The notes below the pieces were generated by a model. That model was not told where the DNA came from and did no database searches. It saw nothing but the letters and a program-made list of their open reading frames with translations. From NCBI RefSeq assembly GCF_056746865.1, contig NZ_CM163382.1: a DNA stretch of 64,000 bases; one strand, given 5' to 3'. The number at the start of each line of letters is the position of its first letter. Positions within the stretch are counted from its first letter, which is position 1. Positions 1 to 64,000 of this stretch are shown piece after piece. Both the position numbers and the translations under genes were made by a program.

Positions 1-17886: not shown

Positions 17887-18804
17887 TTAATGTGCCTGAC
17901 CGCGCATTTTCGCTACGGCTTTCACTCCCAGCACCACTATGCCGCCGATGATAAATCCAAGAATCAGATTTAAAACAGTCGGTAATATCATCGCCACCAC
18001 TGCACTTTGCTGCCCGGCGAAATGTTCAATGGCGTGATGCAGCGGCGCAATTCCATGTACCACAATCCCACCGCCGACGAGGAACATCGCCAGCGTGCCT
18101 ACAATTGATAACGCTTTCATCAGCCAGGGCGCAATGATCAATAACCCTTTACCTAATGCCTGCATCAGCGCGCTGGATTTTTCCGCCAGCCAATACCCCA
18201 GGTCATCAATCTTAACGATAACCCCTACCAGACCGTAGACGCCCACGGTCACTACCAGCGCGATGCCTGAAAGCACCAGCACCTGATTAAGCAACGGCGC
18301 TTCGGCCACAATCCCCAGCGTGATGGCGACGATTTCCGCAGACAATATAAAATCGGTACGAATCGCCCCTTTTATTTTGTCCTTTTCAAACTTCAGCGGA
18401 TCCTGCGCCGCCAGCTTCTCCAGACGCTGCTGACTCTGCGCCGGATCTTCTTTATGTTTACGCGCCTCCAGCATATGCAGCACTTTCTCTACCCCTTCAA
18501 AGCAGAGAAACGCGCCGCCAATCATCAACAGTGGCGTAATCGCCCACGGGATAAACGCACTGATGATCAGCGCCAGCGGCACCAGAATCACTTTATTGAT
18601 CAGCGATCCTTTCGCCACGCCCCAGACCACGGGAAGTTCCCGGTTGGCCCGCACGCCTGAAACTTGTTGCGCATTGAGCGATAAGTCATCCCCTAATACA
18701 CCGGCGGTTTTCTTCGCCGCCAGTTTGCCCATCACGGAGATATCGTCCAGTAGAGTGGCGATATCATCGAGCAACGTCAGTAAACTACTCCCGGCCAAAA
18801 GCAT
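17887..18804 (-). CDS. yedI: DUF808 inner-membrane protein YedI
   Basis: 305-aa hydrophobic ORF. Confidence 0.9.
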
Positions 18805-18975
18805 TCCCTCTCATTTTTATTGTTGAAGGGTGTAAGTATGAAGCAAAAACGGCAGCTCTGATACTTGCTTCACAGGTCAACATTTTTTAACAATCAAGTG
18901 CAATTATATCTCTCGCCAGCAGAATGATTTTCACGTTTACTATGAACCACCTTTTTATTTCCACCGTGAGGGATT

Positions 18976-19896
18976 ATGCGTTTCCGCCAGTTGTTACCGC
19001 TTTTTGGCGCGCTGTTTGCGTTGTATATCATTTGGGGCTCAACCTATTTTGTCATTCGGATTGGCGTGGAAAGCTGGCCTCCGTTAATGATGGCAGGCGT
19101 TCGATTCCTGGCAGCCGGTATTTTATTGCTGGCATTTTTGCTACTGCGCGGACACAAACTCCCCCCGCTACGTCCGCTTCTCAATGCCGCGCTGATTGGC
19201 CTGTTATTGCTGGCTGTCGGTAATGGCATGGTGACGGTTGCCGAACATCAAAATGTTCCTTCCGGCATCGCCGCCGTAGTGGTTGCAACCGTGCCCCTCT
19301 TTACCCTGTGCTTCAGCCGCCTGTTTGGCATTAAAACGCGCAAACTGGAATGGGTGGGTATTGCCATTGGGCTTGCCGGAATCATCATGCTCAATAGCGG
19401 TGGAAATTTAAGCGGCAATCCGTGGGGCGCGATTCTGATTTTAATCGGCTCGATTAGCTGGGCGTTTGGCTCGGTTTATGGCTCGCGCATTACCTTACCT
19501 GTAGGGATGATGGCGGGTGCGATTGAGATGCTGGCGGCAGGCGTGGTGTTAATGATCGCGTCGATGATTGCAGGTGAAAAACTGACGGCACTCCCTTCCC
19601 TTTCAGGCTTCCTTGCGGTCGGCTATCTGGCGCTGTTTGGTTCGATTATCGCCATTAACGCTTATATGTATTTAATCCGCAACGTCAGTCCGGCTCTCGC
19701 CACCAGCTACGCCTACGTTAACCCGGTGGTCGCGGTCTTGCTGGGTACGGGACTGGGCGGAGAAACGCTGTCGAAGATTGAATGGCTGGCGCTCGGCGTA
19801 ATTGTCTTCGCGGTGGTACTGGTCACGTTGGGAAAATATCTCTTCCCGGCAAACCCCGTAGTTGCGCCAGTTATTCAGGACGCATCAAGCGAGTAA
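18976..19896 (+). CDS. yedA: EamA/DMT-family transporter YedA
   Basis: 306-aa, 10-TM ORF. Confidence 0.9.
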   Translation: MRFRQLLPLFGALFALYIIWGSTYFVIRIGVESWPPLMMAGVRFLAAGILLLAFLLLRGHKLPPLRPLLNAALIGLLLLAVGNGMVTVAEHQNVPSGIAAVVVATVPLFTLCFSRLFGIKTRKLEWVGIAIGLAGIIMLNSGGNLSGNPWGAILILIGSISWAFGSVYGSRITLPVGMMAGAIEMLAAGVVLMIASMIAGEKLTALPSLSGFLAVGYLALFGSIIAINAYMYLIRNVSPALATSYAYVNPVVAVLLGTGLGGETLSKIEWLALGVIVFAVVLVTLGKYLFPANPVVAPVIQDASSE

Positions 19897-20355
19897 ATGA
19901 ATCCCCTGCGTGTCGATCTGCGCGCTGGCACCTTCGCCGCAGATCCACTCTTCCAGACGCTCGCTAAGCGCTTCATCCGTCAGCTTCTCGCGCCCACGTA
20001 ATGCACACTCCCAGACAATCAATACGCGCCAGCCGAGTTCCTGCAAACGACTGATATCGCGGCGATCGCGTTCAACATTTTTACCTATCTTCTCCAGCCA
20101 GAACTCGGTTCGAGTCGCAGGCACTTTAAACAGATAGCAGTGATGATGATGCCAGAAGCAGCCGTGGGTAAATATCACGCAGCGATATTCATCAACGACA
20201 AAATCCGGGCGTCCGGGCAGACTGGCGTCCTGAACGCGAAATGCCAGGCCCTGCCCGGTTAACAGACTGGCGAGGCGCTTCTCTATCGCCGTATCACGCG
20301 TGGCAATCGCGCGCATATTTTTGCTGCGGGTGGCCTTATCGTGAACGTCGGCCAT
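19885..20355 (-). CDS. vsr: Very-short-patch repair endonuclease Vsr
   Basis: 156-aa product from [16 protein letters not shown]; overlaps dcm 3' end. Confidence 0.93.
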
Positions 20356-21754
20356 GTTGTGCCTCTTGCTGACGCAACGCCACCGCCTGTTTGATTTTTG
20401 GCTCAAGCAGTTTTGCCACCGCGGCAAAGACCGGCACGACCACCGAGTTACCGAACTGGCGATAGGCCTGAGTGTCCGAAACCGGAATGCGGAATTTCGC
20501 TTCTCCCGGCGCTTCAAAACCCATTAAGCGCGCGCATTCCCGAGGCGTTAACCGACGTGGACGATGTTGCTGATTCAGCGGATCGTCAAAGTCTTTCTCA
20601 CCCGTGGCCATATCCCAGCCGCGATCGATTAAAATTTCCGCGCCATCTTTGTAATAACGCGCAGACAGCGTACGCGTGACGCTTTGCGGATTGTTAGGAT
20701 AGACCATTCCATAACCGAAGCCGTTACCGCGCGCCTGATGTTTTTTCGCATAACGATAGAGGTACTTCCACAGCACCGGCGTCAGGATATATTTCGCCTC
20801 GACCATCGGGTCCAGCAGCTGCGCCAGCGTCACTCGCTGTGCAGGGAAACATTCGCTGATATCACGCAGAGTAAAATCGGCTTTCAGATTAAGATCGCGA
20901 CGAAAACCCACCAGCACGATGCGTTCACGGTGCTGCGGCAGAAAATGTTTACCATCGATGATTTTCGGATCGTCCGGCCCGTTATCTTCTGCATCAGCCA
21001 CGTCATAGCCCAGTTCGTCCAGCGTCTGCATGATGATGCGGAACGTTTTACCCTGGTCGTGGCTTTTCAGGTTTTTGACGTTTTCGAGCACAAACATCGC
21101 CGGACGACGCGCGTCGATAATGCGCACCACATCAAAGAACAGCGTGCCCTGAGTATCGCAGGCAAAACCGTGCGCCCGCCCGAGCGAGTTCTTTTTCGAT
21201 ACGCCAGCCAGCGAAAATGGCTGACAAGGGAAACCGGCCAGTAAAACATCGTGTTCAGGAATGTGTTTACGAATATGTTCCGCCGCCGCCTCATCACTCA
21301 CGCCTTCTTTATGGCTGAGGGTGATGTCGCGGATATCTTCATTAAAATGATGCGTCGCCGGGTCGCAATAATGATTGGCTTTATAAGTGCGTACCGCATG
21401 TTTGTTCCATTCGCTGGTAAACACGCATTGTCCGCCAATCGATTCAAAACCGCGACGGATGCCGCCAATTCCGGCAAATAGATCGATAAAGCGAAACGCA
21501 TAATGCGGATGATGTGCCGGTGGTTTGGGTAACAACGTTTGCAGATGGGCGAACTCTTTCTCACTTAAACGGTGCCATGCCGAGTCATTCGCCAGCGCAC
21601 GTTTTAAAATTGCCGCGCTCCAGTGATTCTCACCCACACCATTAAGCTGCGCCACCAGCGTTTTAACATCATAAATTTGCAGCAGTTTCTCCAGCATTGC
21701 CTGTGCGGCATTCCCGGTGCTGTATGAATCGGTTACTGATATATTTTCCTGCAT
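20336..21754 (-). CDS. dcm: DNA-cytosine C5 methyltransferase Dcm
   Basis: 472-aa product with C5-MTase motifs FAGIGG and PCQPFS. Confidence 0.95.
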
Positions 21755-21820
21755 AGATTTCACCGGCCATCTGAGATGGCCGACAGGTTAACATAATTAC
21801 AGCCATTTAGGGCCACGCGC

Positions 21821-22516
21821 TCAGCCAGCGGATGAAAACGCATCTATCACCTTGTGATCGACACCTTCATTCTCCCCCGCCAGTTCGGCACTGAGCTTCG
21901 CCATAAACTCGACTAAAAAATGCGCGTTGTGCTGCGCCAGCTGCTTGCCTCTTGCGGTTTGCATGGTTTGCGGTAGCTTCAGCAACTTAGTCTGGAAATG
22001 ATCCAGCGCGTAGCGTTTATCATCAAGCGGGCGATGCTGTGCGAGCGGATCTTCACCATCAAACAGCGCCACGCCCAATGCCCCTGAAACGGCAAACACG
22101 CGCGCCAGGCCAATCGCTCCCAGGGCTTCCAGCCGATCTGCATCCTGGACGATTTTAGCTTCCGTGGTTAAGGGGGCGATTTGCGCGCTGAAACTGTGAG
22201 CGGCAATAGCATGACAAACGGCCTCAATTTTCTCCGCCGGAAATTGCACGAACTCTTCACGGAGCAGGCGACGCGTCTCTTCTGCTGCCAGGATTGAAGA
22301 ACGCTGCCTTTGCGGATGATTTTTCGCCAGGCTCACAATATCGTGAAAATAACAGGCGGTTAAAATCACCAGCATATCGACGTCGTCATCTGCCGCCAGC
22401 TTCTGTGCCGTAGCCCAGACGCGGCGAAAATGACACACGTCATGGGCCGCGTCCTGGTGCTGATGATGGTTTTTCAACCAGTTTTCGAACTGTGCCTGCC
22501 AGTGTTGTAAGTCCAT
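21821..22516 (-). CDS. yedJ: HD-domain phosphohydrolase YedJ
   Basis: 231-aa ORF with HD motif. Confidence 0.9.
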
Positions 22517-22555
22517 ACGCGCTCCGTTGCCAAAGAGTAGCCACCTTAGCAGTTT

Positions 22556-22921
22556 TTATTCATAGCGTCTGCTACGTGCGGGACGAGGTCGGGTGTACCA
22601 GGCAATGCTGCCTAACAATGCCCCGACCAGAGCCATAAATAAAAATCCGACCAGTGCCCCTAACCACTTTCCCGCGGTAGAGCCTAAATCGCTTTCAAAT
22701 CCCGACACGGGGGCATCGGGGATCCGGCTCATCACCCAGATGTAACGCGCCATTGCCCAGACGAAATAGCCACACCATGTATAGAAAGCCCACAAAGCCA
22801 GTTTGCCGCCAGGGCTGCGAGAGAGTCTCTCTTCCATCTTTGTCGAACCGTATTCCATTTTGAGATAACCCGGAAAATTCAGACTTAGTACTATTATGTG
22901 ATAAAAGTCACATTTTTCCAC
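22556..22921 (-). CDS. yedR: Inner-membrane protein YedR
   Basis: ORF 22556..22939; start probably GTG 22921 or ATG 22858; two TM helices. Confidence 0.75.
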   Translation of the reverse strand: MEKCDFYHIIVLSLNFPGYLKMEYGSTKMEERLSRSPGGKLALWAFYTWCGYFVWAMARYIWVMSRIPDAPVSGFESDLGSTAGKWLGALVGFLFMALVGALLGSIAWYTRPRPARSRRYE

Positions 22922-24229
22922 ATTGGATGAGCCAGTCAAGACTCAATCATTTTTTGAACAAATAGATAAATTTTGCGCAACGGCAGTGAATACAGGAAAA
23001 ATCGTTTTGAGCGATTTTATTTATCTTTGATATCGGCTTTATTAATTCATTTAATCAATATATTAGCACTGATTACAATTATACCTTTTTATTATTCTGT
23101 GTCATGATGCTTCCGTTATTAGCCTTTTATCGTCTTGTTTATATTTTTTGGGCCGGCATGATGCCGGCTTTTTTTTATGCCTTCATTAATGTGCGCCTGA
23201 TCACACCAGCCGTTTGGCGCAACAATCATTGATACCCCCTATGTTTCCGCTCAACTCATAACATATTGATATACATTTATAATTTTCATGAATATTTATA
23301 TTTAGAATTCATAATTCTGAATTATATTAAATAGATTAGAAACATTTTGAAATCTTTTAAATACATTTGTTACATGTAATCCTTAAAATAAAATGAACTT
23401 CATAGAATAGTATCCAAATGTGCTTTTTTTGGATAACGGCACTTATTGATATATTCATGAAGATTATAATCACAAGGGAATACATAATGAAAAGAAAAGT
23501 TCTGGCAATGCTGGTCCCGGCGTTATTAGTTGCTGGCGCAGCAAATGCGGCTGAAATTTACAATAAAGATGGCAATAAAGTTGATTTCTACGGCAAGATG
23601 GTTGGCGAACGCATCTGGTCAAATACTGATGATAATAACAGCGAAAACGAAGATACCTCCTATGCTCGTTTCGGTGTTAAAGGTGAAACCCAAATCACCA
23701 GCGAACTGACTGGTTTTGGTCAGTTTGAATACAACCTCGACGCCAGCAAGCCCGAAGGCTCTAATCAGGAAAAAACCCGTTTAACCTTCGCAGGTTTGAA
23801 ATATAACGAGTTAGGATCTTTCGACTATGGTCGTAACTACGGTGTTGCTTATGATGCCGCAGCTTATACCGATATGTTAGTTGAATGGGGTGGTGATTCC
23901 TGGGCTTCCGCTGACAACTTCATGAACGGTCGTACCAACGGTGTTGCAACCTACCGTAACTCTGATTTCTTTGGTCTGGTTGATGGTCTGAATTTTGCTG
24001 TGCAATATCAAGGTAAGAACAGCAATCGTGGCGTTACTAAACAAAACGGTGATGGCTATGCGTTGTCTGTAGACTACAACATCGAAGGTTTTGGTTTTGT
24101 AGGTGCATATAGCAAATCTGATCGTACTAATGAACAAGCTGGTGACGGCTACGGTGATAACGCTGAAGTGTGGTCATTAGCAGCCAAGTATGATGCAAAT
24201 AATATCTATGCAGCGGTAATGACTCCAAC

Positions 24230-24733
24230 TTATTGATAGTGTTTTATGTTCAGATAATGCCCGATGACTTTGTCATGCAGCTCCACCGATTTTGAGAACG
24301 ACAGCGACTTCCGTCCCAGCCGTGCCAGGTGCTGCCTCAGATTCAGGTTATGCCGCTCAATTCGCTGCGTATATCGCTTGCTGATTACGTGCAGCTTTCC
24401 CTTCAGGCGGGATTCATACAGCGGCCAGCCATCCGTCATCCATATCACCACGTCAAAGGGTGACAGCAGGCTCATAAGACGCCCCAGCGTCGCCATCGTG
24501 CGTTCACCGAATACGTGCGCAACAACCGTCTTCCGGAGCCTGTCATACGCGTAAAACAGCCAGCGCTGGCGCGATTTAGCCCCGACATAGCCCCACTGTT
24601 CGTCCATTTCCGCGCAGACGATGACGTCACTGCCCGGCTGTATGCGCGAGGTTACCGACTGCGGCCTGAGTTTTTTAAGTGACGTAAAATCGTGTTGAGG
24701 CCAACGCCCATAATGCGGGCAGTTGCCCGGCAT
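24230..24733 (-). CDS. insB: IS1 InsB (expressed as InsAB' by -1 frameshift)
   Basis: 167-aa ORF overlapping insA; A6C slippery run at about 24668..24676. Confidence 0.93.
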
Positions 24734-24927
24734 CCAACGCCATTCATGGCCATATCAATGATTTTCTGGTGCGTACCGGGTTGAGAAGCGGTGTAAGTGA
24801 ACTGCAGTTGCCATGTTTTACGGCAGTGAGAGCAGAGATAGCGCTGATGTCCGGCGGTGCTTTTGCCGTTACGCACCACCCCGTCAGTAGCTGAACAGGA
24901 GGGACAGCTGATAGAAACAGAAGCCAC
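24652..24927 (-). CDS. insA: IS1 InsA
   Basis: 91-aa [26 protein letters not shown]... Confidence 0.93.
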
Positions 24928-25380
24928 TGGAGCACCTCAAAAACACCATCATACACTAAATCAGTAAGTTGGCAGCATCACCCTATGCAGCAATGATGTA
25001 CGGTGAAACCCGCAACATGACCGTTTTGGCTAATGATCATTTTGCAAATAAAACCCAAAACTTTGAAGCTGTTGTACAGTATCAGTTCGACTTCGGTTTA
25101 CGTCCGTCTTTAGGCTACGTATATTCCAAAGGCAAAGATCTTTATGCTCGTAATGGACATAAAGGTGTTGATGCTGACCGCGTAAATTATATCGAAGTTG
25201 GTACCTGGTACTACTTCAATAAGAACATGAACGTCTACACAGCATACAAATTTAACCTGCTGGATAAAGACGATGCAGCGATTACCGATGCCGCAACTGA
25301 TGACCAGTTTGCAGTTGGTATCGTCTACCAGTTCTAATCAGCCAACGCGCCGCGGCGTGTTACTGTAAAACATAACACTA

Positions 25381-25419
25381 GCCTGAGTTCGTCCCTCATC
25401 GAACTCAGGCTTTTTTTAT
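25381..25419 (+). terminator. Rho-independent terminator after the porin gene
   Basis: GCCTGAGTTCG...CGAACTCAGGC hairpin followed by TTTTTTTATT. Confidence 0.7.
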
Positions 25420-25930
25420 TGGCATTTCATCTCCATCTGCGGCACACGCAATTGCCAAAGCATATCGATACAGCACCTTACCCTGCCCCTCCTGCCACAA
25501 TAACATCTACCAGCGACTCATCCAGCCAACACTCCAAATACATTTCTTTATGAATTAACCCGCAACAAACACGCCTCCCATATAGAAATTTTTGCAAAAA
25601 AAGTGCATGGAAAAAGCTTTTTCTCCACCAATCCGGGATATAAATATTCATCAGCACCACAATATTCCACATCACTAAATCTCTCCCCGCCGCCCCGTAC
25701 CTCTGATAATGGTCTAAAATCATTGAGGCCACTTGCGACGACGTTGCTCAATAAGGAAAATTTGGCGTGAATAATATTCAACACCAGTGCAGCATCATCA
25801 TTACATACTTACACCCGCCGACTACCGCTTTCGATATATTGACTCAATTTTCCAGCCTGGTTAAAAATAGCGACCAGCTCAGTCGCAAATATAGTGACTA
25901 CCCTAACTAAGCAACAATAAGGAATACACT

Positions 25931-26782
25931 ATGACTGTTCAAACAAGTAAAAATCCGCAGGTCGATATTGCTGAAGATAATGCATTCTTCCCTTCAGAAT
26001 ATTCGCTTAGCCAATATACCAGTCCTGTCTCTGATCTTGATGGCGTGGACTATCCAAAACCGTATCGCGGTAAACATAAAATTCTGGTGATCGCCGCGGA
26101 CGAACGTTATTTGCCGACCGATAACGGGAAACTGTTCTCGACCGGTAACCATCCGATTGAAACGTTGCTGCCGTTGTATCATCTCCATGCTGCAGGTTTC
26201 GAATTCGAAGTGGCGACCATTTCCGGTCTGATGACCAAGTTTGAATACTGGGCTATGCCGCACAAAGATGAAAAAGTAATGCCATTCTTTGAGCAGCATA
26301 AATCGTTGTTCCGCAATCCGAAGAAACTCGCGGATGTTGTCGCCAGCCTCAACGCTGATAGCGAATATGCAGCAATCTTTGTTCCTGGTGGTCATGGCGC
26401 ACTTATTGGTTTACCTGAAAGCCAGGACGTAGCTGCCGCTTTACAGTGGGCAATCAAAAATGACCGTTTCGTTATCTCCCTTTGCCACGGCCCGGCGGCT
26501 TTTCTGGCGCTTCGCCACGGCGATAACCCACTGAATGGTTATTCCATTTGCGCATTCCCAGACGCCGCAGACAAACAAACGCCAGAGATAGGCTATATGC
26601 CGGGTCATCTCACCTGGTACTTCGGCGAAGAGCTGAAGAAAATGGGCATGAACATTATTAATGACGACATCACTGGGCGAGTACATAAGGACCGTAAAGT
26701 TCTCACCGGCGACAGTCCTTTCGCAGCGAATGCGTTGGGTAAACTGGCGGCGCAGGAAATGCTGGCAGCTTATGCGGGTTAA
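25931..26782 (+). CDS. hchA: Hsp31 glyoxalase / chaperone HchA
   Basis: 283-aa DJ-1/PfpI-type ORF. Confidence 0.93.
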   Translation: MTVQTSKNPQVDIAEDNAFFPSEYSLSQYTSPVSDLDGVDYPKPYRGKHKILVIAADERYLPTDNGKLFSTGNHPIETLLPLYHLHAAGFEFEVATISGLMTKFEYWAMPHKDEKVMPFFEQHKSLFRNPKKLADVVASLNADSEYAAIFVPGGHGALIGLPESQDVAAALQWAIKNDRFVISLCHGPAAFLALRHGDNPLNGYSICAFPDAADKQTPEIGYMPGHLTWYFGEELKKMGMNIINDDITGRVHKDRKVLTGDSPFAANALGKLAAQEMLAAYAG

Positions 26783-26817
26783 TCCCTGTTACGTATGAAT
26801 GTAAGCGCATAATCAAT

Positions 26818-26856
26818 CGCAGCCACGTTAATACTCACGACGTGGCTGCGTTTTTT
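26818..26856. terminator. Bidirectional hairpin terminator between hchA and hprS
   Basis: GCAGCCACG...CGTGGCTGC stem followed by GTTTTTT. Confidence 0.6.
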
Positions 26857-26889
26857 CATGGTTGATTTATGGCGTACTGAAGCCCTATG

Positions 26890-28248
26890 TTAATTTCTTT
26901 GCGGTAACGTAATTCGGAACACATTATGCTTATTAAAATAGTGATACGTAGCACTTCCCCCATGCAATTCGGCAATCGCTTTGACTAAAGAAAGACCAAG
27001 TCCCTGACCTTCGGAATGACGCGAATTATCTCCCCGCCAAAATCTACGGAAGAGTTTTTCAGGCTCATTAATTTTCGTTCCAGGACTGGCGATATCAATA
27101 TTAAGATAGCCGTTGGTATCAAGAAAACTGGTTATATGAATGCGCGATTTTTCTGGTGAATATCTAATGGCATTAACAATAAGATTCGATAACATTCGTT
27201 GCAGTAAAATTTTATCCGCAAAGATTTGCTGATTGCACTCGACCTTAAAGCAAATCTCTTTCTCGTCTGAAAGGTATTCAAGATAATCCAACAAATTTTC
27301 GACTTCCTTATTGAGAGAAAGCGAGTCCAGTTTCACCAAAACATTGTTTTTATCTGCCCGGGCAAGAAACAGTATGTTCTCTGTTAACCGCGAAATATTT
27401 TCCAGCTCTTCAATGTTACCGGCAATTGTTTTTTGATATTCAGCGATACTTCTGGTTTGACTGAGCGTAACCTGATTCTGACCCAGTAATGCATTAATGG
27501 GCGTTCTAAGTTCATGAGCGAGATCGTCAGCAAATTGACTTAGACGCTCAAAATCTTTGACTAAAGCATGATGCATTTTATTCAACGCCTGCCCAAGAGG
27601 TTTTAGTTCTCTCGGTAATGCGCTAACCTCAACAGGCTCCCGGCTATCGTTATAATTCAGCGCTTCCGTTACACCACTCAACTTTTTGATCTCTCGTAAT
27701 CCCGTTCTGATTAACAGCGGACTTAATACTGAGCAAAGTACAATGGCGACAATGCAAATTATAATGCTATTAATTTTATACTGTTCAAGCATGTTATGTC
27801 TGGCTGAAGCCAATTTAGCCACAGTAACCGTTAATGATGGCGAAACTTCATCAATATTAATTCGTAAAGCATCAATCTCAGTATCATTAATAATGCTTCT
27901 GTAAATGCCAGCTGCGCTGATTGTCTCACTAGCAGGTATGTTATTTAACATGTCATCACTGACATTTGTCCGGTTAACAATTTTATTGATGCTATCACCA
28001 TGAATGATCAAGATATCCTGACTAACATCCATCATCCGGTTAAAGTATACAGGTAACGTATCTGGATTTACCCCATCAATTAACAACTGCTTGATCTGTG
28101 CTGTCCGGTTAATGAGTGTTGTATCATCGCGCCATTTCAACTCACTTGCCAGGCCATTATAGAGAGTCCAGACAATTCCAGCGCCAGCAACAGACAGCAG
28201 CAATATAAAAAGCAAGGTTAAACGGACGGTTATAGATAATCTTTTCAT
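26890..28248 (-). CDS. hprS: Two-component sensor histidine kinase HprS (YedV)
   Basis: 452-aa ORF with HAMP/HisKA/HATPase organisation (ELRTP H-box). Confidence 0.9.
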   Translation of the reverse strand: MKRLSITVRLTLLFILLLSVAGAGIVWTLYNGLASELKWRDDTTLINRTAQIKQLLIDGVNPDTLPVYFNRMMDVSQDILIIHGDSINKIVNRTNVSDDMLNNIPASETISAAGIYRSIINDTEIDALRINIDEVSPSLTVTVAKLASARHNMLEQYKINSIIICIVAIVLCSVLSPLLIRTGLREIKKLSGVTEALNYNDSREPVEVSALPRELKPLGQALNKMHHALVKDFERLSQFADDLAHELRTPINALLGQNQVTLSQTRSIAEYQKTIAGNIEELENISRLTENILFLARADKNNVLVKLDSLSLNKEVENLLDYLEYLSDEKEICFKVECNQQIFADKILLQRMLSNLIVNAIRYSPEKSRIHITSFLDTNGYLNIDIASPGTKINEPEKLFRRFWRGDNSRHSEGQGLGLSLVKAIAELHGGSATYHYFNKHNVFRITLPQRN

Positions 28249-28919
28249 TATTTTTTTACCGCTACGAATGAATAGCCCATCCCCCGGATTGTGGCGATTA
28301 GCTTTTCAGGAAAAGGATCATCAACTTTTGCGCGGAGCCTGCGAATGGCGACATCCACCGTATTGGTATCACTATCAAAGTTGATTCCCCAAATTTCACT
28401 CGCAATAACCGTTCTGGGTATAATTTCGCCAGCTCTGGAGGCCAGTAGCCAAAGTAACTGAAACTCCTTGCGCGTCAGTGTAATACTGATATTGTCCCTG
28501 CTCACACTTTGACTTACAGAGTCCATTCTTAAGCCACTGATTTCTAATGTTGAATTCAAAGCGTGATGTTGCCTTAATTGTGCCCGAACCCTTGCCAGCA
28601 ACTCAGAAAATGAAAAAGGTTTTACCAGATAATCATTTGCTCCACTGTCCAGCCCTCTGACTCTGTCATCGACAGAATCCCTTGCAGTAAGGCAAATAAC
28701 AGGGGTTTGCTTTGCTGTTCTTAACGTTTGTAAGATCTGCCAGCCATCCATACCCGGAAGCATAATATCCAGAATGATCAATGCATAATCATCCTTCAGC
28801 GCAAGATAAAGCCCATCTCTGCCATCAGAAACGGCATCAATGACATAACCCGCTTCGGAAAGCCCCTGCGTTACCCACTCCTGGGTCCTTTGATTATCTT
28901 CAATAAGTAAAATCTTCAT
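28248..28919 (-). CDS. hprR: OmpR-family response regulator HprR (YedW)
   Basis: 223-aa product from MKILLIEDNQ; receiver plus winged-helix domains. Confidence 0.9.
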   Translation of the reverse strand: MKILLIEDNQRTQEWVTQGLSEAGYVIDAVSDGRDGLYLALKDDYALIILDIMLPGMDGWQILQTLRTAKQTPVICLTARDSVDDRVRGLDSGANDYLVKPFSFSELLARVRAQLRQHHALNSTLEISGLRMDSVSQSVSRDNISITLTRKEFQLLWLLASRAGEIIPRTVIASEIWGINFDSDTNTVDVAIRRLRAKVDDPFPEKLIATIRGMGYSFVAVKK

Positions 28920-29051
28920 GAAAATAATATGCCATAAATCATATGTTATAGAAACAGCCTGGTTCATTACAAAATTGTAATGCTGCTGTAAGGTTACCCT
29001 GGCCGCTTTTTCGCTATCCTCAAAACTCATTCACATGACAAGGATATAAAC

Positions 29052-29465
29052 ATGTTAAAGCGTTATTTAGTACTCTCGGTAGCAACGGCAGCATTTTCAT
29101 TACCTTCTTTGGTTTATGCCGCACAACAAAACATTCTTAGCGTGCACATTTTGAACCAGCAAACCGGAAAACCCGCTGCCGACGTGACAGTCACTCTTGA
29201 AAAGAAAGCGGACAACGGCTGGTTACAACTTAATACCGCCAAAACAGATAAGGATGGACGAATTAAGGCACTGTGGCCCGAGCAAACTGCAACTACGGGC
29301 GATTACCGTGTCGTATTTAAAACCGGGGACTATTTCAAGAAACAAAATCTTGAAAGTTTCTTCCCTGAGATCCCCGTTGAATTTCATATTAATAAAGTGA
29401 ACGAGCATTATCATGTGCCTTTATTACTTAGCCAATATGGGTATTCAACCTATCGTGGCAGTTAA
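29052..29465 (+). CDS. hiuH: 5-hydroxyisourate hydrolase (transthyretin-like) HiuH
   Basis: 137-aa ORF with signal peptide; C-terminal YRGS. Confidence 0.9.
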
Positions 29466-29567
29466 TGCATAAATATGTAAAAGCAGATCTCTGCTACTGT
29501 TAGGGAGGACACTCCCTGACAGATTAACAGTAAACGGCTCTTGCTGGCTAACGACAAAAAAGTGTGA

Positions 29568-30578
<1,011 letters not shown>

Positions 30579-31214
30579 ATGCGTCTGACAGCAAAACAGG
30601 TGACATGGCTGAAAGTTAGCCTGCATCTTGCCGGATTGTTGCCGTTTCTCTGGCTGGTCTGGGCGATCAATCACGGTGGACTGGGTGCCGATCCGGTGAA
30701 AGATATTCAGCATTTTACCGGTCGCACTGCACTGAAATTTTTGCTGGCGACCTTGTTAATCACACCTCTGGCACGCTACGCAAAACAGCCGTTATTGATA
30801 CGCACTCGCCGCCTGTTAGGCTTATGGTGCTTTGCCTGGGCGACACTGCATTTAACCAGTTACGCATTGCTGGAGCTGGGCGTGAATAATCTGGCGTTAT
30901 TAGGCAAGGAGTTAATTACCCGGCCTTATTTAACGTTAGGAATTATCAGCTGGGTTATTTTGCTTGCTTTAGCGTTTACTTCAACCCAGGCGATGCAGCG
31001 AAAACTCGGCAAGCACTGGCAACAGTTGCATAATTTCGTCTATCTTGTCGCGATCCTGGCCCCAATACATTATCTGTGGTCAGTGAAGATTATTTCACCG
31101 CAACCGCTCATCTACGCTGGGCTGGCTGTACTGCTTTTAGCCTTACGGTATAAGAAGTTGCGTTCCCTTTTTAACCGGTTACGCAAGCAGGTTCACAACA
31201 AATTATCTGTATAA
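30579..31214 (+). CDS. msrQ: Haem-b membrane subunit MsrQ (YedZ)
   Basis: 211-aa polytopic ORF directly after msrP. Confidence 0.93.
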
Positions 31215-31247
31215 CTTCATATTGCCGACAAAGTACGCGTTATCCCT

Positions 31248-31281
31248 GCCGGATGCGGCGCGAGCGCCCTATCCGGCCTAC
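31248..31281. repeat. REP palindromic unit
   Basis: GCCGGATGCGGCGCGAGCGCCCTATCCGGCCTAC. Confidence 0.6.
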
Positions 31282-31417
31282 GCAGATCACATCAGGTTAT
31301 GTTTCGTTTGTCATCAACCTCAAATTATCAATATAATTCATTTTATTTCAATAAGATAGATAATTACACCTGAGAAAACTATGCTCTCATCTCCTAAGAG
31401 TTGTTGCATTTTGCCAT

Positions 31418-31434
31418 ATGTTACAATATAACAT
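31418..31434 (+). promoter_or_regulatory. Zur-box-like palindrome upstream of zinT
   Basis: ATGTTACAATATAACAT, near-perfect AT-rich palindrome about 40 nt upstream of the zinT start. Confidence 0.5.
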
Positions 31435-31470
31435 TACACATCATATACAATGACTCTGGAGGAAACTGTT

Positions 31471-32121
31471 TTGGCGATTCGTCTTCACAAACTGGCTGTT
31501 GCTTTAGGTGTCTTTATTGTTAGCGCTCCTGCCTTTTCGCATGGTCATCACTCACACGGCAAACCCTTAACAGAGGTCGAACAAAAAGCTGCTAATGGTA
31601 TTTTTGATGATGCCAATGTACAAAACCGAACGCTCAGTGACTGGGATGGAGTCTGGCAATCCGTTTATCCTTTACTGCAAAGTGGCAAACTTGACCCCGT
31701 CTTTCAGAAGAAAGCGGATGCAGATAAAACTAAAACATTTGCTGAAATTAAAGATTATTATCACAAAGGTTATGCAACAGATATCGAGATGATTGGCATT
31801 GAGGACGGCATTGTTGAATTCCATAGAAATAATGAAACAACATCCTGTAAATATGATTACGATGGATACAAAATACTCACCTATAAATCAGGCAAGAAAG
31901 GCGTTCGTTACTTATTCGAATGTAAAGATCCTGAAAGCAAAGCCCCTAAATATATACAATTTAGCGATCATATAATTGCACCACGAAAATCATCTCATTT
32001 TCACATTTTTATGGGTAATGATTCACAGCAATCTTTATTAAATGAAATGGAAAACTGGCCAACGTATTATCCATATCAGTTGAGTAGCGAAGAAGTGGTC
32101 GAGGAAATGATGTCTCATTGA
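31471..32121 (+). CDS. zinT: Periplasmic zinc/cadmium-binding protein ZinT (YodA)
   Basis: ORF 31450..32121; probable TTG start at 31471 after GGAGG; His-rich mature N-terminus HGHHSHG. Confidence 0.88.
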
Positions 32122-32463
32122 GTATTCTCATGATAACGCCTCGATGCCGCTTTAGTAAGTCATCATAACTGCCACTGGTCCATCCACAAACGCCACTGAA
32201 CGCAAGCTAGCTACAGACACGCTCATCACTATGACGTGTCTGTATATTAATAAGCTAACCCGCATTGAGTTAACCAATAACGGATTCCATACACAATACG
32301 GCCAACAGAGAAAGATACCTGTGCTCACGCCATTGCTTATATTGGCTGGTTACAATGTGCACTATCAATTTTTTAAATAACAAATTCTTAAAACCACATC
32401 TGTATAAGGATTTTTTAAGGTTCGTGGGATAGCTTGACTGTAAAAATTACAGGAGCTACAAAA

Positions 32464-32994
32464 ATGAACCGATTCTCAAAAACTCAAATTTATTTACATT
32501 GGATAACGCTGCTTTTCGTTGCAATAACCTATGCCGCGATGGAACTCCGTGGCTGGTTTCCTAAAGGTAGTAGTACTTATCTGCTGATGCGAGAAACACA
32601 TTACAATGCGGGTATATTCGTTTGGGTGTTAATGTTTTCACGCCTGATTATAAAACACCGTTATAGTGATCCTTCTATTGTACCACCGCCACCTGCCTGG
32701 CAAATGAAAGCGGCTTCGCTAATGCACATCATGCTTTATATAACCTTCCTTGCACTTCCTCTGCTGGGGATTGCTTTAATGGCTTACAGTGGAAAATCGT
32801 GGAGTTTCCTTGGTTTCAATGTGTCTCCCTTTGTTACCCCAAACAGCGAAATTAAAGCACTGATAAAAAATATTCACGAAACCTGGGCAAATATAGGTTA
32901 CTTTTTAATCGCAGCTCACGCTGGCGCAGCACTCTTTCATCACTACATTCAGAAAGATAATACTCTGTTACGAATGATGCCTCGCCGCAAATAA
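32464..32994 (+). CDS. yodB: Cytochrome b561-family protein YodB
   Basis: 176-aa product from MNRFSKTQIYLHW. Confidence 0.9.
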   Translation: MNRFSKTQIYLHWITLLFVAITYAAMELRGWFPKGSSTYLLMRETHYNAGIFVWVLMFSRLIIKHRYSDPSIVPPPPAWQMKAASLMHIMLYITFLALPLLGIALMAYSGKSWSFLGFNVSPFVTPNSEIKALIKNIHETWANIGYFLIAAHAGAALFHHYIQKDNTLLRMMPRRK

Positions 32995-33563
32995 GTCGAT
33001 CCCCTGACAAGGAAATGTGAACCATAGACATCAACGCGTCATAAATGTTTACGCAAGTGCACAATGCACCCTTTCCACTATCAACAAGGAGGAGCAGAAA
33101 CTGTGTAAATCGTACAATGGTAAGACTTATCAAAAATACAGGTTAATTTTGGCATTTAAACCTTTTTTACTTGTTAGTATGATACAAAGGCTTTCAAAAA
33201 AGCTGGGAAATTCAACAACTCTTGGAAATTATGGACTTTGTCCCGCGGCTTTAATCTGACGGCCGCGTTCCTTTTTTGACTCAATTATTGACCCCTTCTC
33301 TACGCAACTTCAGTTCCCACCACCAACTTTGCGGCAGTTTCATAGGATGAATGTCTAAAAGAATAATGGTGAGCGATAAGAAAACGACTGAATAACTGCA
33401 CATTTTCGCTCGAAAGCTTCCTGTCAGATCCATAGCGAATCAAGTGCTGAATGTCACAGTATCGAACAGAAAACAGTGACGATCTAACCCTTCAAGAATA
33501 TTCTACGATTGTTCTGTTTAGGAAAAGCAAGGCGGGAAGTCGGGAGATAAGTCATTGATAAAG

Positions 33564-33653
33564 TGGCGGAGAGAGGGGGATTTGAACCCCCGGTAGAGTT
33601 GCCCCTACTCCGGTTTTCGAGACCGGTCCGTTCAGCCGCTCCGGCATCTCTCC
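33564..33653 (-). tRNA. serU: tRNA-Ser (serU-type)
   Basis: Minus-strand GGAGAGATGCCGGAGCGGCTGAACGGACCGGTCTCGAAAACCGG...CTCTCCGCCA with long variable arm, 90 nt. Confidence 0.92.
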
Positions 33654-33746
33654 GTTCAGATGGTTGCCATGATGCCAGGAAATTTGGCATTTTAACAGTC
33701 CCTGTCCGTGCAATTTTGTTCAAGTGACGAGTTTGCGAGCAAAACG

Positions 33747-34544
33747 ATGATTAAGTGGCCCTGGAAAGTACAAGAATCAGCACATCAAACTGCCCTTCCC
33801 TGGCAGGAAGCACTATCGATCCCCCTTTTAACGTGTCTGACGGAACAGGAACAAAGCAAATTAGTCACTCTTGCCGAACGTTTTTTACAGCAAAAGCGGC
33901 TTGTTCCTTTACAGGGCTTTGAACTGGATTCATTAAGAAGCTGCCGGATAGCACTTCTATTTTGCCTACCCGTTCTGGAGTTAGGACTGGAATGGCTGGA
34001 TGGTTTTCATGAAGTCTTAATTTATCCTGCGCCATTTGTGGTCGATGATGAATGGGAAGACGATATCGGTCTGGTGCATAACCAACGTATTGTTCAGTCA
34101 GGTCAGAGCTGGCAGCAAGGGCCTATCGTTTTGAACTGGTTGGATATACAAGATTCTTTTGATGCTTCTGGTTTTAACCTGATTATTCATGAAGTCGCTC
34201 ATAAGCTGGACACCCGTAACGGCGATCGCGCCAGCGGAGTTCCCTTTATTCCGTTGCGTGAGGTTGCTGGCTGGGAACACGATCTTCATGCTGCAATGAA
34301 CAACATTCAGGAAGAAATCGAATTGGTTGGCGAGAATGCGGCGAGCATTGATGCTTATGCTGCCAGTGATCCTGCTGAATGTTTTGCCGTACTTTCTGAA
34401 TATTTCTTTAGCGCCCCAGAACTTTTTGCTCCTCGTTTCCCTTCATTGTGGCAACGTTTCTGCCAATTTTATCAACAAGATCCTTTGCAGAGACTGCATC
34501 GCACTAATGATACAGACTCGTTTTCGGCGACGAATGTTCATTAA
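33747..34544 (+). CDS. mtfA: Mlc-titration factor MtfA (YeeI) peptidase
   Basis: 265-aa product from [11 protein letters not shown]; HExxH motif IHEVAHK. Confidence 0.9.
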
Positions 34545-34644
34545 TTAACAACTTTGCAGATTAATTAACCAATTGAAATGACTTATGAAATTTAGTGTTG
34601 ACAGACAAGGTACCGCTAAGTAATATGCGCCCCGTTCACACGAT

Positions 34645-34720
34645 TCCTCTGTAGTTCAGTCGGTAGAACGGCGGACTGTTAATCCGTATGTCACTGGTTC
34701 GAGTCCAGTCAGAGGAGCCA
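34645..34720 (+). tRNA. asnT: tRNA-Asn (asnT)
   Basis: 76-nt TCCTCTGTAGTTCAGTCGGTAGAACGGCGGACTGTTAATCCG...GAGGAGCCA. Confidence 0.95.
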
Positions 34721-34797
34721 GATTCAAGTTTTCATGCTTATCTGTACGTTTATATTTGTTTACGATTCAGTAAGTTAGCGTGAAAATCCTTGCCGGT

Positions 34798-34869
34798 GCG
34801 TATCTGGTTTTATCTCCGCATCGGGATAATTTGGTGGTCAGATCTGGGGTCAGTTTGGTTCGATTCTGG
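34798..34869 (+). repeat. Short direct repeats (GTATCTGG / AGATCTGG / CGATTCTGG) between asnT and the integrase start; candidate integrase arm-type sites
   Basis: Three related octamers at about 34800, 34840 and 34861, plus two GGTCAG copies. Confidence 0.35.
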
Positions 34870-34882
34870 AGTGACCCCCAAA

Positions 34883-36151
34883 ATGTCTTTAAACGATTCT
34901 AAAATCCGCAAGTTAAAATCTTCTTCCCGTCCGGTAAAACTCTCCGACTCTCACGGTCTGTATCTGCTCGTCAATCCGGGCGGTTCGCGCATCTGGTATC
35001 TCAAATATCGTTTCAACGGAAAAGAATCCAGAGTCAGTCTTGGCGCATACCCGCTGGTCTCACTGGCAGAAGCCAGGCAACAGCGCGACGGTATCCGCAA
35101 GTTACTGGCGCAGAATATCAACCCGGCGCAGCAGCGCATGGCAGAGAAAGCCGCCTGCTCCCCTGAAAAGTGCTTTAAAGCGGTGGCGGTGGCGCTGGCC
35201 TGGCACAAAACCAACAAAAAATGGTCGGCTGATTATGCCGCCCGTATTCTCGCCAGTATGGAAAACCATATCTTCCCGGCGGTTGGTCATTTGCCCGTTG
35301 CCAAACTTAAAACGCAGGATTTCACTGCCCTGCTGAGGGTTATTGAGGATAAGGGCTTTCTGGAAGTCGCGTCCCGCACGCGGCAGCAACTCAGCAACAT
35401 CATGCGCTATGCCGTATAGCAGGGGCTTACCGAAAGCAATCCGGCGCAGCATCTGGATGGCGTTGTCTCCTCCCCCGTAAAGAATCACTACCCCGCGTTA
35501 CCGCTGGAGCGGTTGTCCGAACTGCTTGGCCGCATCGGTGACTATCAGCAGGGCCGGGAGTTAACCCGGCTGGCGGAGGTGCTGACACTGCACCTGTTCA
35601 TCCGTTCCAGCGAACTGCGTTTCGCCCGCTGGAGCGAGATCGATTTCAGGCACAAAATCTGGACCATCCCCGCCACCCGCGAGGCCATCGACAAAGTTCG
35701 GTTTTCGGGGCGTGGCGCAAAAATGCGTACTCCGCATATCGTACCGCTCTCCCGCCAGGCGATTGCCCTTCTGAAACAGATACAGGAGCTTTCCGGCCAT
35801 CTGGATCTGGTGTTTCCCGGCGATCATAATCCGTACAAGCCAATGAGCGAAAACACAACCAACCGGGCGCTGCGCCTGATGGGGTATGACACGAAAACTG
35901 AAATCTGCGGGCATGGACTCAGGGCAATGGCCTGTAGCGCCCTGGTGGAGTCGGACCTGTGGTCACGCGATACGGTGGAGCGGCAAATGAGCCACCAGGA
36001 GCGCAACAGCGTGCGGGCGGCATATGTGCATAAAGCAGAGCATCTGGAGGCCAGAAAGGCCATGATGCAGTGGTGGTCGGATTATCTGGATGTGTGCCGC
36101 GAGGGGTATGTTGCGCCGTACATTTATGCCCGGCAGCATAAGGCAGCCTGA
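34883..36151 (+). pseudogene. P4-type tyrosine integrase at asnT, interrupted by a single in-frame TAG at 35417..35419
   Basis: ORFs 34790..35419 and 35513..36151 share one frame and are separated only by TAG; N-terminal SLNDSKIRKLK arm-binding-type domain; C-terminal catalytic region. Confidence 0.85.
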
Positions 36152-36186
36152 ATCAGAAATAGCGTAAATCATTAAAACCGGAAAAG

Positions 36187-36217
36187 CAGATCCTGATTGA
36201 CCGGGATCTGTTTTTTT
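36187..36217 (+). terminator. Rho-independent terminator after the integrase gene
   Basis: CAGATCC...GGGATCTG hairpin followed by TTTTTTT. Confidence 0.7.
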
Positions 36218-36320
36218 GTATTGAGAGGTATTGTCGCTGTTTTTGTTATTATTAATTGGGAAGCACCGAAAATTATTCCAGTAGAATATTTGCAGTCGAT
36301 TGCCTATTAATAAATGCATT

Positions 36321-36660
36321 ATTGATAGATAATTACCTTCTGTGATTTGCCTGCAAATCACAGAAGATGAAAACCTATCAATACGGGATATTTTCACGAA
36401 AATACAAATTAATACTCCAGAATATCTGCACCAGAATATCTCCTGACCCTATACTCTGAAACCTGTAAGAACTGCATCAGATATTCAGAAACCAGACAGA
36501 TATAAGCCTGAAATTATTTGGCGTCCAATGATTTCAGGCGAAACCTATCAATGCATCTGTTTTCAACAGGCAGCCACCTTCCGTGATTCACATGTTAATC
36601 ATGGAAGGTGAAAAGCTATCAATAATCGACATTTCCACGGAATTACCACTTAATACATCC
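36321..36660. repeat. Array of three related modules, each a hairpin (palindrome) followed by a conserved box GAAA(A)(C/G)CTATCAAT-N5-a(t/c)aTTT(t/c)CA(c/a); plus one inverted box copy
   Basis: Palindromes 36337..36366 (perfect 14-bp arms), 36506..36539, 36575..36610; CTATCAAT at 36375, 36545, 36616; inverted ATTGATAG at 36321; no ORF. Confidence 0.6.
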
Positions 36661-37461
36661 CCAAAAATGCGCCATAAAATACCGGACAATCTTTCCTGAT
36701 ACAGATTATCACTGCACCAGCTATACGGAGACAAAATAATCTGCACCCGTCCTGGATAATCTGCTATCTGCGCCAGCGTCCCGCCGCTCTACCTGTTCAG
36801 TGCTGCGCCAGTACCTGGCCCTTTAGTTTTTGGCCCTTTCAGGTCAGGCGCTGTTCCCCTTATCGCCCCCTTAACCTTTATGACCCTTTCCCTTTCTGGC
36901 GCAGCCAGTTTATTTGGAAATGCTCCATGACAGTCTGCACCAGACTGTATTTTCACCACAGGATAACAATCACAAAGTGCAAAAAATAACATGAAGCACC
37001 GAAGATTCTTAATTCATATGAAGCAGGTTATTATGCCAAAAACCGTCGCAGCATTTTTATAAAATCATGAGGCATCCTGAGACCATATAATATATGTCAC
37101 AGGATACGGAAAAACACAGAGAGAATTATTCAGATATAACCCTGTGCCAGAATTAATGTGATGCCCCGGTGAATTTACATTTTAAAATTTTCCCAGCCCT
37201 GTAGTATTGGTAAAAATGATTGAAACACCTGTTATTAACAGAGAGCATTTCGTGTGATTACAGGGGTAATCACTATAATATTCCGACAAACTATATTGGT
37301 TAAGCAGGAGAATCTGATCTGTTGATATTTATTCGTCATGCTGTAACGATATTTTCACAATATAAACCCGTTCGCCCCCTGCGCCAGATCCGGAACATAG
37401 GGTACGATAAATCGCTGTCGTTACGCAGTAACGTACTATTTTGCGACATTCATGAATTCAG

Positions 37462-38346
37462 TTATTCCTCCCTCCAGCGGTATCCATACACCTGTTTCAC
37501 CCAGCGACCGCGACCGTCGCCATGACCCAGATCCGTCGCCGTCAGCGCCAGGGATTCCTTTTCGCTGAATCCCTGCGCCAGATAATGGCGGATCGCATCC
37601 TGCGCCCAGGCATAGCGCAGGGAGTGAGGGGAAAATTCCCCCTTCAGCCCCACCTTAATGACCTGTTTGTGCCAGCTCTCCAGCGCCATTTTGAGATCAG
37701 GCTTGTCGATCAGCCTGCCATTGTGTCGATCCGCGACCAGTAAGGCCTTTTCCAGAGCCTTCCTGACTGCGCCAGTATCCAGAACTGTCGTATGGCGGGG
37801 ACGCCCACCTTTGGTGCCAAACACCACTTTCAGCCGGTTTTCCCCGCGCTCAATGGCTTTCAGCCACGTTTTCAGCGACAGTGAACTCTGTACCGCTTCC
37901 TGCGAGCGTAACCCCATCAGTCGCGCGATCTCCAGCGCCGCAGCCAGCCCCGCATCCTCAGCGCGGGCTTTCTCCATAACCTGCTGGTAATGTTCCGGCG
38001 TAATGGCGCGGCGCGTACCGTTGCGTGAAGCGCCCGACACTCCCAGCGCCTTATTGGTTAGGCGTGGATGCTCCACCACCTGCCTGCGTCCAGCCTGTCT
38101 CAGCACGGCCTGCAGTGCCGCCATGTCGTTTTGCAGCGTTCGTAAACCAATATCCTGCTCCAGCCGTTCCTCAATGTAGCATTCGATATGGCGAACCCTG
38201 ATCTGCTCCACCCGCTGGATCTGGATATTCAGCGCCCGTAAATGTTCACTGAACCGTTTTGTAATATGGATACGGTCATTCACTGTTTTAAAGCTGCCGC
38301 CCGCTTTCTTCGCCAGCGCCTTCATTTCACTGCTTAATTTACTCAT
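37462..38346 (-). CDS. Tyrosine-type site-specific recombinase / integrase-family protein (294 aa), second recombinase of the asnT islet
   Basis: C-terminal HSLRYAWA...DLGHGDGRGRWVKQVYGY resembles the H-x-x-R ... catalytic-Y region of tyrosine recombinases; AGGGGA Shine-Dalgarno upstream of ATG. Confidence 0.6.
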   Translation of the reverse strand: MSKLSSEMKALAKKAGGSFKTVNDRIHITKRFSEHLRALNIQIQRVEQIRVRHIECYIEERLEQDIGLRTLQNDMAALQAVLRQAGRRQVVEHPRLTNKALGVSGASRNGTRRAITPEHYQQVMEKARAEDAGLAAALEIARLMGLRSQEAVQSSLSLKTWLKAIERGENRLKVVFGTKGGRPRHTTVLDTGAVRKALEKALLVADRHNGRLIDKPDLKMALESWHKQVIKVGLKGEFSPHSLRYAWAQDAIRHYLAQGFSEKESLALTATDLGHGDGRGRWVKQVYGYRWREE

Positions 38347-38935
38347 GAATCCCCTGCAACATAAACAAACAGTCTCCGGCGTGTGCTGTTTGGCTGCGCC
38401 AGAACGATACCTTCACGCCGGAGTGGCTGGTTGTTGAGGTTTAGGGAGTTTCAGGCTGTACGCGGTACAGACTGCCTGACGAAGCAGGGGTGTCTCCGGA
38501 GCATCGTGCCCCCCCTCGGTATCGATCTTTTTCTCCTTTACTCTGAGCTGACAGCGGCCCCAAAGGGCATGTCAGACGGCGGAAATATGGCGCAGGCCGG
38601 GACTGGCGCGGCTTGCGGCGGTATGTTGTGCAGCGTCACTTTGCCCTGTCGCTGGCGCGACCAGAGTGACACCTCGTCTGGTGCAGAGGGTAAACGTTGC
38701 GTTTCTGGTGCAGGGTGACGGTCACGCGGCAGCAAAGCCTGCTGTCTTTGCAGGCCGCAGCCCGTCAATGTAAGGCGCGGGTTGTCAGCAGAAGATAAAA
38801 CCCGGCAAAGCCAGAGTGCCAGCCCGTAAAGCCGGGTAAGCATGGCTACGAAGAAGAGAAGTGGAGAAAAAATAAATGACCGACAAATCTTATGCGGGAT
38901 GGGAATTAAACTACGCCGCTTAACTGCGGGTAACG

Positions 38936-41900
38936 GTGACCTTCACCATGCCACAGGACGTTGCGGCAAACTTTACCCTCGAAAATAACGGCATTGCCAT
39001 CACCCAAGCCAATGGGGAAGCGCATGTCACGCTGAAAGGTAAAAAAGCGGGTACGCATACGGTTACCGCAACGCTGGGTAATAACAATACCAGTGATTCG
39101 CAGCCGGTAACGTTTGTGGCGGACAAAACCTCGGCTCAGGTTGTCCTGCAGATGTCAAAAGATGAGATCACAGGTAATGGCGTCGATAACGCAACGCTAA
39201 CTGCAACGGTTAAAGATCAGTTCGACAATGAGGTGAATAATCTTCCGGTAACATTCAGCTCAGCCTCTTCAGGACTCACCCTGACCCCGGGAGTAAGTAA
39301 TACCAATGAGTCTGGCATCGCGCAGGCCACTCTCGCAGGCGTTGCCTTTGGTGAGCAGACGGTCACTGCATCACTGGCTAATAATGGTGCCAGCGACAAC
39401 AAAACTGTGCATTTTATTGGCGACACAGCAGCGGCAAAAATTATCGAGTTGACGCCTGTCCCAGACAGCATAATCGCCGGTACCCCGCAGAACAGCTCCG
39501 GCAGCGTCATCACCGCCACAGTCGTTGATAATAATGGCTTTCCGGTGAAAGGTGTGACTGTGAACTTCACCAGCAGAACAAACTCTGCCGAAATGACGAA
39601 TGGCGGCCAAGCCGTAACGAACGAACAGGGTAAGGCTACCGTCACTTATACCAATACCCGCTCCTCGATAGAATCAGGAGCGAGACCGCATACCGTTGAG
39701 GCCAGTCTGGAAAATGGTAGCTCCACGCTTAGCACATCAATTAATGTCAACGCTGATGCGTCTACGGCACATCTCACCTTGCTACAGGCACTTTTTGATA
39801 CAGTCTCCGCAGGCGACACTACCAATCTGTATATTGAGGTGAAGGATAATTACGGCAACGGTGTACCCCAGCAGGAGGTAACCCTCAGAGTATCACCAAG
39901 TGAAGGCGTGACCCCCAGTAATAACGCTATATATACTACCAACCACGACGGCAATTTTTACGCAAGCTTTACCGCTACAAAAGCCGGGGTTTATCAAGTG
40001 ACGGCAACCCTCGAAAATGGCGATTCGATGCAACAAACAGTGACCTATGTGCCGAACGTAGCGAATGCTGAAATCACGCTGGCAGCCTCGAAGGATCCGG
40101 TGATTGCCGACAATAACGATATCACGACACTAACAGCAACAGTCGCTGATACAGAGGGCAATGCGATAGCCAACACTGAGGTAACATTTACTCTGCCGGA
40201 AGATGTGAGGGCGAACTTCACGCTGAGCGATGGCGGTAAAGCGGTTACTGATGCCGATGGCAAAGCGAAAGTCACGCTGAAAGGTACAAAAGCAGGCGCT
40301 CATACTGTTACAGCATCGATGGCTGGCGGTAAGAGTGAGCAGTTGGTGGTGAACTTTATTGCGGATACACTCACTGCGCAGGTTAATCTTAACGTTACCG
40401 AGGACAATTTTATCGCTAATAACGTCGGGATGACCAGGCTGCAGGCAACAGTGACTGATGGAAACGGCAACCCGTTAGCCAATGAGGCGGTGACATTCAC
40501 GCTACCGGCAGATGTGAGCGCAAGCTTTACTCTCGGACAAGGCGGTTCCGCCATTACTGATATCAACGGCAAGGCTGAAGTTACACTGAGCGGTACAAAA
40601 TCCGGCACCTACCCCGTGACAGTTAGCGTGAACAATTATGGTGTCAGTGATACGAAACAGGTGACTTTGATTGCCGATGCTGGTACCGCAAAACTAGCCT
40701 CATTAACCTCTGTATACTCTTTCGTCGTCAGCACGACCGAGGGCGCGACCATGACTGCAAGCGTCACTGACGCTAACGGCAACCCGGTAGAAGGCATAAA
40801 AGTTAATTTCCGCGGAACCTCCGTCACGCTAAGCAGCACCAGCGTTGAAACGGATGATCGGGGTTTCGCTGAAATTCTTGTGACAAGCACCGAGGTCGGA
40901 CTGAAAACAGTTTCAGCCTCTCTGGCAGATAAACCTACTGAAGTCATCTCGCGATTACTGAATGCAAAAGCAGATATTAATTCTGCAACGATTACCAGTC
41001 TGGAGATACCTGAAGGTCAGGTCATGGTCGCACAAGACGTAGCAGTTAAAGCTCACGTCAACGACCAGTTTGGCAATCCGATTCTTAATGAATCTGTAAC
41101 ATTCAGTGCAGAGCCACCAGAGCACATGACCATCAGCCAAAATATTGTCTCTACTGATACGCATGGTATAGCCGAGGTCACTATGACGCCCGAAAGAAAC
41201 GGTTCGTATATGGTGAAAGCATCCCTGGCGAATGGATCCTCTTATGAGAAGGATCTGGTGGTAATCGATTAAAAACTGACACTCTCGGCGTCCAGCCCGC
41301 TTATCGGTGTCAATTCCCCAACAGGTGCAACTCTGACGGCAACGCTAACTTCTGCAAATGGCACTCCAGTGGAGGGTCAGGTCATCAACTTTAGCGTAAC
41401 GCCAGAAGGTGCGACGTTAAGTGGCGGAAAAGTGGGAACCAACTCTTCAGGTCAGGCTCCAGTCGTTCTGACCAGCAATAAAGTCGGTACATATACGGTG
41501 ACTGCATCGTTCCATAACGGCGTAACAATACAGACACAGACAACCGTGAAAGTCACTGGCAACTCAAGCACCGCCCATGTTGCTAGCTTTATCGCTGATC
41601 CATCGACTATCGCCGCCACCAACAGTGATTTAAGTACCTTAAAGGCAACGGTTGAGGATGGCAGTGGTAACCTGATCGAAGGTCTCACTGTGTACTTCGC
41701 CTTAAAAAGCGGCTCTGCCACATTAACGTCATTAACAGCGGTGACAGATCAAAACGGAATCGCGACAACAAGCGTGAGAGGAGCGATAACGGGGAGCGTC
41801 ACGGTAAGCGCAGTCACGACCGCTGGTGGAATGCAAACAGTAGATATAACGCTGGTGGCAGGCCCGGCAGACGCCTCAAAGTCAGTCCTTAAGAACAATC

Positions 41901-42000
41901 GGTCATCATTGAAAGGAGACTTTACCGATAGTGCTGAGCTACATCTTGTTCTGCACGATATATCAGGCAATCCGATCAAAGTTTCTGAAGGGCTGGAATT
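38936..42000 (+). repeat. Tandem coding repeats of about 300 nt (bacterial Ig-like domains) within the yeeJ remnant
   Basis: Recurrent nucleotide and protein motifs (GTCACGCTGAAAGGTA..., TVTATL/TVTASM) at roughly 100-aa spacing. Confidence 0.6.
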
Positions 42001-42775
42001 TGTGCAATCAGGTACTAACGTGCCCTATATGAAAATTAGCGCAATTGATTACAGTCAAAATATCAACGGTGATTACAAAGCCACCATTACAGGCGGCGGA
42101 GAGGGTATCGCAACGCTGATCCCTGTATTGAATGGTGTTCATCAAGCTGGTCTGAGTACCACAATACAATTCACTCGCGCAGAAGACAAAATAATGAGCG
42201 GTACAGTATCAGTCAATGGTACTGACCTACCGACAACTACATTCCCTTCGCAGGGGTTCACCGGGGCGTATTATCAGTTGAATAATGACAACTTTGCCCC
42301 AGGAAAAACGGCGGCTGATTATGAGTTTTCAAGCTCTGCCTCCTGGGTCGATGTTGATGCTACCGGTAAAGTGACATTTAAAAATGTCGGCAGCAATTGG
42401 GAAAGGATTACGGCGACGCCAAAATCAGGAGGCCCTAGCTATGTATACGAAATCCGTGTGAAGAGTTGGTGGGTGAACTCCGGCGATGCTTTCATGATAT
42501 ACAGCCTTGCTGAAAATTTTTGCAGTAGCAATGGCTACACACTTCCCCGTGCAGACCATTTAAACCATAGTCGTTCCCGAGGCATCGGGTCACTGTACAG
42601 TGAATGGGGAGATATGGGGCATTACACGACTGAAGCTGGTTTTCAATCAAATATGTATTGGTCATCTAGTCCCGCAAACTCAAGCGAACAATACGTAGTT
42701 TCCCTGGCAACAGGTGATCAAAGCGTATTTGAAAAGCTTGGGTTTGCTTATGCGACATGTGATAAAAACCTGTGA
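38936..42775 (+). pseudogene. yeeJ: 3' portion of an inverse-autotransporter adhesin gene (yeeJ-like; Big_1 Ig-like repeats and C-terminal lectin-like domain), 5' half absent, with in-frame TAA at 41270..41272
   Basis: ORFs 38936..41272 and 41369..42775 share one frame, separated by one TAA; repeated VTFTLP...FTL...G.A.VTLKG.KAG.HTVTA units; homology begins abruptly at about 38924 with no signal peptide or beta-barrel region. Confidence 0.8.
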
Positions 42776-42796
42776 TTTTCCGTTATAATTTCTTAA

Positions 42797-42826
42797 AGAG
42801 TGCTCCATTCGGAGCACTCTTTTTTA
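42797..42826. terminator. Bidirectional rho-independent terminator between yeeJ and yeeL
   Basis: GAGTGCTCC-ATTC-GGAGCACTC hairpin followed by TTTTTT. Confidence 0.75.
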
Positions 42827-43036
42827 CATTCCCTCTATAGAGCTTGCCCTTCTCTCACAGAAAATGAATAAATAAAACTGCTGCACCGCAAGAATCGCGT
42901 TCGATGTGACTATGATCGTATCCGGTGAGTACAGCTTTGATCCAAAGGCTGGTTTTCTGTGATGATTGACCAGCCTCAGAGTATTGATGACACCACCGTT
43001 CATAACAGATCGGCATTACTATGCATAAGTACTGTC

Positions 43037-43191
43037 TCATATTCTCGCCAAAACACTTTTTAATGCCTTTGCGAATTCATCCAGACTTATATTGTCAATT
43101 TTTTGCCCAACGACGACTGACTCCGAAACATCGGCCATTGCGGGCCATCGCGTTTTGTAATCAGCATAAATTGCAACAACGGGAGTATTAT
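43037..43191 (-). pseudogene. yeeL: Displaced 3' end of yeeL (about 51 codons) left of the IS2 insertion
   Basis: Minus-strand frame continues the yeeL frame once IS2 plus one 5-bp duplication (1336 bp) is removed. Confidence 0.55.
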
Positions 43192-43202
43192 TGGATTTGC
43201 CC

Positions 43203-44108
43203 CTATATTTCCAGACACCTGTTATCACTTAACCCATTACTGGCCCGCTGCCGTAGATATTCCCGTGGCGAGCGATAACCCAGTGCACTATGCGGATGCC
43301 ATTCGTTATAATGCTCGAACGCCTCTGCAAGGTTCTTTGCTGCCGTTAACCCGTCTGGTTTAGGCATGATACTGATGTAGTCACGCTTTATCGTTTTCAC
43401 GAAGCTCTCTGCTATGCCGTTACTCTCCGGACTCCGCACCGCCGTGTTCTTCGGTTCAAGCCCCAACATCCGGGCAAACTGCCGTGTTTCATTAGCCCGG
43501 TAGCATGAACCATTATCCGTCAGCCACTCTACTGGAGACGCCGGAAGCTCGTTGCCGAAGCGGCGTTCCACCGCTCCCAGCATTACGTCCTGTACTGTTT
43601 CACTGTCGAAGCCGCCCGTAGTGACTGCCCAGTGCAGTGCCTCACGGTCACAGCAGTCCAGCGCGAACGTGACTCGCAGTTTTTCTCCGTTATCACAGCG
43701 GAACTCGAACCCGTCAGAGCACCATCGTTGATTGCTTTCTTTCACGGCCACTTTGCCAGTATGTGCCCGTTTCGATGGCGGTACAGCGGTTTTTCGCTCA
43801 AGCAACAGCGCATTCTGGCGCATGATCCGGTAAACACGTTTGGCATTGATCGCAGGCATACCATCAAGTTCGGCCTGTCTGCGAAGCAGCGCCCATACCC
43901 GACGATAACCATACGTGGGCAGCTCTCCGATAACATGGTGTATACGGAGAAGCACATCCGTATCATCTGAGTGACGGCTGCGGCGACCATCTTTCCAGTC
44001 ATCGGTTCGTCTGAGAATGACGTGCAACTGCGCACGCGACACCCGGAGACAACGGCTGACTAAGCTTACTCCCCATCCCCGGGCAATAAGGGCGCGTGCG
44101 CTATCCAC
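43203..44108 (-). CDS. insD: IS2 transposase OrfB (InsD)
   Basis: 301-aa ORF with DDE-transposase sequence. Confidence 0.93.
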
Positions 44109-44431
44109 TTTTTTGCACGCCCGTATTCAACGGCTTCTTTAAGGAGTTCATTTTCCATCGTTTTTTTGCCGAGCAGGCGCTGGAGTTCTTTAATCTGCTT
44201 CATGGCAGCAGCAAGTTCAGAGGCAGGAACGACCTGCTCTCCTGCGGCCACAGCAGTAAGACTTCCCTCCTGGTATTGCTTGCGCCAGAGAAATAACTGG
44301 CTGGCTGCCACACCGTGTTGCCGGGCAACAAGGGAGACCGTCATTCCCGGTTCAAAACTCTGCTGAACAATAGCGATCTTTTCCTGTGTAGTACGCCGTC
44401 TGCGTTTCTCCGGTCCTAAGACATCAATCAT
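44066..44431 (-). CDS. insC: IS2 OrfA (InsC)
   Basis: 121-aa product from [18 protein letters not shown]; overlaps insD for -1 frameshifting. Confidence 0.93.
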
Positions 44432-44522
44432 CTGCTCTCCAATGACTAGTCTAAAAACTAGTATTAAGACTATCACTTATTTAAGTGATATTGGTTGTCT
44501 GGAGATTCAGGGGGCCAGTCTA

Positions 44523-45488
44523 ATTATAGGCACTTGCCATATGTAATATTGAGGTGTCAGGAGTTATTGCGATATAAGCATCTTTTATGATTGCTGCTGA
44601 ACGTTTAATCGAGGGTGATAAGGATAAACGGTAGACATTATTATAACAATCCACTAATACCCTGGCTTTATCTTCCCCTTTTGGTCCATGAACGATCACT
44701 ATTGGTATATCTGTTTCACTTTGAATTTTTGCTATTAGATTTTCTGCAATCGATAATGAAAATGTACGTTCCTGCGAGCTACCTTCTAAATTAAGCGCAA
44801 TGTAAGATCCTAACGATCGCATTTCCTCGCGCACCTCATCGAGTACATCCTCACTTAGTGGCAATTCATATATTGGCCTGACTGCTGGAAAACCCGCCTC
44901 ACGCATCATAAATGCCCATGTCATGGGTACAGGAGCCCGGAGATTCTGATCCATCCGGGACGCGTTCTTGCACAAAGGGGAGTAGCACTTCATGGTTAAA
45001 CCAACAACCTGAAAATTCGTTTTTGCTTTTAACTGACTGATAAATATCATCGTTTTCAGGTTCTTTTTACGCATCGCCTCTATACAAAGATCCGGCGTAC
45101 CGTATTGCTGTGTTATGTTCTTTGCTAAATCTTTTATTTCTTTTAATGTTGCGTGATCCTGCATAGTCATTGTGACTAATGTTAATTTAGTCTTTTCAAG
45201 TTTAAGTGCATTAAACACTTCTAAATTAATTGTCGACGTAACAATTAAAAGATGCTTAATTTTATGCAATTCAAGCGCCCGAATAACAGGAAAGATGGCC
45301 ATAGCATCGCCAATCTGGTCGGGAATATGGATAACAACAAACTCTGTTTTTTCAATATTAAAATTATAAGCTTTATAATCGTAGTAACTAAATGCAATAC
45401 GTCTCAACAATGATGCTAAAAACATACCTAACCTCGCCTCCCTACTGGTTATAATGCATTGCAGTCTATCAGACTCATCATGGCGCAA
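44523..45488 (-). pseudogene. yeeL: yeeL, uncharacterised putative transferase, 3' end disrupted by IS2
   Basis: 322-aa ORF whose apparent stop codon lies inside the IS2 terminus. Confidence 0.7.
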
Positions 45489-45739
45489 TTTTGTGCATAT
45501 GCGGACTTTTATGTTTCATATCTCGAACCTGTGGGTCCTCTGCTTAATCCTTAAACAACACCAGCAACTCCTGCGCTTTCATCTTCCAGCGAATTTTTCA
45601 TGTTGCCGTTAATCGGCCATAAAATCATTTGCAGATGCGCTCTGTCGAGGTAGTCTCATAAGGTTCGTTTATAGATCGACGGCAATGTGAGTTACCTTTT
45701 CCATACTAATTATAAAAAGACAGTACAAACAGGATCATT

Positions 45740-47056
45740 ATGGACTCCACGCTCATCTCCACTCGTCCCGATGAAGGGACGCTTTCGTTAAGTCGCGCCC
45801 GACGAGCTGCGTTAGGCAGTTTCGCTGGTGCCGTCGTCGACTGGTATGATTTTTTACTCTATGGCATTACCGCCGCACTGGTGTTTAATCGCGAGTTTTT
45901 CCCGCAAGTAAGCCCGGCGATGGGAACGCTCGCCGCATTTGCCACCTTTGGCGTCGGATTCCTTTTCCGTCCGCTCGGCGGTGTCATTTTCGGTCACTTT
46001 GGCGACCGACTGGGACGTAAGCGCATGTTAATGCTGACCGTCTGGATGATGGGCATCGCGACAGCCTTGATTGGTATTCTTCCTTCCTTCTCGACCATTG
46101 GGTGGTGGGCACCTATTTTACTGGTGACGCTGCGTGCCATTCAGGGATTTGCCGTCGGCGGCGAATGGGGAGGCGCGGCGTTGCTTTCCGTTGAAAGTGC
46201 ACCGAAAAATAAAAAAGCCTTTTACAGTAGCGGTGTACAAGTTGGCTACGGTGTAGGTTTACTGCTTTCAACCGGACTGGTTTCATTGATCAGTATGATG
46301 ACGACTGACGAACAGTTTTTAAGCTGGGGCTGGCGCATTCCTTTCCTGTTTAGCATCGTACTGGTACTGGGAGCATTGTGGGTGCGCAATGGCATGGAGG
46401 AGTCCGCGGAATTTGAACAACAGCAACATTATCAAGCTGCCGCGAAAAAACGCATCCCGGTTATCGAAGCGCTGTTACGACATCCCGGTGCTTTCCTGAA
46501 GATTATTGCGCTACGACTGTGCGAATTGCTGACGATGTACATCGTTACTGCCTACGCACTTAATTATTCAACCCAGAATATGGGGTTACCGCGCGAACTT
46601 TTCCTCAATATTGGTTTGCTGGTAGGTGGATTAAGCTGCCTGACAATTCCCTGTTTTGCCTGGCTTGCCGATCGTTTTGGTCGCCGCAGGGTTTATATCA
46701 CAGGCGCGTTAATCGGAACGTTGAGCGCATTTCCTTTCTTTATGGCGCTTGAAGCACAATCTATTTTCTGGATAGTTTTCTTCTCCATAATGCTGGCAAA
46801 CATTGCGCATGACATGGTGGTGTGTGTGCAACAACCGATGTTTACCGAAATGTTTGGTGCCAGTTATCGCTATAGTGGCGTTGGAGTCGGTTATCAGGTT
46901 GCCAGTGTGGTTGGCGGTGGATTTACACCTTTTATTGCCGCTGCACTCATCACTTACTTTGCCGGGAACTGGCATAGCGTCGCCATTTATTTGCTGGCTG
47001 GATGCCTGATTTCCGCAATGACCGCTTTGTTGATGAAAGACAGTCAACGCGCTTGA
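45740..47056 (+). CDS. shiA: Shikimate:H+ symporter ShiA (MFS)
   Basis: 438-aa 12-TM ORF. Confidence 0.93.
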   Translation: MDSTLISTRPDEGTLSLSRARRAALGSFAGAVVDWYDFLLYGITAALVFNREFFPQVSPAMGTLAAFATFGVGFLFRPLGGVIFGHFGDRLGRKRMLMLTVWMMGIATALIGILPSFSTIGWWAPILLVTLRAIQGFAVGGEWGGAALLSVESAPKNKKAFYSSGVQVGYGVGLLLSTGLVSLISMMTTDEQFLSWGWRIPFLFSIVLVLGALWVRNGMEESAEFEQQQHYQAAAKKRIPVIEALLRHPGAFLKIIALRLCELLTMYIVTAYALNYSTQNMGLPRELFLNIGLLVGGLSCLTIPCFAWLADRFGRRRVYITGALIGTLSAFPFFMALEAQSIFWIVFFSIMLANIAHDMVVCVQQPMFTEMFGASYRYSGVGVGYQVASVVGGGFTPFIAAALITYFAGNWHSVAIYLLAGCLISAMTALLMKDSQRA

Positions 47057-47157
47057 TAGCCTGGCGAAGATCATCCGATCTTCGCCTTACACTTTTGTTT
47101 CACATTTCTGTGACATACTATCGGATGTGCGGTAATTGTATGGAACAGGAGACACAC

Positions 47158-48612
47158 ATGAATAATAAGGGCTCCGGTCTGACCCCAGCTCAGGCACTGG
47201 ATAAACTCGACGCGCTGTATGAGCAATCTGTAGTCGCATTACGCAACGCCATTGGCAACTATATTACAAGTGGCGAATTACCTGATGAAAACGCCCGCAA
47301 ACAAGGTCTTTTTGTCTATCCATCACTGACCGTAACCTGGGACGGTAGCACAACCAATCCCCCCAAAACGCGCGCATTTGGTCGCTTTACCCACGCAGGC
47401 AGCTACACCACCACGATTACTCGCCCTACTCTCTTTCGTTCGTATCTTAATGAACAACTTACGTTGCTGTATCAGGATTATGGTGCGCATATCTCAGTGC
47501 AACCCTCGCAGCATGAAATCCCTTATCCTTATGTCATCGATGGCTCTGAATTGACACTTGATCGCTCAATGAGCGCTGGGTTAACTCGCTACTTCCCGAC
47601 AACAGAACTGGCGCAAATTGGCGATGAAACTGCAGACGGCATTTATCATCCAACTGAATTCTCCCCGCTATCGCATTTTGATGCGCGCCGCGTCGATTTT
47701 TCCCTCGCACGGTTGCGCCATTATACCGGTACGCCAGTTGAACATTTTCAGCCGTTCGTCTTGTTTACCAACTACACACGTTATGTGGATGAATTCGTTC
47801 GTTGGGGATGCAGCCAGATCCTCGATCCTGATAGTCCCTACATTGCCCTTTCTTGTGCTGGCGGGAACTGGATCACCGCCGAAACCGAAGCGCCAGAAGA
47901 AGCCATTTCCGACCTTGCATGGAAAAAACATCAGATGCCAGCATGGCATTTAATTACCGCCGATGGTCAGGGTATTACTCTGGTGAATATTGGCGTGGGA
48001 CCATCCAATGCTAAAACCATCTGCGATCATCTGGCAGTGCTACGCCCGGATGTCTGGTTGATGATTGGTCACTGTGGCGGATTACGTGAAAGTCAGGCCA
48101 TTGGCGATTATGTACTTGCACACGCTTATTTACGCGATGACCACGTTCTTGATGCGGTTCTGCCGCCCGATATTCCTATTCCGAGCATTGCTGAAGTGCA
48201 ACGTGCGCTTTATGACGCCACCAAGCTGGTGAGTGGCAGGCCCGGTGAGGAAGTCAAACAGCGGCTACGTACAGGTACTGTGGTAACCACAGATGACAGG
48301 AACTGGGAATTACGTTACTCAGCTTCTGCACTTCGTTTTAACTTAAGCCGGGCCGTAGCAATTGATATGGAAAGTGCAACCATTGCCGCGCAAGGATATC
48401 GTTTCCGCGTGCCATACGGGACACTACTGTGTGTTTCAGATAAACCGTTGCATGGCGAGATTAAACTTCCCGGTCAGGCTAACCGTTTTTATGAAGGTGC
48501 TATTTCCGAACACCTGCAAATTGGCATTCGGGCGATCGATTTGCTGCGCGCAGAAGGCGACCGACTGCATTCGCGTAAATTACGAACCTTTAATGAGCCG
48601 CCGTTCCGATAA
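47158..48612 (+). CDS. amn: AMP nucleosidase Amn
   Basis: 484-aa product from MNNKGSGLTPAQALDKL (ATG 47158). Confidence 0.93.
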   Translation: MNNKGSGLTPAQALDKLDALYEQSVVALRNAIGNYITSGELPDENARKQGLFVYPSLTVTWDGSTTNPPKTRAFGRFTHAGSYTTTITRPTLFRSYLNEQLTLLYQDYGAHISVQPSQHEIPYPYVIDGSELTLDRSMSAGLTRYFPTTELAQIGDETADGIYHPTEFSPLSHFDARRVDFSLARLRHYTGTPVEHFQPFVLFTNYTRYVDEFVRWGCSQILDPDSPYIALSCAGGNWITAETEAPEEAISDLAWKKHQMPAWHLITADGQGITLVNIGVGPSNAKTICDHLAVLRPDVWLMIGHCGGLRESQAIGDYVLAHAYLRDDHVLDAVLPPDIPIPSIAEVQRALYDATKLVSGRPGEEVKQRLRTGTVVTTDDRNWELRYSASALRFNLSRAVAIDMESATIAAQGYRFRVPYGTLLCVSDKPLHGEIKLPGQANRFYEGAISEHLQIGIRAIDLLRAEGDRLHSRKLRTFNEPPFR

Positions 48613-48954
48613 TAAGTTCTGAACCTTCTCATCAGAAATAGATGTGAAGGATTAAGTAAGACATCTGGCAAATAGCCTGCAATCAACGCGGGCTGTTTGC
48701 TTCCTTGGGCAGATGCGAGTTTCATTATCGTCTTAATGATTTCCGCATATTAAAAGCATGTATGCTTTCAAAATATAATTATAAAAAATCCCGCCAACAA
48801 CATTAGTTTTTATAAAACAAAATATAAGATTATGGCTTTAGAATATTTTTATTTCTAATAGACGAGATTTTTCCTGTTATGATATAATATGCTGATTTAA
48901 CACATGTTAACGATTTACCAGTAATGTAAATAAATTTTCGAGGAGATCATTCCA

Positions 48955-49671
48955 GTGGGACGTAAATGGGCCAATATTGTTGCTAAAAAAACGGCTAAAG
49001 ACGGTGCAACGTCTAAAATTTATGCAAAATTCGGTGTAGAAATCTATGCTGCTGCTAAACAAGGTGAACCCGATCCAGAATTAAACACATCTTTAAAATT
49101 CGTTATTGAACGTGCAAAGCAGGCACAAGTTCCAAAGCACGTTATTGATAAAGCAATTGATAAAGCCAAAGGCGGCGGAGATGAAACGTTCGTGCAGGGC
49201 CGTTATGAAGGCTTTGGTCCTAATGGCTCAATGATTATCGCCGAGACATTGACTTCAAATGTTAACCGTACGATTGCTAACGTTCGCACAATTTTCAATA
49301 AAAAAGGCGGCAATATCGGAGCGGCAGGTTCTGTCAGCTATATGTTTGACAATACGGGTGTGATTGTATTTAAAGGATCAGACCCTGACCATATTTTTGA
49401 AATTTTACTTGAAGCTGAAGTTGATGTTCGTGATGTGACTGAAGAAGAAGGTAACATTGCTATTTATACCGAACCTACTGACCTTCATAAAGGAATCGCG
49501 GCTCTAAAAGCAGCTGGAATCACTGAGTTCTCAACAACAGAATTAGAAATGATTGCGCAATCTGAAGTTGAGCTTTCCCCAGAAGATTTAGAAATCTTTG
49601 AAGGGCTTGTTGATGCCCTTGAAGATGACGACGATGTACAAAAAGTTTATCATAACGTCGCAAATCTCTAA
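48955..49671 (+). CDS. yeeN: YebC/PmpR-family transcriptional regulator YeeN
   Basis: 238-aa ORF, apparent GTG start. Confidence 0.9.
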
Positions 49672-49681
49672 TTATATTTTA

Positions 49682-49712
49682 AAGAAATCTGTCTTTACGG
49701 CAGATTTCTTTA
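49682..49712 (+). terminator. Rho-independent terminator after yeeN
   Basis: AGAAATCTG...CAGATTTCT hairpin followed by TTAAT. Confidence 0.6.
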
Positions 49713-50123
49713 ATCTCATATAACCCTTATAAAAAATATAATGTTCAACTCGTCATATTGATTATAAAAAATCCCCGTTCCCAGAGAAATAATATTTATT
49801 AAAATTCCAGTTCTTCTTTTTCTGATTACAGAAGGCAAAGTGGCAATTACGCATAGTTTCCCGATAAAGACGCGATAGCGACATCCCGCATAAGGCATTT
49901 TTCTCTTTATCTTTGTACGGTACTTCATGGAACAGAGTTTTTGACCTTGCGAATCGTGATGTCTGTTGGGGGGCAACTTGCTCACTGAAGCGTGAGACTC
50001 GATTAAGCGCACGAAACACAGAAATCAAAAAAACCGGTCACTTTTTTACAAGGTAACCGGGTAAAAATAATTTTTATTTTTTAACTGTTTTGAGACTCAT
50101 AGAGATGTCTCAAAACTAAAATT

Positions 50124-50199
50124 TGGCTCCTCTGACTGGACTCGAACCAGTGACATACGGATTAACAGTCCGCCGTTCTACCGACTGAACTACAGAGGA
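50124..50199 (-). tRNA. asnW: tRNA-Asn (asnW)
   Basis: Reverse complement identical to the asnT sequence. Confidence 0.95.
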
Positions 50200-50299
50200 A
50201 TCGTGAGAACGAGGCGAATATTAGCGATGCCCACCCACAATGTCAAAGCCTGTTTTTTAAATTTGAAATCGTTTGCTGAAATAATCTGCATTTTGTCGT

Positions 50300-51943
50300 T
50301 TATTCCGACACAACTGGCTTTTTTTCACACTTTTGCGGCTCGGGTCGAGGGTATTTCCATAGCCAACGTCCAGTAACCATTCGCCAGTAAAACAGCACGG
50401 CCCGCACAGCCCAGTCGGCAAACATTCCCATCCAGACACCAACCACACCCCAGCCAAGCATGATTCCCAGCACATAACCGACTACAACCCGACAACCCCA
50501 CATGCTCAACATCGAAACCCACATGGCGTAACGGGCATCACGAGCACCTTTAAATCCAGCGGGTAGCACCCATGAGGCGGACCAAATAGGCATAAATAAA
50601 GCATTTAGCCAAATCAGAATCACAACGACATGTTTAACCTGTGGATCCTGGGTGTAAAACGATGCCATAACCCCGGCAAAGGGAGCCGTTAGCCAGGCGA
50701 TGGCCGTTAATCCAAGAGTGGAAAGCCAGAACACATGCCGCAACTGAATCTCTGCTTGCGCTATCTGCCCTACCCCCAACCTTCGGCCTGTAATGATCGT
50801 AGAAGCAGAGCCGAGCGCACTTCCGGGTAAGTTGATAAGAGCCGCAATTGAAAACGCGATAAAATTTCCGGCAATAACACTGGTCCCCATCCCGGCAACG
50901 AACATTTGGGTTAATAACCGACCACTGGTAAATAACACTGATTCGACACTCGCGGGAATACCAATCCCCATGACTTCCCAGATAATGCTAAAATTCAGCG
51001 GTTTAAAATAGCTCTTTAACGAAATCCTTAGCGCAGGATTAAAACCAATCGCCAGCACCCACAAAATTGCAACTGCGCCAATATAACGAGAAATGGTTAA
51101 ACCCAGCCCTGCCCCGACAAATCCCAGTCCCGGCCAGGAGAAAAGGCCGTAAATCAATATGCCGCTAATAATAATATTAAGAATATTCAGGCTACCGTTA
51201 ATCAATAGCGGTATTTTCGTATTCCCTGCACCACGAAGTGCCCCGCTACCAATAAGAGTGATGGCAGCTGCTGGATAACTGAGTACCGTCAGCTCCAGAT
51301 AAGTCAACGCCAGTGCTTTAACTTCTGTCGTGGCATCACCCGCGACGAAATCAATAATTTGTTCGCCAAAATGATGAATAAGCGTTGCCAACAGTACGGC
51401 AAACAACGTCATGATCACCAATGACTGCCGCGTCGCCACCCTCGCTCGTCGTCGATCCCGCTTACCGAGACTAAATGCCACAACGACAGTAGTACCAAGA
51501 TCGATAGCAGCAAAAAAAGCCATAATGACCATATTGAAGCTGTCCGCCAATCCCACGCCGGCCATCGCATCTTTTCCCAGCCAGCTGACCAGAAAAGTGC
51601 TCAGAACCCCCATCAACAGGACACAGGCATTCTCCATGAAGATAGGAACAGCAAGCGGGGTTATCTCGCGCCAGAACAACACTTTGTAGCTCTTGCGTTT
51701 AGCGTGCCAGCGAGTGCCGTGAACAACCTGGCGTAAAGCAGAGGAGATATTCAAAGCCGACCTTAATTGCAGAAAGTGAAACCACATTTCAAATAATGAG
51801 GGAGAATCAGCAAAGCTGCAAAGATTTTCGCCAACAAATTGTCTGCAAATGCAACAAACTGTTGATAGAAACGGCAAACAGTTGGGGAATTTAAAAATCG
51901 GGTTTGACAAAAGATTTTTCGCCGTTAAGATGTGCCTCAACAA
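50300..51943 (-). CDS. yeeO: MATE-family efflux transporter YeeO
   Basis: 547-aa ORF, 12 TM helices over the C-terminal ~450 aa; true start uncertain. Confidence 0.85.
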   Translation of the reverse strand: MLRHILTAKNLLSNPIFKFPNCLPFLSTVCCICRQFVGENLCSFADSPSLFEMWFHFLQLRSALNISSALRQVVHGTRWHAKRKSYKVLFWREITPLAVPIFMENACVLLMGVLSTFLVSWLGKDAMAGVGLADSFNMVIMAFFAAIDLGTTVVVAFSLGKRDRRRARVATRQSLVIMTLFAVLLATLIHHFGEQIIDFVAGDATTEVKALALTYLELTVLSYPAAAITLIGSGALRGAGNTKIPLLINGSLNILNIIISGILIYGLFSWPGLGFVGAGLGLTISRYIGAVAILWVLAIGFNPALRISLKSYFKPLNFSIIWEVMGIGIPASVESVLFTSGRLLTQMFVAGMGTSVIAGNFIAFSIAALINLPGSALGSASTIITGRRLGVGQIAQAEIQLRHVFWLSTLGLTAIAWLTAPFAGVMASFYTQDPQVKHVVVILIWLNALFMPIWSASWVLPAGFKGARDARYAMWVSMLSMWGCRVVVGYVLGIMLGWGVVGVWMGMFADWAVRAVLFYWRMVTGRWLWKYPRPEPQKCEKKPVVSE

Positions 51944-51947
51944 CGAT

Positions 51948-52023
51948 TCCTCTGTAGTTCAGTCGGTAGAACGGCGGACTGTTAATCCGTATGTCACTGG
52001 TTCGAGTCCAGTCAGAGGAGCCA
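51948..52023 (+). tRNA. asnU: tRNA-Asn (asnU)
   Basis: Identical 76-nt tRNA-Asn sequence. Confidence 0.95.
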
Positions 52024-52060
52024 AATTCCTGAAAAGCCCGCTTTTATAGCGGGATTTTTG

Positions 52061-53011
52061 CTATATCTGATAATCAATTTCCTCTTCACTGCTTTCCATC
52101 ACCTGCCGCTTGATATCCTCAACTGACAGTCCTGCATTACAAAGTTCCAGAAAGCGCCAGACATAGTTACGCTGAAGTTGTCCTCGCTTCAGTCCCAACC
52201 AGACAGTATTAGCATCAAAAAGATGCCGCGTATCCAGGCGGATTAAATTCTCTTCCTCTTGTTCGCCACTGGATTGCTCGGCAACTAATCCGATCCCAAG
52301 CCCAAGAGCAACATAGGTTTTAATGACATCAGAATCCTGCGCACTTAATACAATATCTGCCAGCAAACCTTTGCGGGCAAATGCGTCATCAATACGTGAG
52401 CGCCCCGTAATCCCCTGTCGGTAAGTGATTAACGGCCACTTCGCTATTGATTCCAGCGTCAATGGTGAAATTTGCGTCAAGGGATGATCGTGTGGAACAA
52501 GCAAACTATGGTGCCAACGAAACCACGGGAAGGCGACGAGCTGCGGGTCATTACTCAAACGCTCGCTGGCGATACCAATATCAGCTTCGCCATTTTGCAA
52601 CAATGTCGCAATTTCCTGTGGCGTCCCCTGGATTAGCTCGAGCCGAACCTCCGGGAAAAGTTCGCGAAAAGCTTTAATGACCTCTGGCAAGCTATAACGT
52701 GCCTGAGTATGCGTCGTTGCAATAGTGAGAACGCCAGACGTATCGTTGGTAAACAGGTCTGCAAGCCGACGAACATTACTGGCTTCATTCAGAATACGTT
52801 CTGCAATGACCAGTAATGCTTTGCCCGGTTCAGTCATGCCCAGCAGTCGCTTACCTCGTCGAACAAATATTTCGATGCCAAGTTCATCCTCCAGTTCCCG
52901 AATATGACGGCTGACGCCTGACTGTGAGGTAAAAAGCATATTCGCAACCTCTGTCAGGTTGTAATCCTGACGTGCAGCCTCGCGGATTATCTTTAGTTGT
53001 TGGAAATTCAC
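52061..53011 (-). CDS. cbl: LysR-type regulator Cbl (sulfonate-sulfur utilisation)
   Basis: 316-aa LysR-family ORF. Confidence 0.92.
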   Translation of the reverse strand: MNFQQLKIIREAARQDYNLTEVANMLFTSQSGVSRHIRELEDELGIEIFVRRGKRLLGMTEPGKALLVIAERILNEASNVRRLADLFTNDTSGVLTIATTHTQARYSLPEVIKAFRELFPEVRLELIQGTPQEIATLLQNGEADIGIASERLSNDPQLVAFPWFRWHHSLLVPHDHPLTQISPLTLESIAKWPLITYRQGITGRSRIDDAFARKGLLADIVLSAQDSDVIKTYVALGLGIGLVAEQSSGEQEEENLIRLDTRHLFDANTVWLGLKRGQLQRNYVWRFLELCNAGLSVEDIKRQVMESSEEEIDYQI

Positions 53012-53112
53012 GGTAAACTCCGGGCAGTTCAGATTTCCCGTTATTGTTAAAGTCTAATGCCCGGCATAACAAATAATAAAAACCCGCATCTTATTCCATC
53101 CCGATATAACAC

Positions 53113-54030
53113 TTAGCTCACCAATTGCCACTGCCTTTTTTCCATCACTGGAGAACTAATCACTGACATTAACAACTCTTTCACTGCCTGTGCCTGTGGC
53201 GATAAGTTCGCTCTGGCGGGTAAATTTAATGACAAAGAGAGACTCATGGAAGGAGTGGTAATGCGTGACATCCACCCATTTACTGCGCCACATAACGAAC
53301 GCGCGGCCGATTCGGGTAATACTGCAACGCCCATGCCGCTGGCAATCGCTGCGGTAAGCGTGGCAATAGACTCAATTTCACCAATAACTTTTGCCGTGAG
53401 TCGCCGTAGGGAAAAAGCCTCATCAACACGAAGTCTAATAGCACTGTAATCACTGGGGAGAAAGAGGTTCATTTGCGCAATAGCATTCACATCAACGCTT
53501 TGCCCCGGGCAATCTTGAGTTCCTACCAGAAAAAGATCTTCTTTCAGCAAAGCCTGACTGGATACACCAGCCACAGGGGAATGCTCATAAATCACCGCCA
53601 TATCGAGTTGGTGATTTATCAATTTTTCGTTAAGCACTGCACCACTATTTTCATGAAGATAGATAACGATCTCCGGAAATTCAGCGCGAACCGCCTGTAA
53701 TAAGGGCATGGTGATGGATGACGCAGCGGTTCCTGGTGCAAAGCCAATCGAGACTTGCCCCGATAATGCCTGACCAACGTTATGCACCGCCAGTTGGGCC
53801 TGTTCACACTGACGTAAAATGGCCCGCGCATGGGTATAGAGAATTTTTCCGGCGTCTGTTGGTGTAACGCCCCGCTTTGTACGGATCAAAAGTTGTTGAT
53901 TTAACTCACCTTCCAGTGTGGCAACCTGCTGGCTGAGCGCTGGTTGTGCGATATGCAATACTTCAGCAGCCTGGGTCAGGCTACCAATATCTACAATTTT
54001 TACGAAGTATTTCAGGCGTCTGAAGTTCAT
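53113..54030 (-). CDS. nac: Nitrogen assimilation control protein Nac (LysR family)
   Basis: 305-aa product from MNFRRLKYFVKIVDIGSLTQAAE. Confidence 0.92.
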   Translation of the reverse strand: MNFRRLKYFVKIVDIGSLTQAAEVLHIAQPALSQQVATLEGELNQQLLIRTKRGVTPTDAGKILYTHARAILRQCEQAQLAVHNVGQALSGQVSIGFAPGTAASSITMPLLQAVRAEFPEIVIYLHENSGAVLNEKLINHQLDMAVIYEHSPVAGVSSQALLKEDLFLVGTQDCPGQSVDVNAIAQMNLFLPSDYSAIRLRVDEAFSLRRLTAKVIGEIESIATLTAAIASGMGVAVLPESAARSLCGAVNGWMSRITTPSMSLSLSLNLPARANLSPQAQAVKELLMSVISSPVMEKRQWQLVS

Positions 54031-54356
54031 GTTGCCTCCGGTTTTTAAGAATCGGCCCAAGTGCCGCCATTACTTACAACCAGATTGCAAGATGCTTGCC
54101 AGTTTTATTTTGGTGTTGATGTACAAGCTAACCAACTGTCAAATAAGAGATTATGATAGATTCGTCATTGGCTCTTTTTATCTGCAGTCGCATTCACCTG
54201 CCCTATAAAAGGAGGGTATGCACCACGATGGTTCATTACCCAATAAGATTGAAAGCTCACCACTTTGTTGAAATTGGCAGCAAACAAACAAAAAAATGCA
54301 TTTCACCCTTTGACATCACCATGCACTGCCATTAATATGCGCCCCGTTCACACGAT

Positions 54357-54432
54357 TCCTCTGTAGTTCAGTCGGTAGAACGGCGGACTGTTAATCCGTA
54401 TGTCACTGGTTCGAGTCCAGTCAGAGGAGCCA
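54357..54432 (+). tRNA. asnV: tRNA-Asn (asnV)
   Basis: Identical 76-nt tRNA-Asn; upstream 27 nt identical to the asnT upstream sequence. Confidence 0.95.
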
Positions 54433-54487
54433 AATTCAAAAAAGCCTGCTTTCGAGCAGGCTTTTTACTTTCTAATTATCAACGCTC

Positions 54488-55420
54488 TTAAAACATCTGT
54501 CTTGAACCAGAACTAATTTGCACAGGCATTCCCGATCGACGTTGCAACGCAGCATTTGCGCGATTTACATCAACTTCTTGCCCGTTGATAAACGCCCGCA
54601 AAGATGGGGTTACCGGCAATGGCACTTTTCGGTCAGACTCATATTCTGCACGATTGCGCGACAGCGGCTCATGAACTTCCAGCCACTTTGAACCATCCGG
54701 TTCCGTTGTGTATTTCACTGGCTGATCAATAATTTGTACACGAGTGCCTACAGGAACATTATCAAACAGATATTTGATATCGTCATTACGCAGACGAATA
54801 CAGCCCTGACTTACACGGAGCCCAATACCAAAATTGGCATTGGTACCGTGGATGGCATACAACCTGCCAATATAAATCGCGTACAGCCCCATGGGGTTAT
54901 CGGGCCCCGCAGGAACAAATGCGGGCAAACTCTCCCCTCGTTTCGCATATTCGCGCCGGGTGTTCGGCGTTGGCGTCCAGGTTGGTGCTTCTTGTTTACG
55001 TTCAACGGTAGTCACCCAGTTACGCGGGGTTTCTCGCCCAGCCTGGCCGATACCAATAGGAAAGACTTCCACTGTATTACTGTCTGGCGGATAGTAATAA
55101 AGACGCATTTCAGCGACGTTAACCACAATCCCTTTACGAACAGTGGCGGGCAAAATCAGTTGCTGCGGAATGGTGAGTTGTGAGCCAGGCTTCGGCAAAA
55201 AAACATCAGCGCCCGGATTCGCTTCCAGCATATTACTTAACCCTTGCCCGTATTGTGCGGCAAAAGTCTCCAGCGGCTGAGTATTGTGATCAGGAACAGT
55301 TACAGTAAGCGACTGCCCCACTAAACGGCTACCCTCTGGAGGTAATGGATAAGTTACCGCCAGGCTATTTTGGCTGGCAAAAAGCAGAGCAAATGAGCAA
55401 AAAATATTTACACGACGCAT
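54488..55420 (-). CDS. ldtA: L,D-transpeptidase LdtA (ErfK)
   Basis: 310-aa ORF with signal peptide and YkuD-type catalytic region. Confidence 0.9.
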
Positions 55421-55484
55421 CATGTCCCTTTCCTAAGTCGCGAAAGCTATCCGTTAAGTATAGCTTTTATCAGACTTTTCGTTT

Positions 55485-56564
55485 TTAACTGTTCAAATCA
55501 GAAGTCGTATTCCCCGGTAGAACAATATTACTGGCAGCAAGTTCGCCCATGTTGTTATATATCGCACAGGCAGCTTCGATGATGGGCATCGCCAGAGCTG
55601 CGCCACTCCCCTCACCTAAACGCATCTCCATATTGAGATAAGGCTCCAGCCCCAAATGCGACAGCGCAATACGCGCCCCTTTTTCTGCCGACAGGTGAGA
55701 AGGAATGAGATACGGTTTGATTGCAGGAGACATCTGGCAGGCTGCGAGCGCGGCAGCATAAGAAAGAAATCCATCCAGCAACACGGGTAAACCGCAGGAA
55801 GCAGCGCCTAACATCACGCCAGCCATTCCGACCAAATCAAATCCACCCACTTTTGCCAGGACATCAACGCCATCCTGCGGATTTGGTTGATTCAACGTAA
55901 TCGCCCGGCGCACAACATCAATTTTATTAGCCAGTTTATCTGTCGGCAGGTTTGCGCCAATCCCAACCACTTCTTCAGGATCCCGGCCAGTGATTGTGCT
56001 GACTATTGCCGCTGCCGGTGTCGTGTTTGCCATCCCCAGTTCACCTACACCAAACAGCGTGACACCGTTTTTTGCCAGCTCCCGCGTATAACATATGACG
56101 TCCAAAAGCAACTTTTCAGCCTGACGGCGACTCATTGCCGGAGCTGAAGCAATATTGCCGCTACCTCGTGCGACACGCATGTTGATAAGCCCGGGGATAG
56201 GCTCAGCACTATCAATACCAACATCAACTACGTGGACGTTAGCGCCCGCTTGTGCTGCCAGCACACACACGCCGGTTGTTCCGCGGGTCATATTTTCAGC
56301 CTGAATGGCTGTCACTTCTTTTGGGGAAATAGCGACCCCTTCCTCCCAGACGCCGTGATCGGCACACATAACCAGTACCGCTTTTTTGCCCACATGCGGT
56401 ATGCCATTCAACCCCGGCATTCCCGCCAGTTGTATGGCAAGCGCCTCCAGCCTTCCCAGGCTACCAACAGGTTTGAGTAACCCGTCAATATGCCGTTGTG
56501 CACGCGACATAGCGGCAGGATCGATAGCAGGGATCGTATTCAGTAAATCGGCAAGTGTTTGCAT
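55485..56564 (-). CDS. cobT: Nicotinate-nucleotide:dimethylbenzimidazole phosphoribosyltransferase CobT
   Basis: 359-aa ORF. Confidence 0.93.
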
Positions 56565-56575
56565 GTCACGTCTCT

Positions 56576-57319
56576 TTATAGCAGTGCCAGCAGGAAGACC
56601 AGTTCACCAAGCTCTATAGCAGCTCCCAGCGTATCGCCGGTTTGCCCGCCCAGCGTACGTTTGAGAAGCTGACCGAGGATGAAAATCGCCACCATCGTCA
56701 CCACCATAGCAGCCACACCATGCATACCCGGCAATAATACGGCAGCAAAAATAGCGGCTAAGCCGAGTGTGACGCAGGTTTGTCGCCCATCAATTTTGCC
56801 AATGAACACATTGCCAAGCCCTTCTTCCCGCGCATAACGATGACGATACATCAATAATGCGGCAGTCCCGCGGCTGACCGCACATGCTGCCGCCAGCGAT
56901 GCAAGGATCGGTTCGCCACGCAGAGCCAACTCGCTTAATACCAGAATCTTTGCCAGTACAACAAAAATCAATGCCAGACCGCCATGGGTGCCTAAACGGC
57001 TATCACGCATGATTTCCAACATGCGATCGCGGCTACGTGCAGAAAATACGCCATCACAGGTATCGGCGAGGCCGTCCAGGTGGAATCCCCCGGTCATCAG
57101 CGCCAGCACAAGTACGCTAAACAGTGCCGCCAGTGGTACGCCACACCATGCCTGCAGCACCATGAAGACCAGCCCGCTAATCGCGCCAAGCAATAATCCA
57201 ATTAAAGGAAAAGTAATAATACCGCGAGAATAATGCTCGAAATCCAGTCCCTGGGACCAGCGACGCGGTACAGGCAGACGCGTAATAAATGAGAGCATCG
57301 CCCAAAATAATTTACTCAT
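56576..57319 (-). CDS. cobS: Cobalamin (5'-phosphate) synthase CobS
   Basis: 247-aa membrane product from [11 protein letters not shown]; ATGA overlap with cobU. Confidence 0.92.
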
Positions 57320-57861
57320 TTGATTTTTACTCCAATACCCGAAACCACCAGCCATACTTCATTTGCCGCAGCGGCCAACTGCTGATTTACCCGCCCGGCA
57401 ATATCACGAAAATGTCGTGCCAGACGACTCTCCGGCACAATCCCCATTCCCACTTCGTTAGTCACTAATACAACCTTTGCGGGGCAACGTTGGCAGGCAG
57501 CAATCAACGACTGAATCTCAGCATTAATCGCCTGTTCCATCGCCTGATAATCCCATTCATCAGGGTCTTTATCGCCGCCATAATCAAACAACAGATTAGT
57601 CACCATTGTGGTAACGCATTCCAGCAACACAACCTCATTCGGGTTAATGTCTGCATGAATTAATTCATCAAGATGTTGCCAGCGCTCCACTGTGCGCCAG
57701 TGCTCCGGGCGGCCTTGCCGATGATGTTCTATCCGTGCAGCCATCTCATCATCAAGGATTTGCGAGGTAGCGATATACAGAACCTGTGAAGAGTCCCCAA
57801 TAAGCGCCTCTGCGTGGCGACTCTTCCCGCTCCGTGCGCCCCCCGTCACCAAAATCATCAT
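57316..57861 (-). CDS. cobU: Adenosylcobinamide kinase / adenosylcobinamide-phosphate guanylyltransferase CobU
   Basis: 181-aa ORF with P-loop GGARSGKS. Confidence 0.93.
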
Positions 57862-59131
57862 ACCGACTCCTGATTCAAATGTATGATGGTATTCATTGAA
57901 CAGAACAATGGATCCCCCACCGTTGCTGACCGCAAAACATTTACGCGATTAATACTGCGCGTAATATAATTAAAAATCCAGCATTCTCAATCCATTACGA
58001 AATAAGATGGCATTACGGAATAGCCAGACTTTCTCGTGTTAACGTCCGACAAAATGTGTCATTGACAGCGGTTTCTGTGGATTGACACATTTCATTCAGA
58101 TAATGAATTAATGCTACTGCCGGACCAACCAGCAAACGGGCATTGTGTTCTGAAATCCAGGCTATTGATTCAACGTCAGCGACAGTTCTGCGCTGTAAAA
58201 GAACTTGTAAAACAACGCAATAGAATTATCCGGAATGGTGGCGACTATGCACTAGAACACCACAATTTCGCTCTCTCGGTAAGGCACTGTCACAGCATTC
58301 AACAGAATGTGACTTGCCAGATTTATTAGCGCCACCAGATGTTTAACCGGGTAACCACGACCCAGTCGGGGATATATTCCATCTTCTCGCTGACATCATC
58401 AAGAATAAAAAGGTTTATCACACTCAGAGCAACGTTCTTCAGCAGGCGGGATAATTCTTCAACATTTAAAAGATGTGTTATTAAAGGCATACAAACTGGA
58501 CGTATTGTATTTTCTTTTGGTGGTTGACCTAAGGTAGCAGTTTATCCTGATGCGCTGAGATTTCTGTAATATCTACGTCAACATTCTCCTCGAATAGAAA
58601 ATGCAGCCCCGGCAAGTGATTCACATTTTTTAACAAAACGTTGTTAGCGTGCCATTTTCAGAAGCTCTCCAAGAAAGCGAATTCTTTTCTCAAATTCTGC
58701 ATTCTCAGACACAGCTTTCTACTCCATGGCAATGGCCCAAATACGAAGTTGCTCAGGATCATTAGTGGTGCTGAGAAGTTAAATAACCATGCGGAGTACC
58801 ACTCGTCATCACGTATTTATATATCATGAAGCTATTGTTGTGTTTTGTACATCAGTAGATGTATTCTGATATACTCCTTTTGCTAGACATAACCTTTCAC
58901 CTGCTTGCAAAGCTTCTGTGTTCTGACATTGCCAAATTGTTGCAATTCTGTATCCAGCCTTCTTTCAGTCATAGCTTCGGGCCGCGATAAGACTCACTGA
59001 TCTGACCCTGATTCCTCTTGCAGACTTTATAGACCAATTAAAATGCAGTTTCTGCAGGTCAACGTCTGACCATCATTGTCATCACTCTGGCCATTAGAGT
59101 AACCTTCTGCATTCATCCTTTTGTAAAAAGT

Positions 59132-59803
59132 TTATAGACTGGCCCCCTGAATCTCCAGACAACCAATATCACTTAAATAAGTGATAGTCCTGATACAAGT
59201 TTTTAGAGTAGTCATTAGTGAACAGATAATTGTTAACTTAGAACCAGTAAAATGCAAACGACGCACCACGCTGGGAAAATCGCTGCTATTCAGCAGAGTT
59301 TTGTACCGAGAATTGTGGCCAGCCACTTATTGCTCTCGCGTAAGCAGGTATCCCCATCGTTTACCAGTCCAGCACATCTTGTGGTCAGGCAGAAGAAGAG
59401 CAAACTGTTACTGGACTCACTGCATGCATGGTGGAGAAAAATGCCACGCTATCCAAAAATCCAGACTGGGAGAATGGTTCAGCTGTGTACTGAATCAGTG
59501 GGGCGCACTCTGTTATTACAGTGTTGACGGTCAGGCGGAGGCAGACATAATGCCGCGGAAAAAGCCCTTTGTGCCATCTGTCTCGGAAATAAAAACTTTA
59601 TGTTCTTCGGCGGCGAGCGCAGTGCACTGTTGTATGGGCTTATCGGCACTTGCCTTCTGAACGACATTGATCCGGAAGCGTATCTGCGCCATATCCTGAG
59701 CGTACTGCCGGAATAACCTTCCAACCGTATTGATGAACTCCTGCCATGGAACGTAGTTCTCACCAATAAATAAGCATCAATATGATTCTCCATTAACGCT
59801 TAC
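59132..59803 (+). mobile_element. Composite IS debris: IS2-like left end with decayed orfA, fused to the 3' end of an IS66-family transposase gene and its GTAAGCG-type terminus
   Basis: 59132..59186 identical to the IS2 left terminus, then a diverged, frameshifted InsC-like stretch; 59550..59775 encodes ...FFGGERSALLYGLIGTCLLNDIDPEAYLRHILSVLPE and, after a frameshift, NRIDELLPWNV; terminus ...CATTAACGCTTAC ends 59803. Confidence 0.7.
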
Positions 59804-59911
59804 CTTTTCTCAGGCTATTTTTGCTTTTTTTTGCTTTTCCCCGCCACTTTATGGTGATTATCACATCAATATACATCGATAGATATTAACGTAACTGAAG
59901 TGAGGTGAAGC

Positions 59912-61126
59912 ATGAAATTTGAACGCCATCATGAAATATTGAAACGACTCAGTAAATTCGGTTCTGTAAAAGTATCCGATCTGTCCAATAGCCTCAATGT
60001 AACGAAAGAAACTATTAGTTCAGATCTTAATGAACTTGCCAGGCTTGGCTATCTGACTCGATGTCATGGCGGTGCTTTTATCGTCCTAGACTCGCTTGAT
60101 ACTATTGCGAAAAATGAAATCGCTTATGCGCTTGAAAATTATGATACAGCCCAGGGAATAAAAAAAGGCCACTCAACTATGAAAAGTCAAGTATGCGTTA
60201 TTGGTTCGTTTAATGTTGATATCATCAGTTATTTGCCGAGGCTTCCCACTATCGGAGAATCGCTTCTGGCAAGTAATTTTATATTTTCACCGGGGGGAAA
60301 AGGCTGTAACCAGGCGCTGGCAGCAAGCTTTGCCGATACTGATGTTTATTTCATAACAAAAGTAGGTACAGATCACTTTAGTGATTATGCGATCAACTTT
60401 ATGAATTCGTCTAAGATTTATAAAAGTATAATTTATCAAACGAAAGAAACGCAAACCGGAACTGCCACGATCCTTGTTAATGAAGGTACTGGCGATAATG
60501 TTATTGCGATCTATCCCGGTGCCAACATGACAATGTCGTCCGATGAAATAACTATTCAGAAAGAAGCGATTATTAATTCTGATGTCATACTTCTGCAGCT
60601 CGAAACAAATTATACCGCTCTGCAACAAGCGATCACATTGGCGCAAAAAAACAGTATCCCGGTCATTATTAACCCGGCACCCTATAATGATATCGTCAAC
60701 GAACTTATTCAGGATGTTGATTATATCACCCCCAATGAAACAGAAGCTGGTTTACTGTCCGGCATAGACGTACACGATCTTGAATCAGCTAAACGAGCTG
60801 CAGAAGCTATCCACAATAAAGGGGTAAAAAACACGGTTATCACGCTCGGTAGCAAGGGCTCGCTCGCATTTGATGGCAAAAAATTCATTCATTCGCCAGC
60901 GTTTCCAGCGGTCGTTAAAAATACGGCAGGAGCCGGGGATGCGTTTAACGGCTCTCTGGCATCAGGACTTGCGAAAGGAAAATCACTGGAATCAGCACTG
61001 TGTTATGCCAGCGCCTTTGCATCCCTAGCGGTGGAGACAAGCAATGCTTCCGACATGCCTGAACATGAATCTGTGATACATCGAATTCAGAGTATACATT
61101 ATCAGCAAACTATTTTTACGCATTAA
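59912..61126 (+). CDS. Fusion protein: N-terminal DeoR-type HTH regulator domain plus C-terminal PfkB/ribokinase-family carbohydrate kinase
   Basis: 404-aa ORF; HTH region VKVSDLSNSLNVTKETISSDLNEL; kinase motifs GGKGCNQA and TAGAGDAFNG; RBS GAGGTGAAG before ATG. Confidence 0.75.
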   Translation: MKFERHHEILKRLSKFGSVKVSDLSNSLNVTKETISSDLNELARLGYLTRCHGGAFIVLDSLDTIAKNEIAYALENYDTAQGIKKGHSTMKSQVCVIGSFNVDIISYLPRLPTIGESLLASNFIFSPGGKGCNQALAASFADTDVYFITKVGTDHFSDYAINFMNSSKIYKSIIYQTKETQTGTATILVNEGTGDNVIAIYPGANMTMSSDEITIQKEAIINSDVILLQLETNYTALQQAITLAQKNSIPVIINPAPYNDIVNELIQDVDYITPNETEAGLLSGIDVHDLESAKRAAEAIHNKGVKNTVITLGSKGSLAFDGKKFIHSPAFPAVVKNTAGAGDAFNGSLASGLAKGKSLESALCYASAFASLAVETSNASDMPEHESVIHRIQSIHYQQTIFTH

Positions 61127-61139
61127 GAAGGGACAGAGA

Positions 61140-61898
61140 ATGAATAACACCAAAAAATCACTAAAAGTGCTCTTTATTGGGGAATCCTGGCATATTCATA
61201 TGATTCATTCAAAAGGATATGACAGTTTTACCTCAAGTAAATATGAAGAAGGTGCGACCTGGTTACTCCAGTGTCTGAAAAATAGTCAGGTAGATGTCAC
61301 CTATATGCCAGCACATACGGTACAAATTGCCTTCCCTGAAGATGTGGCACAGTTAGAACAATATGATGCCATCGTTATTAGTGATATTGGTAGTAATACT
61401 TTCCTGCTACAAAATGATACTTTTTATCAGCTTCGCATAAAACCAAACGCTCTCGAACTGATTAAAGAATATGTGAATAACGGTGGTGGGTTATTGATGA
61501 TTGGCGGCTATCTCTCATTCATGGGAATTGAAGCAAAAGCCAATTATAAAAATACAGTTCTGGCTGATGTGCTCCCGGTTACGATGTTAGATGGTGACGA
61601 TCGTGTCGAAAAACCAGAGGGTGTTATTGCACAGCCATCACAACCTGAACATCCAGTTATTAAAGGGTTCTCTGAATATCCTTTTTTCCTAGGTTATAAC
61701 CGGGCGATCGCTAAAGAAAATGCTGAGGTGGTATTAACAATAAACAACGCTCCATTACTGGTCTTTGGTAACTATCACAACGGGAAAATAGCCTGCTTTA
61801 TGAGTGACTGTTCACCGCACTGGGGTACACAGCAGTTTATGTCCTGGCCGTTCTATACCGCGTTGTGGGTAAATATACTGACTCATATTGCAAGATAA
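61140..61898 (+). CDS. Hypothetical cytoplasmic protein, possibly class-I glutamine-amidotransferase-like (ThuA-like) fold
   Basis: 252-aa ORF, 14 nt after the preceding gene; fold assignment is a tentative impression. Confidence 0.5.
   Translation: MNNTKKSLKVLFIGESWHIHMIHSKGYDSFTSSKYEEGATWLLQCLKNSQVDVTYMPAHTVQIAFPEDVAQLEQYDAIVISDIGSNTFLLQNDTFYQLRIKPNALELIKEYVNNGGGLLMIGGYLSFMGIEAKANYKNTVLADVLPVTMLDGDDRVEKPEGVIAQPSQPEHPVIKGFSEYPFFLGYNRAIAKENAEVVLTINNAPLLVFGNYHNGKIACFMSDCSPHWGTQQFMSWPFYTALWVNILTHIAR

Positions 61899-64000: not shown

Follow-up and report, generated by a model that had tools for sequence, protein, structure and literature searches.

The insertion sequence IS1 is 768 bp long and encodes the repressor InsA and the transposase InsAB', the latter obtained through frameshifting at an A6C motif (PMC12428005, PMC5009759) whose role in the -1 frameshift has been described for this element (PMC12428005). 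It duplicates 8 or 9 bp of its target and prefers AT-rich DNA (PMC12428005, PMC5009759). In Escherichia coli K-12, the chromosomal slot between drpB/rseX and hchA is held by yedS (b4496), a porin gene that is dead through an in-frame TAG codon (…NNGFFG*VDG…) together with a 1-nt frameshift, and not through an IS. In the window, by which we mean the whole 64,000-nucleotide stretch of DNA that was analysed, a porin gene lies in the same slot and in the same gene order as in K-12, drpB - rseX - porin - hchA - hprS, and it is split by an IS1. The insertion of IS1 into this porin gene is real, and is an ordinary event of a known kind. The explanation that we favour, to which we assign a probability of about 0.93, is a single insertion: an IS1 of active type entered the porin gene of the yedS locus, accessory and until then intact, in a recent ancestor of the strains that carry it, and produced a null allele that is most likely neutral or nearly so. 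The locus is made up of the following features, in window coordinates:

23086-23175, plus strand: rseX small RNA gene (Rfam RF01401, 97.7 bits; gathering score 50)
23487-24214, plus strand: 5' porin fragment, nt 1-728, codons 1-243 including a 21-residue signal peptide
24206-24214: left 9-bp copy of the target-site duplication, CTATGCAGC, corresponding to porin nt 720-728
24215-24982, minus strand: complete IS1 of the IS1A type, 768 bp, a 100% match to annotated IS1A-family copies
24215-24237: right inverted repeat of IS1
24230-24733, minus strand: insB' frame with the DDE catalytic domain (Pfam DDE_Tnp_IS1, E = 2.3e-78)
24230-24927, minus strand: coding sequence of the InsAB' transposase, predicted as a -1 ribosomal frameshift fusion of insA and insB'
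24652-24927, minus strand: insA, 91 aa, repressor and DNA-binding part (Pfam Zn_ribbon_InsA, E = 1.3e-21; HTH_Tnp_IS1, E = 4.7e-31)
24670-24676, minus strand: A6C slippery motif (AAAAAAC as read on that strand), predicted site of the -1 frameshift (element position 307-313)
24960-24982: left inverted repeat of IS1
24983-24991: right 9-bp copy of the target-site duplication, CTATGCAGC
24992-25337, plus strand: 3' porin fragment, nt 729-1074 including the TAA, with strands 11-16 and the C-terminal ...GIVYQF, and no signal peptide of its own
25380-25411, plus strand: terminator-like hairpin of the porin gene, a 12-bp stem followed by a T run

The first-pass annotation of this DNA had described a 768-bp IS1 between identical 9-bp copies at 24206-24991, and this description is correct to the base. 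A search of both strands of the 64-kb window finds CTATGCAGC at just these two places, and the 768 bp that separate them (24215-24982) are IS1, beginning GGTAATGACTCCAACTTATTGAT and ending ATCAGTAAGTTGGCAGCATCACC; these are the right and left terminal inverted repeats respectively, complementary at 18 of 23 positions. The chance that the nine bases following an element equal the nine preceding it is 4^-9, or ~4e-6. Excision of IS1 with one copy of CTATGCAGC takes 777 bp, equivalent to 259 codons, out of a reading frame that starts at the ATG at 23487 and ends at the TAA at 25335-25337. What is left is a porin ORF of 1074 nt, encoding 357 aa and closed by a single terminal stop; a scan of these 1074 nt for internal stops found none. 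Exact restoration of the frame had likewise been claimed; the 357-aa ORF bears this out, and the sequence across the joint agrees with what was given. The same annotation held IS1 to be the only lesion in the gene, and for the coding sequence this stands: in-silico excision uncovers no further frameshift or stop, the restored protein is identical to WP_000824362.1, the intact porin of the close relative HCM-25C-3, and both halves of the gene share 100% nucleotide identity with uninterrupted 1074-bp 'porin' genes in many E. coli genomes, for example E24377A. Since the restored ORF equals the intact genes of relatives, IS1 is the sole coding-sequence lesion.

The inserted element, transcribed in the direction opposite to the porin gene, is to judge from its sequence an intact element of active type, identical to widespread copies. 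Its 768 bp match, at 100% identity, copies that bear the label 'IS1-like element IS1A family transposase' in many E. coli genomes; insA is intact, the insB' frame is open in the -1 phase relative to it, and Pfam PF03811, PF12759 and PF03400 all score far above their gathering scores in the products. Compared as GGTAATGACTCCAACTTATTGAT and GGTGATGCTGCCAACTTACTGAT, the two ends of the element match at 18 of 23 positions. With the IS1 of K-12 (IS1A/IS1E consensus type) the element shares its length of 768 bp, the same terminal inverted repeats, insA and insB' with A6C, and the 9-bp target duplication, whereas three substitutions (765 of 768 bases identical) and a different chromosomal location distinguish it from the K-12 IS1A. 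The IS1 copies at this site in two other strains, EC17CM13 and F11, which are discussed below, carry the annotation 'programmed frameshift'. A candidate hybrid promoter facing outward at the left end of IS1 (TTGGCA at 24969-24974, a spacing of 17 nt, AATGAT) was rejected: only 9 of 12 positions match, such sites are no commoner in the region than in shuffled sequence, and the porin fragment downstream also lacks a signal peptide.

At the left junction the 5' porin fragment runs on into IS1 and stops at the TGA at 24234-24236. Its predicted product has 249 aa, of which 243 are native (the signal peptide and 222 mature residues) and the last six, VMTPTY, are encoded by IS1. In EC17CM13 and F11 the two fragments are labelled by PGAP as 'porin, incomplete, missing C-terminus' (5') and 'porin, incomplete, missing N-terminus' (3'). 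The restored ORF, on the other hand, scores 407.7 bits against Pfam Porin_1 (E = 6e-122), with residues 27-357 covering profile positions 1-337 of 337. An AF2 model of the restored protein, based on 34 homologues and of medium confidence (mean pLDDT 77.6), has 16 strands, a long segment with short helices at residues 115-152, and the C-terminus ...VYQF; the model accordingly shows what is typical of general porins, namely a barrel of 16 strands, a long internal loop (loop 3) and an aromatic residue at the C-terminus. There, the target duplication (codons 240-243) falls directly after a two-residue turn (238-239), at the start of strand 11 (240-250). Assembly of outer-membrane proteins requires a closed barrel and a C-terminal aromatic signal, and since the product of the interrupted allele would have neither strands 11-16 nor the C-terminal Phe, this allele should be null.

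The NCBIfam equivalog or subfamily cut-offs for OmpF, OmpC and PhoE are not reached by the window porin, with scores of 449 against 583, 432 against 484 and 424 against 599, respectively, and it thus represents a separate porin lineage. The best-scoring relative of solved structure is OmpK35, the OmpF-type porin of Klebsiella pneumoniae (PDB 9hn1, 5o77), which matches over the full length with 506 bits (E = 6e-151). Both are Porin_1 proteins, the window protein being a predicted 16-strand barrel, and they differ in species and locus; it is to OmpK35/OmpF that the window porin is closest. Proteins 74-87% identical to it are encoded in other E. coli and in E. fergusonii, Enterobacter, Citrobacter, Leclercia and Klebsiella oxytoca.

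Comparison with K-12 divides what had been said earlier about yedS. That the K-12 gene is a pseudogene for other reasons, and that the inactivation seen here is independent of it, are both right, TAG plus frameshift in one case being set against IS1 in the other. The suggestion that the two are the same gene is right as to the slot, but not as to the sequence: they are identical over the first ~70 nt, the signal-peptide region, and beyond it fall to 70% identity in nucleotides and 55% in protein, with several long indels. The conceptual product of K-12 yedS is 40 residues longer, with longer loops, and PGAP names K-12-type copies 'porin OmpC'. The window porin and K-12 yedS would therefore be different porin types that are the same gene by position only. 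By identity to the window allele, 5,426 complete E. coli genomes sort into discrete classes: at least 99% in 706, 90-95% in 578, 80-90% in 859 and 60-80% in 2,696. The occurrence of very different porin types at one locus, and their repeated loss, is a pattern only glimpsed here, and one possibly of more interest than the IS1 insertion.

Upstream of the porin gene, rseX, the neighbour by which the yedS locus is recognised, contains a terminator-like hairpin at 23150-23170. Downstream of the porin gene, hchA (25931-26782, as annotated in relatives) lies ~590 bp further on, and since the terminator-like hairpin of the porin gene is intact, a polar effect of the insertion on hchA is unlikely. Upstream, 57-63 nt before the ATG, there is a run of seven T (23424-23430) where all 14 other loci compared have eight. 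This difference was considered as a second lesion and rejected, the exact T7 version being found in 459 genomes; we regard it either as a common variant in the length of the homopolymer or as a read error. The upstream region of the porin gene is AT-rich, at ~30% GC (the gene itself has ~45%), which fits the known preference of IS1 for AT. For rseX, next to it, repression by H-NS/StpA has been reported (PMC8313858), and this, taken with the AT-rich upstream region, suggests that even the intact porin gene may be poorly expressed.

The insertion is not confined to the window strain. EC17CM13 (chicken, Zhejiang) and F11 (China), isolates from chicken and human urine in China, share the insertion point to the base, as well as the orientation of IS1 and the 9-bp duplication. 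Nowhere in the collection of 5,426 E. coli genomes does the interrupted gene as a whole match the window exactly. These two are the best matches to the left 24 kb of the window, and EC17CM13, F11 and the window match one another more closely than they do any other of the 5,426 genomes. In its first 43 kb the window is separated from each of the two by ~5 substitutions (two of those in F11 lie in IS1); further differences are homopolymer indels and alignment-end artefacts at an IS2 junction specific to the window. HCM-25C-3 and EC6563 each show ~16 substitutions relative to the window in 38 kb, and at positions 1388, 10074 and 36727 the window, EC17CM13 and F11 share a state that sets them apart from these two. 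The porin gene is intact in the near-identical relatives HCM-25C-3, 300490 and EC6563, while in another close relative, D2, a C to A change at 25211 has independently created a stop inside it. On the simplest account, then, the insertion, which is not private to the window strain, would mark a small clade.

The IS1 copies of the three strains differ slightly: at position 24497 EC17CM13 and F11 have A where the window has C, and F11 alone has A at position 24539. If IS1 inserted only once, the copies must have diverged afterwards, by mutation or by gene conversion from IS1 elsewhere, and it is to gene conversion that we attribute the differences. The insertion had been called recent in the first-pass annotation, and this holds in part. 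Neither IS1 nor the duplication has decayed, which argues for an evolutionarily recent insertion, and the intact relatives are only ~16 substitutions per 38 kb away; nevertheless the event predates the window strain, being common to EC17CM13 and F11.

IS1 has struck this porin gene elsewhere too. In ABWA45 an element of IS1B type sits 7 bp downstream of the window site in the same orientation, with the duplication GCAATGATG. Other insertions within the gene are found at nt 893-901 in CFS3246, nt 156-163 in HZ13 and nt 134-141 in 20409, and at further positions in NR2550, DETEC-S792 and HCP6S3_I2; in other lineages IS1 lies in the flanking intergenic regions or in hchA. Altogether, IS1 is in or adjoining the porin gene in one orientation in at least 19 of the 5,426 genomes and in the other in at least 12, some 31 in total. 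An apparent orientation bias, whereby every IS1 pointed the same way as in the window, was an artefact of a query that joined only pieces on one strand; the 12 further genomes came from a query with IS1 flipped. If insertions were uniform, ~12 chromosomal IS1 per genome and a span of ~3.9 kb in 5 Mb would predict ~50 such genomes, or ~14 for the ORF alone, a rough figure that ignores kinship among genomes. Enrichment of IS1 in the porin gene was accordingly rejected, the counts being no higher than this expectation, and from the counts alone there is no evidence of targeting or selection.

Our preferred explanation follows established IS1 biology. InsAB', made by the -1 frameshift at A6C, would have linked the two ends of IS1 to a cut with a 9-bp stagger at porin nt 720-728, and gap repair would have given the duplication of CTATGCAGC. 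There would have been one such event, in the recent ancestor that the window strain shares with EC17CM13 and F11, after the split from the relatives with intact genes. The allele would most likely have persisted because losing this dispensable porin is neutral or nearly so. Other lineages have lost the porin repeatedly, and its dispensability is suggested by the stop and frameshift in K-12 yedS, the stop in D2 and the independent IS1 hits elsewhere.

The identical insertions in the three strains might instead represent independent hits on a local IS1 hot spot. Such a hot spot would account for the differences between the three IS1 copies, each variant of which is a common IS1A variant elsewhere, and for the closeness of the ABWA45 insertion in the same orientation; a second close pair, at nt 134-141 and 156-163, points the same way. 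It would have to explain, however, why base, orientation and 9-bp duplication coincide in precisely the three genomes that are mutually closest among 5,426, with the nearest intact-gene relatives more distant. The differences between copies, moreover, are readily explained by gene conversion in a multicopy IS, given that F11 has 39 places matching a porin-plus-IS1 query, nearly all of them IS1 copies. We consider independent hits very improbable. Far more improbable still, to the point of being negligible, is the possibility that the structure results from misassembly or from a rearrangement that joined two segments flanked by IS1. Assemblies often go wrong at IS copies, which are also classic places for recombination, and in NR2550 the porin locus does have an IS1 junction without a duplication; here, by contrast, the duplication is perfect, the sequence on each side runs collinear with the unbroken gene and the genes around it, and the same structure is found in the independent complete assemblies of EC17CM13 and F11, so that no artefact of assembly is at issue.

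As regards persistence, neutral loss has to be weighed against positive selection of the porin knockout, through reduced entry of β-lactams or carbapenems or through escape from a porin-dependent phage or colicin, as with IS in ompC, ompF and ompK36. IS1 disruption of major porins is a documented route to resistance, two reports, citing Warner et al. (2013), name YedS as a factor in the carbapenem resistance of a clinical E. coli from China (PMC4048246, PMC11267920), EC17CM13 and F11 come from chicken and human urine in that country, and the porin locus has been inactivated repeatedly in other lineages. Selection is nonetheless unlikely in our estimation, since the at least 19 and at least 12 genomes with IS1 do not exceed the ~50 expected, and since the gene has stayed intact in three close relatives, one of which came from urine in China. 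A wider proposal would make the drpB-hchA slot a porin-swapping locus, at which divergent types (OmpK35/OmpF-like here, OmpC-like in K-12) alternate behind a conserved signal-peptide and promoter region, selection by phage, colicins, host immunity or antibiotics both maintains and repeatedly destroys these types, and the IS1 knockout is one adaptive loss among many; this, too, we regard as unlikely. The neutral or nearly neutral loss of an accessory porin, following a single insertion, remains the reading that we prefer.

Disruption of porin genes by IS1 is textbook knowledge, and this exact insertion is already present in public genomes, where it is correctly annotated as two porin fragments and an IS1. 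Its importance beyond annotation is small: the two fragments and the IS1 are best annotated as one interrupted gene, and the IS1 junction can be used as a marker of the clade formed by the window strain, EC17CM13 and F11. The status of the gene (intact, interrupted by IS1 or with a stop) may merit recording when permeability-based resistance is inferred from genomes, since porins of the YedS locus have been linked to carbapenem entry. In 2013 Warner et al. reportedly tied YedS to the susceptibility of a single clinical isolate to carbapenems. By proteomics, a porin '50% homologous to YedS' has been detected in an O26:H11 strain (PMC9731836), which as regards the window allele is a lead only.

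The closest precedents for the event as a whole are the IS inactivations of general porins, namely ompC and ompF in E. coli and ompK35 and ompK36 in Klebsiella. As in those cases, a simple IS insertion splits the ORF of a 16-strand porin, and loss of the porin is to be expected. No resistance phenotype is known for the IS1-interrupted allele described here, and it differs from ompC, ompF, ompK35 and ompK36 in its target, which is not a major porin but a non-core, strain-variable porin of the yedS locus.

At the site where IS1 splits the window porin, the element itself differs among the window strain and the two isolates that carry it at the identical position, EC17CM13 and F11, with differences at window positions 24497 and 24539. 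Since each of the variants at these positions is frequent in IS1A copies elsewhere, comparison of the copies suggests that gene conversion among IS1 elements lies behind the differences. The same porin allele is inactivated by a different lesion in the very close relative D2 (L008), namely a C to A change, equivalent to window position 25211, that produces an internal stop. In other E. coli lineages, independent IS1 insertions are found across the whole 3.5-kb drpB-hchA interval, distributed over individual loci as follows.

drpB-porin spacer: IS1 in L013 and L015
porin-hchA spacer: IS1 in L014 and L021
hchA: IS1 in L011 and L012, at two different sites

A second insertion sequence, IS2, disrupts a minus-strand gene of the window that encodes a family-9 glycosyltransferase.

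43192-44522: complete IS2, 1331 bp, inside the glycosyltransferase gene (-)
43187-43191 and 44523-44527: 5-bp target duplication, ATTAT

Comparison with the window shows this site to be unoccupied in EC17CM13, F11 and EC6563; the HCM-25C-3 sequence used for the comparison lacks the stretch bearing the site. On this basis the IS2 appears to be unique to the window strain. Separately, further pseudogenes annotated in relatives correspond to window 585-1719, 34883-36151 and 38930-42775, the coordinates being obtained by correspondence with the relatives' loci L016 and L017 and the pseudogene calls being those of the relatives' annotation, which describes them as listed here.

DUF5503 pseudogene, with frameshift and stop
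tyrosine integrase pseudogene, with internal stop, adjoining tRNA-Asn
yeeJ-like Ig-domain adhesin, truncated, pseudogene

Upstream of the porin lie two features.

23086-23175 (+): rseX small RNA gene and its terminator, 5' of the porin and in the same orientation
23424-23430: T run within the palindrome TATCCAAA...TTTGGATA, 57-63 nt 5' of the porin ATG

Repression of rseX by H-NS/StpA has been reported (PMC8313858). The T run is seven nucleotides long in the window and eight long in all 14 compared loci, the closest relatives included; the exact seven-T version is present in 459 of 4,869 genomes.

Across different E. coli, widely divergent porin types occupy the yedS locus, and the porins found there fall into discrete identity classes among genomes. 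That of the window (23487-25337) is of the OmpK35/OmpF-like type. Its protein shares 55% identity with that of K-12 yedS (L005 4052-5244), and the K-12-type porin at this locus carries the PGAP label OmpC. The signal-peptide region ahead of the window-type and K-12-type porins is identical.

Follow-up and report, generated by a model that had tools for sequence, protein, structure and literature searches.

The hairpin and 42-codon open frame between drpB and a yedS-type porin gene of Escherichia coli map to the known small RNA gene rseX

Introduction

The small RNA RseX was first found as a multicopy suppressor of the essentiality of RseP (Douchin et al. 2006, as relayed in PMC8313858), and the same secondary account credits it with repressing ompA and ompC in a manner dependent on Hfq (Douchin et al. 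2006 and Chen et al. 2002, via PMC8313858). As summarised there, 5′ RACE suggested a primary transcript, with a sigma-70 consensus upstream and a Rho-independent terminator (Douchin 2006/Chen 2002, via PMC8313858). Under laboratory conditions the native RNA escapes detection in wild-type K-12; delta-hns strains give discrete Northern bands of ~91 nt and ~75 nt, and strong de-repression is seen by RNA-seq in hns/stpA mutants (PMC8313858). An ompA-gfp reporter is repressed by RseX, and fimB and ihfB are both bound and repressed by it (PMC8313858). For fepA, the last ~40 nt of the RNA (RseX+52) are sufficient for repression, which is impaired by a mutation in the terminator loop (PMC11979758). 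Dependence on Hfq has been reported in both studies (PMC8313858, PMC11979758).

RseX resembles the enterobacterial sRNAs MicA, MicC, MicF, RybB and OmrA/B, which likewise depend on Hfq and repress porins. They are short primary transcripts that combine a single-stranded seed with a U-rich tract, a G+C-rich terminator hairpin and a U-tail, and they repress mRNAs of outer-membrane proteins at the translation-initiation region (PMC8313858). It shares no sequence homology with them, however, and it is under silencing by H-NS/StpA, not under induction by sigma-E or OmpR (PMC8313858).

Here we analyze a locus within a 64,000-nt stretch of E. coli DNA (contig NZ_CM163382.1 of RefSeq assembly GCF_056746865.1), referred to below as the window. 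The original prediction, made from the letters of the window, pointed to a small hydrophobic open reading frame (ORF) with an embedded hairpin, and took the pair as a hint of a small unannotated transcript or protein. We show that the hairpin and the ORF almost certainly lie at the locus of rseX, the known gene of a 91-nt Hfq-dependent sRNA, and that the ORF is an incidental by-product of it.

Results

Identity of the locus

An Rfam scan of positions 22500-23600 returned a + strand match to RF01401 (“rseX Hfq binding RNA”) at 23086-23175 with a score of 97.7 bits (E = 5.6e-14), where the gathering score of the family is 50 bits. The match is full length, spanning model positions 1-94 of 94. 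Matches to RyhB (23.1 bits) and Esr41 (19 bits) were rejected, as both are far under their gathering scores and align to the generic terminator only. The window from 23040 to 23260 is 100% identical over 221 nt to MG1655 2033603-2033823, and the MG1655 reference annotation has the ncRNA rseX (b4603) at 2033649-2033739, where it is flanked by drpB and the yedS pseudogene. This identity places rseX in the window at the position given in Table 1.

Compared with RseX of MG1655, the sequence and its flanks, the length of 91 nt, the position between drpB (yedR) and yedS, the terminator hairpin and the U-tail are all the same. There is no difference in the RNA; the differences lie around it, in non-K-12 surrounding DNA and a porin gene that carries an IS1 element. 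Every sequence-level hallmark of RseX is found here, from the covariance score, the identity to the reference and the genomic position to the terminator with its preceding U-rich tract. The expectation that a terminator in this place betrays a small independent transcript was correct, and the transcript is a known one.

Among the matches listed, RefSeq genomes of E. coli annotated by PGAP, K-12 derivatives included, mostly have no feature under the rseX match, and the ncRNA rseX is annotated only in the curated NC_000913.3 record.

Table 1. Positions of rseX, its parts and its neighbours in the window
Feature	Position	Strand	Basis or remark
drpB (formerly yedR)	22556-22858	-	gene left of rseX
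Candidate -35 of RseX, TTAATC	23051-23056	+	17-nt spacer, 3/6 consensus matches
Candidate sigma-70 -10 of RseX, TACAAT	23074-23079	+	inferred from sequence; last base 7 nt before annotated +1
rseX (b4603), 91-nt regulatory sRNA	23086-23176	+	Rfam RF01401 and MG1655 identity
RseX 5′ part, most variable	23086-23115	+	holds ATGATG (23104-23109) and a weak stem-loop (Rfam structure line)
42-codon ORF	ATG 23104 to TGA 23230-23232	+	chance open frame
Core UUAUUAGCCUUUUAUCGUCUUGUUUAU, single-stranded	23116-23142	+	alignment, duplex prediction
U-rich tract	23143-23151	+	T6 at 23144-23149, just upstream of terminator
Terminator stem-loop GCCGGCA/UGA/UGCCGGC	23152-23168	+	scan, folds, alignment
Poly-U tail, T8	23169-23176	+	RseX 3′ end
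yedS/OmpC-like porin gene	ATG 23488	+	downstream of rseX, same orientation

Genomic setting

As originally described, the hairpin lies between yedR and a porin gene that are divergently transcribed; the two are separated by 629 nt of 30% G+C. The order drpB-rseX-porin is the same in 12 E. coli loci and is complete in four of six species-representative loci, three of which have hchA past the porin gene. One locus (L004) reads rseX-porin-hchA, its drpB side being beyond the sequence covered, and that of Citrobacter amalonaticus S646 (L007) reads yedJ-drpB-rseX-porin.

The window is not from K-12: between 21000 and 24016 its identity to MG1655 is 94.6%, with 17 gaps in 3 kb, in contrast to the 100% identity of the 221 nt around rseX. 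Strains such as SE11 and D2 match a 651-nt query (window 22850-23500) at 99.8% identity. Further downstream, the yedS-type porin gene is interrupted by an IS1 element of 768 bp (24215-24982). The element has terminal inverted repeats of 23 nt and encodes InsA (24652-24927) and InsB (24230-24733) on the - strand; a 9-bp target duplication, CTATGCAGC, occurs at 24206-24214 and 24983-24991. In MG1655, yedS has no IS at the corresponding site and is a pseudogene for other reasons.

Conservation across the RNA

The 221-nt stretch occurs in 4879 of 5426 complete E. coli genomes with 88-100% identity. The K-12-type allele, with a T8 tail and an intact ATGATG, is represented by about one in four complete E. 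coli genomes, which reach 99% identity or more over this stretch. For comparison with the window we used 18 homologues, of which 12 are E. coli loci spread over the 88-100% identity range and six are species-representative loci from a pattern scan (E. albertii, E. whittamii, two Escherichia spp., E. coli E69 and Citrobacter amalonaticus). The rseX scores of these six range from 70.9 to 95.2 bits, all over the gathering score.

Variation is very unevenly distributed along the RNA. The 5′ part is variable in 9 of 30 columns among 13 E. coli sequences. Of the 28 columns of the core, none varies within E. coli and two vary across Escherichia, and this includes third codon positions of the ORF. Likewise, the terminator stem-loop has no variable column in 18 Escherichia sequences. 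The U-rich tract ahead of it has indels of 1 nt at eight loci (L017, L012, L011, L006, L003, L005, L004 and L002), and the U-tail is T7 at another set (L019, L017, L015, L013, L012, L011, L009 and L008) and T6 at L016. Three loci (L017, L012 and L011) combine one additional base in the upstream tract with one base fewer in the tail. One-base variation in the tail or the tract could alter termination efficiency or Hfq binding. The terminator and the preceding U-rich tract are present in the sequence, and their role in binding Hfq is predicted. By analogy with Hfq-dependent sRNAs generally, we take the U-rich tract together with the U-tail to be the Hfq-binding 3′ module.

The C. amalonaticus S646 locus provides an rseX homologue outside Escherichia (L007 1944-2040, 70.9 bits), also between drpB and a porin gene, with a 7-nt insertion before the terminator. 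In its terminator the outermost G-C pair is replaced by A-U through changes on both sides, such that the stem is kept, and the loop is UUU instead of UGA. The altered loop is the element reported as important for fepA repression (PMC11979758).

The invariant core is likely the seed that pairs with the translation-initiation regions of targets. When local duplex prediction was restricted to -30 to +12 of ompA and ompC, RseX nt 37-50 (window 23122-23135) paired with ompA -23 to -7 at -17.2 kcal/mol, and nt 30-43 (window 23115-23128) paired with ompC -15 to 0 at -16.1 kcal/mol; shuffled RseX performed as well in 24 of 500 and 39 of 500 cases, respectively. Both predicted duplexes cover the Shine-Dalgarno regions and fall nearly wholly in the core, with the ompC-pairing stretch beginning 1 nt upstream of it. 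These predictions are consistent with pairing of the core to the ompA and ompC initiation regions, and the shuffles lend this modest support. A whole-length prediction, of RseX nt 1-64 against the full ompA and ompC 5′ UTRs, was dropped as uninformative, given that it gave duplexes no better than those of shuffled RseX (74 of 300 and 109 of 300 shuffles).

A terminator in one direction

The hairpin occurs between T-runs just as first reported. It is composed of GCCGGCAT (23152-23159), G (23160) and ATGCCGGC (23161-23168), with T6 upstream and T8 downstream. The minimum-energy and centroid folds of RseX both contain it, and the fold reaches 9 pairs (23150-23170). A terminator scan identified a single site, versus 0.4 expected, on the + strand only, with 9 pairs (6 of them G-C), a 3-nt loop and a T-tail. 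The hairpin with its T8 is the Rho-independent terminator of RseX and serves the + strand only.

The flanking T-runs had originally been interpreted as the mark of a bidirectional terminator. Such a terminator, or insulator, would stop transcription both ways between the drpB and porin genes. The T-runs do flank the hairpin on the + strand, and the perfect, G+C-rich palindrome can fold on either strand (-13 kcal/mol, z = -2.8 on the - strand). However, a bidirectional terminator needs one strand on which an A-run precedes the hairpin and a T-run follows it, and the upstream + strand flank here is T6GG, with no A-run. The - strand RNA reads hairpin-CCAAAAAAUA, and the stretch that follows the hairpin on this strand, CCAAAAAAUAUAAAC, has no U-tract. 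Since the T-runs on both sides belong to the + strand and the - strand offers no U-tract, and the scan is positive on the + strand only, the bidirectional interpretation fails. Moreover, transcription of the flanking genes does not run into the hairpin (drpB heads away and the porin gene starts downstream), so there is nothing on the - strand to terminate. We consider the chance that this is a bidirectional terminator to be negligible.

The 42-codon open frame

So, is the open frame a gene? The ATG at 23104 and the open frame from it to 23232 are present as described, and the product is MMLPLLAFYRLVYIFWAGMMPAFFYAFINVRLITPAVWRNNH. The ORF starts at RseX nt 19, and while its first 73 nt are inside RseX, the remaining 56 nt are past the 3′ end of the RNA. 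The 91-nt RNA therefore holds 24 codons of this frame and zero stops, and the stop codon occurs 56 nt beyond the 3′ end (23176).

RseX could in principle be a dual-function RNA that, like SgrS/SgrT and Spot 42/SpfP, also encodes a peptide, in this case a single-transmembrane-like one of 42 aa from ATG 23104. Such sRNAs exist in E. coli. The frame is open over 42 codons, the peptide is hydrophobic (GRAVY 0.88), and its first ~14 residues (PLLAFYRLVY) are common to nearly all homologues. RseX shares with SgrS/SgrT, Spot 42/SpfP and AzuCR/AzuC an AUG-initiated open frame inside a base-pairing sRNA. In those RNAs the ORF ends within the transcript and the frame is conserved, whereas the RseX frame has no internal stop, no Shine-Dalgarno sequence and no conservation of the frame. 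Upstream of ATG 23104, no match to AGGAGG of at least 3 nt was found in the 20 nt searched, and the 25 nt before the ATG, TTATACCTTTTTATTATTCTGTGTC, have no purine run resembling a Shine-Dalgarno sequence.

The features of the frame that suggest a protein are those expected of U-rich sequence. T accounts for 51 of the 129 bases of the ORF and occupies the second position in 20 of 42 codons; the peptide is hydrophobic because the RNA is U-rich. An ATG-initiated ORF of at least 42 aa arose in 622 of 1000 dinucleotide-preserving shuffles of the 629-nt intergenic region, and the real region contains another 42-aa ORF and one of 36 aa. The 42-aa peptide has no match in Pfam, and its best NCBIfam match (12.2 bits versus a cut-off of 569) is noise. 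We found no link between RseX and a small protein in the literature searched, and RseX is not mentioned in the main text of a ribosome-profiling preprint (10.1101/511675). As RseX is silent in wild-type K-12, ribosome-profiling data sets are unable to show its translation.

None of the 18 homologues encodes the peptide of the window, and the products from the homologous start are 18, 27, 31, 36, 37, 39, 42 or 54 aa long. Frame changes are caused by a poly-T tail of T8, T7 or T6 and by the gain or loss of one base in the U-rich tract. The 18-aa product belongs to four Escherichia lineages, where the loss of 1 nt puts the terminator-loop UGA in frame. Codon 38 changes from TGG to TAG in several strains. 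The start itself is lost in some cases: four E. coli loci have ATC in place of ATG 23104, and Citrobacter has ATT ATC in place of the two ATGs.

In the Escherichia set there is no excess of third-position substitutions in the ORF; variable columns at codon positions 1:2:3 number 4:4:4 inside RseX and 10:10:11 beyond it. Across Escherichia, the ORF tail past the end of the RNA is variable in 0.54 of its columns, compared with 0.58 in flanking intergenic DNA. The only peptide segment common to the homologues, PLLAFYRLVY, is simply the translation of the core, without synonymous changes. Its coincidence with a stretch conserved at the nucleotide level, and the lack of synonymous changes there, indicate constraint on the RNA and not on a protein.

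The proposal of a small protein fails on this evidence: the frame lacks conservation and a Shine-Dalgarno sequence, and its stop lies beyond the 3′ end of the RNA. The original prediction had named a non-conserved reading frame as what would refute it, and this is what the homologues show. It had also suggested weighing conservation of the ORF against that of the hairpin; the frame ranges from 18 to 54 aa across the homologues, and the hairpin is invariant in Escherichia. The 42-codon ORF is a chance frame, not a gene, and we regard a dual function of RseX as extremely improbable.

Candidate promoters near the RNA start

For the transcription of RseX we tentatively propose the hexamers TTAATC and TACAAT (Table 1). 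This candidate promoter was missed by the promoter scan, its -35 being under the scan cut-off, and its -10 reads TTCAAT in two divergent E. coli loci and so is not kept in all strains.

The opposite strand has a near-consensus sigma-70-like site at 23105-23078 (ATGACA, 16 nt, TATAAT; 11 of 12 matches). The site overlaps the first 20 nt of rseX, its -10 (23083-23078) is back-to-back with the candidate -10 of RseX (23074-23079), and it points towards drpB, which starts ~210 nt further on. This site may represent the promoter of drpB, half of a bidirectional one, or a spurious promoter of the type common in AT-rich DNA bound by H-NS. Both of its hexamers are conserved across the Escherichia loci, a conservation not separable from constraint on rseX.

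Possible read-through towards the porin gene

The rseX and porin genes have the same orientation, in an order kept from C. amalonaticus to E. coli, which raises the idea that the RseX terminator is a leaky attenuator. Read-through would then extend 312 nt into the yedS-type porin gene, adding to the explanation of the locus as rseX and not replacing it. The variation of the U-tail between strains (T6-T8) could change the efficiency of termination. If it occurred, read-through would couple RseX, a repressor of OmpA and OmpC, to a quiescent alternative porin. On the other hand, the terminator is strong, with 7-9 G+C-rich pairs followed by U8, and Northern blots show discrete species of ~91 nt and ~75 nt (PMC8313858). 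Promoter-like sites for the porin gene occur at 23301-23394, downstream of the RseX terminator. We consider such leakiness improbable.

Discussion

The identity of the locus with rseX, the single direction of the terminator, and conservation at the level of the RNA but not of a protein are established directly. Hfq dependence, the targets, silencing by H-NS and the function of the loop are taken from the cited papers, whereas the promoter hexamers and the assignment of the seed are what we infer here.

Combining these, the locus most probably operates as follows. H-NS/StpA silence the AT-rich intergenic region, in which a weak sigma-70 promoter would give rise to a primary transcript ending at GCCGGCA-UGA-UGCCGGC with its U8. 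Together, the U-tail and the U-rich tract ahead of the hairpin would form the Hfq-binding 3′ module. The invariant core probably pairs with the translation-initiation regions of targets, leading to their repression, the published targets being ompA, ompC, fimB and ihfB; fepA repression reportedly requires the terminator loop. Within the variable 5′ part, AUGAUG opens a reading frame that by chance meets no stop until 56 nt after the RNA has ended.

One could also speculate that, in strains with the K-12-type allele, H-NS de-repression is accompanied by occasional read-through of the terminator. This could permit the translation of a lineage-specific hydrophobic peptide of 42 aa, a young proto-gene riding on an sRNA, and could also couple RseX to the quiescent porin gene. 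We think this very improbable.

RseX is already described, and there is nothing new in the RNA itself; with a described sRNA gene and a chance frame, the importance of the locus is small. It does, however, illustrate several points that bear on the reading of bacterial intergenic DNA. Two T-runs that flank a hairpin on the same strand do not amount to a bidirectional terminator. As rseX goes unannotated by PGAP, finding nothing annotated in such a region is weak evidence of novelty. In silico translation of U-rich, Hfq-dependent sRNAs easily yields “hydrophobic single-transmembrane peptides”. A terminator inside a divergent promoter region, in turn, is a good pointer to an sRNA gene.

Follow-up and report, generated by a model that had tools for sequence, protein, structure and literature searches.

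The intergenic gap between yodB and serU in Escherichia coli can be read with fair, though not full, confidence as a phage-related mosaic beside the serU integration hot spot, which contains an unannotated small RNA (sRNA) gene and an arm of a phage attachment-site (attP) region and no protein gene. The sRNA gene, located beside this attachment arm, is probably derived from a prophage and functional. Sequence comparisons show that the promoter-to-terminator unit is conserved and homologous to units carried by prophages, and that the right part of the gap is common to phages integrating in serU. In addition, published data show that a plus-strand RNA ending at position 33277 is associated with Hfq in vivo.

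Layout of the locus

The window denotes here the whole stretch of DNA that was analysed, 64,000 nucleotides from contig NZ_CM163382.1 (assembly GCF_056746865.1), and all positions refer to it unless another genome is named; numbered L labels are our handles for comparison loci. The gap extends from 32995 to 33563 and carries no annotation in the window, in MG1655 (NC_000913.3) or in PGAP-annotated genomes. Its length of 569 bp agrees with the gene-free interval of 570 bp that had been described in an earlier sequence-only reading of this DNA. The upstream neighbours are zinT (31450-32121) and yodB (32464-32994), and on the other side lie serU, which encodes tRNA-Ser(CGA) on the minus strand (33564-33653; ARAGORN and Rfam), mtfA (33747-34544) and asnT (34645-34720). 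Since yodB and serU are convergent, the gap is located downstream of both genes. The GC content of the gap is 40.4%, versus 48.2% for the window; the region had been called AT-rich, and this holds in a moderate sense. The neighbouring zinT and yodB are similar in composition.

An integrase-like open reading frame (ORF) is located directly after asnT (34790-35419), which points to an island integrated at this next tRNA gene. The DNA found after asnT is yeeJ in K-12 and an integrase pseudogene in strain PMV-1.

The gap was compared by BLAST with 5426 complete E. coli genomes and was matched in 5421, at full length in 3064 and only from 33117 on in the others. Its left part (32995-33116) occurs only where yodB is present, and yodB with its flanks (about 32245-33116) varies in presence between strains: neither the gene nor this segment is found in about 43% of the complete E. 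coli genomes. Examples of such genomes are the B2 strain PMV-1 and L202-L205, and E. albertii is also of this kind. The yodB-less strains share a zinT terminator hairpin, corresponding to 32214-32241 of the window, which is followed by about 110 bp of unrelated DNA until 33113; in PMV-1 and E. albertii, about 110-220 bp of unrelated sequence are found between zinT and 33113.

The order serU-mtfA-asnT is syntenic in other species, of which 78-80 serU-mtfA loci were compared. E. albertii shares DNA left of serU, and no DNA similar to the gap was found at this place in the 78 other Enterobacteriaceae loci, E. albertii excepted. Conservation across Enterobacteriaceae, which had been suggested as a check, is thus not what is seen: among the 78 species loci, the region is confined to E. 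coli, and E. albertii matches it in part.

Two other arrangements were observed at this locus. In E. coli UTME-3 (L003, 4110-8109), homology to the gap ends at about 33103 and is followed by an IS3-family transposase and by prophage tail-fibre, Lom and J genes, a layout indicating a second kind of insertion or rearrangement inside the gap. In L007-L010 (Escherichia sp. MOD1-EC7003, Escherichia sp. E1V33, E. whittamii and 'E. coli' SCPM-O-B-8794), serU-mtfA-asnT is intact and the sequence to the left of serU shows no relation to the gap. L008-L010 have a second copy of asnT at a distance of 3.3-3.6 kb, and none is found in L007. The arrangement in these four genomes suggests a rearrangement or an island at serU.

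Anatomy of the small RNA unit

The block homologous to prophage-borne sRNA units, as detected by blastn and a covariance model, covers 33121-33277 on the plus strand. A consensus scan predicts a sigma-70 promoter at 33155-33183, with the -35 element TTTAAA at 33155-33160, a 17-bp spacer and the -10 element TATGAT at 33178-33183. The predicted sRNA of about 88 nt would begin at 33190, which is 7 nt after the -10 element, and ends at 33277, where the 3' end has been mapped experimentally. In the minimum free energy (MFE) fold, the RNA starts with the 5'-terminal hairpin GCUUU-CAAA-AAAGC (33190-33203). In the alignment this is followed by a linker of 29 nt (33204-33232), which carries the candidate seed UGGGAAAUUCAACAACUCUUGGAAAUUAU. 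The conserved 3' module (33233-33277), defined by its invariant stems, the MFE fold and the mapped 3' end, consists of a small hairpin, GGAC-UUU-GUCC (33233-33243), and a terminator stem, CGCGGC/GCCGCG (33244-33249 and 33262-33267), with a 12-nt loop, followed by T6 at 33272-33277. The stems of this module are invariant in 23 of the 23 aligned variants, and the z-score of the RNA fold is modest (-1.5 to -1.8).

No Rfam 15 covariance match was obtained at 33100-33300 even at E<=10, the search of the window region returning only tRNAs and noise, and no Rfam family, MG1655 annotation or searchable paper names an sRNA unit at 33121-33277. Two further features of the sequence deserve mention. An imperfect inverted repeat, AGGTTAAT-N7-9-TTTAAACC, at 33140-33163 overlaps the -35 element, is kept in the chromosomal and the prophage units, and may be an operator for some regulator. 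At 33206, K-12 strains carry a G to C change in the first bases of the linker, which read GCUGCGAAAUUC versus GCUGGGAAAUUC in the other genomes sampled, so data from K-12 may describe a slightly atypical allele.

Conservation and selection

The unit is present as a single copy in 5412 of the 5426 E. coli genomes. The window and the B2 strain PMV-1 have 100% identical copies of it, despite the lack of yodB in the latter and the presence of a separate zinT terminator upstream. Polymorphism was assessed in a small sample of 19 genomes, representing 13 distinct haplotypes, in which 3 of 123 sites from promoter to terminator (33155-33277) are variable, against 9 of 38 in the flank 33117-33154 and 22 of 156 in the flank 33278-33433. 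Thus, the DNA on either side of the unit varies 6- to 10-fold more per site. A Fisher test against both flanks pooled (33117-33154 and 33278-33433; 31 of 194 sites variable) gives p = 6e-5 for the unit. The same test gives p = 7e-6 for the segment adjoining serU (33434-33563), where 2 of 130 sites are variable. By this comparison, the promoter-to-terminator unit is under purifying selection.

In E. albertii, alignment of the zinT-serU spacer reveals that a segment of 112 bp (33167-33278), bounded by direct repeats of CCTTTTTT, is missing. The upstream half of the unit (AGGCTAAT...TTTAAACCTTTT) is retained there, and this indicates that the loss of 33167-33278 was a deletion in the E. albertii lineage and that the unit is older than the split between E. 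coli and E. albertii. The idea that the 112-bp indel is a multicopy repeat or a MITE was rejected, as the segment is single-copy in E. coli and its absence from E. albertii is a deletion.

Relatives of the unit in prophages

Prophage loci carry sequences related to the chromosomal unit, with about 71% identity over 157 bp in nine IMG/VR loci (blastn, E<1e-10). The 17-mer GGACTTTGTCCCGCGGC occurs in 72 IMG/VR contigs, about 60 of which contain it outside the serU gap. The phage-type units consist of TTTAAACCATTTTTAAAGCTTAGTAATAT, a 5' hairpin GTCTCC-TGGA-GGAGAC or variants of it, and a U/C-rich linker, followed by GGACUUUGUCC, CGCGGC...GCCGCG and a U-run, the latter elements being common to the chromosomal copy. 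These shared motifs are seen across 35 sequence variants. The positions of the -35 element TTTAAA and of a -10 element of the form TAnnnT are kept in all phage-type variants, in which the -10 element is TAATAT or TAGTAT, while the chromosomal one is TATGAT.

The 5' hairpin of the phage-type units shows a compensatory change, one pair being U-A in 14 variants and C-G in 7, and its structure is 98% paired, compared with 40-52% when the pairing is slid. The chromosomal hairpin occupies the same place and is of unrelated sequence. Similarly, the chromosomal linker differs entirely from the phage-type linker in the alignment. A covariance model of the family finds a single match in the window, at 33189-33275 with 70.9 bits, a score to be read with the fact that the window sequence was part of the model; a search with this model through the serU-mtfA loci of other species found no further copy.

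The phage-type unit was found by BLAST in 504 genomes, in 109 of them over >=80% of its length; strain 120899 and W/KO11FL are among its carriers. It matches only two INPHARED records, and Rfam assigned it to no family. In annotated genomes, its neighbours are the phage tRNA-Gly/Thr genes, located downstream of Q, on one side and a lysis cassette with two holin genes on the other. The unit is encoded opposite to the late genes, and no co-oriented gene is found upstream of it. Phage-type units would therefore need a promoter of their own, and the chromosomal copy shares the promoter motif.

Downstream of some prophage units, additional elements were noticed. A late-strand RNA candidate in L197 (5191-5390, minus strand) is convergent with the prophage unit; it has a terminator of its own, AACCGCCGTTCCGGGCGGTTTTTTTT, and matches STnc100 below the threshold. 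Weak covariance-model matches (E 0.006-0.2) lie directly downstream of the prophage units in L087 (8388-8448), L198 (5123-5183) and L197 (5115-5180), and they may represent a second, degenerate unit in tandem or no more than a hairpin.

Published transcript data and a possible partner

K-12 coordinates are obtained by adding 2,009,904 to the window coordinates. Term-seq data list an 'orphan' 3' end at K-12 2,043,181 on the plus strand (Adams et al. 2021, PMC7815308, Supp. file 1), which by the printed Term-seq sequence is window position 33277, the last T of T6. This end was represented by 2,241 reads in LB at OD 2.0 and 1,864 reads in M63, and is missing from the LB OD 0.4 list (PMC7815308). 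Expression of the unit is low, with about 2,000 Term-seq reads versus 6x10^5 for DsrA.

Association with Hfq is shown by two other data sets. In Hfq CLASH, the intergenic fragment ATCTGACGGCCGCGTTCCTTTTTT was recovered in hybrids with mreC (Iosub et al. 2020, PMC7213987, file 7), and this fragment ends at 2,043,181, the same base as the Term-seq 3' end. RIL-seq lists a node yodB.serU.IGR, under the naming of Melamed 2016 (Bar et al. 2021, PMC8175672, Table S1). The chimeric fragments number 39 for exponential phase and 33 for stationary phase, and the node has a U-tract of 6 (PMC8175672). Within the chimeras this RNA invariably takes the second position, since S = 1 follows from the relation SIC = S - 1/k. 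The RIL-seq-based classifier assigns the node sRNA scores of 0.010 and 0.046, lower than its candidate threshold of 0.1 (PMC8175672).

The single exponential-phase partner of yodB.serU.IGR has 15 interactions and an SIC of 0.094324, equal to the ompF row of the table, and because of this match of values, from which alone the partner is deduced, it is probably ompF. The same two values are also shown for the partner of MicF. The linker holds CUCUUGGAAA (33219-33228), complementary to ompF +134..+143; in a windowed scan, this 10-bp match was not distinctive, since shuffled sequences did as well in 86 of 100 cases. Unconstrained prediction of a duplex between the unit and ompF returned a meaningless pairing of 84 nt.

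These data could also be explained without an independent sRNA gene, an explanation that we regard as unlikely. It states that the only functional element is the terminator at 33244-33277, which ends the yodB mRNA after a 3'UTR of 283 nt, that there is no independent promoter, and that the Term-seq, RIL-seq and CLASH signals are fragments of this 3'UTR, perhaps processed by an RNase. Between the yodB stop codon and 33244 there is no other site resembling a terminator, so the K-12 3' end and the Hfq-bound fragments could indeed stem from the yodB 3'UTR; the low read counts and low sRNA scores are in agreement with this, and many Hfq-bound RNAs derive from 3'UTRs. However, the conserved block begins at the -35 element and not at the hairpin, the unit is perfectly conserved in the absence of yodB, where zinT has its own upstream terminator, and the same promoter motif precedes prophage homologues that have no co-oriented gene upstream. 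These features argue against a yodB 3'UTR as the full explanation.

The attachment-site arm beside serU

The right part of the gap (33286-33563) is an arm of 278 bp common to the attP region of serU-integrating lambdoid phages, with 96-97% identity. The homology continues into serU and stops at 33625, so that together with the 3' 62 bp of the tRNA gene (33564-33625, minus strand), which run from the anticodon stem-loop to CCA and form the identity core with the phages, it covers 340 bp (33286-33625) and is 97% identical to phages ev099, mEp332 and PhiR70_1. In these phages, the block is located between the integrase gene, which is accompanied by an AraC/IS moron, and the tail-fibre genes. In mEp332 and ev099 (L085/L086), about 2.1 kb with an AraC-family regulator and transposase fragments lie between the integrase gene and the attP block, and such a separation of int and att is unusual.

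Similar blocks occur in 33 IMG/VR loci. The record of the SerU-LTIIb lysogen contains a partial tRNA of 62 bp between the gap and the phage tail-fibre genes, and the lysogen junctions in IMG/VR (L108, L134, L135, L138, L157 and L158) have the same order: the gap, the 62-bp part of the tRNA and then tail-side phage DNA. The serU gene is a known insertion site of Stx phages (PMC8065619).

The common left end of the phage copies is 33286. Other copies begin at 33279 (L188), 33249 (L191), 33402 (L185), 33343 (L177) and 33439 (L182), and the left ends of two phage copies run into or up to the sRNA terminator. These variable ends favour either a capture of chromosomal DNA or an ancestral phage in which both modules were adjacent.

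Within the arm, the most conserved sub-block lies beside serU (33434-33563). With its two variable sites in 130 bp, it is as conserved as the sRNA unit, and it is 84% identical in E. albertii. No minus-strand intrinsic terminator for serU was found in the gap, where the region folds worse than shuffled sequences, and the first 78 nt of the serU trailer are rich in C over G (1.8). The sub-block could be a Rho-dependent terminator or contain arm sites for integrase or IHF. The repeated motifs CGATAAGAAAAC (33374) and CGAACAGAAAAC (33463), with an inverted relative at 33507-33520, hint that CGAWMAGAAAAC-like motifs are integrase arm sites, with the qualification that the motif search is circular, its pattern having been derived from the same sites.

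The sequence-only reading had considered a promoter or terminator region, or an unannotated small RNA or protein, in this gap. The terminator and the sRNA are borne out: the former is the intrinsic terminator at 33244-33277 with its experimentally mapped 3' end, and the latter is represented by an RNA recovered on Hfq and by a promoter-to-terminator unit under purifying selection, with homologues in prophages. That the right half of the gap is taken up by homology to attP was not foreseen.

As both modules have phage homologues, the whole segment 33117-33563 might be inert debris of an old prophage, containing a decaying sRNA relic and a terminator that works by accident. The half-deletion of the unit in E. 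albertii without an obvious replacement, together with low expression in laboratory media, would fit such decay. Nevertheless, this is improbable, as the unit is kept in nearly every E. coli genome (5412/5426), its promoter, hairpins and linker are near-invariant between much more variable DNA on both sides, and its RNA is found on Hfq and as a member of chimeras.

The 80-codon open reading frame

The ORF at 33017-33259 on the plus strand, with a GTG start and 80 amino acids, is present exactly as described in the earlier reading, and was judged not to be a gene on the basis of the ORF list, strain comparison and Pfam. It is one of many chance-sized ORFs in the region, which occur in all six frames. 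The lack of an obvious ribosome-binding site is roughly right, with the correction that AAGGA (33009-33013) lies 3 nt before the GTG, a short spacing.

Strains without yodB have unrelated sequence in place of codons 1-33, and the frame continues there as a different ORF of 109 codons. In strain L204, a 1-bp insertion shifts the frame and cuts the ORF to 26 codons, and in L205 a stop leaves 36 codons. Changes in the N-terminal part among yodB-carrying strains are mostly nonsynonymous, and no Pfam match was found for the ORF. The frame crosses the predicted promoter and the intrinsic terminator hairpin, and its conserved C-terminal part coincides with the RNA unit. The suggestion of an unannotated protein is thereby contradicted, with a replaced N-terminus, a frameshift and a stop in a frame that is not conserved, which is the very observation that the earlier reading had named as refuting it.

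A small protein encoded by the ORF, or by the corresponding 109-codon frame of yodB-less strains, is therefore highly improbable: most of the sampled genomes have an open frame and AAGGA precedes the GTG, but the N-terminal third is non-homologous between strain groups, two strains have truncated frames (26 and 36 codons), substitutions among yodB-carrying strains are mostly nonsynonymous, there is no Pfam family, and the conserved C-terminal part is exactly the RNA unit, so that translation through an intrinsic terminator would be needed.

Proposed origin and significance

According to the proposed model, the predicted sigma-70 promoter would drive a transcript of about 88 nt, from approximately 33190 to 33277. 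This RNA would be composed of the 5'-terminal hairpin, a single-stranded linker of about 29 nt, and a double hairpin with U6 of the Hfq-binding type. It would most likely be a base-pairing RNA acting through its linker, with ompF mRNA as the probable RIL-seq partner. In strains carrying yodB, the same terminator would probably also end the yodB transcript. The gene is a fixed chromosomal copy of a family otherwise found on lambdoid prophages, whose members keep the promoter and the 3' module, differ in the linker, and occupy a moron slot flanked by the Q/tRNA region and the lysis genes. The right part of the gap forms, with the last 62 bp of serU, a homology block of 340 bp around a crossover site borne by the tRNA gene, representing either an arm left by an old prophage or chromosomal DNA picked up by serU phages.

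A more specific scenario can be offered tentatively, and we hold it to be rather less than an even chance. E. coli may have domesticated an RNA from a prophage moron slot, that is, a scaffold with a fixed promoter, a 5' hairpin, an Hfq-binding 3' module and an exchangeable seed. This scaffold would have been left beside serU before the split from E. albertii, given a new seed, and retained in all E. coli lineages as an Hfq-dependent sRNA of the core genome, which would either target ompF or act as a sponge for a core sRNA. If such domestication is true, the prophage relatives would be a third sequence family of anti-sRNA-like genes, beside AgvB/AsxR and Pas.

K-12 is the reference organism for small RNA biology, yet the unit is missing from the MG1655 annotation and from Rfam. 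In the papers searched, it surfaces without a name, as an 'orphan 3' end' and as a RIL-seq node with low scores. Were it confirmed, the E. coli catalogue would gain an sRNA common to the whole species, and there would be a clear case of a regulatory RNA of prophages that has become fixed in a core genome. The unit would also represent a modular phage sRNA scaffold with the seed swapped between copies, which would be useful for studying the evolution of sRNA specificity. Additionally, the 340-bp block of identity at serU is relevant to the way in which lambdoid phages, among them carriers of toxin genes, choose this site and exchange DNA with it.

Comparison with known systems

The closest parallels are found among anti-sRNAs of prophages, such as AgvB (EcOnc01), AsxR (EcOnc02) and EcOnc03 of EHEC (Tree et al. 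2014, PMC4104026). The prophage homologues of the unit share the slot of AgvB and AsxR, downstream of Q/PR' in the moron region and antisense to the late transcript (L197, L198 and L087), and they converge with a late-strand RNA, like the convergent sRNA pair of Tree et al. (PMC4104026). The design is also common, with a conserved 3' module for Hfq binding and termination and a variable 5' or seed part. The likeness of position is a feature of the prophage homologues and does not apply to the chromosomal copy. This copy, unlike AgvB and AsxR, is chromosomal and fixed in the species, and the unit has about 80-88 nt with a 5' hairpin, whereas the AgvB/AsxR type has 51-60 nt. Identity of the unit with AsxR was considered and rejected in a comparison by eye: at the putative AsxR locus (Sakai Sp5, located by its published position), the terminator GCCCGAACCCACTCGGGCTTTTTT is unrelated to the unit, and the shared 3' region of about 42 nt was not seen.

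Another related group comprises PasA, PasC and PasD of EPEC prophages, which, like the phage-type unit, are located just upstream of the holin-lysis cassette and have STnc100-like neighbours, and which are Hfq-dependent (PMC8550237; 10.64898/2026.05.13.724894). The Pas sRNAs combine a conserved 3' end with a divergent 5' part, and a phage origin has been proposed for them (Pearl Mizrahi 2021; Zhu, Shabalina & Storz 2026, preprint). Identity of the unit with PasC or PasD was rejected, as direct sequence comparison revealed no similarity to phage 2B8 (NC_049952), the example for pasC/pasD in the preprint. In 2B8, a terminator-like sequence upstream of the holin gene is on the holin strand, while the prophage units are on the opposite strand. 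Moreover, 88% of E. coli genomes, K-12 among them, have no Pas genes, whereas the unit is present in essentially all E. coli.

The right part of the gap can be compared with the tRNA attachment sites of tyrosine-integrase phages. Here, too, identity extends over 62 bp from the serU anticodon stem-loop to CCA, and the junctions of serU prophages are located exactly there, with the tRNA restored. The serU block exceeds the usual extent, as 278 bp of identity past the tRNA gene go far beyond what restoration of the tRNA needs.

MicL and DapZ are sRNAs that are embedded in the 3'UTR of an upstream mRNA or share its terminator. The unit resembles this type in yodB-carrying strains, where it is located in the would-be yodB 3'UTR and shares the sole terminator. 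It differs from it in being older than yodB and independent of it, as the unit is unchanged in strains that lack yodB.

Follow-up and report, generated by a model that had tools for sequence, protein, structure and literature searches.

We asked what the segment between the tRNA gene asnT and yeeJ represents in the window (the whole 64,000-nucleotide stretch analysed, from contig NZ_CM163382.1 of RefSeq assembly GCF_056746865.1), and how it came to stand there. The islet proper extends from 34726 to about 38838 (~4.1 kb) in place of the ~300-bp asnT-yeeJ spacer of K-12, and we consider it likely to be the left-hand portion of an integrative mobilizable element (IME) once intact in the asnT 3' end, with putative relaxase and oriT parts included. 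Its tRNA-proximal features are:

34645..34720, plus strand: asnT, tRNA-Asn(GTT), found by ARAGORN and the Rfam tRNA model
34705-34724: attL core, the asnT 3' end plus 4 nt (CCAGTCAGAGGAGCCA+GATT)
34883..36151, plus strand: P4-family tyrosine integrase pseudogene, from its translation; NCBIfam NF007246 matches both halves
36152..37461, no strand: AT-rich spacer between the convergent integrase and recombinase-like genes, from composition, repeats and comparison with WW2

The integrase frame lies 162 nt after the tRNA, in agreement with the initial annotation, which had placed a P4-type integrase 160 nt past asnT, and homologous integrases have Arm-DNA-bind_3, Phage_int_M and Phage_integrase domains. 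It is a pseudogene, because it contains an in-frame TAG at 35417-35419 (codon 179, Q179*) and a 6-bp duplication; in an identical strain RefSeq labels it 'internal stop'. Alleles are intact in O145, KY175 and A33, and the stop of WW2 lies elsewhere (Q370*), so that the inactivations are independent. The dN/dS is 0.04-0.13 for the integrase against intact alleles and 0.14-0.19 for the small recombinase-like gene, and both islet genes are, judged from these ratios, under purifying selection. Both have a GC content of 55-60%, and the spacer one of 37-45%, so that base composition sets the islet apart from its flanks. The spacer holds a ~240-bp tandem duplication (about 36270-36492 and 36512-36733; a single unit in WW2) and long palindromes (36309-36394 and 36575-36610), is poorly conserved, with small ORFs that are frameshifted in relatives, and varies from 200 to 1300 bp across loci.

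Intact relatives carry CCAGTCAGAGGAGCCA(A/G)ATT at both ends, and directly after the tRNA, occupied sites such as this one have a G where K-12 and the unoccupied asnU/V/W have an A. A search of the 64-kb window with 16 or 23 nt of the asnT 3' end, at most 3 mismatches being allowed, matched only the four asn tRNA genes, in line with the earlier statement that no such repeat could be found downstream. Right-hand repeats (attR) were found in WW2, A33, Salmonella, Lonsdalea, E. whittamii and strain 64EVA; given these relatives, and matches in the window to tRNA genes only, the islet is a truncated rather than an intact member of its island group. Set against a generic P4-integrase island at tRNA-Asn, it shows the insertion at an asn tRNA 3' end and the adjacent integrase, and lacks the flanking pair of att repeats and a working integrase. 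With attR gone and the integrase dead, the element is unable to excise.

Complete relatives span 6-18 kb, lie at tRNA-Asn or tRNA-Phe, and are flanked by ~20-bp direct repeats of the tRNA 3' end. Their constant backbone consists of a tRNA-adjacent P4-family integrase, a 290-294-aa PF12834/PF12835 protein and, directly upstream of the latter, ~450 nt of structured non-coding DNA with the EFASI RNA motif; their cargo is variable (Rhs/T6SS, toxin-antitoxin, Kiwa, DarTG, Avs, AbiE, NACHT) and never includes ybt. Neither siderophore nor other cargo genes occur among the genes of the islet, as had been noted at the outset. In strain 64EVA the island measures 10.4 kb and matches the islet at 98.8% identity; it carries Rhs cargo and an attR repeat, after which come the K-12 spacer and the start of yeeJ. 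Counted in the fetched relatives carrying the small gene, the pairing of a tRNA (Asn or Phe wherever the sequence reaches one), a P4-type integrase and the PF12835 protein recurs in Escherichia, Salmonella, Klebsiella, Serratia, Cedecea, Erwinia, Lonsdalea, Pseudocitrobacter and an unclassified Enterobacteriaceae isolate. Some larger relatives also contain C4/isrK-type RNAs and an ash-family gene.

At its far end the islet meets yeeJ through two distinct junctions:

38835..38838, no strand: island/chromosome deletion junction, GGTA microhomology
38839..38932, plus strand: native yeeJ 5' end, 98% identical to K-12 locus L003 2932-3029; K-12 homology resumes at 38835
38928..38932, no strand: junction of a deletion within yeeJ that took out 3142 bp and shifts the frame, with a 5-bp overlap
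38933..42775, plus strand: yeeJ pseudogene 3' part (Ig-like repeats), 96% identical to K-12 L003 6167-10442

The island/chromosome junction reads GCCGGGTA/AGCATGG in the window, GCCGGGTA/TCTGGTGCAG in the undeleted 64EVA island and GAAGGTA/AGCATGG in K-12; missing from it are the island cargo, attR and the ~300 bp of native asnT-yeeJ spacer. One end of this GGTA microhomology deletion lies immediately beyond the conserved upstream block and the other 4-7 bp short of the yeeJ ATG; cargo, attR and the promoter region of yeeJ were lost with it. The initial annotation had placed the islet end at about 38924, in the yeeJ repeat region, and had attributed the loss of the yeeJ 5' half to the same deletion. 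The end is instead at 38834-38838, upstream of the present yeeJ start codons, both of which survive (38842 in the older annotation, 38899 in the current K-12 annotation); the deletion stopped short of the older ATG, and the loss within yeeJ is independent of it. That second loss corresponds to K-12 L003 3030-6171, with K-12 3029 joined to 6167/6172, and its exact junction is found in only 3 of 20,395 records. Strains Ch1 and CH4796 have an identical islet and a full-length yeeJ frame, and the 3' part of yeeJ, which RefSeq labels an Ig-like domain pseudogene, has a premature TAA (41270-41272) in common with Ch1. On this sequence comparison, the break inside yeeJ is a separate event, younger than the deletion at the islet end. 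In three junction variants the break falls at an identical nucleotide of the island, on the boundary of the putative relaxase/upstream module, and a single founding deletion does not fully explain this shared breakpoint.

The retained right-hand part of the islet contains:

37462..38346, minus strand: intact gene for a 294-aa tyrosine-recombinase-like protein (PF12834 + PF12835), candidate MOB_M / MpsA-type atypical relaxase
38401..38530, minus strand: EFASI RNA motif (RF02957), 54 nt upstream of the recombinase-like gene and on the same strand
38531..38834, minus strand: conserved non-coding block upstream of EFASI, candidate oriT/promoter region
about 38550-38576, in this block: CTGACA...TGTCAG hairpin
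38633-38673, in this block: inverted repeat GCGTCACTT...AAGTGACGC
about 38705-38713 and 38680-38688, in this block: CTGCACCAG repeats
38716-38764, in this block: near-invariant stretch

The 294-aa protein matches its two Pfam families with E-values of 6.7e-60 and 2.9e-39, the former for PF12835 over the full model. PF12835 serves as a signature of the MpsA-type relaxase (PMC10484663), and MpsA of SGI1, recovered from an SGI1 fragment, matches it as well (E 1.1e-10). The two proteins share 28% identity over 194 aa, the N-terminal two thirds (BLASTP, E 1e-6), and hhalign aligns them at E 6.8e-5 with a probability of only 63%. Residues R147, K179, H241, R244, H275 and Y287 are invariant across 18 homologs, and the catalytic residues align with R162, H247, R250, LGHG and Y319 of MpsA (MpsA residues from PMC6414798). 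A P4-type integrase gene or pseudogene lies 0.2-2.6 kb from the small gene in every fetched relative that carries it. The locus combines three marks of the MOB_M / MpsA type, namely PF12835 membership, the catalytic R, K, H-x-x-R, H and Y, and an adjoining separate integrase; MOB_M enzymes have been described as the commonest chromosomal relaxases, 96% of which adjoin an integrase and which are often annotated as integrases themselves (bioRxiv 10.64898/2026.01.13.699239). From these sequence features, the 294-aa 'integrase' is probably not a second integrase but a relaxase of the MpsA/MobK/TcpM (MOB_M) type. Since PF12835 and the catalytic residues are shared with MpsA, the most fitting reading of the islet is a decayed IME of which the module for integration and mobilization is left.

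EFASI ('Enterobacteriaceae, Frequently Around STAXI and Integrases'; family description quoted in PMC12370729) aligns by cmscan to the whole model (1-133) at 95.7 bits, the gathering score being 51.2, and occupies the same position ahead of every homolog checked. With EFASI included, the ~450 nt upstream of the recombinase-like gene are strongly conserved, GC-rich, and rich in hairpins and inverted repeats; an alignment of 19 sequences from 9 genera contains long invariant runs, and RNAalifold predicts hairpins with compensatory changes (e.g., UA replaced by GC at columns 236/257 of 7 sequences). The 300 bp retained upstream of EFASI yielded no sigma-70-like promoter. In SGI1, which encodes MpsA and MpsB, a GC-rich 125-bp oriT adjoins mpsA (PMC6414798), and an essential sRNA is encoded between the two (PMC9299015). 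The upstream region does not resemble oriT(SGI1) in sequence, and the Rfam EFASI model finds no match in the SGI1 mob region, so that the oriT/sRNA analogy is one of position. By that analogy, the EFASI-containing region would be the oriT of the putative relaxase and/or its RNA cofactor. EFASI is reported to have been detected by RT-PCR in vesicles of another strain (PMC12370729). If the 'integrase' beside it is, as is probable, a relaxase, EFASI may act in DNA transfer and not as a free-standing trans-acting sRNA.

Other origins for the islet fit these observations less well. The ~300-bp K-12 spacer has no counterpart in the window, as would be expected if the asnT-islet-yeeJ arrangement were ancestral and K-12 derived from it by deletion. 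Yet a K-12-type empty spacer occurs in 2,979 of 5,426 complete E. coli genomes (55%) and the islet interior in 383 (~7%), so that the islet, on the test suggested in the initial annotation, is neither the ancestral nor the majority state. The same backbone is found at asnW and at the tRNA-Phe of other species, the GC content of the islet is atypical, and in 64EVA the K-12 spacer directly follows the attR repeat of the island, a signature of insertion; the 64EVA order refutes the ancestral arrangement, to which we give almost no credence. We regard it as equally implausible that the islet is a yersiniabactin High Pathogenicity Island (HPI) cut down to its integrase end, the likeness that the initial annotation had drawn. 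The HPI occupies asnT in many E. coli, and the tRNA target and the orientation and spacing of the P4-family integrase are the same, but the integrase is only ~72% (nucleotide) and 69.5% (amino acid) identical to the HPI integrase adjoining ybtS, and the islet is free of ybt, irp and fyuA sequence. At the single HPI-positive locus inspected, ybtS directly follows the integrase and no PF12835 gene lies beside it, and near-identical complete islands hold Rhs cargo together with the PF12835 gene. The divergence from the ybtS-linked allele and the complete Rhs islands of the 64EVA type refute an HPI remnant.

A weightier alternative, although still an unlikely one, concerns the small PF12835 protein, which might be a true site-specific recombinase (a second integrase, a resolvase of tandem arrays, or an invertase of the palindromic spacer or cargo block) and would make the islet an integration module with two recombinases. 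Because it has its own PF12834 core-binding-like N-terminal domain and no MpsB-like partner, the protein resembles a complete recombinase of XerC/D size; it retains the full catalytic set (R-K-H-R-H-Y) and has a weak XerC match (TIGR02224, 1.8e-5). The spacer holds long inverted repeats, tandem arrays that would need resolving are known (locus L015), and, depending on the locus, the cassette points either the same way as the P4 integrase or the opposite way. However, the two orientations follow deep integrase clades (52-54% versus 57-100% identity) rather than separating close relatives, and no inverted segment was found among 548 E. coli genomes with matches. Moreover, neither the spacer nor its palindromes are conserved from locus to locus, in contrast to the DNA upstream of the gene; the att repeats fit what a P4-type integrase should produce, and the relaxase MpsA is the one characterised protein of PF12835 that we identified. 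We retain the decayed IME as the likely reading. The initial annotation had proposed a deletion remnant reduced to an integration module plus cis elements: the remnant of an asn-tRNA element stands, as 64EVA and the attR repeats of relatives attest, and the reduction was overstated, given that a second gene, which is intact and conserved and probably encodes a relaxase, was kept together with EFASI.

The intact element would have been excised by its P4-type integrase, then nicked, and mobilized through the mating pore of a helper conjugative element; the upstream region and putative relaxase gene would parallel the oriT - sgm-sRNA - mpsA order of SGI1. After the GGTA deletion the integrase acquired its nonsense codon, and the promoterless yeeJ decayed further, through the TAA codon and then the 3142-bp internal deletion. 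For this strain the outcome is ordinary island decay: an immobile, cargo-free element, beside which yeeJ has lost its promoter region and the adhesin gene has since decayed. The locus records a stepwise erosion of an island through microhomology deletions at the asnT hotspot.

More tentatively, EFASI and the upstream hairpin/repeat block might serve a large uncharacterised MOB_M clade as oriT, as an essential RNA cofactor or as both, and this clade would mobilize small defence/Rhs islands at tRNA-Asn/Phe across Enterobacterales; locked remnants could then start Hfr-like transfer with a helper, and the shared breakpoint of the three variants could reflect activity or selection at the module boundary. 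Such helper-driven transfer, if it occurs, would carry the neighbouring asn-tRNA island hotspot, host of the HPI and pks. For annotation, the gene labelled "integrase domain-containing protein" here, a label also given in hundreds of Enterobacterales genomes, probably encodes a relaxase, and the Rfam "sRNA" EFASI probably belongs to its transfer origin region. Were both readings true, many small tRNA-linked defence/Rhs islands would be reclassified as conjugatively mobilizable.

Compared with known systems, the islet shares with the HPI and the pks island the asn tRNA 3'-end target and a P4-family integrase ~160 nt downstream, transcribed away from the tRNA, and in those islands too the right-hand repeat is often lost in E. 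coli and yeeJ is damaged beside asnT; it differs in its integrase allele (~70% aa), in lacking siderophore and polyketide genes, in its PF12835/EFASI module, and in the Rhs or defence cargo of its relatives. P4-like satellites and CP4-type cryptic prophage remnants have in common with it a P4-family integrase, tRNA targeting and, in some larger relatives, the C4/isrK-type RNAs, the ash-family gene and defence cargo, but P4 replication (alpha), sid/delta/psu and cos are found neither in the relatives examined nor in the window. In keeping with the EFASI family description (quoted in PMC12370729), the full-length, high-scoring match in the islet lies upstream of an 'integrase' gene; it has no STAXI motif nearby (Rfam scan), and conservation runs ~300 nt past the Rfam model. 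The SGI1 module (oriT - sgm-sRNA - mpsA - mpsB) differs in several respects: identity to MpsA is ~28%, the islet has no mpsB and instead a fused N-terminal DNA-binding-like domain, insertion is at tRNA-Asn/Phe through a P4-type integrase rather than at trmE, the upstream region is without sequence or Rfam similarity to oriT(SGI1) or sgm-sRNA, and the islet is truncated and immobile. What the two have in common is a PF12835 protein that shares its catalytic residues and lies close to a separate integrase dedicated to integration; directly upstream of it and on the same strand, a conserved, GC-rich non-coding region with many inverted repeats and a structured RNA element; and residence in small chromosomal islands with accessory cargo.

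The window consists of the E. coli chromosome around mtfA-asnT-yeeJ, and its alignment with K-12 MG1655 (comparison locus L003) falls into three blocks, which imply two separate rearrangements.

Features of the asnT-yeeJ region
33001-34725, K-12 906-2630 at 99.4% identity (alignment with MG1655)
34645-34720, tRNA-Asn(GTT) gene asnT (ARAGORN)
38835-38932, K-12 2932-3029 at 98% identity (alignment with MG1655)
38928-43201, K-12 6167-10442 at 96% identity (alignment with MG1655)
43206-44108, minus strand, IS2 TnpB (NCBIfam)
44069-44476, minus strand, IS2 TnpA (NCBIfam; TnpA/TnpB match NF006928 and NF006918)
50124, 51948 and 54357, three more asn tRNA genes (ARAGORN)

Between the first two blocks, a K-12 spacer of ~300 bp, for which the window has no equivalent at any position, is replaced by ~4.1 kb of other DNA (34726 to ~38834), the islet. 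The second rearrangement lies inside yeeJ, whose interior lacks 3142 bp (K-12 3030-6171); the junction overlaps by 5 bp and shifts the reading frame. The initial annotation, which had the islet end at ~38924 within yeeJ, merged these two junctions: K-12 homology already resumes at 38835, and both yeeJ start codons are kept, at 38842 (older annotation) and 38899 (current one). Its statement that no repeat of the asnT 3' end follows downstream stands, as a search of the window allowing up to 3 mismatches matches the four tRNA genes alone. Downstream of yeeJ, an IS2 (43202-44522) lies within a yeeL-like glycosyltransferase-family-9 gene; the break in K-12 homology coincides exactly with it, and the extra 1.3 kb is this IS2 and not a tandem glycosyltransferase paralog. 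The sRNA genes DsrA (14598-14684, minus strand) and RseX (23086-23175, plus strand) sit where they are expected on the chromosome.

The islet is best read as an integrative mobilizable element that has been truncated and can no longer move; elements of this kind are already known, and there is nothing unusual about this decayed copy. It keeps attL and a dead P4-type integrase, then a junk-like spacer, and lastly an intact gene for a putative MOB_M relaxase; the conserved region upstream of this gene, which includes the Rfam RNA motif EFASI, is also kept. The view of the islet as an island remnant thus holds in outline; the analogy to the yersiniabactin High Pathogenicity Island (HPI), the right-hand boundary, and the tie to the yeeJ truncation do not, and the second, intact gene and the EFASI motif had been missed where only an integration module and cis elements were thought to be left.

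Features of the islet
34883-36151, P4-family integrase frame of 420 codons, carrying a 6-bp duplication and, at codon 179, a TAG stop
3' of the integrase, AT-rich spacer of 1.3 kb (GC 37-45%), with a ~240-bp tandem duplication and long palindromes
37462-38346, minus strand, intact small gene of 294 aa (PF12834 Phage_int_SAM_2, 2.9e-39; PF12835 Integrase_1, 6.7e-60)
38401-38530, same strand as the small gene and 54 nt upstream of it, full-length EFASI (Rfam RF02957, 95.7 bits; gathering 51.2)

Several readings of these parts are rejected. That the integrase TAG is read through or recoded in a programmed way is excluded by the other alleles, which are intact (O145, KY175, and A33) or stop elsewhere (at Q370 in WW2, compared with Q179 in the window). 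In EC17CM13, an identical strain, RefSeq lists the gene as a pseudogene. The stop codons arose independently, and past purifying selection on both genes shows in dN/dS values of 0.04-0.13 (integrase) and 0.14-0.19 (small gene). Phase-variable inversion between 52-nt inverted repeats in the spacer is rejected since no opposite-strand pieces occur among the E. coli matches and since the spacer lacks conservation from locus to locus. The small ORFs of 67, 52, 111, and 101 aa, which lie in the spacer and upstream region, are rejected as coding because they are frameshifted in relatives and because conservation falls on both strands. Flipping of the recombinase cassette in place is likewise dismissed: two gene orders exist among the relatives, the split follows deep integrase clades without flips between close relatives, and orientations differ only between deeply diverged element lineages. 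In Escherichia whittamii (L015), positions 10001-20112 hold a tandem pair of family elements, one per gene order, at one asn tRNA, with a hybrid att repeat between them (13463-13477).

Of 5,426 complete E. coli genomes, 2,979 have the K-12-type spacer, and 383 match the islet interior (36160-38834) over at least 80% of its length, with identities of 87-100%. An integrase at least 90% identical to that of the islet occurs in ~479 genomes, and a further 2,123 have only a ~72% identical one, which we identify as the HPI integrase because one sampled copy adjoins ybtS. From these counts and the ybtS neighbor, the islet is a third, minority state of asnT, neither ancestral nor HPI. WW2 (L004) and SWHEFF_69 (L007) lack the asnU-cbl-nac-asnV segment and have yeeO flanked by two asn tRNA genes, which suggests that asn tRNA copies have recombined. 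A lambdoid prophage integrase remnant lies by the tRNA-Ser gene serU in O145:H28, 64EVA, and TUM9812 (upstream of serU in L006 and L026), and the window is without it.

An undeleted counterpart, in strain 64EVA, bears out the proposal of a reduced island. Its order is asnT, the same integrase, the small gene, three small ORFs, a gene for an Rhs core protein, and the repeat CCAGTCAGAGGAGCCAAATTC; beyond this repeat come the K-12 spacer and a yeeJ whose start is intact. The island measures 10.4 kb with both att repeats, and its islet part is 98.8% identical to that of the window. Both repeats also flank an 18-kb element at asnW in WW2 (HigA, ash, C4/isrK RNAs, Rhs, NACHT, and radical SAM), a 6.3-kb element in A33, an 11-kb Salmonella element (methyltransferase/DUF87 and Kiwa), and a 10-kb Lonsdalea element (DarT-NADAR); in O145:H28 a T6SS/Rhs region comes after the backbone, and KY175 carries MazEF and Avs3a. 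The cargo of the relatives is mostly anti-phage or competition related (L010, L011/L012, L008, L013, L004, L006, and L026), comprising Kiwa (KwaAB), DarT-NADAR, Avs3a, AbiE, NACHT with radical SAM, MazEF/HigA, Rhs, and T6SS. A species-wide scan, together with the loci above, gave more than 20 places, in all of which a P4-type integrase lies 0.2-2.6 kb from the PF12835 gene; where the locus sequence reaches a tRNA gene, it is tRNA-Asn, or tRNA-Phe (Klebsiella, Serratia, Cedecea, Erwinia, and S. arizonae).

The junctions point to how the remnant formed. The sequence reads GCCGGGTA/AGCATGGCT in the window, GCCGGGTA/TCTGGTGCAG at the same place in 64EVA, and GAAGGTA/AGCATGGCT in K-12. A deletion at GGTA microhomology thus took attR and the spacer along with ~6.3 kb of the island, stopping 4-7 bp short of the older yeeJ ATG. 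The same deletion had been held to have removed the 5' half of yeeJ as well; the 3142-bp loss is instead later and independent, because it is present in only 3 records and is absent from Ch1 and CH4796, which share the island junction and have a full-length yeeJ frame already bearing the TAA of window 41270. This premature stop (41270-41272) is thus common to the window and Ch1, of which Ch1 carries the islet and lacks the 3142-bp deletion. The shared stop suggests stepwise decay of yeeJ after its promoter region was lost.

Other secondary junctions start at the same island nucleotide, leading to K-12 3031 in D2 and ~4524 in BA22372, and both are derivable from the Ch1 type via slippage between CGGGTA or TAAGC repeats. 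One island break nucleotide (directly after GCCGGGTA) is seen in three deletion variants (window/Ch1, D2, and BA22372); the site is at window 38838, L025 ~10519, L027 ~11434, and L026 9099. Islet identity to the window is only 95.7% in BA22372, against 98.8% in the undeleted 64EVA, and in undeleted islands a third CTGGTGCAG repeat directly follows the break position. The shared site could stem from a single founding deletion or from breakage that recurs at this position.

One paper on genomic-island classification (PMC10484663) takes PF12835 as its marker for MpsA, an atypical relaxase that resembles tyrosine recombinases and belongs to Salmonella Genomic Island 1 (SGI1). According to a 2026 preprint (bioRxiv 10.64898/2026.01.13.699239), such relaxases, termed MOB_M, are the type found most often in chromosomes, 96% adjoin an integrase, and many carry an integrase annotation. 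The published oriT(SGI1) sequence, used as query, retrieved one Salmonella SGI1 fragment from a plasmid collection and no SGI1 from complete E. coli genomes; mpsA (321 aa, ending VTNSYLG) and mpsB were read off that fragment. The best Pfam match of MpsA is PF12835 (1.1e-10). BLASTP aligns the small protein with MpsA at 28% identity over 194 residues (E 1e-6), spanning GLR(S/F)xE and GTKGGRxR, and hhalign of an 18-homolog profile gives E 6.8e-5 and a probability of 63%. The family's invariant residues (R147, K179, H241, R244, H275, and Y287) align with the residues that Kiss et al. (PMC6414798) name as catalytic in MpsA. It is on these Pfam, BLASTP, hhalign, and residue results that we assign the small protein, by sequence, to the MpsA family as a distant member. 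A sequence search of the PDB gave no match, NCBIfam gave only a weak XerC match, and none of the preprint's MOB_M seed accessions is among the cluster members listed.

Upstream of the small gene, ~450 nt of noncoding DNA are strikingly conserved in an alignment of 500 nt from 19 loci in nine genera, and the islet holds this region entire as far as the deletion breakpoint. It comprises EFASI, an invariant inverted repeat GCGTCACTT...AAGTGACGC (38633-38673) whose inner stem covaries, CTGCACCAG direct repeats, a near-invariant block (38716-38764), and a CTGACA...TGTCAG hairpin; RNAalifold predicts 94 pairs, 11 with compensatory changes. The conserved region (38347-38834) is about three times as long as the Rfam EFASI model, and invariant U-G pairs occur on the small gene's strand (e.g., columns 106/142 of the upstream alignment, A2). 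A STAXI motif near EFASI is absent from the window and from two larger relatives.

In SGI1, oriT (125 bp, GC-rich, with inverted repeats; PMC6414798), an essential sRNA (PMC9299015), and mpsA follow one another in one direction, and in both position and character the EFASI region fits this oriT-sRNA-mpsA layout. The islet's upstream region, however, has no sequence or covariance-model similarity to SGI1, and the Rfam EFASI model finds no match in the SGI1 oriT-mpsA region, so the likeness is one of analogy and not of demonstrated homology. EFASI and PF12835 "integrases" may be linked to the conjugative mobilization of small tRNA-Asn/Phe islands, which is a modest addition to what is known of such elements.

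Follow-up and report, generated by a model that had tools for sequence, protein, structure and literature searches.

In Escherichia coli, the genes for tRNA-Asn are the attachment sites of two well described islands: the Yersinia high-pathogenicity island (HPI) is found at asnT, and the pks island at asnW, asnU or asnV (Auvray et al. 2021, PMC8209727). The same work reports multi-site integration at the asn genes, an inversion of the asnW-asnU-asnV block in pks-positive strains, and the absence of the right repeat from the E. coli HPI. The identity of the four asn genes, the attachment of HPI and pks to them and the inversion of the block are already textbook or published knowledge. What the present analysis adds consists of corrections and numbers: a dead integrase of a third lineage, a ranking of the occupancy of the four loci, and recombinant junctions for every pair which includes asnW as well as for an asnU x asnV deletion. 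These figures could help the typing of asn-associated islands and the checking of assemblies of the region.

The four tRNA-Asn genes

The window (the whole stretch of 64,000 nucleotides which was analysed) is a piece of E. coli chromosome, and strain F11 is nearly identical to it. ARAGORN detects four tRNA-Asn genes with the anticodon GTT, namely asnT (34645-34720, + strand), asnW (50124-50199, - strand), asnU (51948-52023, + strand) and asnV (54357-54432, + strand); each adopts the cloverleaf and scores 72.6 bits with the Rfam tRNA model (RF00005). The four copies are mutually identical at 76 of 76 nucleotides, they are also 76/76 identical to the K-12 genes of the same names, and this identity holds for each copy across all the strains inspected. 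One 25-nt segment of the gene is present four times, whereas 100 shuffles predict none. The initial annotation was thus right to place four identical 76-nt genes here, but it distributed them two on each strand: the strands are in fact +, -, +, +, i.e. three and one, and asnW is the sole inverted copy.

The window keeps the gene order of K-12 (serU-mtfA-asnT...asnW-yeeO-asnU-cbl-nac-asnV-ldtA), with flanking genes as in NC_000913.3 and with exactly the same spacing: 1748 nt from asnW to asnU, 2333 nt from asnU to asnV and 452 nt from yeeN to asnW. In sequence, order, orientation, neighbours and asnW-asnU-asnV spacing, the family is therefore like that of K-12 (b1977, b1984, b1986, b1989). The window differs from K-12 by a 4.2-kb island remnant which follows asnT where K-12 has the asnT-yeeJ intergenic region, by a yeeJ gene truncated at its 5' end, and by an IS2 element within yeeL. 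No evidence contradicts the identification of the four genes. We consider it very probable that they are the chromosomal tRNA-Asn(GUU) family of E. coli and that the whole account given here, with its promoters, landing sites, decayed island at asnT and recombination, is correct.

A promoter-like site precedes every copy. At asnT (34598-34626, + strand) it reads TTGACA-17-TAATAT, a match at 10 of 12 positions, and is followed by the GC-rich discriminator GCGCCCC; the promoter scan placed the other sites at 50246-50218 (- strand) for asnW, 51904-51931 (+ strand) for asnU and 54310-54338 (+ strand) for asnV. All four rank within the top seven matches of the 20-kb scan, and alignment of the copies shows an unchanged TTGACA box in each. 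Terminator-like hairpins lie 3' of asnU (52037-52053, + strand) and of asnV (54439-54466, + strand); asnT has no terminator, and the island starts 5 nt beyond the gene. Each asn gene probably forms a single-gene transcription unit under its own strong sigma-70 promoter, on a common plan of TTGACA, 16-17 nt, TAATAT or TAAGAT and a GC-rich discriminator, and asnU and asnV probably end at terminators of their own. The run shared upstream of asnT and asnV, previously given as 27 nt, is 24 exact nucleotides long in the alignment of the copies, and in K-12 a G/T difference makes it shorter. Judged from its sequence, this run probably consists of the promoter -10 box, the discriminator and the leader, and would not be the scar of a mobile element.

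The decayed island at asnT

Homology with K-12 extends to 34725 and is found again only from 38928, a position within yeeJ. The 4.2 kb in between (34726-38927), at the 3' end of asnT, are the remnant of a P4-like genomic island. An integrase gene of 422 codons (34883-36151, + strand) starts 162 nt past asnT. Domain matches, translation and alignment identify it as a P4-type tyrosine integrase, with the arm-binding (Arm-DNA-bind_3, PF13356), central (Phage_int_M, PF22022) and catalytic (Phage_integrase, PF00589) domains; the NCBIfam model PRK09692 gives 223 bits, under its cut-off of 434 bits. As in the HPI and pks islands (PMC8209727), the P4-type integrase lies directly 3' of an asn gene and is read in the same direction. 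The reading frame is interrupted: at 35417-35419 a CAG has become an in-frame TAG, at codon 179 of 422, before the catalytic domain. The gene also carries a 6-nt insertion absent from all its relatives, and RefSeq labels the integrase a pseudogene in the near-identical strains F11 and D2 as well as in 1409 and TD225-C4. The stop codon suggests that integrase function has been lost. Within the interval from asnT to asnV, integrase-like genes are found only 3' of the asnT copy; the 3' flank of asnW is unoccupied, with yeeN at 452 nt as in K-12, and so are asnU and asnV. Hence the earlier statement that only asnT carries an integrase stands as far as occupancy is concerned, asnT being the sole occupied copy, but what it carries is a nonsense pseudogene in a truncated island and not an intact gene.

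The right end of the island and attR are absent, and the adjoining chromosome is deleted to about 3.2 kb into yeeJ. When the 3'-terminal 16 or 25 nt of the tRNA gene were sought throughout the 64 kb with 2-3 mismatches allowed, only the four genes matched and no extra copy was found; the far end of an excisable island would be marked by a second copy of this 3' end in direct orientation, which is missing here. What is left of yeeJ, an inverse autotransporter adhesin recognized by its Big_1 repeats and by comparison with K-12, is divided by an internal stop into two ORFs (38928-42775, + strand), and its start is missing because the loss of the right end of the island took it along. In this strain, a small P4-like island probably used asnT alone and later decayed, through the nonsense mutation of its integrase and through a deletion which took its right end, attR and the 5' portion of yeeJ. 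What is left of it are the integrase pseudogene, a second recombinase gene and an EFASI RNA. Since the integrase is dead and the right end and attR are lost, we infer that the island is now fixed in place, much as the E. coli HPI is immobilised through the loss of its right repeat.

The second recombinase gene (37462-38346, - strand), which was absent from the initial annotation, is intact and encodes 294 aa of the Integrase_1/Phage_int_SAM_2 tyrosine-recombinase family (PF12835, 6.7e-60; PF12834, 1.5e-39). It also matches the integrase family phrog_1, and in F11 and D2 it is annotated as an "integrase domain-containing protein". Directly 5' of it lies an EFASI RNA motif (RF02957; 38401-38530, - strand), full length (1-133) and scoring 95.7 bits for a gathering score of 51.2. 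The pairing of EFASI with Integrase_1 recurs in four other strains; EFASI is usually partnered by STAXI, but neither the window nor the four related loci gave a STAXI match at the gathering threshold.

The distance from asnT to asnW is greater than in K-12, in part because an insertion sequence of the IS3 family entered the glycosyltransferase-9 gene yeeL (43036-45425). This element (43192-44522, - strand) is 1331 bp long, contains orfA and orfB (HTH_Tnp_1 and rve domains) and is flanked by a 5-bp target duplication, ATTAT; from its length and end sequence we take it to be IS2. Among the RefSeq complete E. coli genomes none has IS2 in yeeL (best coverage 89%), F11 being the closest, and an IS3-family copy in F11 is 99.8% identical to the element.

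Occupancy of the asn loci and lineage of the asnT integrase

We examined the four loci in 5,426 complete E. coli genomes from RefSeq, a biased and clonal sample in which counts of genomes are not counts of events. The queries were junctions of 876 nt matched at a coverage of at least 80%, so that a locus which is not native may contain an island, an inversion, a deletion or divergent flanks. The asnT locus is empty as in K-12 in 2,670 genomes (49%), and an integrase abuts asnT in 2,467, of the HPI type in about 2,133 (about 39% of genomes) and of the window type in about 334 (about 6%), a split which follows from bands of identity. The empty layout seen in the window is kept at asnW in 4,980 genomes (92%), at asnU in 5,177 (95%) and at asnV in 4,664 (86%), which ranks occupancy as asnT >> asnV > asnW > asnU. 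For instance, HPI sits at asnT in NC101, pks adjoins an asn gene in Nissle and HH45, and ST131 has a restriction-modification/pilus island at asnV. The view that asn genes are integration hotspots, which invariant loci would have weakened, is supported by this comparison, as the loci vary considerably between genomes. The 3' end of the tRNA-Asn gene probably serves as the attachment site of related P4-type integrases, those of HPI, of pks and of the lineage found in the window; with this site in common, all four copies would therefore be alternative landing sites.

One may ask whether the asnT integrase is a leftover of HPI after a deletion of ybt. No other island occupies asnT nearly as often as HPI, which is there in about 2,130 of the 5,426 genomes (NC101 is an example), and the HPI of E. 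coli, too, is without its right repeat (PMC8209727). However, the window integrase is no nearer to that of HPI (69% aa and 72% nt identity with NC101) than to that of pks (70% aa identity with Nissle), and an identity of 69-70% aa to each rules out that it is either allele; aa identity with the integrase of the ST131 asnV island is 51%. Neither island can be recognized by its genes: ybt genes are absent between asnT and yeeJ, where the HPI integrase allele would accompany ybt, irp and fyuA, and the flanks of asnW, asnU and asnV, where the pks allele and clbA-clbS could stand beside an asn gene, are unoccupied. In the six relatives inspected, the integrase lineage (>90% identity) was not seen together with ybt/irp, and the fuller relatives carry Integrase_1 with EFASI, C4/isrK immunity RNAs, toxin-antitoxin genes and Rhs cargo, without ybt. 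An origin from HPI is hence very unlikely. By its sequence the window integrase belongs to a third asn-specific lineage, neither HPI nor pks; the window differs from both islands in having no ybt or clb genes and in its integrase being a pseudogene of this lineage.

The island also resembles the P4-like, satellite-derived cryptic islands of E. coli, which combine int with a C4/isrK immunity region and variable cargo. Its fuller relatives share the integrase lineage of the window and contain the C4 antisense RNA, the a1b1 targets of this RNA and isrK, together with helix-turn-helix/ash-like genes and a variable cargo (Rhs, toxin-antitoxin, HEPN); the window keeps the integrase pseudogene, EFASI and the Integrase_1 gene, and the rest is deleted. 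Could the island still be mobile? Readthrough or suppression of the TAG would allow it, and so would transfer of the element from one asn copy to another by the intact Integrase_1-family recombinase with EFASI. In favour of this, the window has an uninterrupted ORF for the second recombinase, islands of the window type stand at asnT, asnW (KE55) and asnV (1409) in different strains, and strain 1409 carries one and the same CAG->TAG integrase at asnT and again at asnV, in copies about 2% diverged. In ATCC 8739, two places match the integrase query. Yet the stop precedes the catalytic domain, the window has no attR, and the Integrase_1 gene is itself damaged elsewhere, by a frameshift in KE55 and by truncation of the asnV copy in strain 1409. 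The integrase lineage has moreover been inactivated repeatedly and independently, as expected under decay: the gene has a stop at codon 370 in SWHEFF_69 and a frameshift in KE55, and is intact in PE164. Homologous recombination, or a related integrase supplied in trans, could also account for the copying from one asn site to another. We regard present mobility as most improbable and keep to an island decayed in place. That the conserved TAG is a functional, selected stop was likewise rejected as the main reading, since distant relatives are intact or have other lesions.

Recombination between the asn copies

The initial annotation had suggested that the identical copies are substrates for recombination, and that inversions might be sought between copies of opposite orientation. 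In the 5,426 genomes such inversions were found for asnW with each of its partners: chimeric junctions mark asnV x asnW in 265 genomes, asnU x asnW in 34 and asnT x asnW in 1, some of which could in principle be assembly errors. The inversion of the block described in pks-positive strains (PMC8209727) is the one seen here in 265 genomes. A further junction, in 35 genomes, corresponds to an asnU x asnV deletion which removes cbl and nac. The junctions are exact, with the upstream flank of one copy, the tRNA, and the downstream flank of another copy, and the rearrangements were verified through gene order in ET5, TC24, HH45 and SWHEFF_69. For the U x W inversion, both reciprocal junctions are present in the same strains. 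For V x W, the island-free reciprocal junction exists in one genome only, SE15; therefore the V x W inversion nearly always goes together with an occupied junction, in agreement with the published account.

The products are thus seen directly, and the structure of the junctions points to RecA-type homologous recombination, for which the copies can serve because they are identical over 76-100 bp. Across E. coli, exchange between the copies has produced inversions of the inverted copy, asnW, with each of the others, and a deletion between asnU and asnV. It might be objected that the four genes are simply paralogues held identical by selection on the tRNA, with no role in rearrangement. The 76/76 identity in every strain inspected could indeed result from purifying selection alone, and most genomes keep the K-12 order. 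But exact chimeric junctions in 265, 34, 1 and 35 genomes, accompanied by inversion or deletion of the genes in between, as expected, and by reciprocal junctions, already refute this objection, to which we attach almost no probability.

A bolder extension of the recombination account is that island segments move between asn copies without an integrase of their own, by tRNA-anchored homologous recombination or gene conversion, or else by the intact Integrase_1 recombinase with EFASI, and that the asn cluster acts as a recurrent rearrangement switch. This we hold to be rather unlikely. It is suggested, for the movement, by the same dead integrase at asnT and asnV of strain 1409, and, for the switch, by the asnU x asnW flip of yeeO, which goes beyond the single published pks-linked inversion: its 34 genomes are of varied background, with identities from 96.9 to 99.5%.

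Four identical tRNA-Asn genes in a K-12-like order

We found five tRNA genes in the window with ARAGORN: serU, tRNA-Ser(CGA) (33564-33653, minus strand), and four tRNA-Asn(GTT) genes, asnT (34645-34720, plus), asnW (50124-50199, minus), asnU (51948-52023, plus) and asnV (54357-54432, plus), each of these four also matched by the Rfam tRNA model with 72.6 bits. The initial annotation had placed the four asn genes at exactly these coordinates and called them identical; they are (76/76), among themselves and to asnT, asnW, asnU and asnV of K-12, and a 25-nt stretch taken from it is found 4 times in the window, against 0 expected from 100 shuffles. Two of its details have to be corrected: the copies do not lie two on each strand, asnW being the only inverted one, and the sequence common to asnT and asnV upstream of the gene is an exact run of 24 nt instead of 27. 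One G/T difference breaks this run in K-12. The tRNA-Asn gene also has matches of ~100 nt and 97% identity in 13-14 places on plasmids (e.g. NZ_CP196293.1, 5,969 bp).

In the alignment of the upstream flanks, an invariant TTGACA, a 16-17-nt spacer, TAATAT (TAAGAT in asnU) and a GC-rich discriminator precede all four copies, and a consensus scan ranks the four sites among the 7 best promoter matches in 20 kb. Terminator-like hairpins lie directly 3' of asnU (52037-52053) and of asnV (54439-54466). With its own promoter-like site, and with hairpins after two of the copies, each asn gene is a separate transcription unit; the 24 nt common to asnT and asnV belong to paralogous promoters and comprise their -10 box, discriminator and leader.

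The window is E. coli DNA. The region is present in 5,425 of 5,426 E. coli genomes (12-kb query), and the window keeps the gene order of K-12: serU-mtfA-asnT-(island)-'yeeJ-yeeL-shiA-amn-yeeN-asnW-yeeO-asnU-cbl-nac-asnV-ldtA-cobTSU. The asnW-asnU (1748 nt), asnU-asnV (2333 nt) and yeeN-asnW (452 nt) spacings are equal to those of K-12. This means that asnW, asnU and asnV are all three unoccupied.

Strain F11 (NZ_CP184143.1) is 100% identical over the matching 89% of the 12-kb query. An insertion of 1331 bp in the glycosyltransferase-9 gene yeeL (43192-44522, minus strand, target duplication ATTAT), which we take from its length and end sequence to be IS2, has no counterpart at this site among complete RefSeq E. 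coli genomes (best coverage 89%). Leaving it aside, the window and F11 show 7 differences in 1-54169, then 91 mismatches in 54170-57558, with ~1% divergence persisting beyond; position 54170, in the nac-asnV intergenic region 187 nt 5' of asnV, marks a recombination-tract boundary. In F11, an IS2 copy and ~2 kb of IS and TonB-receptor fragments lie 3' of cobU; at this place the window has no more than 486 nt (58883-59368). Alignment to the F11 annotation also places in the window an OmpC-like porin gene interrupted by IS1 (~24231-24928) and, as expected for the region, the sRNA genes DsrA (14598-14684, minus) and rseX (23086-23175, plus).

The island remnant at asnT

Homology to K-12 stops at 34725, 5 nt past asnT, and restarts at 38928, ~3.2 kb into yeeJ. 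The 4.2-kb insert holds three features: a P4-type tyrosine integrase of 422 codons (34883-36151; Arm-DNA-bind_3, Phage_int_M and Phage_integrase domains), an intact gene of the Integrase_1/Phage_int_SAM_2 family (37462-38346, 294 aa) on the minus strand, opposite to the integrase, and directly 5' of that gene the EFASI RNA motif (Rfam RF02957; 38401-38530, minus strand, 95.7 bits). The claim that only asnT carries an integrase thus holds as far as the other three copies are concerned; the gene at asnT, however, has an in-frame TAG at codon 179 (35417-35419), before the catalytic domain. RefSeq labels integrases of this type as pseudogenes in strains F11, D2, 1409 and TD225-C4. We infer that the integrase is inactive. 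After integration, an asn promoter takes over from the integrase promoter (Auvray et al. 2021, PMC8209727), and the asnT promoter probably reads through into int here.

EFASI is described in Rfam, as quoted in PMC12370729, as a motif of unknown function near integrases. Its pairing with the Integrase_1-family gene recurs in the asn islands of four other strains, 1409 and PE164 among them; STAXI, the usual partner of EFASI, was not found beside this pairing. Apart from the asn genes themselves, the tRNA 3' end is not found again in the 64-kb window. Hence, we concluded that the right end of the island was lost, and with it the spacer between asnT and yeeJ and the 5' portion of yeeJ. In this adhesin gene (38928-42775, plus strand), 3.2 kb are missing at the 5' end and an internal stop divides the rest into two ORFs. 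Strain D2 has the same island and retains 3.1 kb more of yeeJ, which shows that the gene was truncated in two or more steps; these may have taken place between Ig-like repeats.

The integrase shares 69% of its amino acids with that of the Yersinia high-pathogenicity island (HPI, in NC101), 70% with that of the colibactin island (pks, in Nissle) and 51% with that of the ST131 asnV island, while the HPI and pks integrases are 81% identical to each other. At 69-70%, a remnant of HPI or of pks at asnT is ruled out, and the integrase represents a third asn-specific lineage. Fuller relatives show the former content of the island: int is followed by the Integrase_1 gene with EFASI, then by helix-turn-helix genes and C4/isrK P4-type immunity RNAs, then by variable cargo (Rhs, toxin-antitoxin or HEPN genes, among others).

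The lineage is under repeated decay. The window shares its CAG to TAG change with F11, D2, TD225-C4 and the two integrase copies of strain 1409; in SWHEFF_69 the stop lies elsewhere, at codon 370, in KE55 the frame is shifted, and the PE164 integrase (82.8% nucleotide identity to the window's) is intact. The two copies of 1409, at asnT and asnV (9384-10646 and 36304-37566 of its locus), share the TAG although they are ~2% apart, and ~15% apart in the spacer behind. This means that the island was copied or converted after, or despite, the inactivation of its integrase. That homologous recombination or the second recombinase/EFASI module copies dead-integrase segments from one asn site to another, a reading based on this one strain, seems to us rather improbable.

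Occupancy of the asn genes

That asn loci are integration hotspots, as the initial annotation held, is correct and already known, as are its other interpretations, small factual slips apart: HPI at asnT is fixed and has its right repeat deleted, P4-type integrases insert pks at asnW, asnU or asnV, and identity among the three asn sequences is 100% (Auvray et al. 2021, PMC8209727). What occupies asnT in this strain, the occupancy figures below and some of the rearrangements (asnU-asnW and asnT-asnW inversions, asnU-asnV deletion) are minor additions.

We searched 5,426 complete E. coli genomes with junction queries of 876 nt, each made of a tRNA gene and 400 nt of flank on either side, counting a genome if one place covered at least 80% of the query. 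Occupancy is highly variable, not invariant. An integrase of the window integrase's family follows asnT in 2,467 genomes (45%), asnT is empty as in K-12 (asnT-yeeJ) in 2,670 (49%), and something else is there in ~5%. At 80-90% identity, 2,133 of the 2,467 junctions are of HPI type (checked in NC101, where ybtS and ybtX come after the integrase); by subtraction, ~334 are of window type. The window's unoccupied layout is found at asnW in 4,980 genomes (92%), at asnU in 5,177 (95%) and at asnV in 4,664 (86%); in the remainder, islands are counted together with rearrangements and divergent flanks. Ranked by departure from this layout, the loci thus follow the order asnT >> asnV > asnW > asnU, in a clonal and clinically biased set where counts are not numbers of events.

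The integrase alone matches 2,640 genomes in 3,008 places (two of them in ATCC 8739), and in 477 genomes a copy reaches 90% identity or more to that of the window. Window-type islands lie at asnW in KE55 and SWHEFF_69 and at asnV in 1409; pks adjoins an asn gene in Nissle and HH45, asnV bears a type III restriction-modification/pilus island in ST131 and an intact integrase in TC24. The serU gene is empty in the window; in NC101 an island lies next to it (49-2041 of the locus), and in PE164 a Qin/Dic-like prophage whose integrase is frameshifted (1-7667 of the locus), which puts mtfA between two adjacent tDNA hotspots.

Recombination between the copies

Identical copies had been proposed as substrates for recombination and inversion, and chimeric queries (upstream flank of one copy, tRNA, downstream flank of another) recovered such junctions. 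Joining asnV upstream to asnW downstream, an inverted asnW-asnV block is present in 265 genomes, Nissle 1917 and M1/5 among them; pks was confirmed beside it in Nissle 1917 and HH45. The island-free reciprocal (asnW upstream, asnV downstream) is seen only in SE15 (1 genome), which agrees with the published association of this inversion with pks. The asnU-asnW junction (asnU upstream, asnW downstream), where yeeO alone is flipped, occurs in 34 genomes with backgrounds of 96.9-99.5% identity, and strains bearing it also have its reciprocal; the asnT-asnW junction (asnT upstream, asnW downstream), inverting the whole interval, occurs in 1 genome (ET5). The expected rearranged gene orders are seen in HH45, TC24, ET5 and SWHEFF_69. 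This recombination probably depends on RecA.

Finally, the asnU-asnV junction (asnU upstream, asnV downstream) is found in 35 genomes (13940-15839 of the locus in SWHEFF_69). All 12 among the matches listed have one identity value, 98.7%, which suggests a single lineage. The deletion removes one asn copy with cbl and nac, LysR-type regulators of sulfur and nitrogen assimilation.

Follow-up and report, generated by a model that had tools for sequence, protein, structure and literature searches.

The window analyzed here, a stretch of 64,000 nucleotides of an E. coli chromosome, carries in order serU, mtfA, asnT, an islet, the remains of yeeJ (yeeJ'), a copy of IS2, shiA, amn, yeeN, asnW, yeeO, asnU, cbl, nac, asnV, and ldtA. 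The serU gene (33564..33653, minus strand) encodes a tRNA-Ser(CGA), its anticodon being read as cga by ARAGORN, and is where the classical amber suppressor supD maps. The asnT gene (34645..34720, plus strand) encodes a tRNA-Asn(GTT) whose last 16 nt (34705-34720, CCAGTCAGAGGAGCCA) form the att core. It is followed by the 4.1-kb islet (34726..38834), which is absent from K-12 and was delimited by blastn comparisons with K-12, EC6563, OW1E2, and ATCC 8739. A P4-type tyrosine integrase pseudogene of 422 sense codons and a stop, interrupted at codon 179, occupies positions 34883..36151 (plus strand) and starts 162 nt downstream of asnT.

A second recombinase gene of the islet (37462..38346, minus strand), annotated by RefSeq as an "integrase domain-containing protein", is intact and encodes 294 aa with the Phage_int_SAM_2 and Integrase_1 domains. 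Its homologue is frameshifted in the asnW islands of N3, ST2747, NRZ14408, and 19KM1831 and truncated in KFu022. An EFASI RNA motif (Rfam RF02957; 38401..38530, minus strand), scoring 95.7 bits against a gathering score of 51.2, lies directly upstream of this gene on the same strand. The ORF listing and the RefSeq annotation of the islet, in which small ORFs are partly covered, contained the integrase and this Integrase_1-family gene only, and no AlpA/Xis-like ORF was found in them. The AT-rich spacer on the 3' side of the integrase contains two related modules (36309-36394 and 36575-36630), each consisting of one long hairpin, exemplified by CTTCTGTGATTTGC / GCAAATCACAGAAG, and flanked by GAAAA(C/G)CTATCAATA-like sequence. 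No Rfam family matched either module, and they could be candidate protein-binding sites or a small RNA.

The right islet junction is formed by a 98-nt remnant of the 5' end of yeeJ (38835..38932, plus strand), with the ATG at 38843. The yeeJ gene as a whole (38835-42775, plus strand) is wrecked: this remnant is joined to the rest across an internal deletion of ~3.1 kb at a 7-nt microhomology (38926-38932), and the remainder in the window is further broken into ORFs of 778 and 468 aa. The IS2 copy (~43202-44535, minus strand; TnpB of 301 aa at 43203-44108, TnpA at 44066-44476) was not found in the closest complete genomes and appears to disrupt the 3' end of a glycosyltransferase family 9 gene adjoining yeeJ.

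The integrase reads in a single frame from an ATG at 34883 to a TGA at 36149-36151, and its sole internal stop is the TAG at 35417-35419, within the peptide ...IMRYAV*QGLTESNPAQ.... Intact integrases of 420 aa aligned to both halves with 76-99% identity and no gap around the stop, showing that this is a real interrupted gene rather than a chance pair of ORFs. When conceptually repaired, the protein contained the domains Arm-DNA-bind_3 (PF13356, residues 3-87, E 4e-24), Phage_int_M (PF22022, residues 102-193, E 3e-25), and Phage_integrase (PF00589, residues 234-386, E 2e-16), and it shared 49.3% amino acid identity with phage P4 Int (NC_001609) over 98% coverage (E 3e-129). R241, K280, H344, R347, H371, and Y381 occupy invariant columns among 17 family members, all downstream of the stop; the catalytic roles of the R, K, H-x-x-R, and H residues and of the Tyr nucleophile were assigned by motif, not by structure. 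The gene found in EC6563 is 100% identical and is labeled in RefSeq "tyrosine-type recombinase/integrase, pseudo, internal stop". Thus, the initial annotation, which described a P4-type integrase split by a single in-frame amber codon through a point nonsense mutation, was corroborated by the coordinates, the frame, the local peptide, the RefSeq label, and the homology to P4 Int (49% identity, 98% coverage). With the domains, the P4 Int homology, and the catalytic residues all present and the reading frame interrupted, the integrase at 34883-36151 is a pseudogene of the P4-type family and not a working member of it.

Codon 179 lies within the central (core-binding) domain, so that the predicted product lacks the entire catalytic domain: the change of CAG to TAG at this codon would end translation at residue 178, with the arm-binding domain retained and the core-binding domain cut short. 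A restart at the in-frame TTG at 35513, yielding a fragment with the catalytic domain only, is conceivable in principle but was set aside, as the GGAG preceding it is just 3 nt upstream and both DNA-binding domains would be absent. The amber codon is the only frame-breaking lesion of the window copy, which carries two further changes. The first is an in-frame 6-bp tandem duplication, GCGGTG (35180..35185, plus strand), that adds Ala-Val and that, among the 34 alleles compared, was found only in the window, in EC6563, and on one metagenome contig (L031). The second is GAG (Glu232) at 35576..35578 (plus strand), a V232E substitution at a nearly invariant position, where ≥90% of the family alignment and every CAG (intact-type) allele compared have Val.

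The frequency of the amber allele was determined with 55-nt queries centered on the variable base, each 28-nt megablast seed having to include that base. The TAG allele, read together with the preceding codon as GTA TAG, was found in 273 of 5,426 complete E. coli genomes, that is, 5%, in 359 copies, with two copies in 86 of the genomes. About 456 complete genomes carry the integrase family at 90% identity or more, and TAG is therefore the majority allele among carriers. In all, the family is represented at ~690 places in the 5,426 genomes. When metagenome contigs were scanned with the codon left open, GTA TAG was read on 14 of 22 and GTT CAG on the other eight (8/22). A sequencing error at the stop was the observation that the initial annotation had named as able to overturn its interpretation. 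That the TAG is a sequencing or assembly error in a truly intact gene is excluded by its presence in 273 independently assembled complete genomes and 14 metagenome contigs, and an internal stop is flagged in every RefSeq record inspected.

The ancestral state of the codon was examined in intact relatives. Intact alleles with 94-96% identity (Z142-6 at asnU and 19KM1831 at asnW) read GTT CAG, as did all of the 13 close alleles without the stop, and residue 179 in 16 more distant family members was mostly Gln, the exceptions being His (the most distant), Pro (one), and Trp (one). The stop thus stands where intact homologues have a sense codon. Since GTT CAG is the reading of the close intact alleles and Gln prevails in that column across the family, these comparisons indicate that the ancestral codon was CAG (Gln), as the initial annotation had guessed, and that it was turned into TAG by a C-to-T change.

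The nonsense change was always paired with an adjacent synonymous change at 35416-35417 (GTT CAG to GTA TAG, or TC to AT). The Val178 codon (35414..35416, plus strand), which serves as a synonymous marker, was GTA in every TAG and TGG copy and GTT in every CAG copy. No exact GTA CAG match was present in the 5,426 complete E. coli genomes, and GTA CAG and GTT TAG were both absent from the 22 metagenome contigs; one near-match TAG hit that was inspected, in ES9, differed elsewhere, by A177T. As these single-step intermediates were not found, the TC-to-AT change may have been one event, a single tandem double substitution.

The amber allele was found in more than one genetic background. ATCC 8739 carries it both at asnT and at asnV, and its two integrase copies are 99.2% identical to each other. 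In the adjoining island segment, identity falls to 85%, a pattern indicative of gene conversion or mosaicism and not of a recent duplication of the whole island. The copies of the window, of OW1E2, and both copies of ATCC 8739 belong to one haplotype (H-I), in which alone Glu232 was seen, and the copy of WCHEC020031 belongs to another (H-II) that differs from H-I by ~20 substitutions. A recombinant TAG copy on one contig (L022) carries, at 35577-35974, sequence belonging to a third allele family, a mosaic that shows recombination directly. The TAG codon is thus present on at least three haplotypes and at two asn tRNA loci, asnT and asnV; the integrase family itself occupies asnT, asnU, asnV, and asnW.

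The proposal that the inactivation was recent found no support: the allele is present in 5% of genomes, at two tRNA loci, and on at least three haplotypes, and a TGG derivative of it has already arisen. Judged by this distribution, the mutation appears old relative to strain divergence. We infer that TAG arose once, on a GTA-marked allele, that its spread would have involved vertical inheritance, homologous recombination among strains, and gene conversion linking the island copies at asnT and asnV, and that it would have been drifting neutrally since. A sister allele family at asnW (L007, L008, and L009) has kept CAG at codon 179 and carries a frameshift due to a 1-bp deletion at a position equivalent to ~35323 of the window. 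Three out of four sampled genomes have this frameshift, by which the integrase family was inactivated a second time, independently of the amber codon.

In a large protein database, the nearest intact protein (P0001) has Trp at the position of the stop and is 99% identical. It was read on 24 contigs, including two NCBI draft assemblies and several metagenome contigs, and its DNA reads GTA TGG, the GTA marker being kept. This allele had no match among complete E. coli genomes and was found only in draft assemblies and metagenomes. It is only 3 nt apart from the H-II TAG copy of WCHEC020031, one of the three differences being the A-to-G in codon 179. Because TAG is present on both sides of the split between H-I and H-II and TGG is nested within H-II, the most parsimonious order is CAG to TAG to TGG, and TGG is an apparent same-codon reversion that reopened the frame in one lineage. 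Recombination could blur this order.

The reverse polarity would make TGG (Trp) the immediate ancestor of TAG, through a G-to-A change at 35418, and P0001 the surviving intact parent. A GTA TGG allele does exist, one step from TAG and with the GTA marker in common. This polarity is nevertheless improbable, since TGG nests in H-II, 3 nt from the TAG copy of WCHEC020031, while TAG is also present on H-I, ~20 substitutions away; since a path from CAG to TGG takes two steps and passes through sense codons only by way of CGG; since Q, H, or P occupies position 179 in all other family members examined; and since TGG is present in no complete genome. With TGG taken as derived from TAG, the gene might be seen as a reversible evolutionary switch, in which a pseudogene with an open frame persisted and reached two tRNA loci until TGG (Trp179) resurrected a selected, active integrase (P0001); we regard this as a rather unlikely scenario.

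The Trp allele adjoins a second island integrated in tandem at asnT. A link between the Trp reversion and the gain of this upstream island was ruled out by KFu022, in which a comparable tandem island lies upstream of a TAG copy. Other mobile elements were observed at asnT upstream of dead or Trp-reverted integrases (positions 1-20340 of L042, the KFu022 contig, and 1-9840 of L040 and L041). One of these elements carries a MobQ relaxase, PilV shufflon pilus genes, and a type III restriction-modification system, and another carries AlpA, DUF6387, H-NS, and CoiA_N genes. Each of them terminates, immediately ahead of the old integrase, in a 24-nt copy of the asnT 3' end, and these terminal repeats indicate tandem accretion at a still-active attB.

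The substitution pattern of the broken gene was then compared with that of functional alleles. Mutations private to single TAG copies comprised seven nonsynonymous and three synonymous changes (n = 10, a small sample). This ratio fits neutrality (p = 0.43) and differs from the 17:53 ratio of functional alleles (p = 0.003), and the private mutations touch the family-invariant residues L53, A177, and H202. Together with the 6-bp duplication, the 7:3 ratio of this small sample shows that constraint was relaxed after the lesion. The H-I and H-II haplotypes differ by 14 synonymous and seven nonsynonymous changes, corresponding to a dN/dS of 0.15 that departs from neutrality (p = 3.5e-5), including in the part 3' of the stop. 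Taken alone, this value would suggest continuing selection on the full-length protein. However, ongoing selection as its main reading was overruled by the mosaic TAG copies and the neutral-looking private mutations. The H-I/H-II differences are attributed instead to standing variation that was probably imported from functional alleles by recombination, since mosaicism is directly visible in L022, where it was seen by inspection and not by a formal test.

The ORF is otherwise open in all of the 21 TAG copies compared, and this open remainder may still permit expression through readthrough or suppression. The initial annotation had proposed that the gene could be expressed in an amber-suppressor background, and no evidence for such a background was obtained. 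The only classical amber-suppressor locus in the window, serU, has the wild-type CGA anticodon. A query for supE (glnV CUA), supF (tyrT CUA), and supD matched 160 complete genomes; among the matches listed (60 of 160), all were supE and all came from K-12-type laboratory or derived strains, and the overlap with the 273 TAG carriers was judged from these 60 of 160. The K-12-type locus that was inspected has no islet at asnT. The Gln inserted by supE is the exact ancestral residue 179 and would restore it.

It is very unlikely that the gene was merely down-tuned, with full-length integrase being produced by readthrough of UAG (followed by C) or by a natural suppressor and with selection acting on the whole ORF. 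The allele is common, its ORF is otherwise open in 21 of 21 copies, and the dN/dS of 0.15 between TAG haplotypes extends 3' of the stop, all as expected if full-length protein were still made. However, the visible mosaicism with functional alleles accounts for the low dN/dS, the private mutations are seven nonsynonymous to three synonymous with some at invariant residues, and the window copy also carries a two-codon insertion and V232E. In addition, serU is wild type, the suppressor genomes among the matches listed (60 of 160) are all K-12-type, and the window offers no attR for any integrase to act on.

A role for the 178-aa N-terminal fragment itself, which would bind arm sites and hinder related integrases (HPI, pks, and incoming islands) at asn tRNA genes, is likewise very unlikely. 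Such a product could be argued from the frequency of the allele and its persistence at two loci, from its intact N-terminal domain, and from the new islands that keep integrating at asnT beside it. On the other hand, six of the ten private mutations and both lineage-specific N-terminal changes (S14Y and D22G) fall in this fragment and are mostly nonsynonymous, and islands integrate upstream of TAG copies regardless, so that there is no sign of exclusion. These results favor a dead gene, whose protein product would have no remaining activity.

The islet lacks more than a working integrase. Compared with K-12, positions 34726-38834 stand in place of the ~300-nt spacer between asnT and yeeJ, and compared with OW1E2 and ATCC 8739, the islet is the left 4.1 kb of a larger asn-tRNA island that carries an RHS element. 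Intact islands end in the 16-nt repeat of the asnT 3' end, CCAGTCAGAGGAGCCA, and this distal repeat (attR) was kept in EC6563, in both ATCC 8739 islands, in Z142-6, and on one Trp-allele contig. In the window, the integrase lies directly downstream of the tRNA gene (attL), whereas a distal attR is missing: searches with 16-nt and 25-nt cores, allowing up to 3 mismatches, found copies only in the four asn tRNA genes, and no asn-tRNA repeat was found between asnT and the right islet junction. The window has lost the rest of the island, the RHS cargo, attR, and the ancestral spacer between asnT and yeeJ, the deletion ending 8 nt short of the yeeJ start codon. At asnW, asnU, and asnV, the 64-kb window contained no further asn-type integrase.

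As attR is missing, the 4.1-kb remnant is unable to excise even with an integrase supplied in trans. The earlier statement that the islet is immobilized therefore holds, and does so for three independent reasons, attR and most of the island having been deleted in the window. Immobilization is over-determined, a point that had been overlooked when it was ascribed to the amber codon.

The window integrase can be compared with several known systems. It shares with phage P4 Int and P4-like island integrases the three-domain architecture and a location just past a tRNA gene, the 3' end of which serves as the att core. The target of phage P4 is leuX, whereas that of the window integrase is an asn tRNA gene, and the window integrase is interrupted by an amber codon. 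The integrase of the Y. enterocolitica biotype 1B HPI reportedly carries a premature stop, with one att repeat lost and the island stabilized, according to work by Bach, Buchrieser, Carniel, Rakin, and colleagues in the late 1990s. The likeness to that reported case is that the integrase of an asn-tRNA island was hit by a point nonsense mutation and that an att repeat was lost as well; the species, the island, and the integrase lineage differ.

In E. coli, the HPI at asnT has been described as an immobile, truncated island from which the right repeat has been deleted (PMC8209727). It resembles the islet in being linked to asnT, in having a P4-like integrase, and in being stabilized by the loss of attR; it differs in its integrase lineage and in its cargo, which is yersiniabactin in the HPI and of the RHS type here, and in the window the integrase is broken too. 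The asnT-linked integrases that we take to be those of the HPI share only ~74% DNA identity with the window integrase. In Enterobacter hormaechei, EhGI1 contains a truncated intB2, a P4-like asn-tRNA integrase, among islands arrayed in tandem at a single asn tRNA gene (PMC2801613). EhGI1 retains its direct repeats and is still excised, presumably through the intact integrase of its neighbor (PMC2801613). The truncated asn-tRNA integrase is common to both systems, and comparable tandem arrays are present upstream of TAG and TGG copies; unlike EhGI1, the window islet has no attR and no neighboring asn-type integrase within 64 kb. Finally, the P4-type integrases of the pks (colibactin) islands at asnW, asnU, and asnV can insert at any of the asn tRNA genes, these being identical, and produce direct repeats of 17 bp (PMC8209727), and the pks integrative module was reported to be conserved and intact (PMC8209727). 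In contrast, the window integrase family is decaying, by the amber codon at asnT and asnV and by the frameshift at asnW. The LF82 copy, presumably that of a pks island, has ~83% DNA identity to the window integrase.

Taken together, these results make it very probable that this P4-type integrase gene is dead and belongs to an asn-tRNA genomic island that has degraded. A deletion later than the nonsense mutation would then have removed the RHS cargo, the attR repeat, and the original asnT-yeeJ spacer from the window. This is ordinary integrase decay, the usual fate of the integrases of tRNA-linked islands. Automatic annotation has already marked the pseudogene in hundreds of public genomes, and our literature search returned no paper describing this asnT amber integrase pseudogene. 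The case is mildly notable in that one nonsense allele appears to have spread across loci and haplotypes by recombination, with an apparent reversion to Trp in one lineage.

Current understanding is left unchanged by these findings. For annotation, they mean that what remains of the island at asnT is fixed and non-mobile and that its integrase is a pseudogene, in line with RefSeq. They also illustrate the stepwise domestication of tRNA-linked islands, with a nonsense knockout, the copying of the allele between paralogous islands and strains, and the loss of attR and cargo, during which asnT keeps accepting new elements upstream. The TGG derivative suggests that such pseudogenes can regain an open frame.

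Follow-up and report, generated by a model that had tools for sequence, protein, structure and literature searches.

The window, as we call the whole 64-kb stretch of DNA (64,000 nt) that was analysed, covers the E. coli chromosome around serU-mtfA-asnT, with asnW, asnU and asnV farther along. asnT is followed by a broken integrase gene, its terminator, a 1.3-kb spacer (36152-37461) without a conserved ORF, a convergent gene for a 294-aa protein, an EFASI RNA motif and yeeJ (Table 1). Both halves of the integrase match NCBIfam PRK09692, the RefSeq annotation of an identical strain gives this gene an 'internal stop', and the terminator is kept in every related locus. The island in this strain is a stump. 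Other E. coli have this left end as well, followed by an HTH gene, an ORF of 153 aa, ash and the C4 and isrK RNAs, and the cargo beyond consists of T6SS/Rhs or defence genes. In these fuller islands the C4 RNA, isrK, ash and HTH genes stand in P4 order, and the recombinase gene occupies the place of P4 alpha, the gene that crr follows in P4.

Table 1. Features of the island stump and its spacer, with positions in the window.
Feature	Position	Strand	Evidence or detail
tRNA-Asn asnT, integration site of the island	34645..34720	+	ARAGORN; Rfam tRNA
P4-type tyrosine integrase pseudogene	34790..36151	+	ORFs 34790-35419 and 35513-36151
Integrase terminator, stem AAAAGCAGATCC/GGATCTGTTTTT, then T-run	36182..36215	+	inverted-repeat scan; sequence
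A', degenerate A-type module	36266..36311	+	local alignment of unit 1 with unit 2; four-locus alignment
M1 (B-type), 86-bp quasi-palindrome	36309..36394	+	covariance model (36331-36384), 73.5 bits on +, 52.2 on -
M1 inverted box ATTGATAG	36321..36328		
M1 hairpin	36337..36350 / 36353..36366		perfect 14-bp arms, 2-nt loop
M1 box GAAAACCTATCAAT	36369..36382		
M1 B-type tail ACGGGATATTTTCACGAAAATACAAATTAATAC	36383..36418	+	paralogous to M3 tail
M2 (A-type), hairpin, box and A-type tail ..TTTTCAACAGG	36502..36574	+	covariance model (36502-36554), 62.1 bits
M2 hairpin	36506..36518 / 36527..36539		13-nt arms, 92%
M2 box GAAACCTATCAAT	36540..36552		
M3 (B-type), B-type tail to ~36659	36572..36659	+	covariance model (36572-36625), 68.6 bits
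M3 hairpin	36575..36592 / 36593..36610		18-nt arms, 89%
M3 box	36610..36623		
CTGCRCCAG repeat span (exact copies)	36426..37387	+ at 36426, 36712, 36768, 36803, 36935, 37379; - at 36896	
CTGCGCCAG, GCCCTTT repeats, dyad GCGCCAG..CTGGCGC	36803..36879	+	blastn
M4, palindrome GTGATTAC-AGGG-GTAATCAC abutting TATAAT	37254..37273	+	
294-aa tyrosine-recombinase-family protein, PF12834 + PF12835	37462..38346	-	Pfam E = 6.7e-60, 2.9e-39
EFASI RNA motif RF02957	38401..38530	-	95.7 bits vs gathering score 51.2

The original prediction placed a segment of non-coding DNA just past the integrase terminator and described the neighbour on its far side as an orphan tyrosine recombinase. The location between two genes of the tyrosine recombinase family stands, and the 294-aa protein carries the motifs HSLRY and ..VKQVY of that family; the 'orphan recombinase' is probably a relaxase homologue, judging from its relatives. 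A tblastn search of plasmids pointed to the circular form of the ICE SGI-4, pSGI4, whose protein WP_033567157.1 is 49% identical to the 294-aa protein over 293 aa (BLASTP, E = 7e-102). A 2026 preprint names WP_033567157.1 among four MOB_M instances from its own dataset that were used as BLAST queries, and the 294-aa protein falls within the homology thresholds for MOB_M given there (E < 0.001, identity > 30%, coverage > 50%). In addition, PF12835 is the signature of the SGI1 MpsA-type atypical relaxase in one published pipeline (NAR 2023). MpsA, MobK and TcpM are reported to be without a core-binding domain, and in this respect the 294-aa protein differs, since it keeps the N-terminal core-binding-type domain PF12834. 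Because of the identity between the 294-aa protein and the MOB_M-listed protein of SGI-4, the element is better read as a decayed, putatively mobilizable P4-like island. Thus the 'orphan recombinase' is relabelled as a probable relaxase. That MOB_M relaxases abound in enterobacterial chromosomes has come to light only lately, and their DNA substrates are known for only a handful of elements.

According to the preprint, MOB_M genes are abundant, adjoin integrases in 96% of cases and have their oriT upstream. EFASI lies about 55 nt upstream of the recombinase-like gene, as it does in five other loci (L002, L003, L008, L012 and L016) and in pSGI4, where the order STAXI, EFASI, gene agrees with Rfam's description of EFASI. 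The oriT side of the gene is therefore likely to be the EFASI side and not the side considered below. An oriT of the MOB_M type was rejected by location for the modules, which lie downstream of the gene's stop codon (37462), with EFASI upstream.

Anatomy and covariation of the modules

Three modules, each made of a hairpin and a box, occupy 36321-36660, and all the elements predicted there were recovered at their positions. M1 heads the list of inverted repeats in the window (arms of at least 13 nt, at most 10 nt apart). The box had been said to follow each hairpin at once; in M1, 2 nt (AT) intervene. The inverted box predicted upstream of M1 is real and forms part of the 86-bp quasi-palindrome; because of it, M1 is also scored on the minus strand. 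M1 has 9-bp inverted boxes, and M0, M2 and M3 are without a clear left repeat. M0 is a further module that is present in intact islands and, in a four-locus alignment, deleted here at about 36265/36266, the left edge of A'. A' itself consists of a decayed palindrome, GAAAATTATTC..GAATATTT, and a decayed box, GCCTATTAAT.

The modules fall into two types. Those of A-type (M0, A', M2) have stems such as CCTGAAATTATT / AATAATTTCAGG, followed by the box and then ..TTCAATAGG, and those of B-type (M1, M3) have stems CCTTCYGTGATT.. / ..AATCACRGAAGG, followed by the box and then GATATTTTCACGGAAWTACCA.TTAATAC. The box follows the consensus (A)AAANC(T/A)ATCAAT on the integrase-sense strand and contains 1-nt indels in some copies; as a 14-mer with at most 1 mismatch it has 2 matches against 0.21 expected. 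The GC content of the modules is 33-40%. To describe the family we aligned 22 distinct variants of hairpin plus box, taken from the window and 12 loci, 13 Escherichia sequences in all; this alignment is called A1. In the 64-kb window, the covariance model derived from A1 scored the three modules at 62-74 bits (E of 4e-12 to 7e-15), and nothing else exceeded 17.9 bits (E = 0.19). We conclude that the three modules are real copies of an undescribed element that joins a hairpin to a fixed box of 12-14 bases.

Are the stems more than chance symmetry? Pairing holds for 90% of the stem cells in A1; sliding the partner by 1-3 columns brings this to 33-45%, and shuffles give 69%. Of the 16 stem pairs, 11 are altered on both sides. 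The stems form about four sequence classes in which pairing is maintained. Compensatory variants separate orthologues as well: they occur in M2 and M3 of L025, with changes from CCGTG/CACGG to CCATG/CATGG and from GAAATT/AATTTC to GAACTT/AAGTTC, and two were found in M3 of L003. The earlier suggestion of a small structured family is thus borne out by covariation. The box behaves differently from the stems. Between the A and B types, about 7 of 15 mirrored stem positions differ and the tails defy alignment, whereas the box differs at 0-1 of 14 positions, and in Salmonella an unrelated hairpin with 17-bp arms precedes the same box. The modules look functional.

Our results also separate the hairpin modules from the true iterons. 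Iterons had been one of the roles predicted for the modules, an idea that fails on the differing hairpin sequences and irregular spacing (box starts 170 and 71 nt apart); the same properties agree with the earlier view that this is not a CRISPR. The iteron-like repeat is CTGCRCCAG. The window contains 20 matches where 1.11 would be expected, and 12 of these fall within 36426-38713; a copy with one mismatch, CTGCACCCG, stands at 36741. Copies also flank the recombinase gene and lie inside it, up to 38713. Close to EFASI the copies change orientation, and this layout recurs in seven other genera. These repeats are the putative iteron-like sites of the locus, conserved in other genera, unlike the modules.

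Within the spacer, conservation between genera is confined to 36803-36879, which has blastn matches in loci of Serratia, Klebsiella, Cedecea, Pseudocitrobacter, Salmonella arizonae and Erwinia. Mechanically called ORFs do overlap the modules, and PGAP annotates a hypothetical protein in some genomes; the prediction of 'no ORF' was too strict in this sense, and its non-coding reading stands, since none of these frames is conserved. A hidden small ORF was likewise rejected: there is no conserved frame, and the GCCCTTT core reads as K-G repeats whose frame shifts between genera. Palindrome M4 is kept in E. coli, E. whittamii and Pseudocitrobacter. By eye, four occurrences of GATATTTTCAC-like motifs were also seen.

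Distribution and history of the array

Among 5,426 complete genomes of E. coli, 433 have the 1.3-kb spacer, always in the chromosome and at asnT, asnU or asnV. A BLAST query with M3 matched 400 of the 5,426, all chromosomal and at no other locus type, so that the modules are absent from 93% of E. coli genomes. The query hit a median of 2 places per genome, and 1-6 among the sampled carriers, all within the island spacer. Modules also occur in E. albertii, E. whittamii, Pseudocitrobacter and some Salmonella. Of 38 fetched loci, 23 contain the 12-mer AAANCWATCAAT, nowhere but in the spacer between integrase and recombinase and always on the integrase-sense strand. Genome-wide scatter of the REP/IRU type, which would have spoken against the prediction, was not seen, plasmid and phage collections gave no match to the modules, and a literature search for the module sequences returned no match.

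In lineages with a recombinase-like protein of 61-75% identity (Serratia, Klebsiella, Cedecea, Erwinia, S. arizonae, other Salmonella and other E. albertii), the two genes are still convergent, but the spacer between them measures only about 190-240 bp and is free of modules. Besides the integrase terminator, this spacer contains CTGCRCCAG and GCCYTTT repeats that correspond to 36803-36879 of the window. Because lineages with a 70-75% identical recombinase lack them, the modules are dispensable for the core machinery. They are an accessory of one island clade, outside the conserved core. In other genera the spacer is a hotspot for inserted genes.

Most E. coli carry the order M0-A'-M1-M2-M3, and in Pseudocitrobacter and the E. 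coli lineage L003 there is a single A+B pair of adjacent modules. E. albertii and Salmonella have the lowest copy number, 1, and the highest is 5. The local alignment of the first unit with the second scores 138.5 against 51 +/- 7 in shuffles, which indicates that the array is a tandem duplication of an A+B unit. The three modules of the window are thus the remnant of an alternating A/B array of five, made by tandem duplication. E. albertii retains the M1 tail without the M1 hairpin and box, and relative to that species the presence or absence of M1 is flanked by ATAT. Short direct repeats, for instance TTAATA in L021, mark the ends of deletions, and in one strain IS1 interrupts M3.

Comparison with known elements

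Among described systems, STAXI (RF01728) comes close in build, being likewise a repeated stem-loop followed by a short box, which is CCAAUG there and ACC(A/T)ATCAAT here. STAXI is suspected to act as single-stranded DNA and is found beside 'integrase' genes of the PF12835 type; both STAXI and the modules reside in mobile islands with the same gene family, and in SGI-4 about 700 bp separate STAXI from the homologous gene downstream of it. However, STAXI is GC-rich and stands upstream of EFASI and the gene, whereas the modules are AT-rich and stand downstream of the gene, beside the integrase terminator; they are long near-perfect palindromes and have no sequence or model match to STAXI even at E <= 10. 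The oriT of SGI1, 125 bp with an inverted-repeat array and three conserved stem-loops, is also a stem-loop cluster in non-coding DNA beside a tyrosine-recombinase-like mobilisation gene. In this case too the differences are clear: the oriT of SGI1 has a high GC content and is situated upstream of mpsA, the modules follow the 3' end of their gene at a distance of about 0.8-1.1 kb, and sister lineages of the module-bearing island do without modules.

The P4 crr follows immediately on the alpha gene and is made of two direct repeats of 120 bp that carry type I iterons. It shares with the modules the duplicated non-coding units right behind the final gene of a P4-type early operon, and the short iterons interspersed in both orientations. 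Nevertheless, the P4 iterons TGTTCACC and the crr sequence are unrelated, crr is without the hairpin build, and the adjacent gene here is not a primase. Homology to P4 crr/ori was thus rejected, also since the covariance model finds nothing in P4. REP/BIME, ERIC/IRU and MITEs resemble the modules as imperfect palindromes in AT-rich DNA between convergent genes, and M1 has terminal inverted boxes and a presence/absence flanked by short direct repeats. Unlike these families, the modules occupy a single locus type and have no cognate transposase or RAYT. A dispersed REP/ERIC repeat or an active MITE was rejected, with no copies outside the spacer and no plasmid or phage match; the IS1 seen in some loci is a secondary insertion.

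Rfam scans of 36200-36720 at E <= 10 and of 33000-40000 at E <= 1, covering the Rfam 15 families with STAXI and EFASI among them, returned only generic miRNA/snoRNA hairpins at the modules, at no more than 25.5 bits against gathering scores of 37-95. A tandem RNA of the type III antitoxin kind was rejected on spacing, tails and the lack of a partner gene. No known family fits the modules, and the family is undescribed.

Possible roles of the modules

What could such an array do? The free stems, fixed box, fixed polarity and restriction to one locus point to a strand that is folded and read sequence-specifically. Tentatively, with a probability of about 0.35, we read the modules as a cis element that belongs to a mobilizable P4-like island and works in the form of a folded single strand. 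The working element would be a stem-loop of free sequence joined to a sequence-specific box. Its active form would most plausibly be the single-stranded DNA of the island during relaxase-driven transfer or replication, a form that we favour because the island appears mobilizable; the island's recombinase-like protein or a host factor might use it as a signal for recognition, priming or processing. The architecture resembles that of hairpin-plus-box single-stranded DNA sites such as oriT IR+nic and STAXI. Counting against this reading, SGI1 and the preprint place oriT upstream of MOB_M genes, and the modules are downstream; the lineages without modules and the core-binding-type domain of the 294-aa protein also speak against it. 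A directional hairpin-plus-box found only in one island clade is a candidate cis site for transfer, establishment or regulation, and many such islands carry T6SS/Rhs and anti-phage cargo.

In a more specific form, which we regard as a long shot, the box would be the single-stranded DNA recognition or cleavage site of the MOB_M-like protein or a partner, with the hairpins as a structural handle. The modules would then constitute a second class of cis site apart from the EFASI-side oriT, possibly a termination, priming or cassette-capture site. If true, this would provide the first defined DNA substrate grammar for a newly recognised and very abundant relaxase family.

A somewhat unlikely explanation is that the modules are largely or wholly inert, self-maintaining DNA palindromes, multiplied by local duplication, with arms kept symmetric by intrastrand template switching and not by selection, the array persisting since the islands are young and closely related. 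Indeed, at most 0-2 nt at the centre escape the palindromy, and the central sequences either flip or keep their symmetry (for example ACATGT to ACGCGT, or CACCAGTG vs CACTGGTG). Because this behaviour is typical of palindromes kept by template switching, the compensatory changes need not mean selection. The outward extension of the palindromes is variable, with M1 spanning the inverted box and perfect arms of about 26 bp in M0 of L018 that cover part of the box, and the range of copy numbers, the deletions at short direct repeats and the genera that manage without modules all fit inert DNA. Within E. coli orthologues the boxes are no better conserved than the neighbouring unstructured spacer (variable sites 0.15 in both); as to purifying selection, the comparison is uninformative. 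On the other hand, inert palindromes do not readily account for a box that is 13-14/14 identical between A and B paralogues with stems about half different, for its recurrence after the unrelated Salmonella hairpin, or for the invariant orientation. Moreover, the array is retained in all sampled islands with intact integrase and recombinase genes, of which four have 5 modules and O145 RM12581 has 4. If the modules are inert, they offer a natural example of long DNA palindromes arising, symmetrising, duplicating and decaying at one locus.

Could the modules act as RNA instead? They might be a 3'-end stabiliser or insulator between convergent genes, in the manner of REP, or a small RNA with the box as single-stranded seed, produced by read-through past the integrase terminator (plus strand) or from a long 3' end of the recombinase operon (minus strand). 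The location between convergent genes, the hairpin covariation and the strong folding of the region on both strands (z = -7.7 on plus and -7.4 on minus, relative to shuffles) would suit an RNA; related islands are rich in small RNAs (C4, isrK, EFASI), and SGI1 mobilisation requires one. We nonetheless hold an RNA element to be rather unlikely. A promoter scan gave 4 sites against 4.8 expected, none of them on the plus strand, and the strong integrase terminator precedes the modules. As predicted, the hairpins are not terminators on the plus strand, where they are followed by tails such as GAAAAC... without a U-tract; on the minus strand, M1 passes a loose terminator scan, with a stem of 5 GC pairs and the tail AATTATCTAT. 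Rfam has no match, and loops of 0-2 nt with palindromic centres are not a product of RNA selection. The excess of G.T over A.C mismatches on the plus strand (25 vs 7 cells) reduces to about 8 vs 4 independent events, which is not significant, and the assignment of a strand from this wobble bias was rejected.

The original prediction also named binding sites for the recombinase or an accessory protein. On this reading the dyads would be duplex operators, or recombination or accessory sites, for a dimeric protein such as the 294-aa protein, Int or an HTH regulator of the island, and the box would be a second protein site, for example IHF-like. This idea draws on the inner arm positions, invariant across all A1 classes (T-ATT / AAT-A), on the motif GTGATTW-N6-WAATCAC that the B-type hairpins share with M4 beside its TATAAT (2 matches vs 0.06 expected), and on a geometry resembling lox/FRT, as all three modules can be read as 11-14-bp arms around an 8-bp spacer. 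We consider it quite unlikely. The outer arms differ wholly between classes, which a single sequence-specific protein would not tolerate; it is CTGCRCCAG, and not the modules, that tracks the recombinase across genera; and no products of recombination between modules were seen except simple deletions. The box holds the IHF core WATCAA, but the TTR of the consensus WATCAANNNNTTR is missing in all three copies, and an IHF site was rejected. P4 Int arm-type sites were rejected as well, the arm repeat TTGGGGGCATAT being unrelated to the box. A comparison by eye with consensus sequences gave only partial matches, to be taken as leads, for IHF, CRP, FNR, DnaA, Ogr/delta and TetR-type sites.

An invertible promoter switch or shufflon, in which the recombinase would invert the segment between the opposed boxes and hairpins of M1 and M3, is suggested by the adjacent tyrosine recombinase gene and by an inverted repeat of 52-nt arms (36318-36369 vs 36575-36626, 75% match), but it is effectively refuted, as all 25 sampled module-bearing loci are collinear, in 370 of the 400 genomes a single match spans 80% or more of the M3 junction query, and divergence or IS1 accounts for those sampled from the remainder. 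The inverted similarity of M1 and M3 arises because both units are palindromes. Among the 25 loci compared, the structural differences are all insertions, deletions or duplications.

A P4-like island carrying a probable mobilisation gene

The early region of the island family is P4-like and comprises isrK, a C4 antisense RNA with its a1/b1 targets, ash, a 153-aa ORF and HTH_35, as read upstream of the recombinase-like (PF12835) gene in comparison loci L002, L003, L008, L012, L016 and L033-L037. Its last gene is the recombinase-like one; the corresponding place in P4 is taken by the alpha primase gene, with crr after it. The cargo includes T6SS/Rhs, PIN-TPR-GreABC, HsdR and RelA_SpoT with NA-iREase2. 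Because of this early region, of the gene that occupies the alpha/crr place and of the cargo, the family appears to be a defence or competition island in which replication has been swapped for mobilisation.

In the window and in L008, L012 and L028, the PF12835 gene is invariably preceded, ~55-110 nt upstream, by the EFASI "sRNA" motif. For MOB_M relaxase genes, oriT is expected on the upstream side, and SGI1 has an essential sRNA between mpsA and oriT. Since the PF12835 gene is linked to MOB_M relaxases, EFASI may be the oriT or the sgm-sRNA analogue of this family and not a free-standing sRNA.

Features of the island stump and of related loci
Feature	Window	Comparison loci
EFASI motif	38401-38530 (-)	L008 5808-5936; L012 5808-5936; L028 2697-2845
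CTGCRCCAG repeats	36426-38713	L007-L013 ~5000-7100
Palindrome GTGATTAC-AGGG-GTAATCAC, adjoining a perfect TATAAT	37254-37279	
Promoter-like TTAACC-17-TATTAT, minus strand	37303-37275	
yeeJ, inverse autotransporter adhesin	38936-41272	L001 11693-18769
Insertions in the spacer		Cedecea colo L010 ~6865-7873; Serratia L007; Raoultella L032 5376-5894
REP-like hairpin, Salmonella		L030 ~5210-5255
IS1 within or beside the module array		L021 ~1700-1727; L020 3083-3780

Repeats and promoter-like sites around the recombinase-like gene

Iteron-like CTGCRCCAG 9-mers are enriched ~40-fold around the recombinase-like gene, whose own coding sequence contains several copies. Their orientation flips near EFASI and their positions are kept in seven other genera. 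At 36419-36445, a local duplication of CCAGAATATCT, as CCAGAATATCTGCACCAGAATATCTCC, has given the window strain an iteron copy, CTGCACCAG, at 36426; at the matching site of other loci CCAGAATATCT is single-copy and the iteron is absent.

A transcript predicted from the promoter-like site would start within the 37254 palindrome and run towards the modules, antisense to the integrase gene int. The E. albertii locus sampled has neither this palindrome nor the B-type hairpins (those of modules M1 and M3).

Insertions in and beside the island stump

Other genera have a hotspot for insertions in the integrase-recombinase spacer. The Cedecea insert, of ~830 bp and with a P-loop ORF, lies between 24-bp direct repeats, GCGG(A/T)TCTGCTTTTTATTTGCAC, that terminate within an iteron; it looks like a site-specific cassette capture. 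In Salmonella, a GC-rich REP-like hairpin, GGTTGCGGTAGGG...CCCTACCGCAACC, occurs in the spacer of L030 and is missing from that of L037.

Directly after the island stump comes yeeJ, an ORF of 778 aa in the window; in the strain with identical sequence, the annotation gives it as a pseudogene, interrupted by an internal stop. Two strains have an IS1 insertion within or beside the module array. The NH-21 copy interrupts the M3 box between …GGAAGCTGAAAAG and GGTAGTGACTCC…, and the insertion truncates the island.

What the first reader, a model, noticed from the sequence alone, without database searches (positions are those of the whole stretch)
37462..38346. Orphan 294-aa tyrosine recombinase on the opposite strand to the islet integrase
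A second intact recombinase-like gene sits 1.3 kb from the broken P4-type integrase, convergent with it. It has no neighbouring cargo genes, is bracketed by the module array on one side and a GC-rich 570-bp leader on the other, and lies next to the 5'-truncated adhesin gene yeeJ. Small tyrosine recombinases next to adhesin genes often run invertible switches (FimB/FimE paradigm); alternatively this is the resolvase or integrase of a decayed element. The family assignment rests on the C-terminal HSLRYAWA ... LGHGDGRGRWVKQVYGY region only.
Basis: partly seen in the sequence, partly recalled or inferred. Interest (0 to 1): 0.6.

Follow-up and report, generated by a model that had tools for sequence, protein, structure and literature searches.

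The report
Stranded island recombinase with EFASI leader
The gene is a real, catalytically intact tyrosine recombinase of an uncharacterised family (Pfam PF12834+PF12835) that always follows a structured EFASI leader and is a core part of small tRNA-inserted islands and some plasmids; here it survives in a decayed, immobile island remnant and shows no sign of switching the neighbouring adhesin gene.

Summary
The 294-aa ORF at 37462-38346 (-) is real. It matches Pfam Phage_int_SAM_2 (2.9e-39) and Integrase_1 (6.7e-60) over its full length. The catalytic set R147-K179-H241-R244-H275-Y287 is present, and a confident AlphaFold model has the two-domain tyrosine-recombinase fold. It is not an evolutionary orphan. 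Its 5' leader holds the Rfam motif EFASI (95.7 bits), which precedes the gene in all 20 intact copies scanned with at least 45% protein identity, including two plasmid copies. The gene is a core component of discrete islands that also carry a P4-type integrase, sit at tRNA-Asn, -Asp or -Phe, and hold anti-phage, Rhs or T6SS cargo. The window holds a deletion remnant: the integrase has an ancestral stop, and attR, cargo, upstream regulators and the candidate promoter are gone. The islet ends 4 nt (3 intervening bases) before the intact yeeJ start codon, and yeeJ carries an internal out-of-frame deletion. The FimB/FimE-type switch idea is not supported: the predicted inversion junction occurs in 0 of 363 genomes, and homologues have no adhesin link. 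What the recombinase acts on is unknown. My best guess is recombination that serves the mobile element. This is a new member of a known, uncharacterised family, of modest interest.

The parts
37462..38346 (-). REC: 294-aa tyrosine recombinase gene (RefSeq WP_061353961.1, 'integrase domain-containing protein'). N-terminal SAM-like core-binding domain (residues 1-91) and catalytic domain (102-250 plus the C-terminal tail carrying H275 and Y287).
   Evidence: ORF. Pfam PF12834 2.9e-39 and PF12835 6.7e-60. Catalytic R147, K179, H241, R244, H275, Y287 conserved in 45 diverse relatives. AlphaFold pLDDT 95.7. Foldseek hits to XerA, lambda Int, IntI4, XerH and Cre. dN/dS 0.12-0.23 across the family.
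38401..38530 (-). EFASI RNA motif (Rfam RF02957), same strand as REC; its 3' end lies 54 nt upstream of the ATG.
   Evidence: 95.7 bits against a gathering score of 51.2, full-length model match. The same motif is at the same position in all 20 intact copies scanned with at least 45% identity.
38347..38838 (-). Retained 492 nt of the conserved structured leader of REC. It holds three conserved hairpins upstream of EFASI, EFASI itself, then a hairpin CUCCGGCGUG...CACGCCGGAG followed by a U-rich tract and a GGGG Shine-Dalgarno sequence.
   Evidence: 16-sequence alignment with 75% mean column identity although dS between the genes is about 0.9-1.35. Compensatory pairs 103-154, 240-261 and 486-533, and G-U pairs only on this strand. 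No Rfam family covers 38531-38838.
36152..37461 (.). 1310-nt non-coding spacer between the REC and int stop codons. 36678-37461 travels with REC (also found in the aspV island, which has an unrelated int). 36309-36700 is the hairpin 'module array' (hairpin + TGAAAAsCTATCAATA unit).
   Evidence: The equivalent spacer is only about 200 bp in Klebsiella indica, Pseudocitrobacter, S. arizonae and Erwinia. The array occurs only in island-bearing genomes (402 genomes).
34883..36151 (+). P4-type (arm-binding) island integrase, a pseudogene. The internal stop is at codon 179 here, equivalent to codon 177 in copies that lack the 6-nt insertion at 35180-35185.
   Evidence: tblastn 95.7% to an intact 420-aa integrase. 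RefSeq note 'internal stop'. Same stop in five islet variants.
34645..34720 (+). tRNA-Asn (asnT), the attachment site (attL side) of the island.
   Evidence: Rfam tRNA 72.6 bits; RefSeq annotation. No second copy of its 3' end exists near the islet, so attR is lost.
38835..38842 (.). Right-hand deletion junction of the islet. Island homology ends at 38838, native yeeJ homology starts at 38835 (4-nt microhomology), and the yeeJ ATG is at 38842. About 300 bp of native asnT-yeeJ intergenic DNA is missing.
   Evidence: BLAST block boundaries against L002-L005; sequence.
38394..38402 (-). Copy of the 9-mer CTGGCGCAG that abuts the 3' end of EFASI (-56 from the ATG), inside an invariant 24-nt block. 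Further non-coding copies are at 36768, 36803, 36896 and 37379. The copies at 36894-36907 and 38391-38404 form a perfect 14-nt inverted pair around the gene.
   Evidence: 15 copies in the window against 0.61 expected; 7 lie in the 3.3-kb islet. A copy lies at -56..-66 in 15 of 17 chromosomal loci. Inverted pair. Function unexplained.

Best explanation
SHOWN. The gene encodes a catalytically complete, simple two-domain tyrosine recombinase with no arm-binding domain, of the Pfam PF12834+PF12835 family. The gene and a long structured 5' leader (EFASI, and in fuller copies STAXI further upstream) form one conserved unit. That unit is a core module of small islands, 6.6-18 kb where both ends were mapped (tRNA-Asn islands). 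These islands also carry a P4-type integrase, sit at tRNA-Asn, tRNA-Asp or tRNA-Phe, and hold variable cargo: DarT-type, Kiwa, PD-Lambda-5-like methyltransferase plus HerA-type ATPase, Rhs, or T6SS. The same unit occurs on some plasmids with no P4 integrase. In this window the island is a relic. The P4 integrase carries an ancestral stop codon. attR, the cargo and the upstream regulators (isrK/C4 RNA pair, a ~153-aa ORF, Ner-like and HigA-like HTH proteins) are deleted. The leader is cut at -492, and the deletion ends 4 nt (3 intervening bases) before the yeeJ start codon. Proximity to yeeJ is therefore an accident of the asnT insertion site.

INFERRED. In intact islands REC is the last gene in a co-oriented block that starts with a C4-type antisense-RNA region, so I infer it is expressed when the island is de-repressed, with translation or read-through gated by the structured leader. 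The P4-type integrase accounts for tRNA-specific integration, because the direct repeats are tRNA 3' ends. I therefore think REC most likely performs a second, element-serving Cre/Xer-like recombination at a simple site in or next to its own module, such as resolving multimers, tandem copies or cointegrates, or helping establishment after transfer. I put that specific role at about 0.35. In this strain REC probably has no substrate context and, lacking its upstream promoter region, is probably poorly expressed.
For: Identity. Leader-gene unit: EFASI at a fixed distance upstream in all 20 intact copies scanned with at least 45% identity; leader conservation and compensatory pairs. Two unrelated plasmids share only the STAXI-EFASI-REC block. 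Island core: REC is paired with a P4-type int in Escherichia, Salmonella, Serratia, Klebsiella, Cedecea, Pseudocitrobacter, Erwinia and Lonsdalea, at tRNA-Asn, -Asp and -Phe. tRNA-3'-end direct repeats bound islands that each hold one int and one REC. Minimal 6.6-kb island gene set. The aspV island shares the REC module but not the int. Relic status here: no attR; junctions; shared int stop; no sigma-70-like promoter in the retained leader. Resolution-type role: two-domain architecture, and a location next to parA/parG/rep on small Burkholderia plasmids.
Against: No recombination site, product or activity has been identified for any member of the family. I found no experimental paper on it. 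The islands show no replication genes, so multimer resolution may be unnecessary for them. The orientation of the REC block relative to int differs between island classes, and the variable cargo starts right at the REC stop codon in co-directional islands. Both features would fit a more active role in island rearrangement or cargo acquisition. Rfam classes EFASI as a likely trans-acting sRNA, not a cis leader (text quoted in PMC12370729). The RNA fold of this copy is not exceptional (z = -1.8). The enriched 9-mer CTGGCGCAG is unexplained and is absent from the plasmid units.
Confidence: 0.7

Rival explanations
1. FimB/FimE-type invertase: REC flips a DNA segment bounded by inverted repeats to switch expression of yeeJ, or of its own gene.
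For: A perfect 14-nt inverted pair (36894-36907 / 38391-38404) brackets the gene. REC is small and lies divergent to yeeJ. The orientation of the REC block relative to the P4 int differs between island lineages.
Against: The junction that inversion between the 14-nt repeats would create is found in 0 of 363 E. coli genomes carrying the sequences. No inverted repeats lie at the ends of the isrK...REC block. Homologues occur at several tRNA loci and on plasmids with no adhesin nearby. The native yeeJ upstream region is deleted and yeeJ is itself a pseudogene. REC belongs to PF12835, with only a weak PF00589 score (8.9e-4). The two orientation classes are about 30% diverged lineages, not recent flips.
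Confidence: 0.03
2. Integron-like cargo platform: REC captures or exchanges gene cassettes at a site immediately 3' of its own gene. The E. coli 'spacer' is a nearly empty or decayed cargo slot.
For: In co-directional islands, homology ends within about 20 nt of the REC stop codon and resumes only at attR, with different defence cargo in between. The REC-int spacer varies from about 200 bp to 1.4 kb. In the Pantoea plasmid a second STAXI copy follows REC. IntI4 is among the structural matches.
Against: The same pattern arises from homologous recombination between conserved flanks (REC and attR). No repeated attC-like site bounds the cargo. In convergent islands the large cargo (T6SS, Rhs) lies on the other side of the REC block. 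Extra DNA in E. coli islet variants lies upstream of REC, not in the slot.
Confidence: 0.1
3. REC is the integrase of a separate small portable element (STAXI-EFASI-REC) that has repeatedly inserted into P4-type islands and plasmids. It is not a native island function.
For: Two unrelated plasmids share only this 1.7-kb block. The block is combined with P4 integrases that are only about 33% identical and have different tRNA specificities. It occurs in both orientations. In L021 STAXI flanks REC on both sides.
Against: In islands the block sits within a wider conserved neighbourhood: regulators and C4 RNA upstream, and a tight ~200-bp convergent junction with int in many genera. No terminal repeats or target duplications were found. 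Island and plasmid copies are only 45-50% identical, so there is no sign of recent hopping.
Confidence: 0.2
4. The EFASI and STAXI 'RNA motifs' are folded single-stranded DNA sites (recombination or early-expression signals used after conjugative entry), not RNA.
For: Weinberg et al. raised the ssDNA possibility for STAXI because it lies near ssb, topoisomerase and antirestriction genes (PMC2864571). The same group showed that attC sites can be picked up as 'RNA motifs' (PMC5737381). The Pantoea plasmid copy lies near relaxase and ArdC-like genes.
Against: UUCG tetraloops favour RNA (PMC2864571). The fixed distance to the REC start codon, the co-orientation and the downstream SD fit a transcribed leader. 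EFASI cDNA was amplified from vesicle RNA (PMC12370729). The islands carry no transfer genes.
Confidence: 0.1

Closest known systems
Pfam PF12834 (Phage_int_SAM_2) + PF12835 (Integrase_1) proteins, i.e. the integrases in the Rfam EFASI/STAXI motif names
   Same: Full-length profile matches. EFASI sits directly upstream, as Rfam describes. About 736 clusters at 50% identity, mostly 285-320 aa.
   Different: Nothing differs; it is a member. The family has no experimentally defined function, site or structure.
XerC/XerD, archaeal XerA, and Cre (simple two-domain tyrosine recombinases used for dimer or multimer resolution)
   Same: Same two-domain fold and catalytic residues, with no arm-binding domain. 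Some family members lie next to plasmid par/rep genes.
   Different: Only 11-19% identity to solved structures. NCBIfam XerC score is 24 bits against a cut-off of 335. There is no dif, lox or cer-like site. The long structured leader is unlike those systems.
FimB/FimE invertases of the fim switch
   Same: Small tyrosine recombinases encoded next to an adhesin locus.
   Different: Different Pfam family and larger size. No invertible element was found, and there is no orientation polymorphism in 363 genomes. The adhesin association is accidental.
P4-type island integrases (Arm-DNA-bind_3 + Phage_int_M + Phage_integrase), such as the neighbouring pseudogene
   Same: Both are tyrosine recombinases encoded in the same tRNA-inserted island.
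   Different: REC lacks the arm-binding domain and is 294 aa rather than about 420 aa. The island's direct repeats are tRNA 3' ends, which is the signature of the P4-type enzyme.
Integron integrase IntI with attI/attC cassettes
   Same: Structural match to VchIntI4. Variable cargo begins right next to the recombinase gene in one island class. Structured motifs lie near the gene.
   Different: No attC-like repeats bound the cargo, and the cargo is multi-gene with its own orientation. There is no evidence of cassette circles.

Membership tests
Tyrosine recombinase superfamily | Catalytic Arg-Lys-His-Arg-His/Trp-Tyr residues in the conserved order | tested here: met
   R147, K179, H241, R244, H275 and Y287 are present. 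R244, H275 and Y287 are invariant and the others at least 90% conserved in 45 diverse relatives.
Tyrosine recombinase superfamily | Two-domain fold: helical core-binding domain plus catalytic domain | tested here: met
   AlphaFold pLDDT 95.7, pTM 0.87. Foldseek probability 1.00 to XerA, lambda Int, Tn1549 Int, IntI4, XerH and Cre, TM 0.55-0.62.
Tyrosine recombinase superfamily | Site-specific strand exchange on a defined DNA site | not testable with these tools
   No site was identified. The enriched 9-mer CTGGCGCAG is only a candidate.
Pfam PF12834 + PF12835 family | Significant full-length matches to both profile HMMs | tested here: met
   PF12834 residues 1-91 of 91, 2.9e-39; PF12835 residues 1-149 of 149, 6.7e-60.
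EFASI-associated integrase unit (Rfam RF02957 context) | EFASI motif above the gathering score, upstream of and co-oriented with the integrase gene | tested here: met
   95.7 bits against 51.2, at 38401-38530 (-), 54 nt from the ATG.
EFASI-associated integrase unit (Rfam RF02957 context) | STAXI motif several hundred bp upstream of EFASI | tested here: not met
   No STAXI in the window at E<=1. The expected position (about -700 to -850) lies beyond the deletion junction at -492. STAXI is present in L011, L021 and L022.
XerC/XerD chromosome-dimer resolvases | Score above the NCBIfam equivalog cut-off | tested here: not met
   TIGR02224 scores 24.3 bits against a cut-off of 335.15.
FimB/FimE-type invertible switch | Inverted repeats bounding a segment that is found in both orientations among isolates | tested here: not met
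   The predicted inversion junction is found in 0 of 363 genomes. There are no terminal inverted repeats around the isrK...REC block.
FimB/FimE-type invertible switch | Conserved linkage of the recombinase to the adhesin operon it controls | tested here: not met
   Homologues lie at other tRNA loci and on plasmids with no adhesin nearby.
P4-type island integrase | N-terminal arm-type DNA-binding domain (Arm-DNA-bind_3), about 400-420 aa | tested here: not met
   No such domain in the Pfam scan; 294 aa. The neighbouring pseudogene is the P4-type enzyme.
Integron integrase platform | Array of cassettes each bounded by an attC-like site next to the integrase gene | tested here: inconclusive
   Cargo starts at the REC stop codon in one island class, but no repeated bounding site was seen. 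The spacer modules did not match STAXI or any other Rfam family above its gathering score in the E<=1 scan.
Known anti-phage defence proteins (PADLOC) | Match to a defence-system model | tested here: not met
   No PADLOC family at E<=1e-3 for REC. The cargo proteins do match DarT, PD-Lambda-5_B and HerA.

The most novel reading that the evidence does not exclude
STAXI-EFASI-REC is an autonomous recombination platform embedded in P4-type tRNA islands and plasmids. The roughly 500-850-nt structured leader senses a signal, or is itself the folded-strand substrate, and gates a Cre-like recombinase. That recombinase exchanges or captures multi-gene cargo (anti-phage systems, toxins) in the slot immediately 3' of its gene. 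This would be an integron-like system for defence islands.
Probability: 0.1. Interest if true: 0.8.

Novelty: new member of a known kind. Interest (0 to 1): 0.35.

Why it matters
For this window the result is a clean-up. The gene is a leftover of a decayed asnT island, not an adhesin switch, and yeeJ here is a promoterless, internally deleted pseudogene.

More broadly, the work ties an orphan Rfam motif (EFASI, function unknown) to one specific and uncharacterised recombinase family. It shows that the pair is a portable unit and a core part of a widespread class of small tRNA islands that carry anti-phage, Rhs or T6SS cargo. Why such islands need a second, leader-gated recombinase besides their P4-type integrase is an open and testable question about how defence islands move or rearrange.

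Tried and rejected
1. Invertible switch. I built the junction expected from inversion between the 14-nt inverted repeats and searched 5,426 complete E. coli genomes. 363 genomes hold the halves and none holds the junction. A search for inverted repeats at the ends of the isrK...REC block found nothing convincing.

2. Sequence-level nucleotide constraint on the in-gene 9-mer copies. Codon conservation there (0.92-1.0) is only slightly above the gene mean (0.74), so I dropped this as evidence.

3. Selection on REC after the integrase died. pN/pS of 0.06-0.09 between islet copies looked striking. However, the differences are confined to a 230-320-bp internal patch while the flanks are nearly identical. 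This is a gene-conversion tract, so the test is inconclusive. My ungapped int comparisons that involve the window copy are invalid because of a 6-nt indel.

4. Extra DNA in two E. coli variants as 'cargo' downstream of REC. It lies on the other side of the gene.

5. Solved structures by sequence: none for the single protein. The profile gives only XerA at E = 0.023.

6. PADLOC gives no hit for REC. NCBIfam gives only a far-sub-threshold XerC hit.

7. STAXI or any Rfam family for the spacer modules or for the leader upstream of EFASI: none.

8. A sigma-70-like promoter in the retained leader: none.

9. SD sequestration by EFASI: the pairing seen in the MFE fold is not conserved across lineages.

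10. Literature. I found no functional study of PF12835 proteins. No supplement text is held for the paper I take (from my own knowledge) to be the original EFASI description; EFASI does not occur in its main text. The ICEKp258.2 paper had nothing relevant.
Full report
OBSERVATION. The window is E. coli chromosome, 100% identical over this region to strains F11 and EC17CM13. The gene order is mtfA, tRNA-Asn (asnT, 34645-34720), a P4-type integrase pseudogene (34883-36151), a 1310-nt spacer, the ORF, then yeeJ. RefSeq calls the product WP_061353961.1, 'integrase domain-containing protein'.

FAMILY. Pfam matches both domains over their full length: Phage_int_SAM_2 (PF12834, residues 1-91, 2.9e-39) and Integrase_1 (PF12835, residues 102-250, 6.7e-60). 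The generic Phage_integrase profile scores only weakly (8.9e-4). NCBIfam gives only a far-sub-threshold XerC hit (24 bits against a cut-off of 335). PHROGs gives 'integrase' at 4.6e-12. A full HMMER scan of 1.84 billion representatives finds 736 clusters at E<=1e-3, mostly 285-320 aa, with alignments ending at residues 287-290.

In an alignment of 45 members (31-73% identical), R108, G145, E150, R184, R244, G274, H275 and Y287 are invariant. R147, K179 and H241 are at least 90% conserved. That is the canonical Arg-Lys-His-Arg-His-Tyr set (GLR, TKGG, HSLR, LGH, QVYG), and all of it is present in the window protein. The tyrosine at +7 after LGH is a tryptophan in the Escherichia lineage, so Y287 is the nucleophile candidate.

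AlphaFold gives a confident model (pLDDT 95.7). Its best PDB matches are XerA, lambda Int (core plus catalytic domains), Tn1549 Int, IntI4, XerH and Cre, at TM 0.55-0.62 and 11-19% identity. No solved structure is close by sequence. dN/dS against relatives is 0.12-0.23.

THE LEADER. Rfam finds the EFASI motif (RF02957) at 38401-38530 on the gene strand, at 95.7 bits against a gathering score of 51.2, ending 54 nt before the ATG. Rfam's description is quoted in PMC12370729. The name stands for 'Enterobacteriaceae, Frequently Around STAXI and Integrases'; the function is unknown and a trans-acting sRNA is suspected.

I found EFASI at the same place and on the same strand in every other intact copy examined with at least 45% identity. 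The 3' end lies 56-64 nt from the ATG in chromosomal loci and about 112-115 nt in plasmids. The loci come from Escherichia, Salmonella, Lonsdalea, Serratia, Klebsiella, Cedecea, Pseudocitrobacter and Erwinia, plus Pantoea and Klebsiella plasmids whose proteins are only 45-47% identical. The exceptions are a 5'-truncated copy (L006) and a 38%-identical Burkholderia plasmid copy (L020).

Conservation extends well beyond EFASI. About 490 nt upstream of the ATG align across genera at 75% mean identity with long invariant runs, although synonymous divergence of the genes is 0.9-1.35. RNAalifold finds hairpins with compensatory changes (pairs 103-154, 240-261, 486-533) and several G-U pairs that exist only on the gene strand.

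Immediately after EFASI a hairpin, CUCCGGCGUG...CACGCCGGAG, is followed by a U-rich tract and the Shine-Dalgarno sequence. One of its pairs co-varies U-A to C-G. Its loop contains the 3' strand of the EFASI closing stem, a geometry reminiscent of an attenuator. This is suggestive only. The fold of this single copy is unexceptional (z = -1.8), and the SD pairing in it is not conserved.

WHAT THE GENE BELONGS TO. The gene occurs in 500 of 5,426 complete E. coli genomes, always on the chromosome. Its neighbourhood elsewhere shows that it is not an orphan.

In E. coli O121, O145 and STLIN_13, in E. whittamii and in E. albertii it lies convergent to an intact or broken P4-type integrase at various tRNA-Asn genes. 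Upstream on the same strand are HigA-like and Ner-like HTH genes, a ~153-aa ORF and an isrK/C4 antisense-RNA pair. Beyond those lie Rhs or T6SS genes.

In Serratia, K. indica, Cedecea, Pseudocitrobacter, S. arizonae, Erwinia and one Salmonella locus the same convergent pair sits at tRNA-Phe, with a spacer of only about 200 bp (740-1000 bp in Serratia and Cedecea). At E. coli aspV (tRNA-Asp), next to the complete T6SS-1 cluster, the REC module is present with an integrase only about 33% identical. The module there comprises part of the spacer, the gene and a block upstream of the leader. In Salmonella L008, in Lonsdalea and in the second E. whittamii island the block is co-directional with int.

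Partial repeats of the tRNA-Asn 3' end delimit discrete islands of 6.6-18 kb, each with one int and one REC. The smallest is L011 13458-20040. It contains only int, isrK/C4, the 153-aa ORF, a Ner-like repressor (phrog_769), STAXI, EFASI, REC and a DarT-type pair. Cargo elsewhere includes Kiwa, a PD-Lambda-5-like methyltransferase with a HerA-type ATPase, and DarT/NADAR with a Lit-like peptidase.

On plasmids the unit exists without any P4 integrase. It lies next to parA/parG/rep on a 14-kb Burkholderia plasmid, and near relaxase and ArdC-like genes on an MPF_G Pantoea plasmid. The Pantoea and Klebsiella plasmids share nothing but the 1.7-kb STAXI-EFASI-REC block.

STATE OF THE COPY IN THE WINDOW. 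Island homology stops at 38838, which is -492 relative to the REC start. Native yeeJ homology begins at 38835 (4-nt microhomology), and the yeeJ ATG is at 38842. The roughly 300-bp native asnT-yeeJ intergenic region is gone. yeeJ has an internal out-of-frame deletion of about 3.14 kb at 38928-38932.

No tRNA-Asn 3'-end repeat marks an attR. The integrase stop codon is shared by five islet variants that differ in their right-hand deletions (window/F11, D2, XYEH3934, TUM9812, LR-45). The integrase was therefore inactivated once, and the islet has since eroded from the right, while REC and its leader have so far been spared.

A TATAAT/TGTAAT-like box at about -700, seen by eye in the alignment, lies in the deleted part. 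No sigma-70-like site is predicted in the retained leader. The islet is thus immobile, and REC is probably poorly expressed here; that last point is an inference.

THE SWITCH HYPOTHESIS. A perfect 14-nt inverted pair (36894-36907 / 38391-38404) does bracket the gene. However, the junction that inversion would create is absent from all 363 genomes carrying the two halves. No inverted repeats bound the larger isrK...REC block. The two orientation classes belong to lineages about 30% diverged in protein sequence. Together with the accidental nature of the yeeJ adjacency, I regard the FimB/FimE reading as refuted, as far as assemblies can show.

MECHANISM.

Shown:
- REC is a complete simple recombinase.
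- It forms a conserved unit with a structured leader.
- It is a core, portable module of P4-integrase islands and of some plasmids.
- The P4-type enzyme explains the tRNA-end direct repeats.

Inferred:
- REC is expressed as the distal gene of a C4-RNA-controlled block.
- It is gated by its leader.
- It carries out an element-serving recombination, such as resolving multimers, tandem copies or cointegrates, or helping establishment after transfer.

I put about 0.35 on that specific role. Alternatives kept open are a nested portable element (0.2), an integron-like cargo platform (0.1) and folded-DNA rather than RNA motifs (0.1). In the co-directional islands, homology ends within about 20 nt of the REC stop codon and resumes only at attR. 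That is compatible with site-specific cargo exchange but equally with homologous exchange between conserved flanks.

UNEXPLAINED. The 9-mer CTGGCGCAG occurs 15 times in the window against 0.61 expected, with 7 copies in the 3.3-kb islet. One copy lies at -56..-66 in 15 of 17 chromosomal loci, inside an invariant 24-nt block. An inverted copy lies 370-730 nt upstream in 13 of 17 loci. Further copies lie downstream. The motif is absent from the plasmid units. The in-gene copies could not be separated from codon conservation.

NOVELTY AND INTEREST. The protein family, the RNA motif and their association are already in Pfam and Rfam, and RefSeq annotates the gene. The window copy is a relic. New here are:
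- the specific link of EFASI to PF12834/PF12835 recombinases;
- the extended conserved leader;
- the recognition that the unit is a core module of small defence/T6SS-carrying islands at three kinds of tRNA gene;
- the portable-block evidence from plasmids.

I rate it a new member of a known, functionally uncharacterised kind, with interest 0.35.

Noticed in passing
window 36309-36700: 'Module array' in the int-proximal half of the spacer. A 15-bp-stem hairpin (36335-36368) and a related one (36575-36612) are each followed by TGAAAAsCTATCAATA and a similar ~60-nt tail. Copy number varies: L007 has one unit fewer, and some genomes have a 70-bp longer version. The array occurs only in island-bearing genomes (402) and matches no Rfam family.
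   Followed up: partly
window 36768, 36803, 36896, 37379, 37573, 37767, 38394 (and 35105 inside int): The 9-mer CTGGCGCAG/CTGCGCCAG is about 16-fold enriched in the islet and positionally conserved around REC in other genera. It is a candidate protein-binding or RNA-pairing element of unknown role and is absent from the plasmid versions of the unit.
   Followed up: partly
window 38531-38838 (-): About 300 nt of leader upstream of EFASI is conserved across genera, with three hairpins showing compensatory changes, and is covered by no Rfam family. It is a candidate extension of the EFASI motif or a separate structured element.
   Followed up: partly
window 38842-42775: yeeJ keeps its start codon and first ~91 nt. 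It then has an out-of-frame internal deletion of about 3.14 kb (junction 38928-38932) and a further disruption between the ORFs that end at 41272 and start at 41369. Its native upstream region is replaced by the reverse complement of the REC leader.
   Followed up: partly
window 37746-38065 compared with L031 and L032: Islet copies in strains TUM9812 and LR-45 are nearly identical to the window in int, spacer and leader. They carry a ~10% diverged 230-320-bp patch inside REC, which is a gene-conversion tract from another REC allele. Many genomes hold two copies.
   Followed up: partly
window 35180-35185: A 6-nt insertion in the integrase pseudogene relative to the copies in XYEH3934, TUM9812 and LR-45. 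It is shared with strains F11 and D2.
   Followed up: no
L011 1-20112 (Escherichia whittamii): Two islands in tandem at one tRNA-Asn, separated by a tRNA-3'-end repeat at 13458. One has REC co-directional with its int (with STAXI, EFASI and DarT cargo); the other has REC convergent with its int. The two REC proteins are 71% and 88% identical to the window protein.
   Followed up: partly
L021 8152-10088 (Pantoea agglomerans plasmid): STAXI copies in the same orientation flank the EFASI-REC unit on both sides (8152-8302 and 9940-10088), an arrangement that a recombination between them could excise as a circle.
   Followed up: no
L002 18153-18851; L007 17843-18030; L011, L012, L014-L019: An isrK / c4-a1b1 / C4 antisense-RNA cluster (P1 immI- or P4 CI-like) lies 1.2-2.6 kb upstream of REC on the same strand in most islands, followed by an 'ash family' ORF and a ~153-aa ORF with no PHROG match. 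This suggests RNA-based immunity control of the block.
   Followed up: partly
L008 13970-14416: Beyond the attR repeat of the Salmonella island lies a fragment of another P4-type integrase next to a second tRNA-Asn, probably the remains of a further tandem island.
   Followed up: no
window 14598-14684, 23086-23175, 50127-54429: Ordinary chromosomal RNA genes: DsrA, rseX and three more tRNA-Asn genes (asnW/U/V region). These are consistent with the known E. coli map and are not part of the finding.
   Followed up: no
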